Shown here: positions 1 through 64,000 of the stretch, piece by piece
How the letters are laid out: each line of letters opens with the position of its first letter
How positions within the stretch are numbered: position 1 is the stretch's first letter
Source: Mustelus asterias
Lineage: Eukaryota
NCBI RefSeq assembly: GCF_964213995.1
Contig: NC_135803.1
Location: 141,050,001 to 141,114,000 of the forward strand
Length of the DNA: 64,000 nucleotides
Reading direction: 5' to 3'
Program-made: the position numbers and the translations under genes
Notes under the pieces: model-generated
Database searches by the model: none
Seen by the model: the letters and a program-made list of their open reading frames with translations, nothing else
Told to the model about the DNA's origin: nothing

Positions 1-1419
1 AATAAAAACTGCAGAGGGTGCTCCATGAAAGATCTACAGCAGAGTGAGAAGAAAAAGTTGCAGGGTGGAAAAGAAGAATGAAATAGGGGAGAGATTAAAG
101 TACTCATGTGAAGAAAATTGATCTGTACCAATGTCTCAAAATGTGCAAACAATATGACAAAATCTCAGGATCCCAATGCCGACACTATTGTCAAGCCTCC
201 AAGATCAATTTTTAGTGCTGCCAAAACCTCAAAGCAGACCATATACTACTTGAACTGCCAATGCAATATGGAAACCTCGCAAAGCCTGTGCCAGTTTGAT
301 GAAATCACAAACCCATTTTGCCAATACCCAGGCCCAGTTACATCAGGGTTATGTAAACCAAGCAGCCCTATGCCAATCCAAGAAAATGCAAAAGGTTATT
401 CCCCTCATTGTTCTGGTAAACACCAAGGAACTACCTGGTGCATCCATCCTACTACATTGTAGTGCATCTTGGCTTTACAACTGCCAAAATGCATAAAAAT
501 TGGATACATAGCTAAGTCAATGTAATAATAACAAGCTGCAGAAATGTACAAACAATGCACAAGGTCACTGAACACAAAAAAGATGAAGTCAAAACATCAA
601 TTCTCAAAACACCTATAAAAATCCTAAAGTAATCCTAAAGTATCCGGAAGAACTGCAATGGATGTTCTGGGATTTGCAGTGTGGGATACTTCAAAGTTGT
701 ACATCATTGAAAGGTTGTTGAAAATATTCAGTAGGTATAACAGCATCTGTGGAAAGAGAAAATCAGAGTTAACGTTTCAGGTCTGTGATGTTAGCTCTCT
801 TTCTCTCTTTACAGATGCTGCCAGACTTACTGAATACGTCTAGCATTTTCTGTTTTATTTCAGATTTCCAGTATTTTGCTTTAGTCTTGAAAGGTTGGTC
901 TTGGGACCTTGCTGCAATCAAATTGGTTACTATGTTTACCTATTTAGGTGTCAGCATGGCTCAGTGGTAGCACACTCACCGCAGTCAGATCACAGAATCA
1001 AGCCCTTCTCCAAAGACTTGAACACATGGTCATCAGTGTAGTGGGGTAGGGGGAGGGGTTCTTTCTGAGAGGGCTTTAAAATAACATGGTATTGTTTGAT
1101 GATGAACAGGGAGCTCTCCAAGTGTCCATTTATCTCTCAACCAATATTATCAAAAAGCTTTGACAAAAGGCCATGGGCCTGAAAATTTAACTCAGTTCCC
1201 TTCCCAATGCTGTCTAACCGTCGGAGTATGTCCAACATTTTTTGACTTATTTCAGCTTTATAGTATCTGCACTATTTTGCTTACATACCATTAGAAAGTG
1301 TATTATTTTGCTACTCATCTCAGCACTATTTCTGTTAATTGTTGGATTAATAAAGCATAGAAACATTGAAACTAGGCACAGGAGAAGGCCATTTGGCCTT
1401 TCATGTTGGCTCCGCCATT

Positions 1420-2472
1420 CATAAGAACATAAGAACCAGGAGCAGGAGTAAGCCATCTGGTCCCTCGAGCCTGTTCCGTCATTCAATAAGATCATGGCTG
1501 ACCTTTTCGTGGACCCAGCTCCACTTACCCGCCCGCTCACCATAACCCTTAATTCCTTTACTGTTCAAAAATTGATCTATCCTTGTCTTAAAAACAGTCA
1601 CTGAGGTAGCCTCACCTGCTTCACTGGGCAGGGAATTCCAGATTCACAACCCTTTGTGTGAAGAAGTTCCTCCTCAACTCAGTCCTAAATCTGCTTCCCC
1701 TTATTTTGAGGCCATGCCCCCTAGTTCTAGTTTCACCCACCAGTGGAAACAACTTCCTTGCTTCTATCTTATCTATTCCCTTCATAATCTTATATGTTTC
1801 CATTAGATCTCCCCTCATTCTTCTGAATTCCAATGAGTAGCCCCAGTCTACTCGGTTTCTCCTCATAAGCCAACTCTCTCAACTCTGGAATCAACCTAGT
1901 GAATCTCCTCTGCACCCCCTCAGTGCCAGTATATCCTTTCTCAAGTAAGGAGACCAAAACTGTACACAGTACTCCAGGTGTGGCCTCACCAGCACCTTAT
2001 ACAGCTGCAACATAACCTCACTGTTTTTAAGCTCCATCCCTCTGGCAATGAAGGACAAAATTCCATTTGCTTTCTTAATTACCTGCTGCACCTGCAAACC
2101 AACTTCTTGTGATTCTTGCACAAGGACACCCAGGTCCCTCTGCACAGCAACATGCTGCAATTTTTTACCATTTAAATAATACTCCATTTTGCTGTTACTC
2201 CTACCAAAATGGATGACCTCACATTTACCAACATTGTACTCCATCTGCCAGACCTCCACCCACTCAGGCTATCTATATCTCTTTGCAGACTTTCAGCATC
2301 CTCTGCACACTTTGCTCTGCGCAGTGTCATCTACGAATTTTGACACACTACACTTGGTTCCCAACTCCAAATCATCTATGGAAATTGTAAACAATTGCGG
2401 TCCCAACACTGATCCCTGAGGCACATCACTAGTCACTGATCACCAACCAGAAAAACACCCATTTACCCCCAC
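1420..2472 (-). mobile_element. CR1-type LINE 3' fragment
   Basis: [40 protein letters not shown]; (TTCTTATG)-type tail. Confidence 0.9.
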
Positions 2473-2479
2473 TTAATAT

Positions 2480-3050
2480 TCAATATGAACATGGCTGATC
2501 CTTGATCTCAGTGCCATAATCCTGCTTTCTCTCCATACTCCTTGATGCCATAAAAATCTAAAAAACATTCTACCTCTTTATTGAATACATTCAGTTACTA
2601 GGCTTCCATAGCCTTCTGTGGTAGAGAATTCCACAAGTTCACTACCTTTTGAGTGAAGACATTTTTCCTCATCTCAGTCCTAAATGATCTACCTTGTATC
2701 CTGAGATTGTGTTCCCTGGTTCTAAATTCTCCAACCAGGGAAAACATCCTCCCTGCATCTAGTCTGTCCAGTCCTGTTAGAATTTTAGATGTTTCGATCA
2801 GCTGTCTTCTCATCCTTCTAAACTTTAGTGAATGCAGGCCCAGTCGAACCGATCTCTCCTCATAGGACAGTCTCACCAACTCGCCACTGCACTCCCTCTA
2901 CGGCAAGTATTTTCTTTCTTGGGTAGGGAGACCCATATTGCATGCAATATTCCAGGTTGGTTTCACCAAGGCCCTGTATAGCTGCACTGAGACATTTCAA
3001 CTTCTGAACTTAAATCCTCTTGCAATGAAGGCCAACATACCATTTGCCAT
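2480..3050 (-). mobile_element. Older CR1 3' fragment
   Basis: [27 protein letters not shown]. Confidence 0.8.
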
Positions 3051-4769
3051 GTCCCCGTTGGTACAGAACTGATGCAAACTCTATCAATGTGATATCAGTG
3101 GGAAGCCCGCTAATTATGTTTTAATATATGTTAATTTGGTTCTCAACCAGAAAAGTTAAAAGTTTATTTATTAGTCACAAGTAGGCTTACATTCACACTG
3201 CAATTAAGTTACTGTGAAAATCCCCTAGTCGCCAGACCCCAGCGCCTGTTCAGGTGCAATGAGGGAGAATTTAGCATGGCCAATGCACCTAACCTGCACA
3301 TCTTTGGACTTTGGGAGGAAACCCACACAGACACAGGGACCCAGAGGAAACCCACACAGGGAAAACGTGCAAACTCCACACCGACTGTGACCAAGCTGGG
3401 AATCGAACCCGGATCCCTGGCGTTGTGAGGCAGCAGTGGGAATCCCATTACGTCAATGCCAACAGGAAATCCCACCAGCATAATAGCTGTTCAGAGACTC
3501 CTCTTAGATTCTCCGCTCCCACCAGCTTTCCCGTCTGCTGAAAACGGGGTGGAAAAGTCCCCACACTGTCTTTTCGTGCTGCGATGAGTAACATTCTGCA
3601 TTTGAATTCAGAATCCCAAACTGTTAGGCAATCCCATCGTGCACTTTACAAACAATTACGATTATGGAGTCTGCTTCAGCTATTGATGATAATATTGGTA
3701 AAGATAGAAATGTTATTCTTGGGAACTACTAAGGCCTTTAAAGTCATACTCGTTGCATAAAGTCTCTTAATATGTTCTGAAAAAGATGTGGGTGGGTGCA
3801 CTATATATAATTAGTTGAGTTTACACACTGACTCACAGCATGCTTTTAATGATTGCATGGCATGTCAATCTATTCCCATATTATTTACAATAACAGTAGG
3901 TCATAACAATAATCCATCTGTTTACACGGAGAAAGCATTCAAACTTCCTTGCAGAGTGGGAGAATAAGCAACCTTTTTCAGTTAAACAAACACACCACTA
4001 CAATAGAAAACACGCTTGATGGTCAGCTCCTTTCCTACCCCACACTAAAGAATGCCAAGTTAGCCCACACAACAGTCCTTCACAAAAAGTGATATAAAGG
4101 CAAAATACTGTGGATGCTGGAAATCTGAAATAAAAAACAAAAAAATATTGGGAGAACCTCAGCAGGTCTGGCAGTATCTGTGGAGAGAGAGAGAGAGCGA
4201 GTTAACATTTCGAGTCGATACGATTCTTCTTCAGAGTCAAAAGCGATATGCTGGGTGCATAATGTCCTTTATCATATAAACTGCCAGCCCTTTTAAAATC
4301 TTTTGCAAGTTGGGAAAGATGATAGTTTATTTGCATTCTTGATGACAATTCAAGTGCACAGCTGTAAGTGGGTTTAGGAGACTGCTGCCACAGCATTGGC
4401 TTCCTCGCACAGCCAATGTTTAAAATCAATTTAGAACAAAGGAAATAAATTTATAGTTACTTTGCGAGGAAAACACGGGATCACACGTGTGACTGGGCAT
4501 CTTCAGGGAAGGTGGAACACTGCACACGTTTACAGTTCATTTGCAAAAGGGAGAGGAAAGATCCACTTGGTGAGAATTAGAGACTGTAAAGCAAACCCGC
4601 AGGAAACCAATAAAGTCAGATACTAACAGCAAACACTTTAATCAAGGAGTAGTGTTGAAACTTTTTACCCACATCACTGCAAAGCCATGAAAATCCAACT
4701 GAGCATCCAACTGCCAACTCAACACAGGAGACAACAGGCAGGCTGCCCAGCCCACTGCCTGAATCACAC

Positions 4770-5160
4770 ACAGCCTTCACAACCAAGGACACGACATGGG
4801 ATAACAATATCCCGCCGGGTTTATCATTCTCGAGGAATTGCTGACGATTGTACTTGATTTTTTTTTAAAAACAAAAAAACCTCGCGGCAGTGCGATTTTG
4901 TGCCGGCAGCGATGAGGTCGGCCCGCTGGTTGCTGAGGCGGCGGGGGTCCTTCGGGAAGTGATTGCGTATCCTTCAGGCGACGAAGCTTCTGGAAAGAGC
5001 AGAGCGGCTGGGAAGGAGCGAGCCGGAGAGGGACCGAGCGGCTGGGAGGGAGCGAGCCGGAAAGGAACGGCGCATTCCGGCTCCCAAAATGCTGTCCTAC
5101 GCGAAGTCGTTCCCGACCCACATGGTAAGCGGGGCTGAGGAGCCCCGGGGGAAAGGGAGG
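4770..5160. promoter_or_regulatory. CpG island / SPCS1 promoter and 5' UTR
   Basis: High CpG density in otherwise CpG-poor DNA, directly around the SPCS1 start. Confidence 0.7.
5089..5124 (+). CDS. SPCS1: SPCS1 coding exon 1
   Basis: aaaATG...CACATG|gtaagc in a CpG-rich region; [12 protein letters not shown]. Confidence 0.93.
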
Positions 5161-8100
5161 GAAGCCCGCCAGCTGGATCCCCCATCCCCCGCCAGCTGGA
5201 TCCCCCATCCCCCGCCAGCTGGATCCCCCATCCCCCGCCAGCTGGATCCCCCGATCCCCCGCCAGCTGGATCCCCCGGCAGCTGGATCCCCCATCCCCCG
5301 CCAGCTGGATCCCCCATCCCCCGCCAGCTGGATCCCCCGATCCCCCGCCAGCTGGATCCCCCATCCCCCGCCAGCTGGATCCCCCATCCCCCGCCAGCTG
5401 GATCCCCCGCCCCTTGCCCACTAGAATTTGACGGGAAGGTCAGATTGAGAGTCCTTATCCCTAGGGGATTTTCCTCCGAAGACTGCCCTTTCTGTGGCCT
5501 TGTGGAGTCCGTGGACCATGTCTATGTTTTGTGTCTTAGACTGCACTCCCTTTTTGTTTTCCTAAAGAACCTTTTATTGATGTTCTGTTTGTGCTTCAGT
5601 CCCACGCTCCTGATCTACGGACACCCGGTGTGGAGAGGGGAGGGTCGGGATGGCGACCTCCTCGTGAACCTGTTCCTGGGCCTAGCGAAACGTGCCATTT
5701 ACTGGTCCAGGCAGCGGGCGATCGAGGGGGCCGTCCATCCTGACTGTCTGCCCCTCTACCGCGGCTACGTTCATGGCCAGGTGTCCCTGGAGAGGGAGCA
5801 TGCGGTGTCCACGGGCACGGTTGACGCCTTCTGCGCCCGTTGGGCACTGCAGGGGTTGGGGTGCGTTATTGACCCTGACAATCACATTTTAATTTGATGT
5901 TTTTAAGTTTCCTTTCTACTTTGATTTCTGTTCGGGCTGTACCCCCCTCCTTTTGGGGAGCTGCCCCTTTTGCTTTGTCCTGACTCAATCTGAATTTGTT
6001 TATTTGGTTTGACCTAAAAAGAGGCCTAGGGGATTTTCACAGTAACTTCATTGCAGTGTTAATGTAAGCCCACTTATGGCACTAATAAAATAGTAAGAAG
6101 TCTCACAACACCAGGTTAAAGTCCAACAGGTTTATTTGGTAGCAAATACCAGCAATGAGTATTTTAGAACAGAGACCACTCCATCTGACGAAGGAGCATT
6201 GCTCCGAAAGCTTATGGTATTTGCTACCAAATAAACCTGTTGGACTTTAACCTGGTGTTGTGAGACTTCTTACTGTGCTTACCCCAGTCCAACGCCGGCA
6301 TCTCCACATCATGACTAAAATAAACAGCCATTAAGGAGAGCGTGTTCAGCCTTGACCCTTTCGGTTGCATTATCCTCCTTAAACATGAATTTGGGGGATG
6401 GCCATCCCTTGGTGGATAGCACTTCCACCCTTTGCCTCAACAGGTTGTGGGTTCAACTCCACTCCACTACATGAATATGGCAATACGCAGTGGGCACCAT
6501 ACTGCAACACTAAGGGAGTTCTGCATTATTGGAGGTACTGTTTTTCAGATGAGAAATTAAACCAAGGTACCATCTGCACTCACAAATGGGTGTAAATGGC
6601 ATGGTGTCACAGTGGTTAACACTGCTGTTTCACAGCGCCAGGAACCTGGGTTCGATTGCTGGCTTGGCTCATTGGCTGGGTGGAGTCTGCACGTTCCCCC
6701 CGTGTCTGCGTGGGTTTCCTCCAGGTGCTCCGGTTTCTTCCACCGTCCAAAAGACGTGCTGGTTAGGTGCATTGGCCATGCTAAATTCTCCCTCAGTGTA
6801 CCCAAACAGGTGCCGGAGTGTGGTGACTCGGGGATTTTCACAGTAACTTCATTGCAGTGTTACTGTAAGTCTACTTGTGACGCTAATAAATAAACTTTAA
6901 AATATCCCATGCTATTGTTTTGAATACAACCAAGGAAGTTATCCCCAGTGTCCTGGCTAATATTTTTCCCTCAATTGGCATCACAAAACAGATTATTTAG
7001 GTCATTATCACCTTGAGGTTTGTGTGTGTTGCTGTGTTAAATTGATGGCTGTGTTTCCTACATTGAACAACTGTGACTACACTTCAAACAAAACTTTGGC
7101 TGTAAAGTGCTTGGGAATGTCTGCTAGTCGTGAAAGGCACTATATAAATGCAAGTCTTTCTTTCATTTAAAGGAAAGTTAGATAAGGTGATGAGGGAGAA
7201 AGGAACTGGATATGCAAACAGTGAGAGTAGGTAGGGTGGAAGGAGGTTTATGTAGAGTATTAATACTGGCACAGATCAGCTGGGCTGAACGGTCTGTACC
7301 CATGCTGTAAATTCTATGTAAATACAGAACAGTCACCATCGAATGGATTTAAAGCCTCACAAGAAAAGGCTCACCAGCATTGGACATATGGATTGTTTAG
7401 TCTAGAGACCCTCCAGCTGTTTAGGATGATGTGATGAGTGCTATACCACTAATGTGTTGTATAACAGAATGGAACAGCAGTAATAAGAGTATAATTTTGG
7501 AGTGCAGCCAATCTGAATAGTGCAGAATGAGGCAATGGGAAAATAGTCCATGAGGTTATCCCCTACAAAAACAAACTAATTGGGAAAAAATGCCTGCTTC
7601 TGTCCATTTAGATACTTATCTGTACACCATAATGCTCCACAATCTCAAGATGCAAAGAAAACTCAGGCCAATTTACGACGCTCTTATTCCTGAGATCAAT
7701 CTAGCCAGCCACTCGAAACTCTTGGTAATAATTTGAAAAGTTACCTTTTGGGTTGCATCAAAAAGGAATCTGTGGAGTCAGGGGAAACAGACTGCTGGTC
7801 TGTATTATTTCTTCATTGCGTGCAGAGTTGAGAAGCTGCAGGAAAAAAGGCGCTGTAACTATCATCAATATTTGCACATTCAAGTTCAAGTAAAATGATA
7901 TTTAAAAGTCCTGTGAAACTAAAATTAGTTAAATATCTTATTCAATGTATATGTTGCATCTACATGCACTGCAGTGTGATTGTTGAGATGACAGCAAATT
8001 TTGCTCCACCCTACAAGGTTCTCCTTAGATCTGGGCGCTTGTGCCAAAATTGAGAGAGCTGCCTCTCAGACTAGTCAAGTAGCAGCTTGCATAGTTGTAC

Positions 8101-11100
8101 TGATGGAATCGTACCGTACAATATCTCAGGCACCACCATCACTATCCCTGGGTATGTCCTGTCACACCAGTGTGGGACACCTGCAGAAGGTGTGGCACAG
8201 TGTTATACAGTCAGCAGGGGGCTGTTTTGGGGTGTCCTCAACATGACTCCAGATCCCATGAAGTCTTATGGCATCAGGTCAAATATGGACAAGGAAACCT
8301 GCTGATCACCGTGTTCCAGCACCCTGTGGTGCACCCCCCCCCCCCCCAACCCCGCCTAAGCTGATGAATCCGTACTCCTCAAAGTTGAACATCAGTTGGA
8401 GGATGCACTGAGGGTGGCAGGGACGCAGAATATACTGTGGGCCTGGGTCTTCAGTACTCATCAAGAGTAGCTCAGTGGCACCATTACTGTTTATTTTGAA
8501 GTTTGTTTATTTATTAGTGTCACAAGTAGGCTTACATTTACACTGCAATGAAGTTACTGTGAAAATCCGCTAGTCGCCACAGTCCGACGCCTGTTCGGGT
8601 ACACTGAGGGAGAATTTATCATGACCAATTCAGCTGACCTGCACATCTTTAGACTGTGGCGGAAAACCGGAGCATCCGGAGGAAACCCCCACAGACATGG
8701 GGAGAATGTGCAAACTCCACACACAGTGACCCAAGCTGGGAATCGAACCCGGGTCCCTGGTACTGTAAGGCAGCAGTGCTAACCGCTGTGCCACCGTGCC
8801 GCCCCTAAATCAAAGTGGAGACTGTGAGCATTCCGACCGAGCTGGTTGAGTTCTAAAGGACATAACTACTAGACTGGGTGCATGGCAGATGAAGTAACCA
8901 TCAAGGAGGAAAAACATATTTGACCTCTTCCTCACCAACCTGTCTGCTGCAGATGCATCTGTCCATGACAGTATTGGTACGAGTGACCAGTGCACAGTCC
9001 TTATGGAGACAACGTTTGTCTTCACACTGAGGATACCCTCCATTGTGCTGTGTGACACCACTACCGTGCTAAATGGGATAAACTTTGTATAGATCAAGCA
9101 ACTAGAGATTGGGCACCCATGAGACACTCTGGGGCAGCAACAGAGTTGTACTCAACCACAATCTGTAACTTCAAGGCCTTCCATATCCCCCTGGTCAATC
9201 CTGGTTCAATGAAGAGTGCAGGAGGGCATGCCAGGAGCAGCATCAGGCATCCCTAAAATTCAGTTGTCAATCTGGTGAAGCTACAACACAGGACTGTATT
9301 GTATCATTGTTTGAGTGCATAATGCATCTTGTTAATTTGCTTAATCTACATAATTTATTTTCCTTTGTAGGACTACAAGGGACAACAATTAGCAGAGCAA
9401 ACTTTTCAACGTGTAATTGTTGCATCCGCTGTAAGTATGCTTATTTTTAAAGTTGAAGACAATTTGGCCTTTAATTTGAAATTACAGTATTTATTTTCTT
9501 TGATAGATTATTGGCTTCATTTATGGTTACATGATTGAGCAGTTTGGATGGACTGTTTACATTGTTCTGGCTGGTTTTGTCATTTCATGCTTGGTAAGTT
9601 ATAGAAATGATCTTCAATTGATTATTGTAATTGCAGCTTATTGTGTAGTTTTTTAAAAGTTATTTTTGTGCAGTAACAAAATAAGTAACTTTGCTTCAAA
9701 GCAAAAATCCAAATTTTGATGATTTTCAGTTCAATCAATATACACAACAAAAATGTTAATTTATCTGGTCTTGCTGTTCAGTTTCAACACATTTAAGAAG
9801 AAAAAACCTTTGGTATTTTCTACATATTTGAGTTTTTAAATGTTCCTTAATGTGTATCTTAAGAATCATTTGAAGACTACCATCAGTAGCAGTGTGTAAC
9901 TATTACATATAGGCTAAATCATCTCAGATTTGGTTTGTGTTCTGTACTTCTGGTTGAGCTTTCAGCTAAGGTGGCAGGAGGGAGTTAACTCAAAATATAT
10001 GACCCCAAATAATACCCCAGTTTCAGGAAAATAGGGAAGAAAACTACATAAAAGTTATTGAGAAATAACAACACCGAACAGGCCATTTGGAACGACCAGT
10101 TCATATTGCTACGTGCCCTCCACCACACAAGTAGTCGTCCCGTTTGCCTATCCTGTTGCCATATCTCTCTTCAAATTTTCATTCACCTTTCTAACCTATT
10201 CTTAAATATTGACATGGTCTCTGCTTCAGTTATTAACAGTAAGAAGTTTAACAACACCAGGTTAAAGTCCAACAGGTTTATTTGGTAGCAAAAGCCACAC
10301 AAGCTTTCGAGGCTCTGAGCCCCTTCTTCAGGTGAGTGGGAATTCTGTTCACAAACAGAACTTATAAGACACAGACTCAATTTACATGAATAATGGTTGG
10401 AATGCGAATACTTACAGCTAATCCAGTCTTTAAGAAACAAAACAATGGGAGTGGAGAGAGCATCAAGACAGGCTAAAAAGATGTGTATTGTCTCCAGACA
10501 AGACAGCCAGTGAAACTCTGCAGGTCCACGCAACTGTGGGAGTTACAAATAGTGTGACATAAATTCTGATTCTAGGATCGCATGATAAAGACTCAGGAGG
10601 AAAAAAGCAGAAATATTTATGTGAAATAGTGTGACATAAACCCAATATCCCGGTTGAGGCCGTCCTTGTGTGTGCGGAACCTGGCTATCAGTTTCTGCTC
10701 CGCGACTCTGCGCTGTCGTGTGTCGCGAAGGCCGCCTTGGAGAACGCTTACCCGAATATCAGAGGTCGAATGCCCGTGACCGCTGAAGTGCTCCCCAACA
10801 GGAAGAGAACAGTCTTGCCTGGTGATTGTCGAGCGGTGTTCATTCATCCGTTGTCGCAGCGTCTGCATAGTTTCCCCAATGTACCATGCCTCGGGACATC
10901 CTTTCTTGCAGCGTATCAGGTAGACAACGTTCTCCAAGGCGGCCTTCGCGACACACGACAGCGCAGAGTCGCGGAGCAGAAACTGATAGCCAGGTTCCGC
11001 ACACACAAGGACGGCCTCAACCGGGATATTGGGTTTATGTCACACTATTTCACATAAATATTTCTGCTTTTTTCCTCCTGAGTCTTTATCATGCGATCCT

Positions 11101-14100
11101 AGAATCAGAATTTATGTCACACTATTTGTAACTCCCACAGTTGCGTGGACCTGCAGAGTTTCACTGGCTGTCTTGTCTGGAGACAATACACATCTTTTTA
11201 GCCTGTCTTGATGCTCTCTCCACTCCCATTGTTTTGTTTCTTAAAGACTGGATTAGTTGTAAGTATTCGCATTCCAACCATTATTCATGTAAATTGAGTC
11301 TGTGTCTTATAAGTTCTGTTTGTGAACAGAATTCCCACTCACCTGAAGAAGGGGCTCAGAGCCTCGAAAGCTTGTGTGGCTTTTGCTACCAAATAAACCT
11401 GTTGGACTTTAACCTGGTGTTGTTAAACTTCTTACTGTGTTTACCCCAGTCCAACGCCGGCATCTCCACATCAGTTATTAACTCCAGTGGTGAATTTCAG
11501 TCTGTCATCCCTCTTGTTCGACATTGATCAAGCACTACTAATAGTTGAACACTACTGAAAATCCTTTAATAATTTTAAACCCCTTTGTCAAAGTGCCCCA
11601 TAATCTACTTTATTCCAATAAAACCATTTTTTTCTCATCTTTTTGTTCATTTGTATTTTCCATGCCAGGCAACATCCTGTACACTCCTTATTGCCTCAAC
11701 GTTCGTTCTGTAGTGTGGAGTGCAGTGCAGAACAGAACACATATTCCAACTGGGGATTTCCTATGGTTCTGTATAAATCATCATTTTATAGACTTTTATA
11801 AGCAATACCATTTGCTATAAATTAGAATATCCCTTCAGCTTTTCAATGCCCTTACTCAGTTGAAGAACTATTTCTAAATTCTTGTGAAGCGGAACTCTTA
11901 AATCCTTCTGCTCTTTTTGTATCACCCAGCTTTGCTAGCTGCCACTTTTAATTAGTTCTAGCCATTACTCACCCCATATATGTACATGAATGTAACAGCC
12001 TACATGCATTCCCTTTTCTCCATTTTCTCCCTTCCTCTAAAATCTCAAAACAATAATTTCATCTGATTTTTCCTTTTTCATTTCCATACTTTTTAAAACA
12101 TAATTTATAGGATGTGGGCTTTGCTGGCTATGCCAGCATTTACTGCCCATCCTAATTGCTCTTCAGATAGTGATGAGCTGCCTTCAACCGCAGCAGTCTG
12201 AGGTGTAGTTCATCCAAGGTGCTGCTGGGGAGGGAATTCAGGATTTTGACCTAGTGACAGTGAAGGAATAGTGATATATTTCCAAGTCAGGATGATGAGC
12301 GACTTGGAGGGGAACTGCCAGGTGGTGGTGGTGTTCCAATGTTGAATGTTTATGAAATGAGTAGCAATCAAGTGAGCTTCTTTGTCCTGTATGGCTTCTT
12401 GAGTGTTGTTGGAGCTGCACTCATTCAGGCATATGGAGAGTATTCCATCAAACTCCTGACTTTAGAGTCATAGAGATGTACAGCACAAAAAGAGTCCCTT
12501 TGGCCCACCATGTCTGTGCTGCCAACGAACACCTATCTATTCTAATCCCATTTTGCAGAACCTGGACCGTAGAGTTGTGGCCAGGCTTTGGGGGCTCAAG
12601 AGGTGAGTTACTTCTGCAGCATTCCTAGCTTCTGGCCTCTTGTAGCCACAGTACTTAAATGGTTAGTGTAGTTGAGTTTCTGGTCAATGATAACCCCAGG
12701 ATGTTGATCGTGGTGAATTTGGTGATGGTAATGCCATTGAATGTCAAAAGAGTGATGGTTGGATTCTCTTTTGTTGGAGATGGTCACTGCCTGGAACTTG
12801 TCAGCCCAAGCCTGGATATTGTCCAGGTCTTGCATTTGGATGTGGACTGCTTCAGTATCTGAGGAGTCGTGAATGGTAGTGAACATTGTGCCATCATCAG
12901 CGAACATCCCACCTCTGACCCTATGATGGAAGGTCATTGATGAATCAACTGAAAATGGTTGGGCCGAGGACACTAGCCTGAGGAACTCCTGCAGCTGAGA
13001 TAATTGACCTCCAACCATCTTCCTTTAGGAACATAGGAATTAGGAGCCGAAGTAGGCAAATTCAGCCCTTCCAGCCAGCTCCATTATTCAGTCAGATCAT
13101 GGCTGATTGTGTCAGGTATTACTCCAACCAGGGGAGGGCTTCCCCCTGATTTTCATTGACTTTAGTTTTGCTAGGACTCCTTGATGCCATATTCGGCCAA
13201 ATGCTGCCTTAGTATCAAGGGCAGTCACTCTCACCTCTGGTGTTCAGCTCTTTTTGTCCATTTTTGAACCAAAGCTGTAATGAGGAGCCAAGTCATCTTG
13301 GCGGAACCCAAACTGACTGTACTTGAGCAGGTTATTGGTGAGGAAGTGCCATTAATGACCCCTTCCATTACTTTACTGATTGAGAATAGACTGGGGCGGT
13401 AATTGGCCAGGTTGGATTTGTCCTTGTGGACAGGACATACCTAGGCAATTTTCCACATTGCTGTGTAGATGCCAGTGTTGTAGCTCTACTGAGACAACTT
13501 GGCATGGGGTGCAGCAAGTTCTGGAGCGCAAGTTCTCAAGGCTATTGCTGGAATATTGTCAGGGCCCATTGCCGTTGCAGTATTCAGTGCTTTCAGCTGT
13601 TTTGTTGATATATGGAGTGAATCATATTGGTTGAAGATTGACATCTGTGATGCTGGGGACCTCAGTAGGAAGCTGTGATAGATCATCCACTCAGCACTTC
13701 AGGCTGAAGATTATTGTGAATGCCTCAGTCTTGTCTTTTTGCACTGATGTGCTGGGCTTCTCCATCATTAAGGATGAGGATATTTGTGGTGCCTCCTCCT
13801 CCATTCATAGCTGGCTGTGGCAGGACTGCAGAGCTTAGATATGATGCAAATAAACTTCATCTGTCTCTATGTTTCTACTCCTGCCCCTTCCTAACTTACA
13901 TGACTTTTCATTTATCGATTCATCTATCTTGCTAATGAATTGGTCCACTATGGGATTGGGCTGGGAGTTAAATGAAATCTTTGCTGAATCTTCAGATGAT
14001 CTGAAGATTCAGCAAAGAGCTATCTATTTTTCACAAGTATTGCACATTGGAAAAAATGAGCAAATTTGTAATTTCATAAATTATTCCTTAAACTTGTGCA

Positions 14101-14649
14101 TTTATTGTATTCAATTATTGTTTTGTTTACTGTAACTATTAAATGTGATAGATATTTTTGGGGGAGCTTGATTGAAGCTGAAATAATTAAGTCAGCTTTT
14201 TACTCCTAGTTACTACCTCCTCTACATGGTTAAAAATTCAAAAATCTTTAAACAATTAGAATATGTATAAAATTTCTACAATATTAGCTACAATAATCAT
14301 TTGTGCTTTTATAAGACATCCAGATTGAGATCCTTTATAAAATTTTAGTTTATGTACCATTGCCACTGTGCTTTTGTCTGCCACTGGTCAGACTAGTTTG
14401 AAATAAGCTAATGATTTTAGAAATTTAACTTGTCTACATGCTATGTTAATTTGCTGTATCAGTTCTGGTTGGATATTTTAATACATGCAATAGTAGAGTA
14501 GCTTTTTTTTAACTAATATATTACATTTTCAGCTAACCCTCCCACCGTGGCCTATGTACCGTAATCACCCATTGAATTGGCAGCCGGAGTTACAGATTGA
14601 GGAGAAAAAGCAAACCGAATGTGTCAAGAAGCCAAAAAAGCATAAATAA
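5089..14649 (+). CDS. SPCS1: Signal peptidase complex subunit 1, complete; join(5089..5124,9371..9430,9507..9593,14533..14649), 99 aa
   Basis: Spliced translation [78 protein letters not shown]...KHK* matches the SPC12/SPCS1 family. All introns are GT..AG, phase 0. AATAAA at 14703. Confidence 0.96.
5165..5410. repeat. 23-bp minisatellite (GCCAGCTGGATCCCCCATCCCCC)n, about 10 copies
   Basis: Units start at 5168, 5191, 5214 and so on; one unit is shortened. Confidence 0.95.
5474..6024 (+). mobile_element. 5'-truncated Tx1/L1-clade LINE (ORF2 C-terminal CCHC zinc finger plus 3' UTR)
   Basis: [32 protein letters not shown]; 14-bp TSD CCTAGGGGATTTTC at 5460 and 6025. Confidence 0.82.
6092..6313 (+). 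mobile_element. Miniature PLE-derived fold-back element containing a hammerhead motif
   Basis: 60-bp perfect inverted repeat 6092-6151/6215-6274, followed by the same 3' tail as the 10.2-11.5 kb element. Confidence 0.85.
6181..6217 (+). ncRNA. Minimal type I hammerhead ribozyme motif
   Basis: CCAU-CUGACGA-A-GGAGC(AUU)GCUCC-GAAA-GC-UU-AUGG. Confidence 0.75.
6405..7164 (+). mobile_element. DeuSINE (SacSINE1-like) interrupted by a V-SINE at 6597-6900
   Basis: tRNA-like head, Deu-like CAGATGAGA..TTAAACC core, L2-type tail GTGAAAGGCACTATATAAATGCAAG. Confidence 0.65.
7960..9296 (+). mobile_element. Degraded LINE endonuclease-region fragment interrupted by a SINE (8500-8803)
   Basis: [39 protein letters not shown] remnants. 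Confidence 0.65.
9371..9430 (+). CDS. SPCS1: SPCS1 exon 2
   Basis: tgtag|GACTAC...GCT|gtaagt; [20 protein letters not shown]. Confidence 0.95.
9507..9593 (+). CDS. SPCS1: SPCS1 exon 3
   Basis: gatag|ATT...TTG|gtaagt; [29 protein letters not shown]. Confidence 0.95.
10236..11470. mobile_element. Penelope-like element with inverted pseudo-LTRs (fold-back) and GIY-YIG C-terminus
   Basis: Arms 10236-10746 and 10928-11438. Minus-strand [20 protein letters not shown] (GIY-YIG). TSD TCAGTTATTAAC at 10226-10237 and 11471-11482. Confidence 0.9.
11340..11376 (+). ncRNA. Minimal hammerhead ribozyme motif (mirror copy on - at 10298-10334)
   Basis: CAC-CUGAAGA-A-GGGGC(UCAGA)GCCUC-GAAA-GC-UU-GUG. Confidence 0.72.
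12105..13830 (-). mobile_element. Degraded non-LTR retrotransposon (RT and 3' tail)
   Basis: [32 protein letters not shown]; the same tail recurs near 18650, 24030 and 62350. Confidence 0.75.
14533..14649 (+). CDS. SPCS1: SPCS1 exon 4 (to stop)
   Basis: tttcag|CTAACC; [16 protein letters not shown]...KKHK*. Confidence 0.95.
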   Translation, partial: LTLPPWPMYRNHPLNWQPELQIEEKKQTECVKKPKKHK

Positions 14650-15544
14650 TGTCAAATTATTCTGCATACAGCCCCACATCTGATTTTTTTATTTCATGAC
14701 TTAATAAATGTTGCTGAATCAGAATGAATTGTGTTCAGTAAGTTTATGCAGTAATGATTGAGGGCATAGAGGTTCCTATGCCAGGACAAGTGAATTGGGT
14801 GACAATATTTTGAATAAGAGCAAGGAATCTATTTATTGGTCAAGCAACATCACTGGACCTGGTTATCATATTGTTGTTTAAGGGACCTTGCTGTATGCCA
14901 AGTGACTGCTGCATTTCCGACAGTACAACAATATGTACATTTCAAATTAAAAACTTAATTGGTTAGTGCTTTGATAAGCCTGGATGTCACAAAAGACACT
15001 GGGGGCGATCTTGCCGCCCGTTCATGCCACACTCCCGTTGCAGCGAAGGCGGAGAACTTGGCCATAAGTCAAATCTCCATTCACCGCAGTGGGATGGAAA
15101 AATCCCACTGGCATTAACGGTCAGAAAATTCCAGCCACTGTATTAAGTTTAACTCATTTCTATAATGGACTATGATTTTTAAAAAAGCACTTGAGACATC
15201 TTTTGGTTGTGGTAACACATTTCCTTCATGCTAATCTTACTTCAGTATATACTGTTTTTTTTGTTAATCTATTCATTTTCTTACATTCAGACACCATGTA
15301 ACTTGTAAATTGCAGAGATGCTATTGTTCCATTTGGGTGATAACCTCATTTAGCCTCAATGGCAGTAAAGATTTTAGAAATAATAATCTGAGAAAAAATT
15401 AAGTCACTTGGACAAGTGTACTAATTAAGGAAAATGAGTTAAAGAAAAATCATTTTTATTGAGATAACAGTTGATGTGTGTACTGACTTTCAAAAGACAT
15501 TTGGTAGAGTGTCACGTCATAGGTTTCAACTCTGCTGACAAGAT

Positions 15545-17130
15545 AGAACAAAGAACAGTACAGCACAGGAAACAGGCCCTTCGGCCTTCCAAGCCTGTGC
15601 CGCTCATTGGTCCAACTAGACCATTCGTTTGTATCCCTCCATTCCCAGACTGCTCATGTGACTATCCAGGTAAGTCTTAAACGATGCCAGCATGTCTGCC
15701 TCCACCACCCGACTTGGCAGCGCATTCCAAGCCCCCACCACTCTGTGTAAAAACAAAAAAAAAGTCCCTCTGATACCCGAGTTATACCTCGCCCCTCTCA
15801 CCTTGAGTCCGTGACCCCTCGTGATCGTCACCTCCGACCTGGGAAAAAGCTCCCCACTGTTCATAATTTTGTACACCTCTATTGGGTCTCCCCTCATTCT
15901 CCGTCTTTCCAGGGAGAACAAGCCCAGTTTACCCAATCTCTCCTCATAGCTAAGACCCTCCATACCAGGCAACATCCTGGTAAACCTTCTCTGCATTCTC
16001 TCCAAAGCCTCCACGTCCTTCTGGTAGTGCGGCGACCAGAACTGGACGCAGTACTCCAAATGTGGCCTAACCTGCGTTCTATACAACTGCAACATCAGAC
16101 TCCAGCTTTTATACTCTATATCCCGTCCTATAAAGGCAAGCATACCATATGCCACCTTCACCCCTGTGCTGCCACCTTCAAGGATTTGTGGACTTGCACA
16201 CCTAGGTCCCTCTGTGTTTCTATACTCTTGATGGCTCTGCCATTTATTGCATAACTCCCCCTTACATTAGTTCTTCCAAGATCATGGATAAAAGGAGTAA
16301 TGGCAGCATGGATACAAAGTTGGCTGAAGGACAAGCACCAATGATGGTGTTTTCAGACTGGAGGAAGGCATAGTGGTCCCCAGGGGTCAGTACTGGATCA
16401 CTGTTGTTTATGACAACTTGTAAAAGGTAAAATTTCAGAAAGTTGTAAGTGCAGTGAGGAGGGCGGTTATAGACTGACTGCATGAGCGCATAGACAAGCT
16501 GCTGGAACGGGCAGACGTACAGATGAAATTTAACACCGAGAATTGAAAAGTGATTTATGATGAGGGGAAAGAAGAGGCACAGAAACAGAGAGATCTGGAG
16601 ATGTATGTGCTCAAATTGTTGAAAATAGTTAAAAACAAATACAGGTTGCTCAGTACAATAGCAAAAAAATGAAGAAACACTTAACTGCAATATTGTGTCT
16701 AATTCTGTGTGTTGGAAGGATATTGGCATTGGCTGCAGAAAAGATTCACAAGAATGGGGGACTTCAGTTATATGAATAGATTAGAGAGAACAGCCCCAGC
16801 TTCTCCAAAGAGAAGGCTGAGAGGATATTTGACAGAAATGCTCAATCATAAGGGATCTAGAGAGAGTAGATAGAAACTCTTCCCATTGGCAGAAAGATCC
16901 AGGGCCACATTGGCAAAAGAACCAAAGGTGGTACAAGGAAAACCTATTTTATGCAGCAAATGGTTACAATCTGGAATGCAGTGCCTTACAGGGTGATGGA
17001 AGAAGTTTCAATTCTGGCTTGCATAAGGGAATTAAACAAAAGGGAAAAAATCTTTGCAGAAATGTGGGGAACTCATTGCTCTTGTAGAGAACCAGCACCA
17101 ACTCAATGGGCCAAATAACCACAACCATTG
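15545..17130. mobile_element. Two CR1 fragments (15545-16280 on -, about 16280-17130 on +, degraded)
   Basis: [23 protein letters not shown] on -; decayed PQGSVLG..WQ on +. Confidence 0.8.
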
Positions 17131-20025
17131 TATAATCCATTGCAAATAGGATTAGTGAGTATGATTTGACATACCATAATTTAAAAATAATTTAGCATTC
17201 AAAATCACAGCTTTTAAAGACTGGAGAGATATTGTAAAACTGCATTTATACCAAAGCATACCAAAATCTGTTTGCCATGTAGAATGGCTCTACACCAGTT
17301 TTTAGTATTTAACCCTAACTGACAAAACCAAAAGTCATTTGCATCAGTTACAATTATTCAAGAGCTACAATGAAAATGCTTTTCCATTTACTTTTTCATT
17401 CTTGCAGACCATATTTTTAAAAATTGCTTCTTAAAATGATAAAGTATATTGTTCTATTGCTGTTTTCTTAAACTGTCAAACGTTTACCTTCATGTTTAAA
17501 AATACGACATAAACAAAAAATGTACAACATTTTACATAGTCCTTTGGATGCACTTTAACTTGGTTCCAATTAACTGACTCGCAAATTATGTAATCAGTGG
17601 GAGCAAAAGAATTATCACAGTATGAAAAGTGACAAAATGTCAATGTTCCGAAGCATACAAAGATTGCACAAGTCTACAATGATAAACAAAAAAAACCTCA
17701 TAACTTCAGCTGCATTTCAAAATGGAATAATGAACTTGCCTTATTCTGCTTAAATATGAACAGATACAAATATTTTATAGGAAACCTATGTTCAAAAACC
17801 CTTTCTAACTCCCATCACCTGCTCAGACAGGGAAATTTATAGGCAGATTATAAAGTTAGTCAAAATTAAGACTTGGAACTCAATCTTTTCTAATTGAGAG
17901 TCCAGTGACATATACTTATTGTTTACAAATCACTAATCTGTGACTAAGAAATCATTGGATAAGCGACTTAAGAGGTATGTAATATTATATCCTGTAAGAA
18001 ACAGATGAAACTACATTTAAGTTATTTTGGAAACTGTACATTATTTTTATTTTTCTAGCAAATATTGCAATATAACTGCAAGTTCACAAATCCAATGTGT
18101 ACTACTGTGAACATACATAGACAAAGTTCAGTTAAAGAAACAATACAACAAAGCTAATTGATAATTCAGATATTTGTAGTTATGTCTGAAAGTTGTGATT
18201 CAATATAAATTGCACACATCACAAATTATCTTCCTCGGTATAGTATAGGTCTGGTTGGAAGTGAAACTGTTATTGTGGGAAATTATTTTCTATTTCAAAA
18301 CAAAACTGTGGACAGAAAGAACTGGGCAAATGGTTCCACCAGGTAATTACTGCATATAGAAAGAAATACTTGATATGAATTTTTACTCGTTTCCTATCCT
18401 AACAAATACCAGTGTCAATGTTTCAACTGATATACCCTTTCTCTTTTTTCTTCTCCCTATATTTCTCAATGCTCTATAGAGTACAAGTCTAATTGATTTA
18501 TATGATCTTTCACAGTAAATGTTTTTGGAGATATGCAGAGTATTCTGTTTTTAAAACCTTAAATTATAGACCTCCCATTAGAAGGCAAGCTTATAGATTG
18601 TGAAAATACATTGCTCAGTATATTTTCTTTTATTATTTCTATGGAATAGAGGCGTCACTTGCAAGGCCAGCATTTGTTGCCCATCCCTAAATGCCCTTGA
18701 ACTGAATGGCTTGCTAGGCCGTTTCAGAGGACAGTTGAGAGTCAACCACATTGCTATGGATTTGAAGTCACATGCAGGCAGACAAGAACAACAGATTTGC
18801 TTCCCTAAAGGACATTAGTGGACTAGATGGTTTTTTACAACAATCTATAGTTGTCATGGTCACCATTAAAGAGATTAGCTTTTATTTCCGATTGAATTTA
18901 AATTTCACCAGTTGCTGTGGTGGGATTTGAACCCATGTAACCATGGCCTGGACCTCTGGATTACCACTCCTTCAGCATGTCCAAGATTGAATTTGGTCTG
19001 TGCTCAAGTTATTTCACCTCATTTGGGTGGTATCAAAAAGCACTAAAATGGCTTCATCCCCCAGGTTAGAAAAGGAAAATTATCCAGATTTAGCAGTCAA
19101 GTGACTCCAACAGAAAGTGAATGCATATTTTATTTAAAGGCCCTTCTGCCACTCACTCTTCACCAAGATCAGATGGTACGGTCAGTTAACAAACAGCTAA
19201 AACTGTAAATTTAGGAAAGATTAGAAAATTGTAGGAACATGAAACAGGTGCAAATAAAGTCACGTATTTTTGGAGCTGCTTGAAAAAGGTTCCCTTAAAG
19301 GTTCCAAAGATGTGCGGGTTAGGTTAATTGGCCATGCTAAATTGCCCCTTAGTGTCCCGGGATGCGTAGGTTAGAGGGATTAGCGGGTAAATATGTGGGG
19401 ATAGGGCCTGGGTGGGATTGTGGTCGGTGCAGACTCGATGGGCCGAATGGCCTCTTTCTGCACTGTAGGGTTTCTATGATTAAAAAAAATCCAAATATGC
19501 TGTGGTCTAGTGGGCAATTTCTAGAAACAGAATATATGGTTATATACACAGACAAAAACTGACTAACTGCAATTGTTTCAAACTGAGCTATAAATATGTT
19601 TAGAACTTTAGTGTACAACGTAACGTGATTTAAAGATGCGAATAAGATGTCAAAGGTGTAGTAAATTCTGCGACAGACCCTGCTTGTCTCTATGTAGGTA
19701 TCTTGTGATACATATTGAACTGTTCATCTAATATTTCACCAACAGTCTTAAGCTGATAATGTGAAGATATAATGCAATAGTCATTTTAATTCACAAACTG
19801 AAGATGTCATGGCTAGATGCATGGTGTCCGTCGCTTCATAATCCTTTTTGTAGTTTCTTTGTCATCAATTGCATGGTGCAAAGTTAAAAGAAATCCAAGA
19901 TGTGCCAGCATGTATTTGGACAATTGAATTTTCCAGCGGTAATGGATATATTTGAACTAATCTGTGTTTAACAAGGCACTTCTTAAATTGAACTGACCCA
20001 TTAAATTGTTTTTGGCACCATGCAG

Positions 20026-20121
20026 TCAAAAATTTGAATTATCTTCAAAGAACTTTAGTTGTTGGACCTTCATACTGTAATTCTGGTACAAATCTTCACC
20101 CATGTGTTGCTGCAGGCATTC
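20026..20121 (-). CDS. NEK4: NEK4 exon 16 (to stop)
   Basis: [31 protein letters not shown]. Confidence 0.93.
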   Translation of the reverse strand, partial: ECLQQHMGEDLYQNYSMKVQQLKFFEDNSNF

Positions 20122-23100
20122 CTAAAATTATCACATAAATCAGAGCAATGTTAAGTAACAAGCTACTGAGCCTCAAGACAAATTAACAATTCAATGAATA
20201 TAGTAGGTGAGGGACCCTACCTCCCTCCTGACTTGATCATCATCTTCCATGATGTTATATACTTTTTCCAAAAGCTTTACTCCTAATCCTTTTATAACAT
20301 CTGTTCGTAGGGCTTGAATTGTTCTTTTGATCTTCTCTGGTACAGATAAAACCTCTAAACAAGAAATAGTTTAATAGCATGGTAATCCGAAATATATTTC
20401 AAAGTAAACTGAAGTCAACTTGTAATTTTATTTACATCTCAACATAAAAATATACCGAAATTGAAAACTAAATCATTAGGAAAAGCTGAAATTTTAAATT
20501 AACCATCCACTCAAAGTATTGTTTAATTCATAAGCATGACATATGGGTTCCTAGTTGGTACACACCAGTGCGAAAATCATTGAAACAGAAATCCTCTGGA
20601 TCTTCCTTGGCTTTCCCATGAAGAATCAGAGTATCTCTGTACTTTTGCTGCAGTTTGAATTCTGGTGTTGGAGCAGGCGTTGGATTTTCTCTATTGGCAT
20701 CTTTTGAATCCATAGTTAATGTCCGAGTCATCAGTTTTACCAGATCGTGCATTTCATTAGAATCAGGTTTCCTGGAAGATAAACAGGAAATGCTCAGAAA
20801 ACCTTGGCTATGCAAGATCATGTAAATTATTGAGGTCTTTATACATTTGAGAAAGGTGATTAAATATGGCAGCGGAGGAATGGAGTGGCTAAAGGTTAAA
20901 AAACAAGGAGGAATAAATGGTCATTTTCAGGCACAGTAAGAAGTCTCACAACACCAGGTTAAAGTCCAACAGGTTTATTTGGTAGCACAAGCCACTAGCT
21001 TTCGGAGCGCAGCCTCTTCATCAGGTGAGTGGGAGTCCTGTTCACAAACAGGGCATATAAAGACACCAACTCAATTTACAAAATAATGGTTGGAATGCGA
21101 GTCTTTACAGGTAATCAAGTCTTAAAGTTACAGACAATGTGAGTGGAGAGAGGATTAAGCACAGGTTAAAGAGATGCGTACTGTCTCCAGCCAGGACAGT
21201 TAGTGAGATTTTGCAAGTCCAGGCAAGTCGTGGGGGTTACAGATAGTGTGACATGAACCCAAGATCCCGGTTGAGGCCGTCCTCATGTGTACGGAACTTA
21301 GCTATCAGTCACTGCTCCGCGATTCTGCATTGTCGTGTGTCGTGAAGGCCGCCTTGGAGAACGCTTACCCGAAGATCAGAGGCCGAATGCCTGTGACCGC
21401 TGAAGTGTTCCCCAACAGGAAGAGAACAGTCTTGCCTGGTGATTGTCGAGCGGTGTTCATTCATCTGTCGCCCTAGTGCCTGCATGGTCTCCGCAATGCA
21501 CCATGCCTCGGGACATCCTTTCCTGCAGCGTATCAGGTAAATCATAGAATCCCTCCAGTGCAGAAGGAGGCCATTCGGCCCATCGAGTCTGCACCGACCA
21601 CAATCCCACCCAGGCCCTACCCCCACATATTTACCCGCTAATCCCTCTAACCTACGCATTTTAGGATTCTAAGGGGCAATTTTTAACCTGGCCAATCAAC
21701 TTAACCCGCACATCTTTGGACTGGGAGGAAACCGGAGCACCCGGAGGAAACCCACGCAGACACGAGGAGAACGTGCAAACTCCACACAGACAGTGAGCCG
21801 AGCCGGGAATCGAACCTGGGACCCTGGAGCTGTGAAGCAGCAGTGCTAACCACTGCGCTACCGTGCCGCAGGTAGACAACGTTGGCTGAGTTGCAAGTGT
21901 ATGTACCGTGTACCTGGTGGATGGTGTTCTCACGTGAGATGATGGCATCTGTGTCGATGATCCGGCACGTCTTGAAAGACAGGCGTGAGGCGAATAGCGC
22001 AATCCTCACTGCGCCGTGCAGTTTCCCACTTTACCACGGCCCAAAAATGGCTGCGATTGGGACCGCGCCCGAAATGGGCACGACATCAAGTTAAATGCAT
22101 TTGCATACATTTAAATTGACTTAATGAGCTGGACGCCCAAACTTAGCGGCATTTACCATCATGTTCGCCCGTCCAGATTCGGTGCAAAACAGACATGCTC
22201 GGCAAAGGTCTGTTTTGGGCTCTCCAGCTTCTGAAGAGGTAAGTTCAGAGCTTCGGGCCAAATGAACCTTCTCCATTTTAGTTGGTCATAAGCCGAGGGA
22301 CTCCCATGATTGTGGGGGAGGAGGTGGCTTGTAAATATTCAATCTTTTCAGTGTGGTGATTCTTGCCACCAGAATTGTTGCACCTTGTAAAGGCAAGATC
22401 CAACAAATCTGGGGGAGGTAATGTGCTATGGAAGCTGGTTAGAAGAGGACCTTAGTTTTTTGAGAGTTTAGTGAAAGGCCCATTTCTCTCATATGTTTCA
22501 GAGAAGGAATTGACAAGTGATTTTGAGTTCAGTTTTTGAGTGAGTGCACACACAAGTGTTAACTACACATGAGTTCAATGACTGAAGTTGGAATGGTTTT
22601 GGATTGAAGATGGCATAGGTTGAACAGCTTCCATCTGTTCTGTAAATGATCTCCAGTCCTGTGAATAACTTGCTGGAGGTGAGGTGTAGCATTGCAGGGA
22701 GGAAGGTGGAGAAAAGGGTTGATGTGAAGAGCCAGCCTTGTTTGATCCAACCTTCACTAAGATAGGGTCTGTGATGGTTCCATTGATGAGGATCACAACT
22801 TGCATGTCATTATGGAGGATAATGACTGATTTCTGAGAACAGTCACATTTGAAGATACTCCATAAACCTTCACGGTTGACATATCCAAAGAATTTCATGA
22901 GACTGGAAAAGACCATATACAGATGCCATCTCTTGCATTTTTCTTAGATTTGCTGCTCAGCAAAAATTATATCCACTGTGCCACTTGTCAGGCAAAAACC
23001 GCAAAGCGACTCTGGAAGGTATCTTTGGGGAGACGATTCAGGATCGTTCTTGTACTAATCTTCTCTGTGGCAGACAGCTGTGGGACCTCTGTAATTATTG

Positions 23101-26100
23101 CAACTGGACTTGTCTCCATTCTTGAATATTGTCCCCGAGATCCCCCCCTCCTTTTCCCAAATAGTGGACATGAGGTTTTGCAGTGTGCTGGGAGTGAATC
23201 TCTGTCATGCTTCACCCTATGGGTTGTGAATCTTTGGAATTCTTTACCTCAGAGGACTGTTGGATCTATTCAAGACTGAGACTGATAGATTGTTTGACTA
23301 TTGGAATTAAGGGAAATCTAGAGTCACAAGCAGGGTCAGACCAAATAAGGTAAGGATGGCACATTAGTGAACCAAATGAGTTTTTACGACAATCAAAAAT
23401 AGCTTAACGGTCATCATTAGACATTTAATTCCGGATGTTTATGGAGGTCAAATTTCACCATCTGCTGTGGTGGGATTCAAACCCGGTTCTCTGGATTACT
23501 AATCCAGTGACAATACCACTACACCACTGCCTCCCCCAAAGGGTACTTCTAGTTTGATTCCCAAACTACAAATATCATCTTAAAACAAGAAGAACAAAAG
23601 ATTTAAATACTCACACATCTTTGTAGTCCCCTTCTGATTTGTCAGTTGAGCTGGTTGAAGAGCTACACTCGTCATCATCCGAAAGGCGATGGGATGACTC
23701 ATTTATGCTCTGGCAAAATAAGGATGAAATATATTAATCCAAAATGTGCAACAAAATGTATCTTTTTGTACATTCTTCCTGCAGTCAATGTATTTTAGGG
23801 GGTGTGATTTTTAAAAACTTGAGTTTGTATGGTGCCTACTATTCAGTGAGATATGATAGCATGCAATTATATAGGGCTCTTTTTCAACGCATTCTACAAA
23901 ATTAAAAGCACCAAATAATACCTTGTTACAATCATCCAGATTTCTTCTTATGGCTTGAGAAAATACTTGAAGTAAACAATAATGTCTCTTTTAAATACAA
24001 CAGAAAGCATATATTAATTACTCTTATTTTTTTTATTCATTTGTGGGACTTGGGTACCGCTGGCTGGCCAGCATTTATTACCCATCCGTTGTTGTCATCG
24101 AGAAGGTGGTGCTGAGCTGCCTTCTTGGATTGCTGCAGTCCACGTGAAACATAGAAACATAGAAACCCTACAGTGCAGAAGGAGGCCATTCGGCCCATCG
24201 AGTCTGCACCGACCACAATCCCAACCAGGCCCTACCCCCACATATTTTACCCGCTAATCCCTCTAACCTACGCATCCCAGGACTCTAAGGGACAATTTTT
24301 AACCTGGCCAATCAACCTAACCCGCACATCTTTGGACTGTGGGAGGAAACCAGAGCACCCGGAGGAAACCCACGCAGACACGAGGAGAATGTGCAAACTC
24401 CACACAGACAGTGACCCGAGCCGGGAATCGAACCCGGGACCCTGGAGCTGTGAAGCAGCAGTGCCAACCACTGTGCTACCGTGCCGCCCTAGTCGTGGAG
24501 GGAGATATTGTGCTATGTTATCTTATTTGCATGAATACGTACAATTGTCACAAGGTGAAATATTATAGTAAAATATTACACTATTCAGTTGTAGTCTTTA
24601 ACATTTTATACTAGCTGATTCAGAAGTATTCCTCAGAGGTAATCTGGGTTCTGACAATTGTGATGATCAATTTAGCATGATCTCATTTTGAGCCAGAGAA
24701 AGGTGGAACTGAGAGCACAATGGGCAGTGCAGACAGGTAAGGAGTGGATCACACTGGAGAGGGAGGGAAAGAGAGAAGAGCACGGCAGAACACAGCAATT
24801 GGCAGCGAAATGGAGTTCAGCGGCTGTTAGCAAGGGCACAGAATCAAACTATTGAATTTTGAAAAAAATAAGGGGCTTAACTATTTTTAGAATGAGGAAC
24901 AGTTCAAACTGTAATGGCAGCTGTTCTGAGAAATAGTTTTCCTTGCATCTGTTTTCTGGTCAGAATGCTACATGGGAAAATATGTTTTGTTTGTCCAATC
25001 AAAGTTCTGAATTTTGGATTTATCTTTGAAACACCAGAATTTTTGTGTTATGAATAACATGGTTACTCCTGGAGAAAACCATGACTTCCAGTCTGTGAGC
25101 CCACATCACATTATTAAACTGAGGAAATTGAGGGAGTCTTGGGCATATTCTGGGATTTTAGTTACAGATACAGTGACACATGCAGTGATGCTGAAGGATT
25201 GTGAGACTATTTTTTGGTTGAGTTTCTTTTTTCCAAAATGGAGGAACACGTTCCAAATGAAAAGTCAAGCGCAAAAATGTCAAGAATGCAAAATACCTCC
25301 TTTAGGGGTATTTTTAATGGATGCTGACGGGATCTAAGTAATTTTTGTGCTTATGTTGCGTATTTTAATTAAGTACTAATTATATTACGATGTCAGTGTC
25401 TTTTGGTTACTTTCAAGATTTTTCCAAAAAATATTCTGAAAGCCTTTATTGGCTGCCCATCCTCTTTCCTGCTCGCTAATATTTTGTATCTGGTTGCTAA
25501 CTGATCATTTTTGATCGGTTGATACTTCAGCTCCTTGGTTTTTCTTAATTGGTAATTTTCATTCTAACGTTCACTAGTAGGTTCCTACCTATTCAGTTAT
25601 GATTTCTTGTTTAATGAATGTTATCTATTACAATCAAGTGTAGCATATATTAAGTAATTAAATAGGCCATTTGTTTAATGAACAATTTTATTTTAAAATT
25701 TCAGCAGCAGGAGAGATGGCCGACGTTTCTTTACCTACTGAAAGCAGTGGAAACTCAATAAATATTCATGGATACTCAAAGATAAATTCCTTCATTGTCT
25801 TCCAGTTAGGAGCTTATGTACTGGTGTGCAGGAGGTTTTGGTTTGTGTGACTATTAGAATCTAAATGGTACAGAACACATTAAATTAAAGCATAACATTA
25901 CCTTTCCATGACAGGTAGCAATATCTGATAAAGATTGGCTGACTTTCACCTTTTTGTTCTCTTCAAATGAGTTAGCGTCTAAAGCTCCACAATGTGAGCT
26001 CCTCCTTGAAGTGGAAACTGGTGACGAAATCCACACAATTGGAATTAGTGTAATTTTCTAAGTCAAACATACAGAATGTTACTTTGTATGTGCAATTGAA

Positions 26101-29100
26101 GTGGGGTAAGGTAACACTATCACGTAGAGATACTTGGAATATTGCTAACTACAAATCCAGATATGACCTATGGCGATCCTTCAAAGATGCCAAAAGACAG
26201 TACTGGTCGAAGCTCGAGTCCCAGGCTCGCCACATGGACTCTCACCGATTATGGCAAGGTTTGCAAGACATAACAGGCTACAAGATGAAAGCATGTAGAA
26301 TCACTGACACCAAGCACCCCTCCCCGATGAACTCAATGCATTTTGAGCATGAGATCAGCGAGAGCACGCCCCCCACCCTAGAAGCTTCAGCTGAACCCAT
26401 GAACTAGGTCACCATCGCAAATGTCAGATCAGCCTTCTCGAAAGTCAATCCACGGAAAGCAACTTGCCCAGATGGGGTACCCGGAAGAGCACTCAGATCT
26501 TGCGCGGACCAGCTGGCGGAGTTATTCGCAGACATCTTTAACCTCTCTTTACACCAATCTGAGATCCCTATCTGCTTCAAAAAGATAACCATCATTCCTG
26601 TACCAAAGGAAAACCAGGCAGCGTGTCTAAATGACTATCGTCAGATGGCTCTGACATCCATCATTATGAACTGCTTCAAAAGGTTAGTAATGGCACAAAT
26701 CAATTCCAGTTTCCCAGACTGCCTGAATCCATTACAGTTCATCTATTGCTGCAACAGGCCCACCGCAGATGCTATTTCCCTGGCCCTGCACTCAACTCTG
26801 GAACACCAGAATAACAAAGACACCAATGTCAGACTCCTATTTATTGACTGCAGCTCAGCCTTCAACACCATTATTCCTACAAAATGCATCTCCAAACTCC
26901 GTGGCCTGGGGCTCGGCTCCTCCCTCTGCGACTGGATCCTGGAGTTCCTAACCCACAGACTGCAATCAGTAAGGATAGGCAACAACGCCTGTGCTCCACA
27001 ACATTGTGTCCTCAGCCCCTTATTATACTCCTTGATTGTGTGGCCAAATTCCCCTCCAACTTGATTTTCAAGTTTGCTGACGACACCACCGTAGTGGGTC
27101 GGATCTCAATGACGAGACAGAGTACAGGAAAGAGATAGAGAATCTGGTGAGCTGGTGCAACGACAATAATCTCTCCCTCGATGTCAGCAAAACGAAGGAG
27201 ATAGTCATCGACTTCAGGAAGCATAATGGAGGACATGCCCCTGTCTACATCAATGGTGATGAAGTGGAAATAGTCAAGAGCTTCAAATTTCTAGGTGTCC
27301 AGATCACCAATAACCTGTTCTGGTCCCTTCACGCTGACACTATTATTAAGAAAGCTCACCAACGCCTCTACTTTCTCAGAAGACTAAGGAAATTTGGCAC
27401 GTCTGCTACGACTCTCACCAACTTTTACAGCAGAACCATAGAAAGCATTCTTTCTGGTTGTATCACAGATTGGTATGGCTCCTGCTCTGTCCAAGACCGC
27501 AAGAAACTATAAAGGGTCATGAATGTAGCCCAATCCACCACGCAAACCAGCCTCCCATCCATTGACTCTGTCTACACTTCCCGCTGCCTTGGAAAAGCAG
27601 CCAGCATAATTAAGGACCCCACGCACCCCGGACATACTCCCTTTCACCTTTTTCCATTGGGAAAAAGATACAAACGTCTGAGGTCATGTACCAACGGCTC
27701 AAGAACAGCTTCTTCCCTGCTGCCATCAGACTTTTGAATGGACCTACCTTTGTGTGAAGTTGATTTTTCTCTACACCCTAACTATGATTATAAAACTACA
27801 CTCTGCACCATTTCCTTTCCTTCCCTATGTATGGTATGCTTTGTCTGTATAGTTCGCAAGAAACAATACTTTTCACTGTATACTAACACATCTGACAATA
27901 AATCAAATCAAGTCAAATCAACTGCATACCAGACTGGATTGAAAAATGTTTAGCATAGGTAAGGTGAATGGGCTGAGCAAAATATTACAAAGCAAAGGGG
28001 GTGGTGGCCCTGTAGAAGTCCTATGACGATATCAATCCAGGTGGGAAAACTTTACACCAGTTTTTCATGTAACACAGCTAAAATGGGAGGAGGAAGGAAG
28101 GAGTGTTTTACACAGAGTATTCTCTTATACATTTTCTATCTTACAATGATTCTACTTGGAATTAAACTGCACTGAACAGCCAGTCTGATAGCTCAGGAAT
28201 TCTTTCCAATGAATAGCTGAGACTTGCATATTGGAAAGTCTTGGAATTAATCACCAGTCCATGTAATGGCAGGAGCATTAAAGTTGAGCACTGTAGGAGT
28301 GTTGGAATTGGCTGTGGAGGGCAAAATCAGCAAGAATTTTGACTTCAATTATTGCGCTGCAATTCACCTATGACCTTTATTAAAATTGGGATTGGGCTTG
28401 GTTCCATCAGCCCCTATCAAACAGCTTACTAACAATCACTTTCATGACTGTAATAGCCATATGGGCAAAACACCAGAAGACTTGCGACAACTACTGAATT
28501 GTACCCAACACAGAGTCAGTGCCTCCGCGAGGACAAAAATATGGAAAGGAAATAATCTCCGGGTACCTGAATAAGGGTACTTCTCTTGAGATTGTTTTAA
28601 CCTTCTTCGTTCTCTGGCAGATAATGGACGGTCCTAGGGTAAAACAAAAAAAAATTACATTTTGAGGAATTCTCAAAATGTACTCTAAACAACAATTTTA
28701 ATTCTATAACAAGTCACTACTTTTTCTGTTCACTTGTCGGGTATTATCAAAAATATAAGTATTCAAAAATTATAGCAACAACTTATATTTATATAGCACC
28801 TTTAATGTCCCATAGTGCTTCATTGGAGTGTTATAAAATAAATATGACACTGAGCCACATAAAGATATATTAAAAGTCAGATGAACAAAAGCTTGGTCAG
28901 AGGTAAGTTTAAGGAGTGCCTTAAAGGAAGAAAGTGAAATAGGAATTCCAGAACTTATGGCCTAAGAGCTGAAGACATGGCCATCTATGGTGTAGTAATT
29001 AAAATCAGGAATGCTCAAGAGACCAGAATTAGATAAGTGTAGATATTCCGCAGGGTTATGGGGTTTGAGGAAATTATGGAGATGGAAAGAATCAAGGCCG

Positions 29101-32100
29101 TGGAGGGATTTGAAAACAACAATGAGAATTTCAAAACCAAGATGTTCCTGATGGATCAGTGAGTGCAGGGCAATGAGGGAATGGGACCTTGTGCAAGCTA
29201 AGAAATGTGCAGGAGAGTTTTGGCTGACCTCAAGTTTATGGCAGGTACAATGTGGGAAATCAGCCAGGAGTGCATTGGAATAGTCAAGTCCAGAAGTAAC
29301 AAAGGCAAAAATGGAGTGGGACACCACAAATAGCAGTGCAGATGCAGGAAGGGAACCTGTTGCAAGTGATACTTTGGCTACAATTAGATAACAAAGAATA
29401 GAACCACGTGAGAACAGTCCCAACCAGCTGGATGTCAGTGGAGAGGAGAAGGATGGTGTAGCCAAACATGTCAAAGGCTGCAGACAAGTTGAGAGGGATG
29501 AAGAGGGATAGTTTACCTTTGCCTCAGTGTCATAGGATGTCACTTGTGATTTTAATAAAAAGCCATTTTAGTACTATGGCACAGATGAAATGTGATTGGA
29601 AAGATTGAAATTTGCGGTTTCAGCAAAGATGGGCAACATGTTCAAGGGCTTTGGAAATGTATTTTATGAGGACTTAGATTTATTTGTACAATGGTCCTAT
29701 ACATACATGCACTTGACACCAGTAATTTGGCACCAATTTTCTTTCCCTTTCTGGTAAGCCAATTGTAGACAAGGCTTTTTTTGTTATGTGAAACAGAGGG
29801 CCAGAGACGAGTAGTAAGTGAATGAGGTGAGGGTCACAAGCTATGACCATTTGGTAAATTGCAAAATTAAACAATCTCAACATGAGCCTATGTGGAACAT
29901 TTGTATAATATTTGATTTTGATTTGATTTGAAGATACAGAAGTCTGAGGTCACGTACCAACTGACTCGAGAACAGCTTCTTCCCTGCTGCTGTCAGACTT
30001 TTGAATGGACCTATCTTGCATTAAGTTGATCTTTCTCTACACCCTAGCTATGACTGTAACACTACATTCTGCACTCTCTCGTTTCCTTCTCTATGAATGG
30101 TATGTGTTGTTTGTATAGTGCGCAAGAAACAATCCTTTTCACTGTATGTGAAAATGTGACAATATGTGACAACATGTGACAATAATAAATCAAATCAAAT
30201 CAAAATCAAAACGTTCTGAGGAGAGACAGTTAAGCCTGTAAGTAAAATAAATCAATAGTGTCATTGCTTTATTTGTTCACTATTTAATAAAACAGAAAAG
30301 GTTGGAAAAGCGTTTAGCAAGTCAGGGAGCATTTGTGGAGAGTGAGACAGAGTTAATGTTTCAGATTGATGACCTCATCAGAACTGGAGCAAGTTAGAGA
30401 TGTATCAGGTTTTATATAAGTACAAGGCATAGAAAAGGTGGGGGGGGGGGGGGGGGGGGGGGACGGACACAGAAAGGCAAGGGCTGTGAAAGTGTGGGAG
30501 TCAAAACAGATTAAATGACAAAAGGGATGATGGCACAAGGAGAGAAGGTGTTATGCTAGAGGAGGTGCAAATGAGATTAATGGCATCATTATCACCAACA
30601 GCTGCCTTCTGGAAGATTGGGGACAGAGATTATGACGTGAAATCAGTGAAATAAATGTTGAGTCTGAAAGGTTGTAAAGAGCTGCTGAGTATTTACAGCA
30701 CTTCCTGTTTCAATTTTATATCTCCATCCGCAGTATTTTGCTTTTGTTTTACTGTTTAATAAATCTGTTTGGAAATTTGAAATTTGAGCTATGTTCTAGT
30801 GCAGTGCTTTTCAAAGTGGGTGTTGTGATCCACGGGTCGGTCGTGGGATGTTGAAAAATGGGTCGCCAAAAATGATCCCCAAAGATTGCCTGACGTTTAT
30901 TCCATTTTCTCTCTGGGTAAATTCTCACTGCAGTACAGTGTATGACCACATGAGGTCACACAAAAATAAACATACACATGCACTTGACACCAGTAATTTG
31001 GCAGTAATTTTCGTTCCCTTTCTAGTAAGCCAATTGTAGACAAGGCTTGTTTTGTCATGTGAAACAGAGGGCCAGACACAAGTAGTAAGTGAATGAGACA
31101 AGAGTCACAAGCAATGACCATTTGGTAAAAATGGGTCACTGAAAAAAAAGTTCGAAACACACTGGTCTGGTGAAACATTGATTCTATTGCTTTCTGGAGT
31201 TAAGTTTCAGTGCCACCATGTAACTTCAATAATATGCAAAAATACAGGAACAAGGATTTTGATTCCAAGTTGCTGTGCTCGCTACAAATTATAAAGCTTA
31301 TTTATTTATTAGTCACATGTAGGCATACATTAACAATGCAATGAAGTTACTGTGAAAATCCCCTAGTCGCCACATTCTGGCACCTGTTCGGGTACACTGA
31401 GGAAAAATTTAGCATAGCCAATCCACCTAACCAGCACATCTTTCGAGTGTAAGAGGAAACTGGAGCACCTGGAGGAAACCCACGCAGACACACGGAGAAC
31501 ATGCAAACTCCACACAGAGAGTGACCCAAGCTGGGAATCGAACCTGGGTCCCTGGCGCTGTGAGGCAGCAGTGCTAGCCACTGTGCCACCGTGCTGCCCC
31601 TCTCGATACTGAGCAGGCTTCAAATCACAGCAAAGGGTTCATCCACCTGCAGGAGTGGTTGGAGATCCTGAACCCAAAAAGATATCAGGTAAAAAAAATT
31701 CAAAACATATTTCCCTGTACCAAATTTTATAAACAGTTAATATACAGTGTGCAAACAATTACCATAAGCACGTTGTAAGGATCAGGTAGTCGTAGAGAAG
31801 ACATATGTCAATTCATTATAATTTATTTTCTTAAAAACAATGGGAGCTCAAAGTCACACATGGTCCTATGCAACGCATGACGAGATTCCCTATACTCCTG
31901 ACCTAACTTGCTGCACTCTTCCTCTGAATGTTAAGTTTGATAGCTCAGAACCATGAACAATCATACTGAGGCTGAGTGAGATCTGGCACAAATTGCATGG
32001 TAATAGCAGAATTCTTTGTTGGTGGGGGCTGGGGTAGGGTGGGGTGGGGGGAAACAATATTAATGCTAAAATCTTGTAGTGTGCTACAGGAAGAGAATCC

Positions 32101-35100
32101 TCATTGTACAAACCTGTGAGGCTCCGATTTCATTATCCTTGGAGTTGCCCACTGATGAGGGGATTCCACTGACTATTTTTTCGGGATTATTCTGCAGCTT
32201 CTTTATGTGAACTTTGGGTTCATTATGTGGTGGAGAAGGCAACTGTCTAGGAGCTGATGTTTTTACCTGTAAAAGTAAAAACCTTGTTTAAAATTGAATA
32301 CGAGTTTCTAAACCTGCTTAAAACAACACACTGATTTTAGGAATGAGAAGAGTATACTTTTTTAAATTCATTCACAGGATGTGAGCATTGCTGGCTGGGC
32401 CAACGTTTGTTGCCAATTCTTAATTGTCTTTAATAATATATATATATATATAATAAACAACATGCTTCCAATTGGAGAATAATGGGTTTCTCAGACAACA
32501 TGGAACACAGGTTTGTTTGTACTGTAAAGAAATAAAATTATAATATAACTGATATGATTCAGCACAGACATCTGTTTTGAGGTAAGCAAATTAGATATTT
32601 TGTTAAATATACAAATTCATTTCCTTACCTTCTCAATCTTCCTCACAAATTCATTATTCTTCTGTCTGCACTGCCGTGAGATTGAGGGCTCAGATGTAGA
32701 ACAATGTGGCAGGTAAGACATAGGACTTTTTTCTTCAGGTTGCTTTGTGACATTCTCTGGAGGCTCTTCCTAAATTGAAAAGGATGATGCTGACCGTTCA
32801 CTAGATGTAACACTGAGTAGTTATAATACAATAAAATATAATTGCAAATGTAGCTGTTAACACTGTTACAATCTAATTGGTTGTGCCTGATATGAAAGAA
32901 TTGGGCTGAGTGGCTTATTTTTGAGCTGTGCTTTCCAAATAATATCCTCTATCTAAATGTACAACTTATCTGGTGGATAAATTGTAAATTTAGATAGAGG
33001 ATATTACTTACCCTGCTGGTGTAAACTTTGCGTGCTTGAAACCCTATTTTTTTTATCAGAAACAAATACTACAGGATACTTACAGCTATTTCAACTGGTA
33101 CAAATGGTTGCAGCAATTTTTCTGTAGAGTCAAAACTCTCCTGTCAAAACAACAAAAATACCAATGAAATCTCTCCTATTTTCGTTTGATAGCTGCCATA
33201 GCTTCAGCTTCTTAAATGTCCACACATCATTTTCACATTGTTCAACTCACTCAATGATTTTTTAGTGTGCAGACAGTCTCATAAAATCTATTTGAAACCA
33301 TATTTAGATTGCCAAATTAATTTTTCTAGGAAACTGATGCATTTATTAGAGATTACTTCAATGTGAATTGTCAAGCAGTACTGCACTGACATTAGGGACG
33401 GCAGTTTCTCATCTTTTGGCTACTTGCCAACTCAGGTGGGAAAAGCAGTGTGTAGCTGACTGGCTCCACTGCCGTCTTTTCCTGCCATATTTTTTGACAC
33501 AATCAAAAAAAATCCTGGAGGCAGGTCCCACAAAGTCACGCTGGCAATCTGGAGCCCGCCCCACCAGCAACCTCGGCTTTTCTAAATAAATAAAAATCAA
33601 AAAAGGATCCCCCCCCACAGACACCAGAAACCTCACCCCACATACCTCCCGGATCTGACCCTTTCCCCCCCCCCCCCCCGAGGGGCTGTACTTTCCTGTC
33701 TGCCCTTGGTGTTGATTGTTTGTCAGGTCCCATTGGTCCAGACTTGTTGTAAATGCTGCTGACAGGATGTAGATTGCCAACGTGGGGAGATAAGAGAGCG
33801 GGGAAGCCCATAAATGACATGTCAAAGTATGCTAATGGGGTTCCAACTCTTCATGGCGGGAACCCTATTACATAATTGGTGGGGACAATCGAGGAGGGAG
33901 ATCCTGCCAGAGTAAAAGCCGTTTTGGGATTCCCCTTCAATTCTCTGCCCGAAAACGGCGGCAGAAAATCCCGGCCTAGGATTTTGTTTCCCCACTGAGT
34001 ATAGTATTCATTAATTAATAAGTCATTCTCTCTTTAAAATCAAAAGAAAACTAACCTGTCAATTGTCTCTAGTAAACTGTTCAGCAGCTAAAATAGGTCC
34101 AAGTTCTTTTACATATTCAAATCCATAGTTATTAGCAAATATTTGCTGCTTTAGCTGAGATTTTTATTCTTATTATTAATACATTTTGGTGTCATATATT
34201 TAATCAAATGTATTAGCTTAAGGATTTGTAGAAACAAAAAAACACAGAATACAAGTGTAAATCTTGTTGATAAATTGCATGCAGAGGCAAACACACAGGG
34301 TAGAATTTAATACCCTCCAACTCAGAGGCAAGTTCCAAGGTGGATTGGGGCCTATGATCAGACAGGAGGGTGTGGGGTGGGGATTCTCTTTCATTTCCAC
34401 CTAACCACCTCCCCTGCCTGATTTAGGTCTGGGCGGGAAGGCTTGTGGGTGGGCTTCCCCCTCCAAATGGTAATGGAGGCCCTTAAATGGACAATTAATG
34501 CCACTTAGGGCCTCCCCCTGCCATTGTGGGTATTCAACAAGTGATGGGCAGGAAGGATTTGCCATGCAGGCGAAAAAAACACTGGAGGTAGGGGGTGGGG
34601 AGAGTTGTTCCTCATTCAAGGGCACTCAATATCTGATTGAGGGACCTAGCATCAAAATGGAGGGATGTCCGTGGAGACACACTCCTATCGCCCTCATTGA
34701 TGACCCGCTCCCTAAGACCTCCATCCAGCCATCACGTACCTTTCTCCAGGAATCCCACGATGAACCCTGGTAAAGGCCCAAATGTATTACCAGCAGCAAT
34801 CGTTCCCAGTTTGTGGGGGGTTTCCTGTAATTAAATGTCCCCTGTGGAACCAGGAGCTCCAGCAAGTTTTCACATGACCAGTTAGGGACTAATTCCCTTG
34901 GGAATTCCAGAAAACGAGTTGTCAGGAATGCCATCAGTTTTGATGGTAGATTTTGGCACTCCCCAAATGCCTCGCATCCACTTAACTTCCACCAACAACT
35001 GCATCAACAACGTAAATGGCTGTGAGCATTCTGAAATGTAACTACTTCCTACCTGTACCTCAAGTGACTGCACTTCCTTAAAGACAGGCTGAAGCAGTAC

Positions 35101-38100
35101 TAAGGTGTCATCCTTTCCATCAGAGAGTTTACCCAAGATCTGGTTAGAGTTTTCAGCTTTTCCTTTCGGAATTGCACCATTGTGTAGTCCAGTGTTGTCA
35201 GTCTGAGCATTGCTGGCAAGTATTTTGGCTTCTGCATTAAGACAGTCTCTTGATCTGGGTAAAGGTTCATTCCCCATTATACTGTCAGAATTAGAGTTCC
35301 TTCTTTCAGCTCCATGCGTTAAATCAATGTCCACCTTGCTGATTGTAGCTACTGAGTTTGTTGTGTTGTTCAAAGCCTGGTTAGAGACATTTGAACACTG
35401 TTCTTTTTCCTGATTACTACAGATCACATCACTTGGCTTGCTCTCCTGACATGCCTTTTCTTCCTTCTAGAATATGAAGACAAATATTTTTCTTCAAAAT
35501 TACACAACCTTAAATTTAGTTTTCTGGATGCTTTATCATTTACACAGATCCTTAGTCTCAGATATAGTGCACAAGTTAATTATTTTCACTTCTTAATTGT
35601 TTTTCATTCTCAATGTGGATTTTTATTTCCTGTCCTAGTTTCCATCGAGGTGTTGGATGAATGCATACATAGAAACATACACAGAAAATAGAAGCAGAAG
35701 TAGCCCATCCGGCCCTTTGAGCTGGTTCCACCGTTCATTTTGATCATCAAATTCAATATCCTGATCCCGCTTTTCTCCCATATCGCTTGATCCCTTTAGC
35801 CCCAAGAGCTATATTTAATACCTTCCTGAAATCACACAACATTTTGGCCTCAAATACTTTCTGTGGTAGTGAATTCCACAGATTCACCACTCTCTGGGTG
35901 AAGAAATTTCTCCTCACCTTAGTCCTAAAAGTTTTACCCCTTATCCTCAACTATGACCCCTAGTTATGGACTCTCCCCACCATTCGGAACATTCTTTCTG
36001 AATCTACCCTGCCTAAGCCTGTTAGTGCGAGGGGATCTCATAGTTTCTATCAGATCTCCTCGCACTCTTCTAAAGTCCAATGAATATAACCCTAACCAAT
36101 TTAGTCTCTCCTCATATGACAGACCTGTTATCCCAGGAATCAGCCTCGTAAATCTTTGCTGCACTCCCTCTATAGCAAGAACATCCTTCCTTAGATAAGG
36201 ACACCAAAACTGCACACAATATTCCAGGTGTGGCCTCACCAATGCCCTATACAATTGCAGCAAAACTTCCCATTTGTCTTCATTACTGCCTGCTGTACCT
36301 GCGCGCTTACTTTCAGTGACTGAAGCACAAGGACACCAATGTCTCGCTGAGTACCTCTCTCAATTTACATCCATTCAAATAATAATCTGCCTTCCTATTT
36401 TTGCTACCAAAGCAAAATAACCCTCAGAAGGCTTTTGACAAGGTCTCACAGTTATCACATTTATCCACATTGTACTGCATCTGCCATGTATATGCCCACT
36501 CACTCAGTCTGTCCAAATCACGCTGAAGCATCTCTGCATCCTCCTCACAGCTAACCCTCCCACCCAACTTTGTATCATCTACAAATTTGGAGATAATCCA
36601 TTTAGTGCCCTAGTCCAAATCATTAATATATAATTTGAACAGTTGGGGTCCTAGCACAGATCCCTGCAGTACCTCACTAGTCACTGCCTGCTAATCGGAC
36701 AAAGACCCACTTATTCCAACTCTTTGCTTCCTGTCTGCTAACTACCTTTCTATTCATTTCAAGACACTAACCGCAATCCCATGTGCTTTAACTTTACATA
36801 GTAATCTGTTCCGTGAGACCACAGTGGCACAGTGGTTAGCACTGCTGCCTCACAGCGCCAGGGACCCGAGTTCGATTCCCGGCTTGGGTCACTGTCTGTG
36901 CGGAGTTTGCATGTTCTCCCCGTATCTGCGTAGGTTTCCTCCCACAGTCCGAAAGACGTGTTGGTTAGGTGGATTGACCCAAACAGGCGCCGGAATGTGG
37001 CGACAAGGGAAATTTCACAGTAACTTAATTGCAGTGTTAATGTAAGCCTTACTTTTGACTAATAAATAAACTTTGTCGAAAGCTTTCTGAAAGTCAAAAT
37101 AAACCACATCCACTGGTTCTCCCTGGTCAAATCTACCAGTTACATAAGAACATAAGAACTGGGAGCAGGAGTAGGCCATCTGGCCCCTTGAGCCTGCTCT
37201 GCCATTCAATAAGATCATGGCTGATCTTTTCGTGGACTCAGCTCCACTTACCCGCCCGCTCACCATAACCCTTAATTCCTTTACTGTTCAAAAATGTATC
37301 TATCCTTGCCTTAAAAACATTCAATGAGATAGCCTCAACTGCTTTACTGGGCAGGGAATGCCACAGATTCACAACCCTTTGTGTGAAGAAGTTCCTCTTC
37401 AACTCCTAAATCTGCTTTCCCTTATTTTGAGGCCATGCCCCCTAGTTCTAGTTTCACCTGCCAGTGGAAACAACTTCCCTGCTTTTATCTTATCTATTCC
37501 CTTCATAATCTTATATGTTTCTATAAGATCTCCCCTCATTCTTCTGAATTCCAATAAGTATAGCCCCAGTCTACTCAGTCTCCCCTCATAAGCCAACTCT
37601 CTCAACTCCGGAATCAATCCAGTGGATCTCCTTTGCACCTCCTCCAGTGCCAGTATATCCTTTCTGAAGTAAGGAGACGAAAACTATACAGTACTCCAGG
37701 TGTGGCCTCATCAGCACCTTATACAGCTGCAACATAATCTTGCTGTTTTTAAACTCCATCCCTCTAGCAATGAAGGACAAAATTCCATTTGCCTTCTTAA
37801 TTACCTGCTGCACCTGCAAACCAACTCCTTGTGATTCTTGCACAAGGACACCCAGGTCCCTCTGCACAGCCACATGCTGCAATTTTTTACCATTTAAATA
37901 ATACTCCATTTTGCTGTTATTCCAACCAAAATGGATGACCTCACATTTACCAAGATTGTACTCCATCTGCCAGACCCTCGCCCACTCACTTAGACTATCT
38001 ATAACTCTTTGCAGACTTTCAGCGTCCTCTGCACACTTTGCTCTGCCACTCATCTTAGTGTAATCTGCGAATTTTGACACACTACACTTGGTCCCCAACT

Positions 38101-41100
38101 CCAAATCATCTATGTAAGTCGTAAACAATTGTGGTCCCAACACTGATCCCTGAGGCACACCACTAGTCACTGATCACCAACCAGAAAAACACCCATTTAC
38201 CCCCATTCTTTGCTTTGTTAGTTAACCAATCCTCTTTCCATGCTAATACATTACCCGTAACACCGTGCACCTTTATTTTATGTAGCAGTCTTTGATGCGG
38301 CACCTTGTCAAATGCCTTCTGGAAATCCAGATACACCACATCCACAGGTTCCCCATTGTCCACTGCACATGTAATGTCCTCAAAGAATTCCAGTAATTTG
38401 TCAAGCATGATTTCCCCTTTGTAAATCCATGCTGACTTTGTCTGATTTTACCACTGCTTTTACTCCAACTGCTGAAGTTGATGCAGTGAAGGTGCTCCCA
38501 TAGTGCTGTCAGGTAAGGAGTTCCTGTGTATTGACTTAGCAATGATGATGGAACGGTGTGAAATGTTAAAGTCAATTTGGCATATGATTTGGAAGGAATC
38601 ATGATGCTTCCTTGCTGCTGTTGCCCTTACCCATCTAGGTTGGAGGTAGGAAGCATGTGAAGTACTTCTTTCATAGCACACCATATTCTATAATAATAAT
38701 GCAAACTCATCCGCACATCAATATGACCTGTCATGGATTGGTGAGTCATGTGTTGGACCCCCATTCTGTTCAGTTCTATTATATCTCTGAAAGTCACTTG
38801 ATTCTGGGTGGCCACCAAGCCCTTGTCAGGTGCCTGGTTCGGGGTTAAAGGAATTCAAATTAGGTTCTTCTCTTGGTTTGTTCTTCCTTTCCTCTTACTG
38901 GTTGGCCCATGGTAGCATTGGCAATAGGCTGGGAGTTGTCTATTAGGGCTGTTCTTGGAATCCAGAGGGTGTATGATATGGGAGGGAGCAGTAAGTGATG
39001 TAGCAGAGAGAAAATTAGACATTGCAACATACCCTCAAAAATGAAGAAAGGAAAGGCAAATGTGGAGAAAGCAGATGTGTCATCCTCTGAATGGCAAAGG
39101 TTAGCAGTTTCTGCAGACAATATACTGGTGCAGAGAATAATTACAGACTAACTAAAAATGTTCACTTGAAAACAAATACCACAAATCTTCACCAAGGTAC
39201 AACTCAGTACTTGGAACTCTGACCTTTATATATTTCCTGGTGGGATCCATGTCCTGCAAGAGGACCCCTGCTTCACGCTCTGAATCGTGCTTCAATGTCA
39301 CAGTAGAGGAATTAATGGGTCTAGGTTCTAAAGAGGTTTTCTTACGTGTTTTCATAGCTTTCCTACAATATATATATAAAAAGTATTACAAATAATGTCA
39401 ATAACTATGCACCAGAAACATTCACAACATCACATGATAGTAATGGATGAGGACGGCCATTCATCCTGTATAAGTTCATCCACCCAGTCAGAATCTCCCC
39501 AATTGTTTCTTAAATGCTTCCAAGGTTTTCACCTCCACTACACTAACTGAAATTTTACTGTTGATCATGAAACCATATATTGTTTATACGTTGATCACAT
39601 TTCTTGACATCAGTCTTAAATTTACCGTTACCAGTTTGAATCTGTGTTGTCTTCCTGTCCAAGTCACAATTTAATTGAAGTAATATTCCAGACACATCTT
39701 TTCCATTCCCTGAAGCTATTTTATCTACTTTTGTGAAATCACATCACAATTTCTTTGGATGCTGATAACTCAAGTTTTTCTCATTTTACCTCATAACTCA
39801 GATCTTTGACACTGGGGTTCAGTTTCATAGGATGCCTCCAGCAGTTGAATTCCTCTCATATATTTTAGCAACCAGAGCGGGACACAGTATTGAAGGTACA
39901 GTCTAAACAGAGCATTATTTGAGCATAACTTTCTTGGACTGATATTCAACTTAATTCAACATTCCATTGGCTTTGCTCACTGCTGTTCTGCATTGTTTAA
40001 ACATGTTTTACATTGAGTCTACTAAGACTCATTGCAGTTTGCTTCTGCTTAGAAGTAAAGATTGCTATGGTTATCTTTTTTCCCAAACATCCTCCTCCAA
40101 TGTAGAGAAATTTGTGCAGTAAATTTGATGAAAGATTTAATTCTACAATTTTTGTTTTAAAAGAGTTATCAAATATACCTACGCTTTTGTGGCTTCCAAG
40201 AACAAGGCAATGTGACTCTTGATGTATGACTTCCTGAGAACCGCTTTGACATTTGGTCGTTCCTCAGGTCTCCTGCTCAACATGCTATGTATCAGCACTC
40301 CCAGCTGTTCACTGTATTCCTTTGGTATAGGTGGCAGCTACACAATAGATACAGATATTGTTCAAGTGAATAATATTGTGCTGAAGTCTCCACATCACGT
40401 CTATTCTAAATATATTAATGGACCAGACTTTTCTCTAGTAATGGAGGTTACGTACGGTACGGGGTCAGGAAGGACAAAAACTTCTTGGCAGCAATTTCAA
40501 ATTTGCATAACCTTTCTGAACCCACGCTACTTTTTTGTGACCTTCTTGTGGATTGGGAAGGCCTTGGATTGTATCCTGAACACACTTATTCTGTAGTTGC
40601 CAACTCTAAAGCAAAAGTAAATTTTGTCCCTCCCCAGTATTTCTGTGCACTGGCATGGGTTTTTCTTAGAATCTTAGAAACCCTACAGCACAGAAAGAGG
40701 CCATTCGGCCCATCGAGTCTGCACCGACCACAATCCCACCCAGACCCAACCCCCATATCCCTACATAGTTACCAACTAATCCCTCTAGCCTACGCATCCC
40801 AGGACACTAAGGGAAATTTTAGCATGGCCAATCAACCTAACCTGCACATCTTTGGACTGTGGGAGGAAACCGGAGCACCCGAAGGAAACCCACGCAGACA
40901 CGAGGAGAATGTGCAAACTCCATACAGACAGTGACCCAAGCCGGTTTTGTAAGCCCTAAAAATGCCCATCCCGCTGAGGAGTGTGTGAACACTGGGGAAA
41001 GGCTTCTGACAAATCAAACATTCTGTCAAATAGTGTTAAATGTTTTGACAAATTCAAATGTCACGGTTAGATGCTGTATTGTAATGCAGACATGTTTTAA

Positions 41101-44100
41101 CTGCAGCAATTCATCATAGTGATCCATACTGCAAAGATGAGTTGACCATTGCATTGACCAGCACTTCATAACATTTAACTTGTTTCTCAGAATTTATCCA
41201 TTATAGTCATTTTTCTCAGTGACCAACATATAAGCAGGTTCTTTCTTTAATATATTTCTTATTCATTTCCAGGACCTGGGAGCTTCTGGCAAAAAGGATA
41301 TTTATTGCCATTTCAATTTGCCTTGAAAACCGCTGAATACTGACAAACTGAGTAAAATGCTTAATGATAATTGAAAATACAAAAGTGTCATGGAATGTAC
41401 ATTACCTTTCCTTCAATAATCTTGAAAACCAAGGAGTTCATATCCTTGGCATTAAATGCATGTTTCAACGTTGCCATTTCGAAGACACAACAACCAAGGG
41501 CCCAAACGTCAGACTATACAGAAAAATGAAGAAAGGCTTATAAGATAGACAATATTTTTACTACAGTTCACATTATGTTTGCAGCTTCACTAAAATATGC
41601 TGTAATGTTATGCATAATTCTTTAAAGCTTCTCTTGATAGCACAATGTGCAAAATCAACCCAGTCCCGAGGAGGTGGGGTTTTCATTTAAAGTAAAGTTA
41701 AAGTAAAGTTTATTTATTAGTCACAAGTAGGCTTACATTAACACTGCAATGAAGTTGCTGTGAAAATCCCCTAGTCGCCACACTCCGGCGCCTGTTCGGG
41801 TACACTGAGGGAGAATTTAGCATGGCCAATGCACCTAACCAGCGCATCGTTTGGACTGTGGGAGGAAACCGGATTACCCGGAGGAAACCCACGCAGACAC
41901 GGGGAGAATGTGCAACTCCGCACAGGCAGTGCCTGAGCCAGGAATCGAACCTGTGTCCCTGGCGCTGTGAAGCAGCAGTGCTAACCACTGTGCTGCCCTG
42001 AAGGATATTTATTTACATACTGGAATAAAGCTAGATGCTGCAGATTAATTTCTTTTTCAGTTTTAATGCTCACTGGCTGGGTTTCTAGGACTTTAGGAAA
42101 CCTGGCGCTAAAGGGAAGTGAAGACTGTTAGACATAACATTTATACGTTTTTTTCAGCATTGCTTGTGGGCCAGGAACAGCAGAAGTGTTTCCTTTTCTT
42201 CCAAAGCAAACCGGTTTTGACTTCATGTGTTCAAACCTACAGCTAATGGAACTCCCAACACCAGCGCTTCAACCTCAAATGCCCTCCCATCCCTCCAAAG
42301 TTCCTCATCTCTGCCCCGATCTCTCTCCAGCAACTCAAGATTACCCCTTACCCACCAAACCATGTACCTCAACATGACCCCCCTCCCCTCACCATGCCAC
42401 TGTTCAGGTTCATATATATAAATGGCTGCACAGGCAGGATATTACAGAACAGCTTCTACCCAGGATAAAGACAATATTAAAGAGAAAAAAAAATACACCA
42501 TATGCAATAAAGAAATGTAGAAACAGGAAAAATGTATATTTAACCTATAATATAAAATTGACCTAACCAAAAGCATAATCAAGTTATACAGGAGCACTCT
42601 ACCTTATGGTTGTATGGTTTATTACAAAAGAGTTCCGGACTCATGTAATAAGGTGTTCCAATCAGAGTACTAGCCATATCATGCTGGTTCTCCAACACTC
42701 TGGCTATGCCCAGGTCTCCAACTTTAATGATATTTGTTTTTGTGAGAAAAATGTTCTGAGTTTTAAGATCTCTGTGCAGGATGTGTTTTTCATGTAAATA
42801 CTGTGAAAGAAACAAAGATCTCAACAAATGTACAGTCACCTTATAATAAAATGTTTTCTATTCCAAATGTGACGCTCAAGCCACAACATCTGTACAATTA
42901 CTCTATACATCTTACCCGAGTGCAACGTGCTTTACAAAATCCCAGTTGTGCATTAATTACAAATAAGACTGACAGAGAATTTCGACACAAAAATTGTAAC
43001 AAAGAACAAAGAACAATACAGCACAGGAACAGGCCCTTCGGCCCTCCAAGCCCGCGCCGCTCCCCGGTCCAGGATTGAATCCTGAATCCAGGATCCCTGC
43101 CCAATTTTCCAGCCTATCTACATACCAATATCCTATCCATCGAGCTGTCCCTCACAGCTACGATGCTTTGTTCATTACAACCTATTAACTCACCCCCACC
43201 CCCCCATTCCAGACCATGTGATCTCCAGGGAGAGGCGAAAACCCAGAGTGAAAAACCCCAGGGCCAATATGGGGAAAAAAAAAATCTGGGAAATTCCTCT
43301 CCGACCCCCTGAGGCGATCGAAACGAGTCCAGGAGATCACAATGGCCCTGATCGGAAAATGCTTCCCAACCCTAGTCATTTCCACTTCCACGAACACCAT
43401 ATGAATTCCCTGCCCCCGAGACAGGTTCCCAACTATCCGCAGTAGGTTCCCAACTATCCGCAGTCTCAATTGAAAAAATATTCTGCACAATCCTAAACTG
43501 GTGGATGAACAGCCATATCTAACTTAACACTGATAGTTTGGGTTTCAATTTTAATTATAGAAAGACATTTGAACAGTCAACTCACACGCACACATTGACA
43601 TCCTTACTCACAAACTCAATAAATGTTGCCTTAAAGAAGTTACGTAATCTTCTAATCTTGGGATGAATTTTTGGTGGAAAAAGTTCTAAGGGATGGCTGC
43701 TGAAATAATCATTTGTTTAACATGGGTTATGCTTTGGCCAACACCGACATATTATCATAGAAATCATAGAAACCCTAGTGCAGAAGGAGGCCATTCGGCC
43801 CATCGAGTCTGCACTGACAACAATCCCACCCAGGCCCTATCCCCATCACCCCACATATTTTTTTAAAATTGTTTTATTTTTTAAAAATCCCTCTAACCTA
43901 TGCATCCCAGGACACTAAGGGGCAATTTAGCATGGCCAATCACCTAACTCGCACATCTTTGGCCTGTGGGATGAAACCGGAGCACCCGGAGGAAACCTAC
44001 ACAGACATGGGGAGAATGTGTAAACTCCACACAGACAGTGACCCAAGCTAGGAATCGAACCCAGATCCCTGGAGTTGTGAGGCAGCAGTGCTAACCACTG

Positions 44101-47100
44101 TGCCACCTTGGCGCACCTAAAATGGATAACTCATGTTGAAGTTACAAGATTGCTCCAAGTGGAGAGGATCTCCAAGAAGATCGCGCATATCGACACAGAC
44201 ATCAAGTTTCTCCTCTCTCCACTCACATTGTCTGTACCTTTAATACTTGATTACCTGTAAAGACTCGCATTCCAACCATTATTTTGTAAATTGAGTTTGT
44301 GTCTTTATATGCCCTGTTTGTGAACAGAACTCCCACTTACGTGATGAAGGGGCAGCGCTCCGAAAGCTAGTGGCTTGTGCTACCAAATAAACCTGTTGGA
44401 CTTTAACCTGGTGTTGTGAGACTTCTTACTGAAGTTACAATGAACATGGAAACTGCAGTGCAACATTATATTTTTGCCCTTTTTAGCTTATTTCTTTGAT
44501 CCTCCATAGCATTGTACCTGTAAAGCCATGGCAATCTGGACAAACCACTCCACGATCTGACTTTCTGGAAGCAACTTGCCCTTCTGTTCCTTCAGCTTGT
44601 GATACAAATCACCACCTTCACAGTAACCCATCACAATGTATAAAAGTCCATTGTCTCCTTCCCATGACTCTCTGTAGGTAACAATGTTGGGATGTCGTAG
44701 CTGTGATAAAAGCTGGGCTTCTTGTTCTGCTGCTTTGCGCTCACGACTGGAAACATTTCTTAAGTTCAGCTTCTTCACAACATACTGAAAATTCAATGAA
44801 ATTCAATCATAAACACAGAAATTAATTAATTAGAAAAACGATATGTTCTTAAAATGCATTACGTATTTATTTGAAATAAATGTTATTCTGTGAGGTTCCT
44901 AAGTGAAGATGAAAGGTGTATAAGGAGCACACATAGGACATAAGAGCAGGAATAGACAATCTGGCCCATTGAGTCTGCTCTGCCATTCAAACAGGTCGTG
45001 GTGGATCTAACTCTATGCCATTTCCACCCACCATCCCCACATCCCTTGATGTCATTAGTACCCAGACATCTATCGCTTTCTGCCTTGAATGTGTCATGAT
45101 TGAGCTTTCACAGAGCTCTGGGATAGGGAATTCCAAAGATTCACCCCCCTCTGAGTGAAATAATTCCTTCTCATCTGAGTTTTAAATGGCCTCCCTCTTA
45201 TTCTGTGCTCTCTGGTTTTGGACTCACCAGCCAAGGGCTGGGATGGGGGGGATCGGGCCTGTACGAATTTTTAAAGTATCAATGAGATTATCTTTCATTG
45301 TTCAAAACTCTAGAAAATACAAAGCTCAATTTCCTCAATACCACCATTCTAAGAATTATCCTGGTGAACCTCTATTGCACTCCCTCCATGGCAAATATAT
45401 CCTTTCTTAGATTAGGAGACCAAAACTGTAATATTCCAGGTGCTGTCACACTGAGGTTTAATCTAATCTGTATAATTGCAACATGACTTCTTTACTCCTG
45501 TACTCAAATCCCCTTGCGATGAAGGCCAACATACCATTTGCCTTCTTAATAGCTTGCTGCACCTACATACTAGCTTTTAGAGACAAGGACACCCATGTCC
45601 CTTTGCACATCCACACTTCCCAACCTCTCACCATTTAAGAAATACACTTTCTGTTTTTTTCACCAAAGTGAATAACTTCACATTTATTCACATTATATTC
45701 CACCTGCCACGTCCTTGCTCTTTCACTTAACTTGTCCAAAAAAGCTCGTTGCATCCTCCTCACAATTTACATTCCCATCTAGTTTTGTGTCATCAGCAAA
45801 TCTCTCCTGTGCTTTTAAACAACCAGAGATGCAAATCATTGGAGAGATAACTGAACCACCATGCTCACAGGTACTTATGGATCTCTGACAGAATTGAGGA
45901 CAAGGCTTTGCACTCACTCTGGCCTTGGGCCACACAGTCTCTGGAAGGCCTGAGAACTAAACCTACCTAGGCTGGAACCAGTGGTGGCTTTTTCCAATAG
46001 GAAGAGGAATTGGTTCTTGATTTGTACAGGGAGCGAGAGATTAAACAGGAGGCCAAGAATAGAATGGAAAGCAAAAATAAGTCACATTTCTACCCTCTTT
46101 GCTGGAGCTTAGTGGCTCTCAAAGCGGACGTGAAGGTTGATGCCATCGAGGCAGCAGGAGGTAGTAAGACATGAACAATCGGTACTACTGGAAGAAAGCA
46201 GACCCCACACCAAAAACCACATAGGTCGCACAGTCAGAATGACCACAGCAGTAACAAGGTCTGGATCTTGATCCCCTCAGAACAATCAGATTGCTAATCA
46301 GAGCTTCCAACTGAGTTTTTCCAGGTTGGATAGATGTATAAGTGAGGAGGGCTACCAAGTAAAATCCAAAACAGTTGAAAAGACTTCCTGGATATATAAC
46401 ATTTGATGTTTTCAGAATGTTCAACTGCTGATTCTTCAGAGTGTACTTCCACAGAGCGAAAGTGTTTGAATGGAGAAACTTGCTCTGCTCGAGTTGTTCA
46501 TGCTGTCAGCCTAGTCAGCTCATCCAGCCCTGAAGCCCATTGTCTTATTGTAATTATTTTCTATTCACTGGATTGTCCTGCTTGAGTTTCATGGGCTACA
46601 GGTTTGAAAAAGGCTCCCCGTAGCATGTTTATACTAAATTTGAACACCAAGATTGACGGGAATTAACCAACTTGAGAGAATGGAATTTAAATTTCATATG
46701 AAATCCGTGATATGGACCAATGTGATTTTAAACACCACTTTGCTGTTTTGTTGATTCCCTCTGAATGATTTAAAATACAATCCATTTTATATAGAACTTT
46801 GTTACATGTATTGCACATACATAACCAGCAGCACACTTCCTCACTTTCTAACCATGTGGTGGGATCTGAACAAACTTCCTTCAGCGACACTGATAAACAG
46901 CCTCCCAGTAAATAAGTAGACGCTGGTGACAACTGTTAGGTTTATTTTGCCTGCCTTAGTCTCTATGGTGAACATGAGATGATGAAATGAATAGAGGTTA
47001 AACAGGTTTAAAATGCTGCCATTTCATGTTACTGATATTGTCAATTAATTCAATCACTATTCATAGCAGCATGGCAGGCTAGTAACTGGAGCTGGCTTTC

Positions 47101-50100
47101 AATGGGCAGTGCAGGATTAATTCTATCAACTCCAGCCAGTTTGTAAAATAGACTGCCCTCAGATAATAATGCTTGGATTGAGCCTGGATTTCTCTCTCTC
47201 TATCTGTTGAATGATCACTACAAAACAGTGGTAGGAAGTTATTGAGGAACCAACATAACATTCTCCCTGCTGCTTATGAAATGGGAAAAAAAAATCCTGC
47301 TCTGTTACTACCCACATTTCTCAAAAACTCTGTTCGAGGTTCATGTGGCGTAAACGCAGGAGCGGCTGTGTTTTCGCAAGTTATGGAGTTGCTCATATTT
47401 TAATCCTTTTTATCGTTATGCATGGCCCATAACTGTAAGAATTGTTCATTTGTGTGAGGTGTTTGAATATGGCTGGGGTGGGGCCCAGTTCGCAGTGGTG
47501 GTTTCGCTTGTGAGCGGAACTATGCCTTGGCGGTGCCATGATGCTGGCTGCCTCGATGAGTAAAGTTGTGGACGACAATCTTAGCTCCCAGGCGAAGACT
47601 GTTGGTGTTCACTTTGATGAAGTGCGAAACATCCTTAAAAGAATGGTTGAAGTGGAGGAAAAAATCCTGTCAATCGAGAGTGCATTTTCGTCAGCAAGGC
47701 GTCAACTTCAGTTCACTGAAGTCCTGCTGGGTGGTCTGTCAAACATTCTGTTTGATTTGGGGAGAAGGGGCCGGAGTAGGACTGTCCGGGCTTCTGGTCT
47801 CCCATGGAGAGCTGAAGATGAATTCCCAGCTGCCACTTTTGATTTGAGAGCTGGGCATCTCGGGTTTGACGTAGCTCATTTTATCCAGTGTTCACGACCT
47901 GGGGTTGATCGAGAATTCTGACTACTGGTCTTACGTTGTCTTATCCTCAGTGTTCATTATGAAGAGCTGAGGGAAGCCGGACACGACAGGTCTTCACTGC
48001 CTGCCAGGGCCTAGGTCTCTCCTTGCCAGGGTCTGGGGTTGACGGCATGATGGAGGTGTAAAGGCTTCGGTGAAACTCTGGATAGATCTTGGATGTAGCT
48101 CGATAAGGCTGTGGCCTTTTCAAGCTTCATGGATGGCATATTATCCTACAGTTCCTCATTAATCCTGAACTTTATTCCCTTGTGATTAGAATAAATAGTC
48201 GTCCCCCAGCATATTCTGGCAGTGAAATGGTGAAGGCCACAGTTTGTGGTTCTCCTCCTTTCTACAGGGGAGCTGATTGGTTTTATGAAATGAGGGTCGT
48301 GCAGTATTTATTTATTTGATTTCCTTGTAGTTACGATGAAGGGGTATGTATTTTCTTTTCTTGGTATCCTTCACATTACTGATAGATAAGATGAGTAGCA
48401 GGGCGGTGGGGTGATGGATTGGCATAAAGATGGTCAGTATGGTCTAAGTCCTCACTGTGGGTGAGGAAAACCCCTGGTGGAGCTATCACTGTTGCGTTTT
48501 TCTTTTATATTTTAGTTATTGTGAGGTTGAAGAATCCTTATTTGTCTCAATGAAGGTAGCATGGCCAATCAAACTAACCTGCACATCTTTGGACTGTGGG
48601 AGGAAACTGGAGTGCCCGGAGGAAACCCATGGAGACGCAGGAAAAACATGCAAACTCCACACAGTCAGTCACCCAAGGCCAGAATTGAACCTGGGTCCCT
48701 GGCGCTGTGAGGCAGCAGTGCTAACCACTGTGCCACCGTACCACCCCGTGTTAAGCCTTGTCTGGTGGTTACTGGCTAATCTGATGTTCTTCCCTCCTTG
48801 GGGTATCCTTTTTAATCGGGGTAGGTGAGGTGCTAATATAAGCTCTGACTTGTTATATATAATTTTATGGGGTATTCCTTATCCTGCTGGAAGGAGGAAA
48901 TATGGTTGAAGGGGAGTGAGATCTGTTGTGTTGAGAGTTCTGACATGGGGTAAGAATCCTTGAGTTGGTAGTTCTCATTGCCCTGTTGCGTCAATGTCCT
49001 TGGATTTTTTTCAGGCTGTTAGTAGGGGTGGCAGCTGTTTTGAAATTCGCATTGGGGAAATATGGAGATTATTTTGTGTGTATCGGGAGGGGATTAGTCT
49101 GAATCCACCAAGATGTCCCCCTTTTGTGTGGGGCATCTGGAGTTCTTGGGATGCTGCGATAGGTCCCGATAGGGGATCCCATATGTTGTGTAACTCTGTC
49201 TTTGTTATCATGTGGAAGAGGGCATGCACTAGGATGCCATGTGCTCATGGCTTTACCCTATTATTCAGAGACTCCTGTCCCACTCTTTTGATATCCTTTC
49301 ATTATCCGTTTGAAAGAAAGTGATGACTACATTGAGTACAATAATTGATGACTTGAGCCTTCTGTATGAGTATTTGCTGGTCTTTTCTGGATCCATATGT
49401 GAGATATTGATCATTCTGTATTGTACTATTTTCCGGGGGGTTGGGAAGGCAGGGGGGTGGTTTGTTGCATCTTGCACTAAAATTGAAAACCCTCAATAAA
49501 AATACTTTCAAGACTCTATCCATTGAAATAATTTGCAATTTCTTGAAATACACCTTATCCATTGGTTCAGCATGACATCCTGTAATTCTGAGGATGACAC
49601 TTCAATCAGGTGCAAGTGTACTGCACACCTTTGTATGATAGAGACAAGACTTTTATCATTCATACAGAGATTGACTATTATATCCCATTGACACAGACGC
49701 ACCCACTCTGTTAAGTGGAATTACATCGGCAGCAATGGGACACAAAGGGGAATGAGCACCTCAATAACAAATGTTCTGATACTGCAGGTAATGTGGGCAG
49801 CAACTGGAACCAACACTGATTTGCTAATTACATGTTTAAAAGTTCCCAGTTCCTGGCAGTGCACTGGAACTTTTAATTGTTATTTTCCTTCCTTCTTCTA
49901 AAAAGAACATTCAACACTTGTTGAATCTGCATGTACGTGCGTTTATATCCGCACCACAATGGAACCATATAGAAGTGCTGTTTGGTATCAAAAAAGGGAC
50001 TTGCTATCAAAGCTTTCTGTCTTGCACTCATCAGGACAGAATACCAAATTTCAAAGGGAACAACAATTTATACTGAAAGATGAAAAGCTTCAACAGTTTA

Positions 50101-53100
50101 TTTATTTTTTCAGCAATACAAACTTGCTGGAATTTGATTTGATCTGACAGTGTTGGCATTTTTTTTTAGACTGTGGCAATCTTTCCCCTAAAGCTTTGTT
50201 CTGGTCTATAATGGAAAATAATTGTTGGTTTAATAAAACAGCAATCTATACAAACATTCTCCTTCATTATGCAATAACCCAGCTTTGATTTACTTAGCCA
50301 AATGTTTGTGGTCAATGATGACTAAAGCTGATAAAAAGAAACTTGACAATTGAGCATTGTGCTCAGATGTACTGTATGAACAGTCATCATTTACAGTGCT
50401 TAAGGCACCAGCAAATTATGCTCCACTTTACCACAGATATTAAGGTATTAAAAAACAGTTGTTTGAAGTCGCTGCAAAACCAACTGTATAAAGGATAGTG
50501 ATTATCCAACAACAAACATCAAAGAAAACAATTAAAAATGAAATCTGAATTATTCTGATGTGGTTGAATACAAACTGATGTTCAGTGCTCAAAATATATT
50601 CACACTCAGTAGAAACCTCAGCAGTTGTGCACTCAAAGTTCCTGCTACCTTCCATTACTATAAACCCTGATTTGATACTACCCTGGAGGTCAACAGGTGA
50701 TTTGCTATATACAATGTCAGCCAAGACCACATAAGCACACTTAGAATCAGAATCCCTACAGTGCAGGAGGCCATTTGGCCCATCGAGACTGCACCGACCA
50801 CAATCCCACCTAGGCCCTATCTCTGTAACCCCTACATATTTACCTTGCTAATCTTGAAGAGACATTAAATACAGAAACATTAACTTTGCAGTCAATGTGC
50901 AAAGACACACTAATGATAAAAATACAATCTATTGTCTGCAAATTCAATGTGGGCATTTCTTCACTTTGGAAAACACTTTGAAAAATGGACCAGAATTTGC
51001 TGCAGCATAGCACCTAACAATGTCTGCCCCTGTCCCCGTCAACTCAAAATAACTTTTGCCTCCAAAGTCGTTGAAATTGTCAGCTTCATTGTGACTGAGG
51101 GAAACAGGGCATCAGGGAGCTGAGTGAATAACCAACCAATACGATTTAGAATCATAGAAATCATAGAAACATAGAAACCCTACAGTGCAGAAAGAGGCCA
51201 AGTCTGCACCGACCACAATCCCACCCAGGCCCTACCCCCATATCCCTACACATTTACCCGCTAATCCCTCTAACCTATGCATCTCAGGACACTAAGGGGC
51301 AATTTTAGCATGGCCAATCAACCTAACCCGCACATCTTTGGACTGTGGGAGGAAACCGGAGCACCCGGAGGAAACCCACGCAGACACGAGGAGAATATGC
51401 AAACTCCACACAGACAGTGACCCAAGCTGGGAATCGAACCCAGGTCCCTGGAGCTGTGAAGCAGTAGTGCTAACCACTGTGCTACTGTGCCATCCATAAT
51501 TACTCAGTGAAGAATTTAAAGCACTCTCACACCCATCCACCCAGCAACCCTCAAAAAAGCCAGAAAAAAATCCATCCAAAAGACAATTCTTTCCAACACC
51601 TGTATATTTTACCATTTAATTGTTCAAATGGCATGTTTACCTGAATATGGTAGCAGTCATTCATAAATGACAATATGCCAAGGGCTGCCTTAGTTATCAA
51701 CATAAGCAATCTTTTAAAGAAGTTTAGTTAAATGCTAACTCAAACTCCCCACCTTAAAATTTGTCACTGCTATGGAAAAATAAATTGCAAGCATTCCTTG
51801 AATATTTCAATCTAGCAGAGTTAAGTTTAATGTTTACTGGACTTTCTCTAGCTTTATTTCTGGGAGAATTGCCTTTTACAGATGCACCACAGTGCACAAA
51901 CTGAAAAAAAATAAGAGTTCCAATGCAACATTAAACAAACAAAGGGGGAATGCAACAGTTACCCAACAACTCTACCACTCAAAAAATAAAAAAGCGTGAC
52001 TTTTTGTACTAAATTAATTTTTCCTTTGGGGAAAAAATTGTTTGAGAAGAAAAAAGTTTCCCGTCACTCTTTTCAACTAAACGTGTGTAGTTGGATGGGT
52101 CACCAAGGATGGGGTATGTGTTTGCTGGTCATTTCTTGCACACTTCACAACTGGAAACCCTCCATGGGGGTCTCTTGCTGTTGAAAGAGGAATTGCTGTG
52201 CAATCTCATCCACTTGTGGCGCTATACTACTGTCTTCTTCCTCCACACCGAAGTAATGCTCAATAAGGTCAAAGGCCTTCTGATAAATTTCCTGATTCTC
52301 ATGGCTCTGCAAAAATTCAATTTTATCGAGACCATAAGCTTCTTCAATTAGGCTACAGTACGGATTAATCCCAGTTCCATATTGTTTAGCCTCCTGCTCT
52401 CCAGCCCATTTAGGGCAACTTGAACTATTTTTGAGTCCATAACGGTCAGTAGGTCACACAATGGCTTAATACAACCCAAGTTTACAAGATACTTAATCTG
52501 TTCAGGTGTTCCTCCAGAAGTTGCATTTGTGATGCCCCATGCTGCCTCTTTCCTTGTCCGAAATTCTGCTTTCTGAAGAAGGTCTATCAGCACTGGGAAG
52601 ATGTTTGCATCTATTACAGCCTGAATTTGTGCTCTATTTCCAGCTGTAATGTTTGAAATAGTCCAACAAGCTTCTTTCCTTATGGATTCTTTTGGACTAC
52701 TTAATAAATGTAGAAGACATGGCAAGGCTGAACAATTTAATATGACCTGTGTCTGGATATCATCACCTGTTACTATGTTACCCATAATGATTGGATTTAA
52801 TGATTGGGAAATCAAAATAGAAAATCCTGAGGAGGAAGGTAAATGAAGTCAATGTCAAATCAGGTACATATAAGAGAAATAAAGAGAGAAAGAAAGATTG
52901 GACCACTTAGAGATAAAATCAGTCTGGAATTGATGATCCATCTGCGAGAGGGGATCATATTGGGATTGGGGATCAGGTTGGGATTGGGGGTCAGACCGGG
53001 ACTGGGGGTCAGACCGGGATTGGACGTGAGACCGGGATTGGGGGTCAGTCTGGGATTGGGGATCAGGTTGGGATTGGGGATCAATCTGGGATTGGATGCG

Positions 53101-53645
53101 AGACTGGGATTGGGGATCAGTCTGGGATTGGGGATCAGGTTGGGATTGGGGATAAAGTTGGGATTGGGATCAATCTCTGATTGGATGTGAGACTGGGATT
53201 GGGGATCAGGTTGGGATTGGGGATCAGGTTGGGATTGGATGTGAGACTGGGATTGGGCATCAGGTTGGGATTGGGGATCAGGTTGGGATTGGGCATCAGG
53301 TTGGGATTGGGCATCAGGTTGGGATTGGGATCAATCTGGGATTGGATGTGACACTGGGATTGGGGATCAGTCTGGGATTGGGGATCAGTCTGGGATTGGG
53401 GATAAGGTTGGGATTGGGATCAATCTGGGATTGGATATGAGAGTGGGATTGGGGATCAGGTTGGGATTGGGGGTCAGGTTGGGATTGGGGATCAGTCTGA
53501 TCTCCGGCTCCGGCTCTGCCCCCCGGGCCGGGCCTCCCTGCCGCCTCCGGGCCGGTACCTGTTTCACCTCCTCGCCGTGTCTGACCAGCTGCACCTCCCC
53601 GTAGCTGCCTCTTCCCACCGTGCGGATAACCAGGTACCGCTCCAT
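20026..53645 (-). CDS. NEK4: NIMA-related serine/threonine kinase 4, complete; 16 coding exons, about 810 aa
   Basis: Kinase motifs [40 protein letters not shown]4-type C-terminal motifs [42 protein letters not shown]. All junctions are GT..AG and phase-consistent (2433 nt total). Adjacent to SPCS1 as in human. Confidence 0.95.
20221..20354 (-). CDS. NEK4: NEK4 exon 15
   Basis: [10 protein letters not shown]...[18 protein letters not shown]...RRE. Confidence 0.93.
20566..20771 (-). CDS. NEK4: NEK4 exon 14
   Basis: [18 protein letters not shown]...[11 protein letters not shown]...FRT. Confidence 0.92.
20931..21975 (-). mobile_element. Penelope-like element 3' part (GIY-YIG plus pLTR) interrupted by a SINE at 21540-21868
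   Basis: [11 protein letters not shown]|[17 protein letters not shown] reading across the insert; the SINE is flanked by TSD CAGGTA (21534, 21869). Confidence 0.88.
20993..21027 (-). ncRNA. Minimal hammerhead ribozyme motif (imperfect stem II)
   Basis: CAC-CUGAUGA-A-GAGGC(UGC)GCUCC-GAAA-GC-UA-GUG. Confidence 0.6.
22497..23200 (-). mobile_element. RTE-type LINE RT fragment
   Basis: QSRF..DMVF..VNREGLW..YRTDG.LFNL remnants. Confidence 0.7.
23615..23709 (-). CDS. NEK4: NEK4 exon 13
   Basis: [31 protein letters not shown]|gtgagt. Confidence 0.92.
24147..24489 (-). mobile_element. HE1/V-SINE-like tRNA-derived SINE with CR1-type tail (also near 19303, 21540, 40666, 43755, 50741, 51147)
   Basis: A/B-box head, GGGTTTCCTCCGGGTGCTCCGGTTTCCTCCCAC-type core, GGGCCGAATGGCCT..(TTCTATG)n tail. 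Confidence 0.85.
25902..26017 (-). CDS. NEK4: NEK4 exon 12
   Basis: (V)STSRRSS...CHGK|gtaatg; phase-compatible. Confidence 0.82.
26127..27920 (+). mobile_element. Rex1/Babar-type LINE, degraded RT and 3' end
   Basis: [52 protein letters not shown]; (TCAAA)n tail. Confidence 0.88.
28567..28633 (-). CDS. NEK4: NEK4 exon 11
   Basis: [22 protein letters not shown]. Confidence 0.92.
28780..29660 (-). mobile_element. L2-type LINE 3' fragment
   Basis: AAFDM..LL; [20 protein letters not shown]; AAGGTGCTATATAAAT tail. Confidence 0.78.
29911..30210 (+). mobile_element. Rex1-type 3' end fragment with an inverted tail copy at its 5' side
   Basis: Matches 27665-27920; 21-bp inverted repeat 29911-29931/30190-30210. 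Confidence 0.8.
30802..31164. mobile_element. hAT/Charlie-like non-autonomous DNA transposon (MITE); partial second copy near 29700-29860
   Basis: Termini CAGTGCTTTTCAAA..TTCGAAACACACTG; degenerate 8-bp TSD TTCTAGTG/GTCTGGTG. Confidence 0.65.
32114..32266 (-). CDS. NEK4: NEK4 exon 10
   Basis: [13 protein letters not shown]...IGASQ|gtttgt. Confidence 0.82.
32629..32769 (-). CDS. NEK4: NEK4 exon 9
   Basis: EEPPEN...[12 protein letters not shown]...IEK|gtaagg. Confidence 0.85.
32940..33006. repeat. 31-bp inverted repeat with a 5-nt loop
   Basis: Arms 32940-32970 and 32976-33006, 2 mismatches. Confidence 0.9.
33084..33140 (-). CDS. NEK4: NEK4 exon 8
   Basis: gacag|[19 protein letters not shown]|gtaagt; strong splice sites, in frame. 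Confidence 0.75.
35053..35466 (-). CDS. NEK4: NEK4 exon 7 (donor could instead be 35059)
   Basis: KEEKACQE...[20 protein letters not shown]|gtagga; open 414 nt. Confidence 0.8.
35670..38430 (-). mobile_element. Nested CR1 LINEs: an older copy interrupted by a SINE (36821-37073) and a younger CR1 (37143-38370)
   Basis: [33 protein letters not shown]; the younger copy closely matches 1420-2472. Confidence 0.9.
39224..39362 (-). CDS. NEK4: NEK4 exon 6
   Basis: KAMKTRKK...RKYIK|gtcaga; phase-compatible with exon 5. Confidence 0.8.
40183..40337 (-). CDS. NEK4: NEK4 exon 5
   Basis: [12 protein letters not shown]...ALFLEATK, 155 nt. Confidence 0.94.
41406..41513 (-). CDS. NEK4: NEK4 exon 4
   Basis: [36 protein letters not shown], 108 nt. 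Confidence 0.96.
41687..41998 (-). mobile_element. V-SINE with alternative tail (also near 3160, 6597, 8500, 31296, 36821, 55996, 57038)
   Basis: Same head and core; tail CTAGGGGATTTTCACAG..TTCATTGCAGTG..AATAAATAAACTTT. Confidence 0.85.
42603..42800 (-). CDS. NEK4: NEK4 exon 3
   Basis: [16 protein letters not shown]...NKPYNHK, 198 nt. Confidence 0.96.
43002..43466 (-). mobile_element. CR1-type 3' UTR/tail fragment
   Basis: GGGCCGAAGGGCCTGTTCC hairpin plus (TTCTTTG)-type tail. Confidence 0.65.
44148..44430 (+). mobile_element. Short PLE insertion (ORF fragment fused to pLTR)
   Basis: TSD TGAAGTTACAA at 44137-44147 and 44430-44440; pLTR matches the other copies. Confidence 0.82.
44518..44784 (-). 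CDS. NEK4: NEK4 exon 2
   Basis: YVVKKLNL...[10 protein letters not shown], 267 nt, AG/GT flanks. Confidence 0.96.
44930..45800 (-). mobile_element. Degraded CR1 3' fragment
   Basis: FADDTKL, KCEVIH-like, LEY..QFWSP remnants. Confidence 0.78.
47335..49510 (+). mobile_element. Decayed, internally deleted L1-type element (ORF1 remnant plus 3' end)
   Basis: Coiled coil followed by [17 protein letters not shown] (resembles the L1 ORF1p DLENRSRRNNIRIVGLPE motif); ends in TCAATAAAAATA. Confidence 0.65.
52145..52786 (-). pseudogene. Processed importin-alpha pseudogene (KPNA6/KPNA5-like), 5'-truncated and frameshifted, in NEK4 intron 1
   Basis: Intronless [12 protein letters not shown]...ALNGLE, then a frameshift to [36 protein letters not shown]...PMEGFQL*. 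The expected NILRLG segment is deleted. Confidence 0.92.
52960..53500. repeat. G-rich 18-bp minisatellite (GGGATTGGGGATCAGGTT-like)
   Basis: About 30 degenerate units built from 6-bp subunits. Confidence 0.95.
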
Positions 53646-53830
53646 TGCCGCTCAGCGCCGCTGCGAGGCTGCGGGAGGCCGCGGACACCCGGCGCTTTCC
53701 TCAGCGGCCTCTTCATTCATGTCTCAGCCGAGTCGGGTTACAGGAAATCGGTGCGAAACAGGCCGGAGCCCCGAAGCCGCTTCCCCATCGCCAGGCAACC
53801 GGGGCGGGGGGGGGGAGGGGGACAACCCGC
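53490..53830. promoter_or_regulatory. CpG island / NEK4 promoter and exon 1
   Basis: Very GC- and CpG-rich; GC-box-like GGGGCGGGG near 53801. Confidence 0.7.
53559..53645 (-). CDS. NEK4: NEK4 exon 1
   Basis: [29 protein letters not shown]|gtaccg. Confidence 0.93.
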
Positions 53831-54625
53831 AGCGGGCACGGTCCGCCAGCACCACCAGGAGGCCAGGCTGGGAACTGCAGCGGAACGGTCCGCCAGCACC
53901 ACCAGGAGGCCAGATTGGGAACTACACCGGGCACGGTCCGCCAGCACCACCAGGAGGCCAGACTGGGAACTGCAGCGGAACGGTCCGTCAGCACCACCAG
54001 AAGGCCAGACTGGGAACTGCAGCGGAACGGTCCGTCAGCACCACCAGGAGGCCAGACTGGGAACTGCAGCGGAACGGTCCGTCAGCACCACCAGGAGGCC
54101 AGGCCGGAACTGCACCGGGCACGGTCCGCCAGCACCACCAGCAAGCCAGGTCGGAACTGCACCAGGCACGGTCCGGCAGCACGATCAAGAGGCCAAGCTG
54201 GCAACCGCAGCAGGCACGGTCCTCCAGCACCACCAGGAGGCCAGACTGGGAACTGCAGCGGGCGCCGTCCTCCCGCACCATCCGGAGGCCAGGTCGGGAA
54301 CTGCAGCGGGCACGGTCCGCCAGCACCACCAGGAGGCCAGGCCGGGAACTGCAGCGGCACTGTCCGCGCGCACTGTCCGCCAGCACCACCAGGAGGCCAG
54401 GCCGGGAACTGCAGCGGAACGGTCCGTCAGCACCACCAGGAGGCCAGGCCGGGAACTGCAGTGGGCACGGTCCGCTAGCGCCACCAGGAGGCCAGGCCGG
54501 GAACTGCAGTGGGCACGGTCCGCTGGCGCCACCAGGAGGCCAGGCCGGGAACTGCAGTGGGCACGGACGTCAGCGCCACCAGGAGGCCAGACTGGGAACT
54601 GCAGCGGGCACTGTCCGCCAGCACC
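53828..54625. repeat. 47-48-bp GC-rich minisatellite, about 16-17 copies; resumes at 55629-55793
   Basis: GGTCCG registers at 53840, 53887, 53935, 53982; core CAGCACCACCAGGAGGCCAG..GGGAACTGCAG. Confidence 0.95.
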
Positions 54626-55628
54626 TTCTTCAGGTGAGTGAGGAGTTGTATCCACAAACAGGGCATATAAAGACACAAACTCAATTTACAAGATAATGGT
54701 TGGAATGCAAGTCTTTACAGGTAATCAAGTCTTAAAGGTACAGACAATGTGAGTGGAGAGAGGGTTAAACACAGGTTAAAGAGATGTGTATTACAGCTGC
54801 AGTATTACACATCTCTTTAACCTGTGCTTAACTCTTTCTCCACTCACATTGTCTGTACCTTTAAGACTTGATTACCTGTAAAGACTTGCATTCCAACCAT
54901 TATCTTGTAAATTGAGTTTAAGACCATAAGACATAGGAGCGGAAGTAAGGCCATTCGGCCCATCGAGTCCACTCCACCATTCAATCATGGTTGATTTCAA
55001 CTCCATTTACCCACTCTCTCCCCATAGCCCTTAATTCCTCGAGAAATCAAGAATTTATCAATTTCTGTCTTGAAGACGCTCAACGTCTCGGCCTCCACAG
55101 CCCTCTGTGGCAATGAATTCCACAGACCCACCACTCTCTGGCTGAAGAAATTTCTCCTCATCTCTGTTCTAAAGTGACTCCCTTTTATTCTAAGGCTGTG
55201 CTCCCGCGTCCTAGTCTCCCCTGTTAATGGAAACAACTTCCCTACGTCCATCCTATCTAAGCCGTTCATTATCTTGTAAGTTTCTATCAGATCTCCCCTC
55301 AACCTCCTAAACTCCAATGAATATAATCCCACGATCCTCAGACGTTCATCGTATGTCAGGCCTACCATTCCTGGGATCATCCGTGTGAATCTCCGCTGGA
55401 CCCGCTCCAGTGCCAGTATGTCCTTCCTGAGGTGTGGGGCCCAAAATTGCTCACATTTGTGTCTTTATATGCCCTGTTTGTGAACAGAACTCCCACTTAC
55501 CTGATGAAGGAGCAGCGCTCCGAAAGCTAGTGGCTTGTGCTACCAAATAAACCTGTTGGACTTTAACCTGGTGTTGTGAGACTTCTTACTGTGCCCACCC
55601 CAGTCCAACGCCGGCATCTCCACATCAT
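54624..55628. mobile_element. Fold-back PLE pLTR pair interrupted by a CR1 3' fragment (54920-55455)
   Basis: Inverted arms around a short loop near 54794-54800; the right arm resumes at 55456 and ends with the hammerhead motif and tail. Confidence 0.85.
55498..55532 (+). ncRNA. Minimal hammerhead ribozyme motif
   Basis: UAC-CUGAUGA-A-GGAGC(AGC)GCUCC-GAAA-GC-UA-GUG. Confidence 0.72.
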
Positions 55629-58039
55629 CGCCAGCACCACCAGGGGGCCAGGCCGGGAACTGCAGTGGACATTGTCTGCCAGCACCACCTGGAGGCCAGG
55701 CTGGGAACTGCAGTGGACATGGTTCGCCAGTACCAACAGGAGGTCAGGCTGGGAACTGCAGTGGGCACGGTCCTCCAGCACCACCAGGAGGCCACAACAA
55801 GAACAGAAAAGGCTGGAAAATTTCAGCTGGTCTGACAGCATCTGTGGGCAGAGAATAGAGCCAACATTTCGAGTCAGGGTGACCCTTAGTCAGAGCTCCG
55901 ACGCAACAAGAACAAACGCAGCCACTAGACCCACATCCTAGGGGAGAGCCCCAAGGTCAAGCCCTTTGCTCCAGCCTAAGCCCACCCGACCTGAGGTTAA
56001 AGTTTATTTATTGGTCACAAGTAAGGCTTACATGAACACTGCAATGAAGTTACTGTGAAAATCCCCTAGTCGCCACACTCCGGCGTCTGTTCGGGTCAAT
56101 GCACCCTAACCAGCATGTCTTTCAGACTGTGGGAGGAAATAGCAGACACGGGAAAATGTGCAAATTCCACACAGACAGCGACCCAAGCTGGGAATTGAAC
56201 CCAGGTCCCTGTGAGGCACCAGTGCTAACCACTGTGCCACCGTGCAGCCCCAGAAGAAAGGATCTCCAGGTCCTTTAGGGGACCCTTCCTCTGCAGCCTG
56301 GCCGCAGCAAAGGGCACATGGGCACACCACCTACCCCCCCCCCCCCCCTCACTGGAGTGCAAGGCGCCAGGTCCATGCTTGTCAGGACCTGCATCAAAGC
56401 CCGCTCGGTGGGCTTCCTGCACCAAAGCCCGCTCGGTTTGCTTCCTGCTGGGGAGGGGGTGGGGGGTGGATTGCCAATGCAGGAGGTCGCTGAATTGGGC
56501 TTCCAAGCTGCTAATTAAATATCTTTGAGGGATTTTGAATATTCACTGGGTTCCTGCCCGCTCTGAGTGGGAACCACGTTGGGGAACATCGTGACAGGTT
56601 TGCTGCCCGATAGGAATCCCGTTTTAGGCCCAATGCCTGATTGAACGAACCATCAAGATTCCCATCGGGGCTAACAGGCCTGGTGAATCCCAGCCAAAAT
56701 CTGGTCATAATTTGAGTAGAAAATTCCAAATGGATACAATTAAAAAAGTTGCCCCAATGCTGAGATCTACAATCAAAATATCTCAGCTACAAACAGAAAT
56801 ATTAATAAACTTTGAACCTGGTTAGAAAAATGCAGGGAAACTGATTATTAACAATTTTGGAGAAGAACATAGGATATTTTGCTTGAAAAAATTATCTTCC
56901 ACCTAAACAGCAGAAACATTTAACACAACAGTGCCAAATCATAGGCAAGTAGAATGATCATTGAGAGAAAAAGAGGTATAAATGACTACAAGGCAGCCAA
57001 AGAAAGGGAAGTAAGAATCAAACAAAAGTATTAATATGGGCGGCATGGTGGCACAATGGTTAGCATTGCTGCCTCACAGGGACCCACGTTTGATTCCCGG
57101 CTTGGGTCACTGCCTGTGCGGAGTCTGCACATTCTCCCCGTGTCTGTATGGGTTTCCACTGAGTGCTCCAGTTTCCTCCCACAGTCTGAAAGACATGCTG
57201 GTTAGATGCATTGGCCATGCTAAATTCTCCTTCAGTGTAACCCGAACAGGTGCCAAAGTGTGGCGACTAGGGGGATTTCATTGCAGTGATTTCATTGCAG
57301 TGTTAATGTAAGCCTACTTGTGACACTAATAAATAAACTTTAGATGTTAGAAATCTAAATTATGAACCAAATTCACACATGGGAGAATGTAAACAGGTAA
57401 GATTTCACCCCTATATTAGATGACTTAGGCCACAAGGATATTAAGGGATCTTGAACAGCCGCCGGTGATCTCGAGGACAGGGAGTGTGGGCTTAAGATCC
57501 CGTCCTATGTCATTCCAGTTATCAGAAAACAAATGTTCATTTTACTCAGTGTGGGCAACTGTATAATGCCAACATACTGAATGCATATGTATGAGTGTCT
57601 GGAGCACATGAATCTCAACATGGGGGGAGGAAACAGCAGAATTCCATGCGAGAGAATGAATGATGGACACAGAAGTGACAAGTTTGTTTAAAATGAACAT
57701 GGTGAATTTATTATTGGCGTATTCTGTGTATATTGCTAGATCAGATACATTGGATTGCACAAATGCAGCGTTTTTCTGGAATCAGATCCATCAGACTCAC
57801 TTGCCCTTGTCTCTTGTCAGGTGCCTTCTTGTCATTCCATTGCTTACACACAGAATAAATTTGGCCATTTGACATAAAGAGATTCCAGTTTAAAGGAACA
57901 ACTGAATTTATTTGAGGAAACTGGAAACACTTGTAGATGTACAATTTTCAACCTATATTCAATTGACATATGAAGTGATTGAACAATAAAGCTATGCAAA
58001 TGATACTAAAGGGATAATCTTTCACCATCTGCTCTCGGA

Positions 58040-58184
58040 TTACGCAGGTAGTGAATCAAATAAAGAAGGAACAACGTAGTCAGTGGGAATTCCGTCAAAA
58101 ACTCCTTTCCCGCTGTAGTGGACCAACCAGCATGGGATATTGGTACCTCGCCTTGGATCAAATCTGTAATCTTTCTGGTATCCC
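58040..58184 (-). CDS. ITIH-like terminal exon
   Basis: GYQKDYRFDPRRGTNIPCWLVHYSGKGVFDGIPTDYVVPSLFDSLPA*. Confidence 0.92.
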
Positions 58185-61100
58185 CTAAAATTAAAAATAT
58201 CAATAAAATGAATGTAAGAAACATGCAGAGAAATTACAATATTAAATAGACATGATGTGGAGATGTCGGCATTGGACTGGGTGGGCACAGTAAGACGTCT
58301 TCACCTGATGAAGGAGAAGTGCTCTGAAAGCTCGTGATTCTAAATAAACCTGTTGGACTTTAACCTGGTGTTTTGAGACGATATTAAACAGCACACATCG
58401 AAAATGTTAACACTACCTTAAAAATCTTACCTTGTCACCCCGAGTTTGTGGCCCTGTACAATCATTGTCGTGTCAGGTTTGCCTTGATCTGAGCTCAGGT
58501 GTTCCTCGGTACTTATTTCATGGTAAAACTGGCCTGTGTCAAAATAAGGATGAATTAAGACGACTGGAAAGTCATGAGCGCAGGCAGGATATGCAAGAAG
58601 AGTAAGGAAAACTTAGTTTGTTCCATCTGTGAAGATGACCTAATTATTCATTAGGGGTGAATGAGTTATAGAAACATAGAACTCAGGAGTAGGCCATTCA
58701 GCCCTTCGAACCTGCTCCACCATTCATTTTGATCATAGCTGATATTCAATATCCTGTTCCCCCCTTCCCCCGTATCCCTTGGTCCCTTTAGCCCCAAGAG
58801 CTAAAGAGTTTAGAAGCAGTTGCTTGATTTTGTAATTAAACCAAGAATTTCAGTTTTCTTTGTAGTGTAATTCATTGGCTTGTGCAAGAACTTTGGTGGT
58901 AGTCTAGTTTGGTATAAAATTAATGTAAACTTTGGAATAGATATTCCCAAAAATGATAGCAAAATAATAATTTCTGTTTGGTAGGAGTCCTGGAATTGAA
59001 ATCTCCGTAACCAGGATAAAGTATTCTTTTCACTTTCCCCCCCCCCCCCCCACAAATGAGTGATTTAATTAGTCATAGAGGTATACAGTACAGAAAAAGG
59101 CCCTTCAGCCCATCATGTCTGTGCCAATCAAAGACAGACCACCTAACTATTCTAACCCCATTTTCCAGCACTTGGCCCATGGCCTTGACATCGCAAGTAT
59201 ACATTTAAGTACGTCTTAAATGGGGTATGAGGGTCTCATAATGATGTGAATATTTACTCTCTGGACTATTCTGTAACACTAAACGGAATAGATGCTGCCT
59301 AATTCACAGTCTGTTACAGTGAAGGATGCAAATTACTGCTCTTGGGACATATATTCTGCAGCCATTACTAAATATGATACTAGAATATTATAAGCTTTTG
59401 ATGCAAAGGTATTTATAAAAGCACTTCACCATTGTACAAAAGCTATATCTCCCTTTAGAGTGGCTCAATGTTTAACTATGACTTTACAGGTAATAGAGTG
59501 AATGTGCTACTTACCGAGTAACCCATGGGTCATATTAGAGAGCCTGTGGCTGTCATGTGTATAAAATCCCAGGAAGTGTCTGTGTACAGGACGATGTTTC
59601 CTCACCCGATGCAGCAGAATAACAAATGTTGCAGCATCGTCCATTGTCAGTGTGAGGTTCCTGTTTTTTACGATGGAAATCGAGAAACTAGGAAATGGAT
59701 ATTAGAGATGATGAATTAGGCAGTTTCGAAACATTGATATCCTGAATATTGAATTAGCATAAATAAAGTTCTCAAAATTGTCCATTTTAGAAACCCATTT
59801 TCAGGAGGTGCCATTCAGTTAGTCTATCGTTCTTATATCGATCCTTCCAGATAGCAAGACCAAAGCAGATGCTGGCTACGCAACCCTCTCTTGTCACACT
59901 GGCAGGTCCAAAGAGCTCTTTGGCCTCAGACTACATTCCTATATTTATCAATTTTGCTTCCAATTTCCACTCCTCTATCCCCCTCACATGGTCTATCTCT
60001 GACACTTCTCTTCCCTTCCTTGACCTCTCCGTCTCCATTTCTGATGATAAACTGTCCACCAGTATCCATTACAAACCACTGACTCCCACAATTACCATGA
60101 CTACAGCTCTTCACACTCCACATCCTGTAAGGATTCCATCCCATTCTCTCAGTTCCTTCATCTCTGCCACATCTGTTCAGATGATGCCACTTTCCAAAAT
60201 AGCGCTGTCAATATGTCTTCCTTCTTCCTCAATCATGGTTTTCCACCCACTGTGGTTGACAGGGTTCATGACTGCGTCTGACCCATTCCCCGGGCCACTT
60301 CTCTCACCCCCTCCCCTCCCTCTCGGAATCAGGATAGGGTCCCCTTATCCTCACCTTTCACCCCACCAGCCTCCGCATTCAAAGGATTCCGCCATTTCCG
60401 CCAACTCCAGCATAATGCCACCACTCAAACACATCTTCTCTTCACTCCCCCTGGTCAGCATTCCTTAGGGGCCATTCTCTCCAGGACACCCTGGTCCACT
60501 CTTCCGTCACACCCAACACTTCAGCCCCTGCTCATGGCACCTTCCCATGCAATCATTGAAGGTGCAACACCTGCCTCTCTACCTCCTCCCTGCTCACCAG
60601 CCCAGGTCCTAAGCATTTCACATGCACCTTCCTCAATCTGGTCTATTGCATTTGCTGCTCCCAATGCAGTCTACTCTACATTGGAGAGACCAAACACAGA
60701 CTGGGTCACTGTTTTGCTGAACACCTTCAGTCCATCCGCAAGGAGGACCCAGACCTTCCTGTGGCTTACCACTTCAACACACCACTCTTGTCCACATATC
60801 TGTCCTTGGTCTTTTGCAATGTTCTAGTGAACCCCAATGCAAACTGGAGGAACAGCACCTCATCTTCCGATTGGGCACTTCACAGCCTTCTGGACTGAAC
60901 GTTGAGTTCAACAATTTTAGAGCATGAACTCTCCCCTCCACCTTCACCTCATTTCTATTTATTTGATTATATTTCGTTTTTTCATCTCATTCATCCATTT
61001 TTACCATCCTTCTTTCTCTCTTCTTTTTTTCCACTTCTCCATTTCCGCTCTCCTTCTTGCTCCCCCCCCCCCCCCCAGCTTCAGGCCAATTGCCTTAACC

Positions 61101-62821
61101 ATCTGTACCGCCATTCATACATTCTGATCTCTTAATGGACACTTTTAACACATTTCTCAGCCATCTTCATCCTCATTTACATTCCCTTTGTCCTTTTATA
61201 GCCCCCCCACTCTCATTGTATATATATTTTTTGATTCTCTTTGCCCTTAGCTCTGACAAAGGGTCATCCAGACTCGAAACGTTGGCTCTATAAGATTTGC
61301 ACTCCATCTGACGAAGGAGCAGCGCTCCGAAAGCTAATGGTATTTGCTACCAAATAAACCTGTTGGACTTTAACCTGGTGTTGTTAAAACTCTTGCTCTA
61401 TTCTCTCTCCACAGATGCTGTCAGACCTGCTGAGATTTTCCAGCATTTTCTGTTTTTGATTCGTATATTCCTGTTTTTCCATCTAGGAAGTAGGCTACTG
61501 GGCATTCTCCATCCGACCTCTTCTTTCATGCTCCATGCAAGATTCACTGACTCTGTGAAGCACATCTTTGAAGATGCACTATCAGTGCTACTTTAAAATG
61601 CCACGCTCTGTGTGGGACTTCAGATGTGACTCAAAACGGAATCTGAAAGAGTAACTGGCCATCGGAGCAGATATACGGAGGGAGAAGAAAGTTGCAAAGG
61701 AGAGAAAAGCCCAGCATCCTGAAAGCAGGGAGGACTGTTCCTGATACAACATCTTACCAACATTAATGTCAAGCAAGTATGAAAGATACTCTTACCCAAA
61801 TCCTAGTAGAGCAACATGAACATTGAATTATGTCATCATTTGTTGTAAGGAGAGTGGTTTAGGACATTTCTAAAAGCTGTGATAAAGCATTATAAAAGTT
61901 TCTTTTAAAATATTCATCATCCCAATTTTTTTCACAGAATTGTTACAGTACAAAAAGGAGGCCATTCAGCCCATCGTATCCACGTCAGCTCTCCGAATGA
62001 TCATGTCATCAATCTCCTGTCATCTTCCTGTAACCCTGCATATTTTTCTTTTCAAATAATCATCTAATTCTCTCTTGAATTTCTCAGTTGAACCTGCCTC
62101 CACCACACTCTCAGTCCAGACCCTAACCATTTGCTGTGTGAAAATGTTATTTTGTTATCTCTCATCTCGCTTTTGTCAATTACTTTAAATCAGTGCCCTT
62201 TCATTCTGAAAAGACTCTCAATCGGATTAACTTTCCTCGGGTATCTGATATTGACTCTTCGCTTAGTTTTGTTATTACAATAATATTGCAATTCTGCCTG
62301 ATGTGTGATATTAGTATTTTTGCAAACTTTATTTCATTATATGCTTTTTTTTATTCATTCGTGCAACATGGGCATCGCTGGCTGGGCCAGCATTTATTGC
62401 CCATCCCTAGTTGCCCTTGGAGGGCAGTTGAGGGTCAACCACATTGCTGTGGCTCTGGAGTCACATGTAGGCCAGACCAGGAAAGGACGGCAGATTTCCT
62501 TCTCTAAAGGATATTAGTGAACCGGATGGGATTTTCCGACAATCAACAATGGTTTCATGGTCATCAGTGTTGGTCACCCAACTGGTTTTTGATGTTGCTG
62601 TGTAATTGATAACCCATACCTCACACTTGTTAAAGATGCTGTTGCAGACCAGGGGAAAGTATGCGTCCCTTCTCCATGAATAAGTGTAATTGTTTGTGTC
62701 GATACTTCAACTTTCACACCCGTCTTCTTACTCACAATTCCAAACTTCCCAAAGTGTATGTTTACTTTCTTGTTGGTTACAGCTGCCTGCTCTCCAGTCA
62801 ACTGTCCATTTACCACAAGGC
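58040..62821 (-). CDS. Inter-alpha-trypsin inhibitor heavy chain (ITIH3-like), last four coding exons; complement join(62620..62821,59515..59687,58431..58533,58040..58184); 5' part lies beyond the window
   Basis: ITIH C-terminal domain: GLVVNGQL..FGKFGI..; TFVILLHRV..HRHFLGFY..THGLLG; QFYH..KPDTTMIV..VTR; GYQKDYR..CWLVH..DYVVPSLF*. Splice phases are consistent. Paralog identity is not resolved. Confidence 0.9.
58251..58380. mobile_element. Tiny PLE remnant (inverted tail plus hammerhead pLTR end) in the last ITIH intron
   Basis: Candidate TSD ATATTAAA at 58239 and 58381. Confidence 0.75.
58301..58337 (+). ncRNA. Minimal hammerhead ribozyme motif
   Basis: UCAC-CUGAUGA-A-GGAG(AAGUG)CUCU-GAAA-GC-UC-GUGA. 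Confidence 0.68.
58431..58533 (-). CDS. ITIH-like exon
   Basis: QFYHEIS...GHKLGVT|gtaaga. Confidence 0.9.
59515..59687 (-). CDS. ITIH-like exon
   Basis: FSISIVKNRN...FLGFYTHDSHRLSNMTHGLL|gtaagt. Confidence 0.92.
59930..61460 (+). mobile_element. Second PLE family, degraded RT C-terminus plus GIY-YIG and 3' end
   Basis: FINFASNFH..TWSISDTSLPFLDLSVSI..HYKP; NLVYCI..LYIGETK..FAEHL; the 3' end carries a hammerhead-like motif. Confidence 0.82.
61304..61340 (+). ncRNA. Minimal hammerhead ribozyme motif
   Basis: CCAU-CUGACGA-A-GGAGC(AGC)GCUCC-GAAA-GC-UA-AUGG. Confidence 0.75.
62620..62821 (-). CDS. ITIH-like exon
   Basis: LVVNGQLTGE...WSATASLTSV, AG/GT flanks. Confidence 0.88.
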
Positions 62822-64000
62822 CTGAATATAAATGGAAAAAATACATGAATTAAAGTTAATCAATTGTCAGAATGTCAAATTAAAAGAGAATTGATGTTGA
62901 CAATTGGAAATTCCTTGTCCAGCAGTTACGATGTTGCGAGAGAAATCTCCTTTTGATTTGACCGATATGTAATTATATTATGGATCATTAATAAAGTTAA
63001 TAAAATGTAGGCGACAAAATCTTTTTAAAAACTAACCACAGATGTTGGAAACTTCAAACCAAAACACTGCTGTGGCTCTGGAGTCACATGTAGGCCAGAC
63101 CAGGTAAGGTCAGCAGATTTCCTTCCCTAAAGAACATTAGTGAACCGGATGGGTTTTTCTGACAATCGACAATGGCTTCATGGTCATGAGTAGATTCTTA
63201 ATTCCAGATATGTTTTATTGGATAGATCAATCAGTTCTAACTAAGGGTAATACCCAAAGATTAAACCTCTCTTGTGTATTTTAAGGATGTTAAGGATCTT
63301 CTGTGTTTTCTGTTTTCTTATGAAAATAGACATTTGTTCTCGGAACGGAACAAACTCCTGTGGAAATTTTACCTAACTTTCCAACATGCCCTGTTGATAC
63401 TATTATATAATGCAGGACACTAAATAAGAAATATATTTTTAATATAAATTGAACTGAAATACAATATACTACTGCTTTTTCTATTAAATTTTAACTGTGA
63501 TTGGAAGCAGTTGATAAGCAGTATATATAATAAACTCTTACAACCCACATTGGGTCCAATGGATTTTAAATTAACACTGGCTTGAATTACTATAAAGACA
63601 ATAAGGATGTCAAGGATGGCAAGTTACTGAAAGCAGTTTTAAGTGGATCCTATCCAACGATCTTTATTCCTGGAAGGCTACTTTAGCATACCAATGAGTA
63701 AAAATGAAGGGAAATAATGTAGAGAAACATTGGGTGGTATTTTCTGGGTACATTGGCAGTGGGCTGGGATGTGTGAAGGCTGACAAAATATTGCTGGCCC
63801 CAAAGTCATCGTCCTGCTGCCATTTCATTTTGTTAACAGTGAGAAAGCTGGCAAACTTAAGCAGCATCACAATGGGCACCAGGCTAGGCCTCCTTTTTGG
63901 GCCCACCATGGCTCACAGAAATGACCTTCTCCCCCCACATCACCACAGCCACTGGCCCGGGACTTCAGAGACTGACCCTAGTGCCCCCAGATTCCATTTA

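Follow-up and report, generated by a model that had tools for sequence, protein, structure and literature searches.

Minimal hammerhead ribozymes in Penelope-like element ends of a shark genome, and shortened copies that start at the predicted cut

The locus and its hammerhead copies

The window analysed here, a 64-kb stretch of the Mustelus asterias genome, holds two host genes, SPCS1 and NEK4, and a series of hammerhead motifs associated with Penelope-like elements (PLEs). The first exon of SPCS1, which we take to be 5089-5124, is presumed from its ATG, GT donor and likeness to SPCS1. An earlier note on this DNA had listed 13 motifs, and all of them were found at the positions given, the number for a minus-strand copy being its low end. 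The features are as follows.

4200..4238, minus strand: family B-like copy, degenerate, palindrome AUGU
5089..14647, plus strand: host gene SPCS1, exons 2-4 matching PF06645
6092..6151, minus strand: inverted partner arm of the 6181 insertion, its 5' end 1 nt past the predicted cut
6181..6217, plus strand: family A hammerhead, intact, stem I CCAU/AUGG, palindrome AGCU, predicted cut after 6213; SPCS1 intron 1, sense
10236..11473, no single strand: young two-arm inverted PLE insertion in SPCS1 intron 3, with a target duplication around GTTATTAAC
10298..10334, minus strand: family A (subfamily A2) hammerhead, intact, left arm of that insertion (descriptor match)
10617..10931, minus strand: 3' end of a PLE ORF, GIY-YIG endonuclease (PF01541, E 4.5e-5)
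11340..11376, plus strand: family A (A2) hammerhead, intact, right arm of that insertion and in sense to SPCS1; cut predicted after 11373, with AATAAA at 11392
20029..53645, minus strand: NEK4, a host gene whose coding exons were located with P0001
20992..21028, minus strand: family A hammerhead, intact core, stem II mismatch; NEK4 intron, sense
30351..30385, minus strand: family B-like copy (AGUU/AACU), degenerate, palindrome ACAU; NEK4 intron, sense
44338..44373, plus strand: family A copy, broken by C3>G; antisense to NEK4
50004..50039, minus strand: third repeat family, imperfect candidate hammerhead with an AAGCUU palindrome and a 2-bp stem II; NEK4 intron 1, sense
55497..55533, plus strand: family A hammerhead, intact, two G.U pairs in stem I
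55858..55898, minus strand: family B copy, broken by G8>U, palindrome lost (AUGU)
58301..58337, plus strand: family A hammerhead, stem II weakened by a G.U in place of G10.1-C11.1
59959..60800, plus strand: second Neptune-type PLE, with degenerate RT thumb, Zn-finger linker and GIY-YIG, 26-47% to P0020
61249..61288, plus strand: family B (ACGU) hammerhead, broken by G8>A
61304..61340, plus strand: family A hammerhead, intact, inside a ~105-bp insertion nested in a family B pseudo-LTR

Seven copies had been called intact. Five of them pass tighter criteria (6181+, 10298-, 11340+, 55498+ and 61304+) and two fail (58301+, and 20993-, in which an A.C mismatch occupies the second pair of stem II). 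The five represent four independent insertions, since a single insertion supplies both 10298- and 11340+, in arms that are 99.8% identical. All four ACGU-family copies in the window (61249, 55858, 4200 and 30351) are damaged in the core or the palindrome. The 61304 copy lies in an insertion at 61293-61397 flanked by the duplication GCTCTAT, and the 20992..21028 copy is the 3' end of a truncated PLE whose endonuclease remnant lies at 21240-21548. A density of one motif per ~5 kb, as proposed earlier, holds for the 13 motifs per 64 kb when broken copies are counted; intact copies number 5 per 64 kb, and 52 arbitrarily placed stretches held 10 intact motifs per 520 kb.

Families, covariation and the parent element

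For a strict count we used a descriptor that demands the core, a stem I of at least 3 bp, a stem II of at least 3 bp with a Watson-Crick first pair, a palindromic stem III, and H17 other than G. It found 6 matches in the window compared with a mean of 0.005 per window in 200 dinucleotide shuffles, only one of which had a match. Covariation of the stems was examined in 12 of the 13 window copies, 10298 being omitted as a duplicate: 88% of cells are paired and 7 of 8 pairs changed on both sides, a score reached by none of 500 shuffles, and controls with slid pairing are 25-44% paired. The covariation claimed earlier is therefore upheld at this level and falls short of R-scape grade, because the structure was derived from the same sequences and the changes reflect few subfamily events. 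The loopless palindromic stem III is AGCU in family A and ACGU in family B; together with the 50005 type, for which the fetched loci gave a single homologue at 82%, these bear out the presence of at least three lineages. Rfam hammerhead models expect a full stem III; the Rfam comparison suggested at the outset returned 13 matches at E<=10 and no hammerheads among them.

In 51 copies not picked by their core, the extra A proposed between positions 9 and 10.1 is present in 50, G10.1 in all 51 and C11.1 in 41, and H17 is never G. Invariant core cells differ in 21/561 cases (3.7%) in these copies compared with 37/1,683 (2.2%) in the flank; the core of dispersed copies decays like the flank, neutrally.

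The hammerheads sit in the pseudo-LTRs (pLTRs) of elements encoding RT and GIY-YIG, as fetched full-length loci show and as had been supposed. The main-family element is very young and carries an 893-aa RT/GIY-YIG ORF. A full element is arranged pLTR-ORF-pLTR with two identical hammerheads 3,097 bp apart; three of the four fetched full-length loci (L071, L072 and L074) have the two identical copies and the fourth has an inverted one. Full-length elements match RT (PF00078, E 6e-10) and GIY-YIG with CCHH, and a C-x4-C-x2-C linker separates RT and endonuclease (CHSNLCKTC in P0020; CNH*RCNTC in the family B remnant). The arms of the 10236..11473 insertion are 99.7-100% identical to the full-length element. 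The family B hammerhead is placed behind a degenerate RT/GIY-YIG with the same geometry as in the family A element, and the degenerate PLE at 59959..60800 is the parent of family B. Every copy derives from a 5'-truncated insertion, often two-armed and inverted, of which it forms the 3' module. There are two 3' end classes, one ending in CTTAC and one with a ~35-nt tail ending at ATG; these end classes and inverted arms agree with known PLE structure (PMC8557442, PMC11167929). Like members of the Neptune clade (Craig et al. 2021, PMC8557442), the elements have an RT DKG motif, a CX2-5CxxC linker and, at the C terminus, GIY-YIG with CCHH, as well as partial tandems, inverted truncated arms and a 30-40 bp tail.

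We have high confidence that these motifs belong to the minimal type I hammerheads, carried in the pLTRs of Neptune-type PLEs, and that the dispersed copies are neutrally decaying passengers, the choice of Neptune over Nematis resting on motif and host range. Of the interpretation first put forward, the PLE pseudo-LTR origin, the minimal dimer-type architecture and the lineages are retained; the density is set too high for intact motifs, and the hinted effect on host pre-mRNA finds no support.

Minimal hammerheads of this kind (min-HHR) were described in metazoan PLE pseudo-LTRs by Cervera and De la Pena 2014 (PMC4209133), and the shark motifs share with them the type I form, the full catalytic core, the extra nucleotide between 9 and 10.1, G10.1-C11.1, the palindromic 15.2-16.2, a stem I of 4-5 bp and the many consensus families, as well as an occurrence mostly as single truncated copies with few pairs ~3 kb apart and some opposite-strand pairs. 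Stem II differs, with 5-6 bp in the shark and 7-8 in Schistosoma. Searches of two supplementary files of that study found no shark terms. By counting sequence patterns we found at least 94,934 exact cores in the Mustelus asterias genome, compared with ~4,000 in coelacanth and ~9,000 in Xenopus (PMC4209133), although the search methods and assemblies differ. With an exact core about every 39 kb, the shark genome has one of the densest loads of ribozyme motifs that we found reported, and the reversed-pattern control gave 0 in every genome core search. The family B pattern gave 1,999 matches with a 6-base loop and only 16 with a 7-base loop.

Insertion junctions at the predicted cut

The motif class is thus already published, and the new point is that many shortened copies start at the predicted cut. 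We found no report of PLE insertion junctions at a hammerhead cut in the open-licence literature, in which the function of PLE hammerheads has been described as unclear (PMC8557442) and as lacking in vivo evidence (PMC4209133). Among core-selected family B copies 34/46 begin within 12 nt of C3, as do 14/62 family A copies (14/43 when 19 from ORF-selected loci are left out), and this pile-up of 5' ends just before the ribozyme is probably the transcription start. Genome-wide, the ATGG subfamily has 205 junctions at -6, 724 at the predicted cut and 72 at +25, the last count, made with a longer pattern, covering ~14/24 of these copies, a share taken from copies not picked by their core. Subfamily A2 has 1,410 junctions at the predicted cut, as a one-base step. 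In addition, three contigs join a poly(A) site and 8-9 A to the exact predicted cut base, the outcome expected of a ligated circle or of a template jump. This tandem form was absent from the fetched loci and from 61 A2 and 20 A1 cut-site junctions, so that it is rare and known from the three contigs. No pile-up of ends was listed in sequencing-run contigs.

A mechanism consistent with these observations would begin at a pLTR promoter from which transcription sets out about 5-9 nt ahead of the ribozyme; the hammerhead would then lie at the head of the element RNA, with the start codon 100 nt further on. A tandem transcript or the element protein would bring two hammerhead copies together, and the dimer, paired through its palindrome (AGCU or ACGU), would cleave after NUH. 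That a fraction of templates is cut in vivo is the weaker step, on which we come down only just on the positive side. The stems would be compensatory between subfamilies because selection acts on source elements, and the dispersed copies would be passengers, decaying neutrally and without effect on host RNA. In folding predictions for 6 copies the best dimer fold was in every case more stable than the designed double hammerhead, by 10-24 kcal/mol, in agreement with the low in vitro activity reported for PLE hammerheads (PMC4209133); the modelled dimer geometry would be compatible with self-cleavage, yet it is not the lowest-energy fold.

Read from the junctions, the shark genome may somewhat more plausibly than otherwise record cutting in vivo, with insertions from uncut RNA starting 4-9 nt ahead of the core and those from cut RNA at the scissile bond; the shortened copies that start there may be fossil traces of the ribozyme at work. 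It is also quite possible, though we would not favour it, that the fold is kept in source elements and rarely or never cuts; the excess of junctions would then stem from microhomology, from template switching between arms or from pauses of the RT at a helix's 3' edge. More junctions lie at +6 (1,515) than at the cut, though +6 spans more subfamilies, and 51 of the 61 A2 cut-site junctions are two-arm inversions, many sharing a G after AAAA. Only 4 of 79 unselected copies end at -1..+2, and with 7 ends the bin at -1..+9 does not stand out clearly from those around it (4, 4, 1, 3, 5). Pausing at a helix is difficult to reconcile with the low count found at -6 (above), where stem II, the strongest helix, has its edge, and partner arms end 3' of the cut in 40/48 cases. 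The consensus T precedes the A2 cut in 15/61 junctions as against consensus at control positions in 46/72 and 12/20, although it is found at -1 in 5/10 of the non-inverted A2 junctions. The A-runs joined to the exact cut base in three contigs also argue for cutting.

Results for PAc, a Poseidon element from the green anole (Frangieh et al. 2024, PMC11167929), are on the side of a fold that does not cut: insertion in vitro did not need cleavage, and none of the RNA-seq reads had its end at the cut. Shark insertion junctions, by contrast, step up at the predicted cut. PAc shares with the shark element a pLTR hammerhead, two RT start sites flanking an optional tail, and extension of both target strands. 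It belongs, however, to the Penelope/Poseidon clade and its ORF starts inside the ribozyme (PMC11167929), while the Neptune-type ORF of the shark element starts 100 nt after the cut and its tail ends at ATG. In a young shark family with >90,000 exact cores, cleavage would be readable from insertion junctions at single-base resolution and with no bench work; if cutting in vivo is true, tens of thousands of near-identical copies make a natural data set on the role of PLE hammerheads.

Retrozymes, host genes and chance

Most family B and many family A copies are short with one start place, as a short independent transcript would be. They could be read as a SINE-like family or as non-autonomous tandem retrozymes instead of truncated PLEs. 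Non-LTR retrozymes, surveyed in a set that included one chondrichthyan, also carry PLE-derived type I hammerheads in vertebrates, but they are tandem non-coding repeats (bioRxiv 10.64898/2026.07.22.740005), whereas the shark copies are dispersed PLE ends. We rejected this reading as improbable, since tandem arrays of the motif are absent from the window, where copies are dispersed or in inverted pairs, and since copy lengths grade into ORF-bearing copies at 99-100% identity, with target duplications of 7-12 bp and PLE tails.

The sense orientation of some copies to the host genes was confirmed, with 6181+ and 11340+ in SPCS1 introns and 20993-, 30351- and 50005- in NEK4 introns. That such copies cut or regulate host pre-mRNA is nevertheless very improbable, even though two intact AGCU copies lie sense in one SPCS1 transcript, 5.2 kb apart. 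In the predicted pre-mRNA fold both are paired to their own inverted arms: the 6092..6151 arm pairs with the 3' strand of stem I and the AAUAAA of the 6181 copy, and the 11340 hammerhead is fully paired to its left arm. The intact sense copies also have no compatible dimer partner, the stems I of the two SPCS1 copies failing the closing pair in one direction (C.A), the three NEK4 sense copies are damaged, and the copies inserted recently, as part of a family that numbers tens of thousands. With the intact SPCS1 copies covered by their own arms in the predicted fold, and with core and flank decaying alike, a host role is not supported and we rejected it. On these predicted folds, the usual inverted arm may mask the ribozyme and poly(A) signal in host introns, and this may be the reason that genes tolerate the copies.

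Chance matches to a short motif are ruled out for families A and B by the strict-descriptor shuffles, the genome counts with zero reversed controls and the covariation, and have a negligible probability overall; nothing speaks for chance in A and B, and the loose 50005 core arises 0.02 times per shuffled window.

Hammerhead motifs and their parent elements

All 13 motifs listed in the earlier note were found in the window, where a strict minimal-hammerhead descriptor gave six matches; shuffled versions of it averaged 0.005, and one of the 200 contained a match. Under a tighter test, five of the seven copies that had been called intact stood (6181+, 10298-, 11340+, 55498+ and 61304+), while 20993- and 58301+ keep the core and have a damaged stem II; the six called degenerate (4200-, 30351-, 44338+, 50005-, 55858- and 61249+) were all broken or imperfect. 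The 10298- and 11340+ motifs are the two arms of a single 511-bp inverted repeat. The claim of covarying stems was borne out: across 12 copies, 88% of stem cells are paired, 7 of 8 pairs changed on both sides and none of 500 shuffles reached the covariation score, in a test whose structure was derived from the same sequences and whose changes reflect a few subfamily events. Rfam comparison of the window gave 13 weak matches, none of them to a hammerhead. The motifs are real and their kind was correctly identified; the motif class is already known, and the shark family is a further instance of it.

The origin in Penelope-like elements (PLEs) is shown, as are tandem paired motifs. The insertion at 10236-11473 contains a GIY-YIG fragment, and a protein search of the genome (150 scored matches out of 85,139 first-look candidates) returned almost exclusively 99% identity. 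Three of four fetched loci hold a 3,097-bp unit of pseudo-LTR (pLTR), ORF and pLTR with two identical hammerheads; in the fourth, one hammerhead is inverted. The 893-aa ORF (protein P0020) combines RT, DKG motif, C-x4-C-x2-C linker and GIY-YIG with CCHH, thereby matching the signature given for the Neptune clade in PMC8557442. In the full-length element the hammerhead lies ∼285 nt past the ORF stop, with the predicted cut 18 nt upstream of AATAAA and 100 nt upstream of ATG. Family A carries an AGCU palindrome (subfamilies A1 and A2); family B, with ACGU, follows degraded RT, linker and GIY-YIG sequence at 59959-60800 (26-47% identity to P0020). The 50005- motif is part of a third repeat family, of which two copies were seen, and its candidate hammerhead has a 6-nt AAGCUU palindrome, a 2-bp stem II and no extra A.

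Third-family repeats
Window 50004-50075, minus strand: TATAAA box and candidate hammerhead
Locus L135, 2348-2442: second copy, TATAAA box and candidate hammerhead

At 61249-61460 a family A insertion with a 7-bp duplication sits within a family B pLTR just past its hammerhead, and comparable insertions occur at loci L035, L046 and L139. At 44152-44211, 60 bp of PLE ORF start are joined 5' of a pLTR fragment in one duplication-flanked insertion, and an inverted PLE pair at 54620-54920 ends inside a hammerhead. The same pLTR, bearing variants of the family A hammerhead, is present in contigs of two other organisms (sequencing runs X23 and X1; query, window positions 11200-11475); related species therefore have the family in common.

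Abundance, decay and 5' ends

Exact-core patterns, which ignore stem I and H17, matched 52,205 times for A1, 40,714 for A2, and 1,999 and 16 for family B, giving at least 94,934 exact cores in 3.68 Gb; reversed-pattern controls gave 0 each. In 52 arbitrarily placed 10-kb stretches we found 36 family A 3' anchors (fully intact motif in 10), 14 family B anchors (none intact) and 8 exact pattern matches against 13 expected. The window, with 9 anchors and 5 intact motifs per 64 kb, is above average density.

The core is unprotected in dispersed copies, which decay neutrally: among 51 copies chosen without regard to the core, 21 of 561 cells differ at invariant core positions and 37 of 1,683 in the flank, both counts being limited from above by fuzzy matching. 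In hammerhead numbering, G8, G12 and H17 are required. Subfamilies differ from one another at N7, at H17 (which is never G), in the loops and at paired stem positions, a pattern that suggests selection in the source elements.

Copies starting ≤12 nt before C3 make up 34 of 46 core-selected family B copies and 14 of 62 family A copies (or 14 of 43 once the 19 from ORF-selected loci are set aside). These starts lie 25-30 nt downstream of a TATA-like box, and transcription probably begins there, just before the hammerhead.

Junctions at the predicted cut

We counted 5' junctions genome-wide as three non-consensus letters, one free base and element sequence, at four positions in the ATGG subfamily and one in A2. 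For ATGG there were 205 at -6 (nt from the cut), 724 at the cut and 1,515 at +6, the last figure also taking in inversion hot spots and other subfamilies; at +25 the pattern, with five extra letters and confined to the TAAAACT group (14 of 24 ATGG-type copies), gave 72 against ∼315 expected at equal rate. A2 gave 1,410 at the cut. At that position the free base matched the consensus T at 15 of the 61 junctions fetched and in 25 of 100 matches listed, compared with consensus in 46/72 and 12/20 at control positions, so the step is sharp to one base. Most of these A2 junctions (51 of 61) are two-arm inversions, and where the end of the partner arm could be measured it lay 3' of the cut in 40 of 48. 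Run X19 is of a kind not on record and may not be a source independent from the assembly; among its 12 listed joints, 3 connect 11410-11412, ∼14 nt past AATAAA, through a run of 8-9 A with 11374, the base immediately 3' of the predicted cut. At loci L178, L180 and L215, 30-45 nt of foreign or distant sequence lie between two arms ending at or near it.

Against a cut-site signal, a scarcity of very short insertions could have some other cause, and the positions counted are few. Among 79 unselected copies, just 4 have their end within -1..+2, and no clear peak emerges from this small sample. A G common to both arms occurs at many A2 junctions, the base at -1 is T in 5 of 10 simple A2 junctions, and none of 81 fetched cut-site junctions is a poly(A) tandem. 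Weighing these junctions, we lean slightly towards ribozyme cleavage in vivo. The RNA would begin just before stem I, the palindrome would pair two hammerheads and a fraction of the RNA would be cut; RT, initiating at either the CTTAC end or that of the tail, would then run off where the RNA starts or where it was cut, and microhomology would join two arms at the cost of a few bases. For PLE hammerheads, others have established a dimer architecture with low activity (PMC4209133), and also that protein assists cleavage and that both target strands are extended (PMC11167929). Our literature search, covering papers outside subscription, found no report of PLE junctions at a hammerhead cut, and it is the junction signal that merits further study.

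Host genes

Host genes in the window
53645 to ∼20029, minus strand: NEK4, exons mapped with Mustelus asterias protein P0001
5089-5124, plus strand: putative SPCS1 exon 1
Plus strand: SPCS1 exons 2-4, matching PF06645

The window is shark DNA, one NEK4 exon in it being 100% identical to P0001. With NEK4 on the minus and SPCS1 on the plus strand, five named copies are sense in introns (6181+ and 11340+ in SPCS1; 20993-, 30351- and 50005- in NEK4), as the earlier note had proposed for some motifs. Predicted folds pair the 11340 copy along its full length with its own inverted arm, and the arm at 6092-6151 takes up the stem I 3' strand and AAUAAA of the 6181 copy. Cross-pairing between stems I of these two copies breaks at one closing pair, and the best dimer fold is predicted to be 10-24 kcal/mol more stable than the designed dimers. 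A host role for the sense copies is very improbable.

An intronless 166-aa importin-alpha-like fragment (Arm repeat, E 6e-36) in NEK4 intron 1 (52348-52848, minus strand) looks like a retrocopy. Tandem repeats lie upstream of the NEK4 start (47-48 bp; 53830-54625 and 55580-55800, broken up by PLE ends) and just within the first introns of NEK4 (18 bp; 52860-53530) and SPCS1 (23 bp; 5138-5450). An abundant SINE-like family (180-300 bp, ∼12 copies over 3174-57300) and many LINE fragments are unrelated to the hammerheads.
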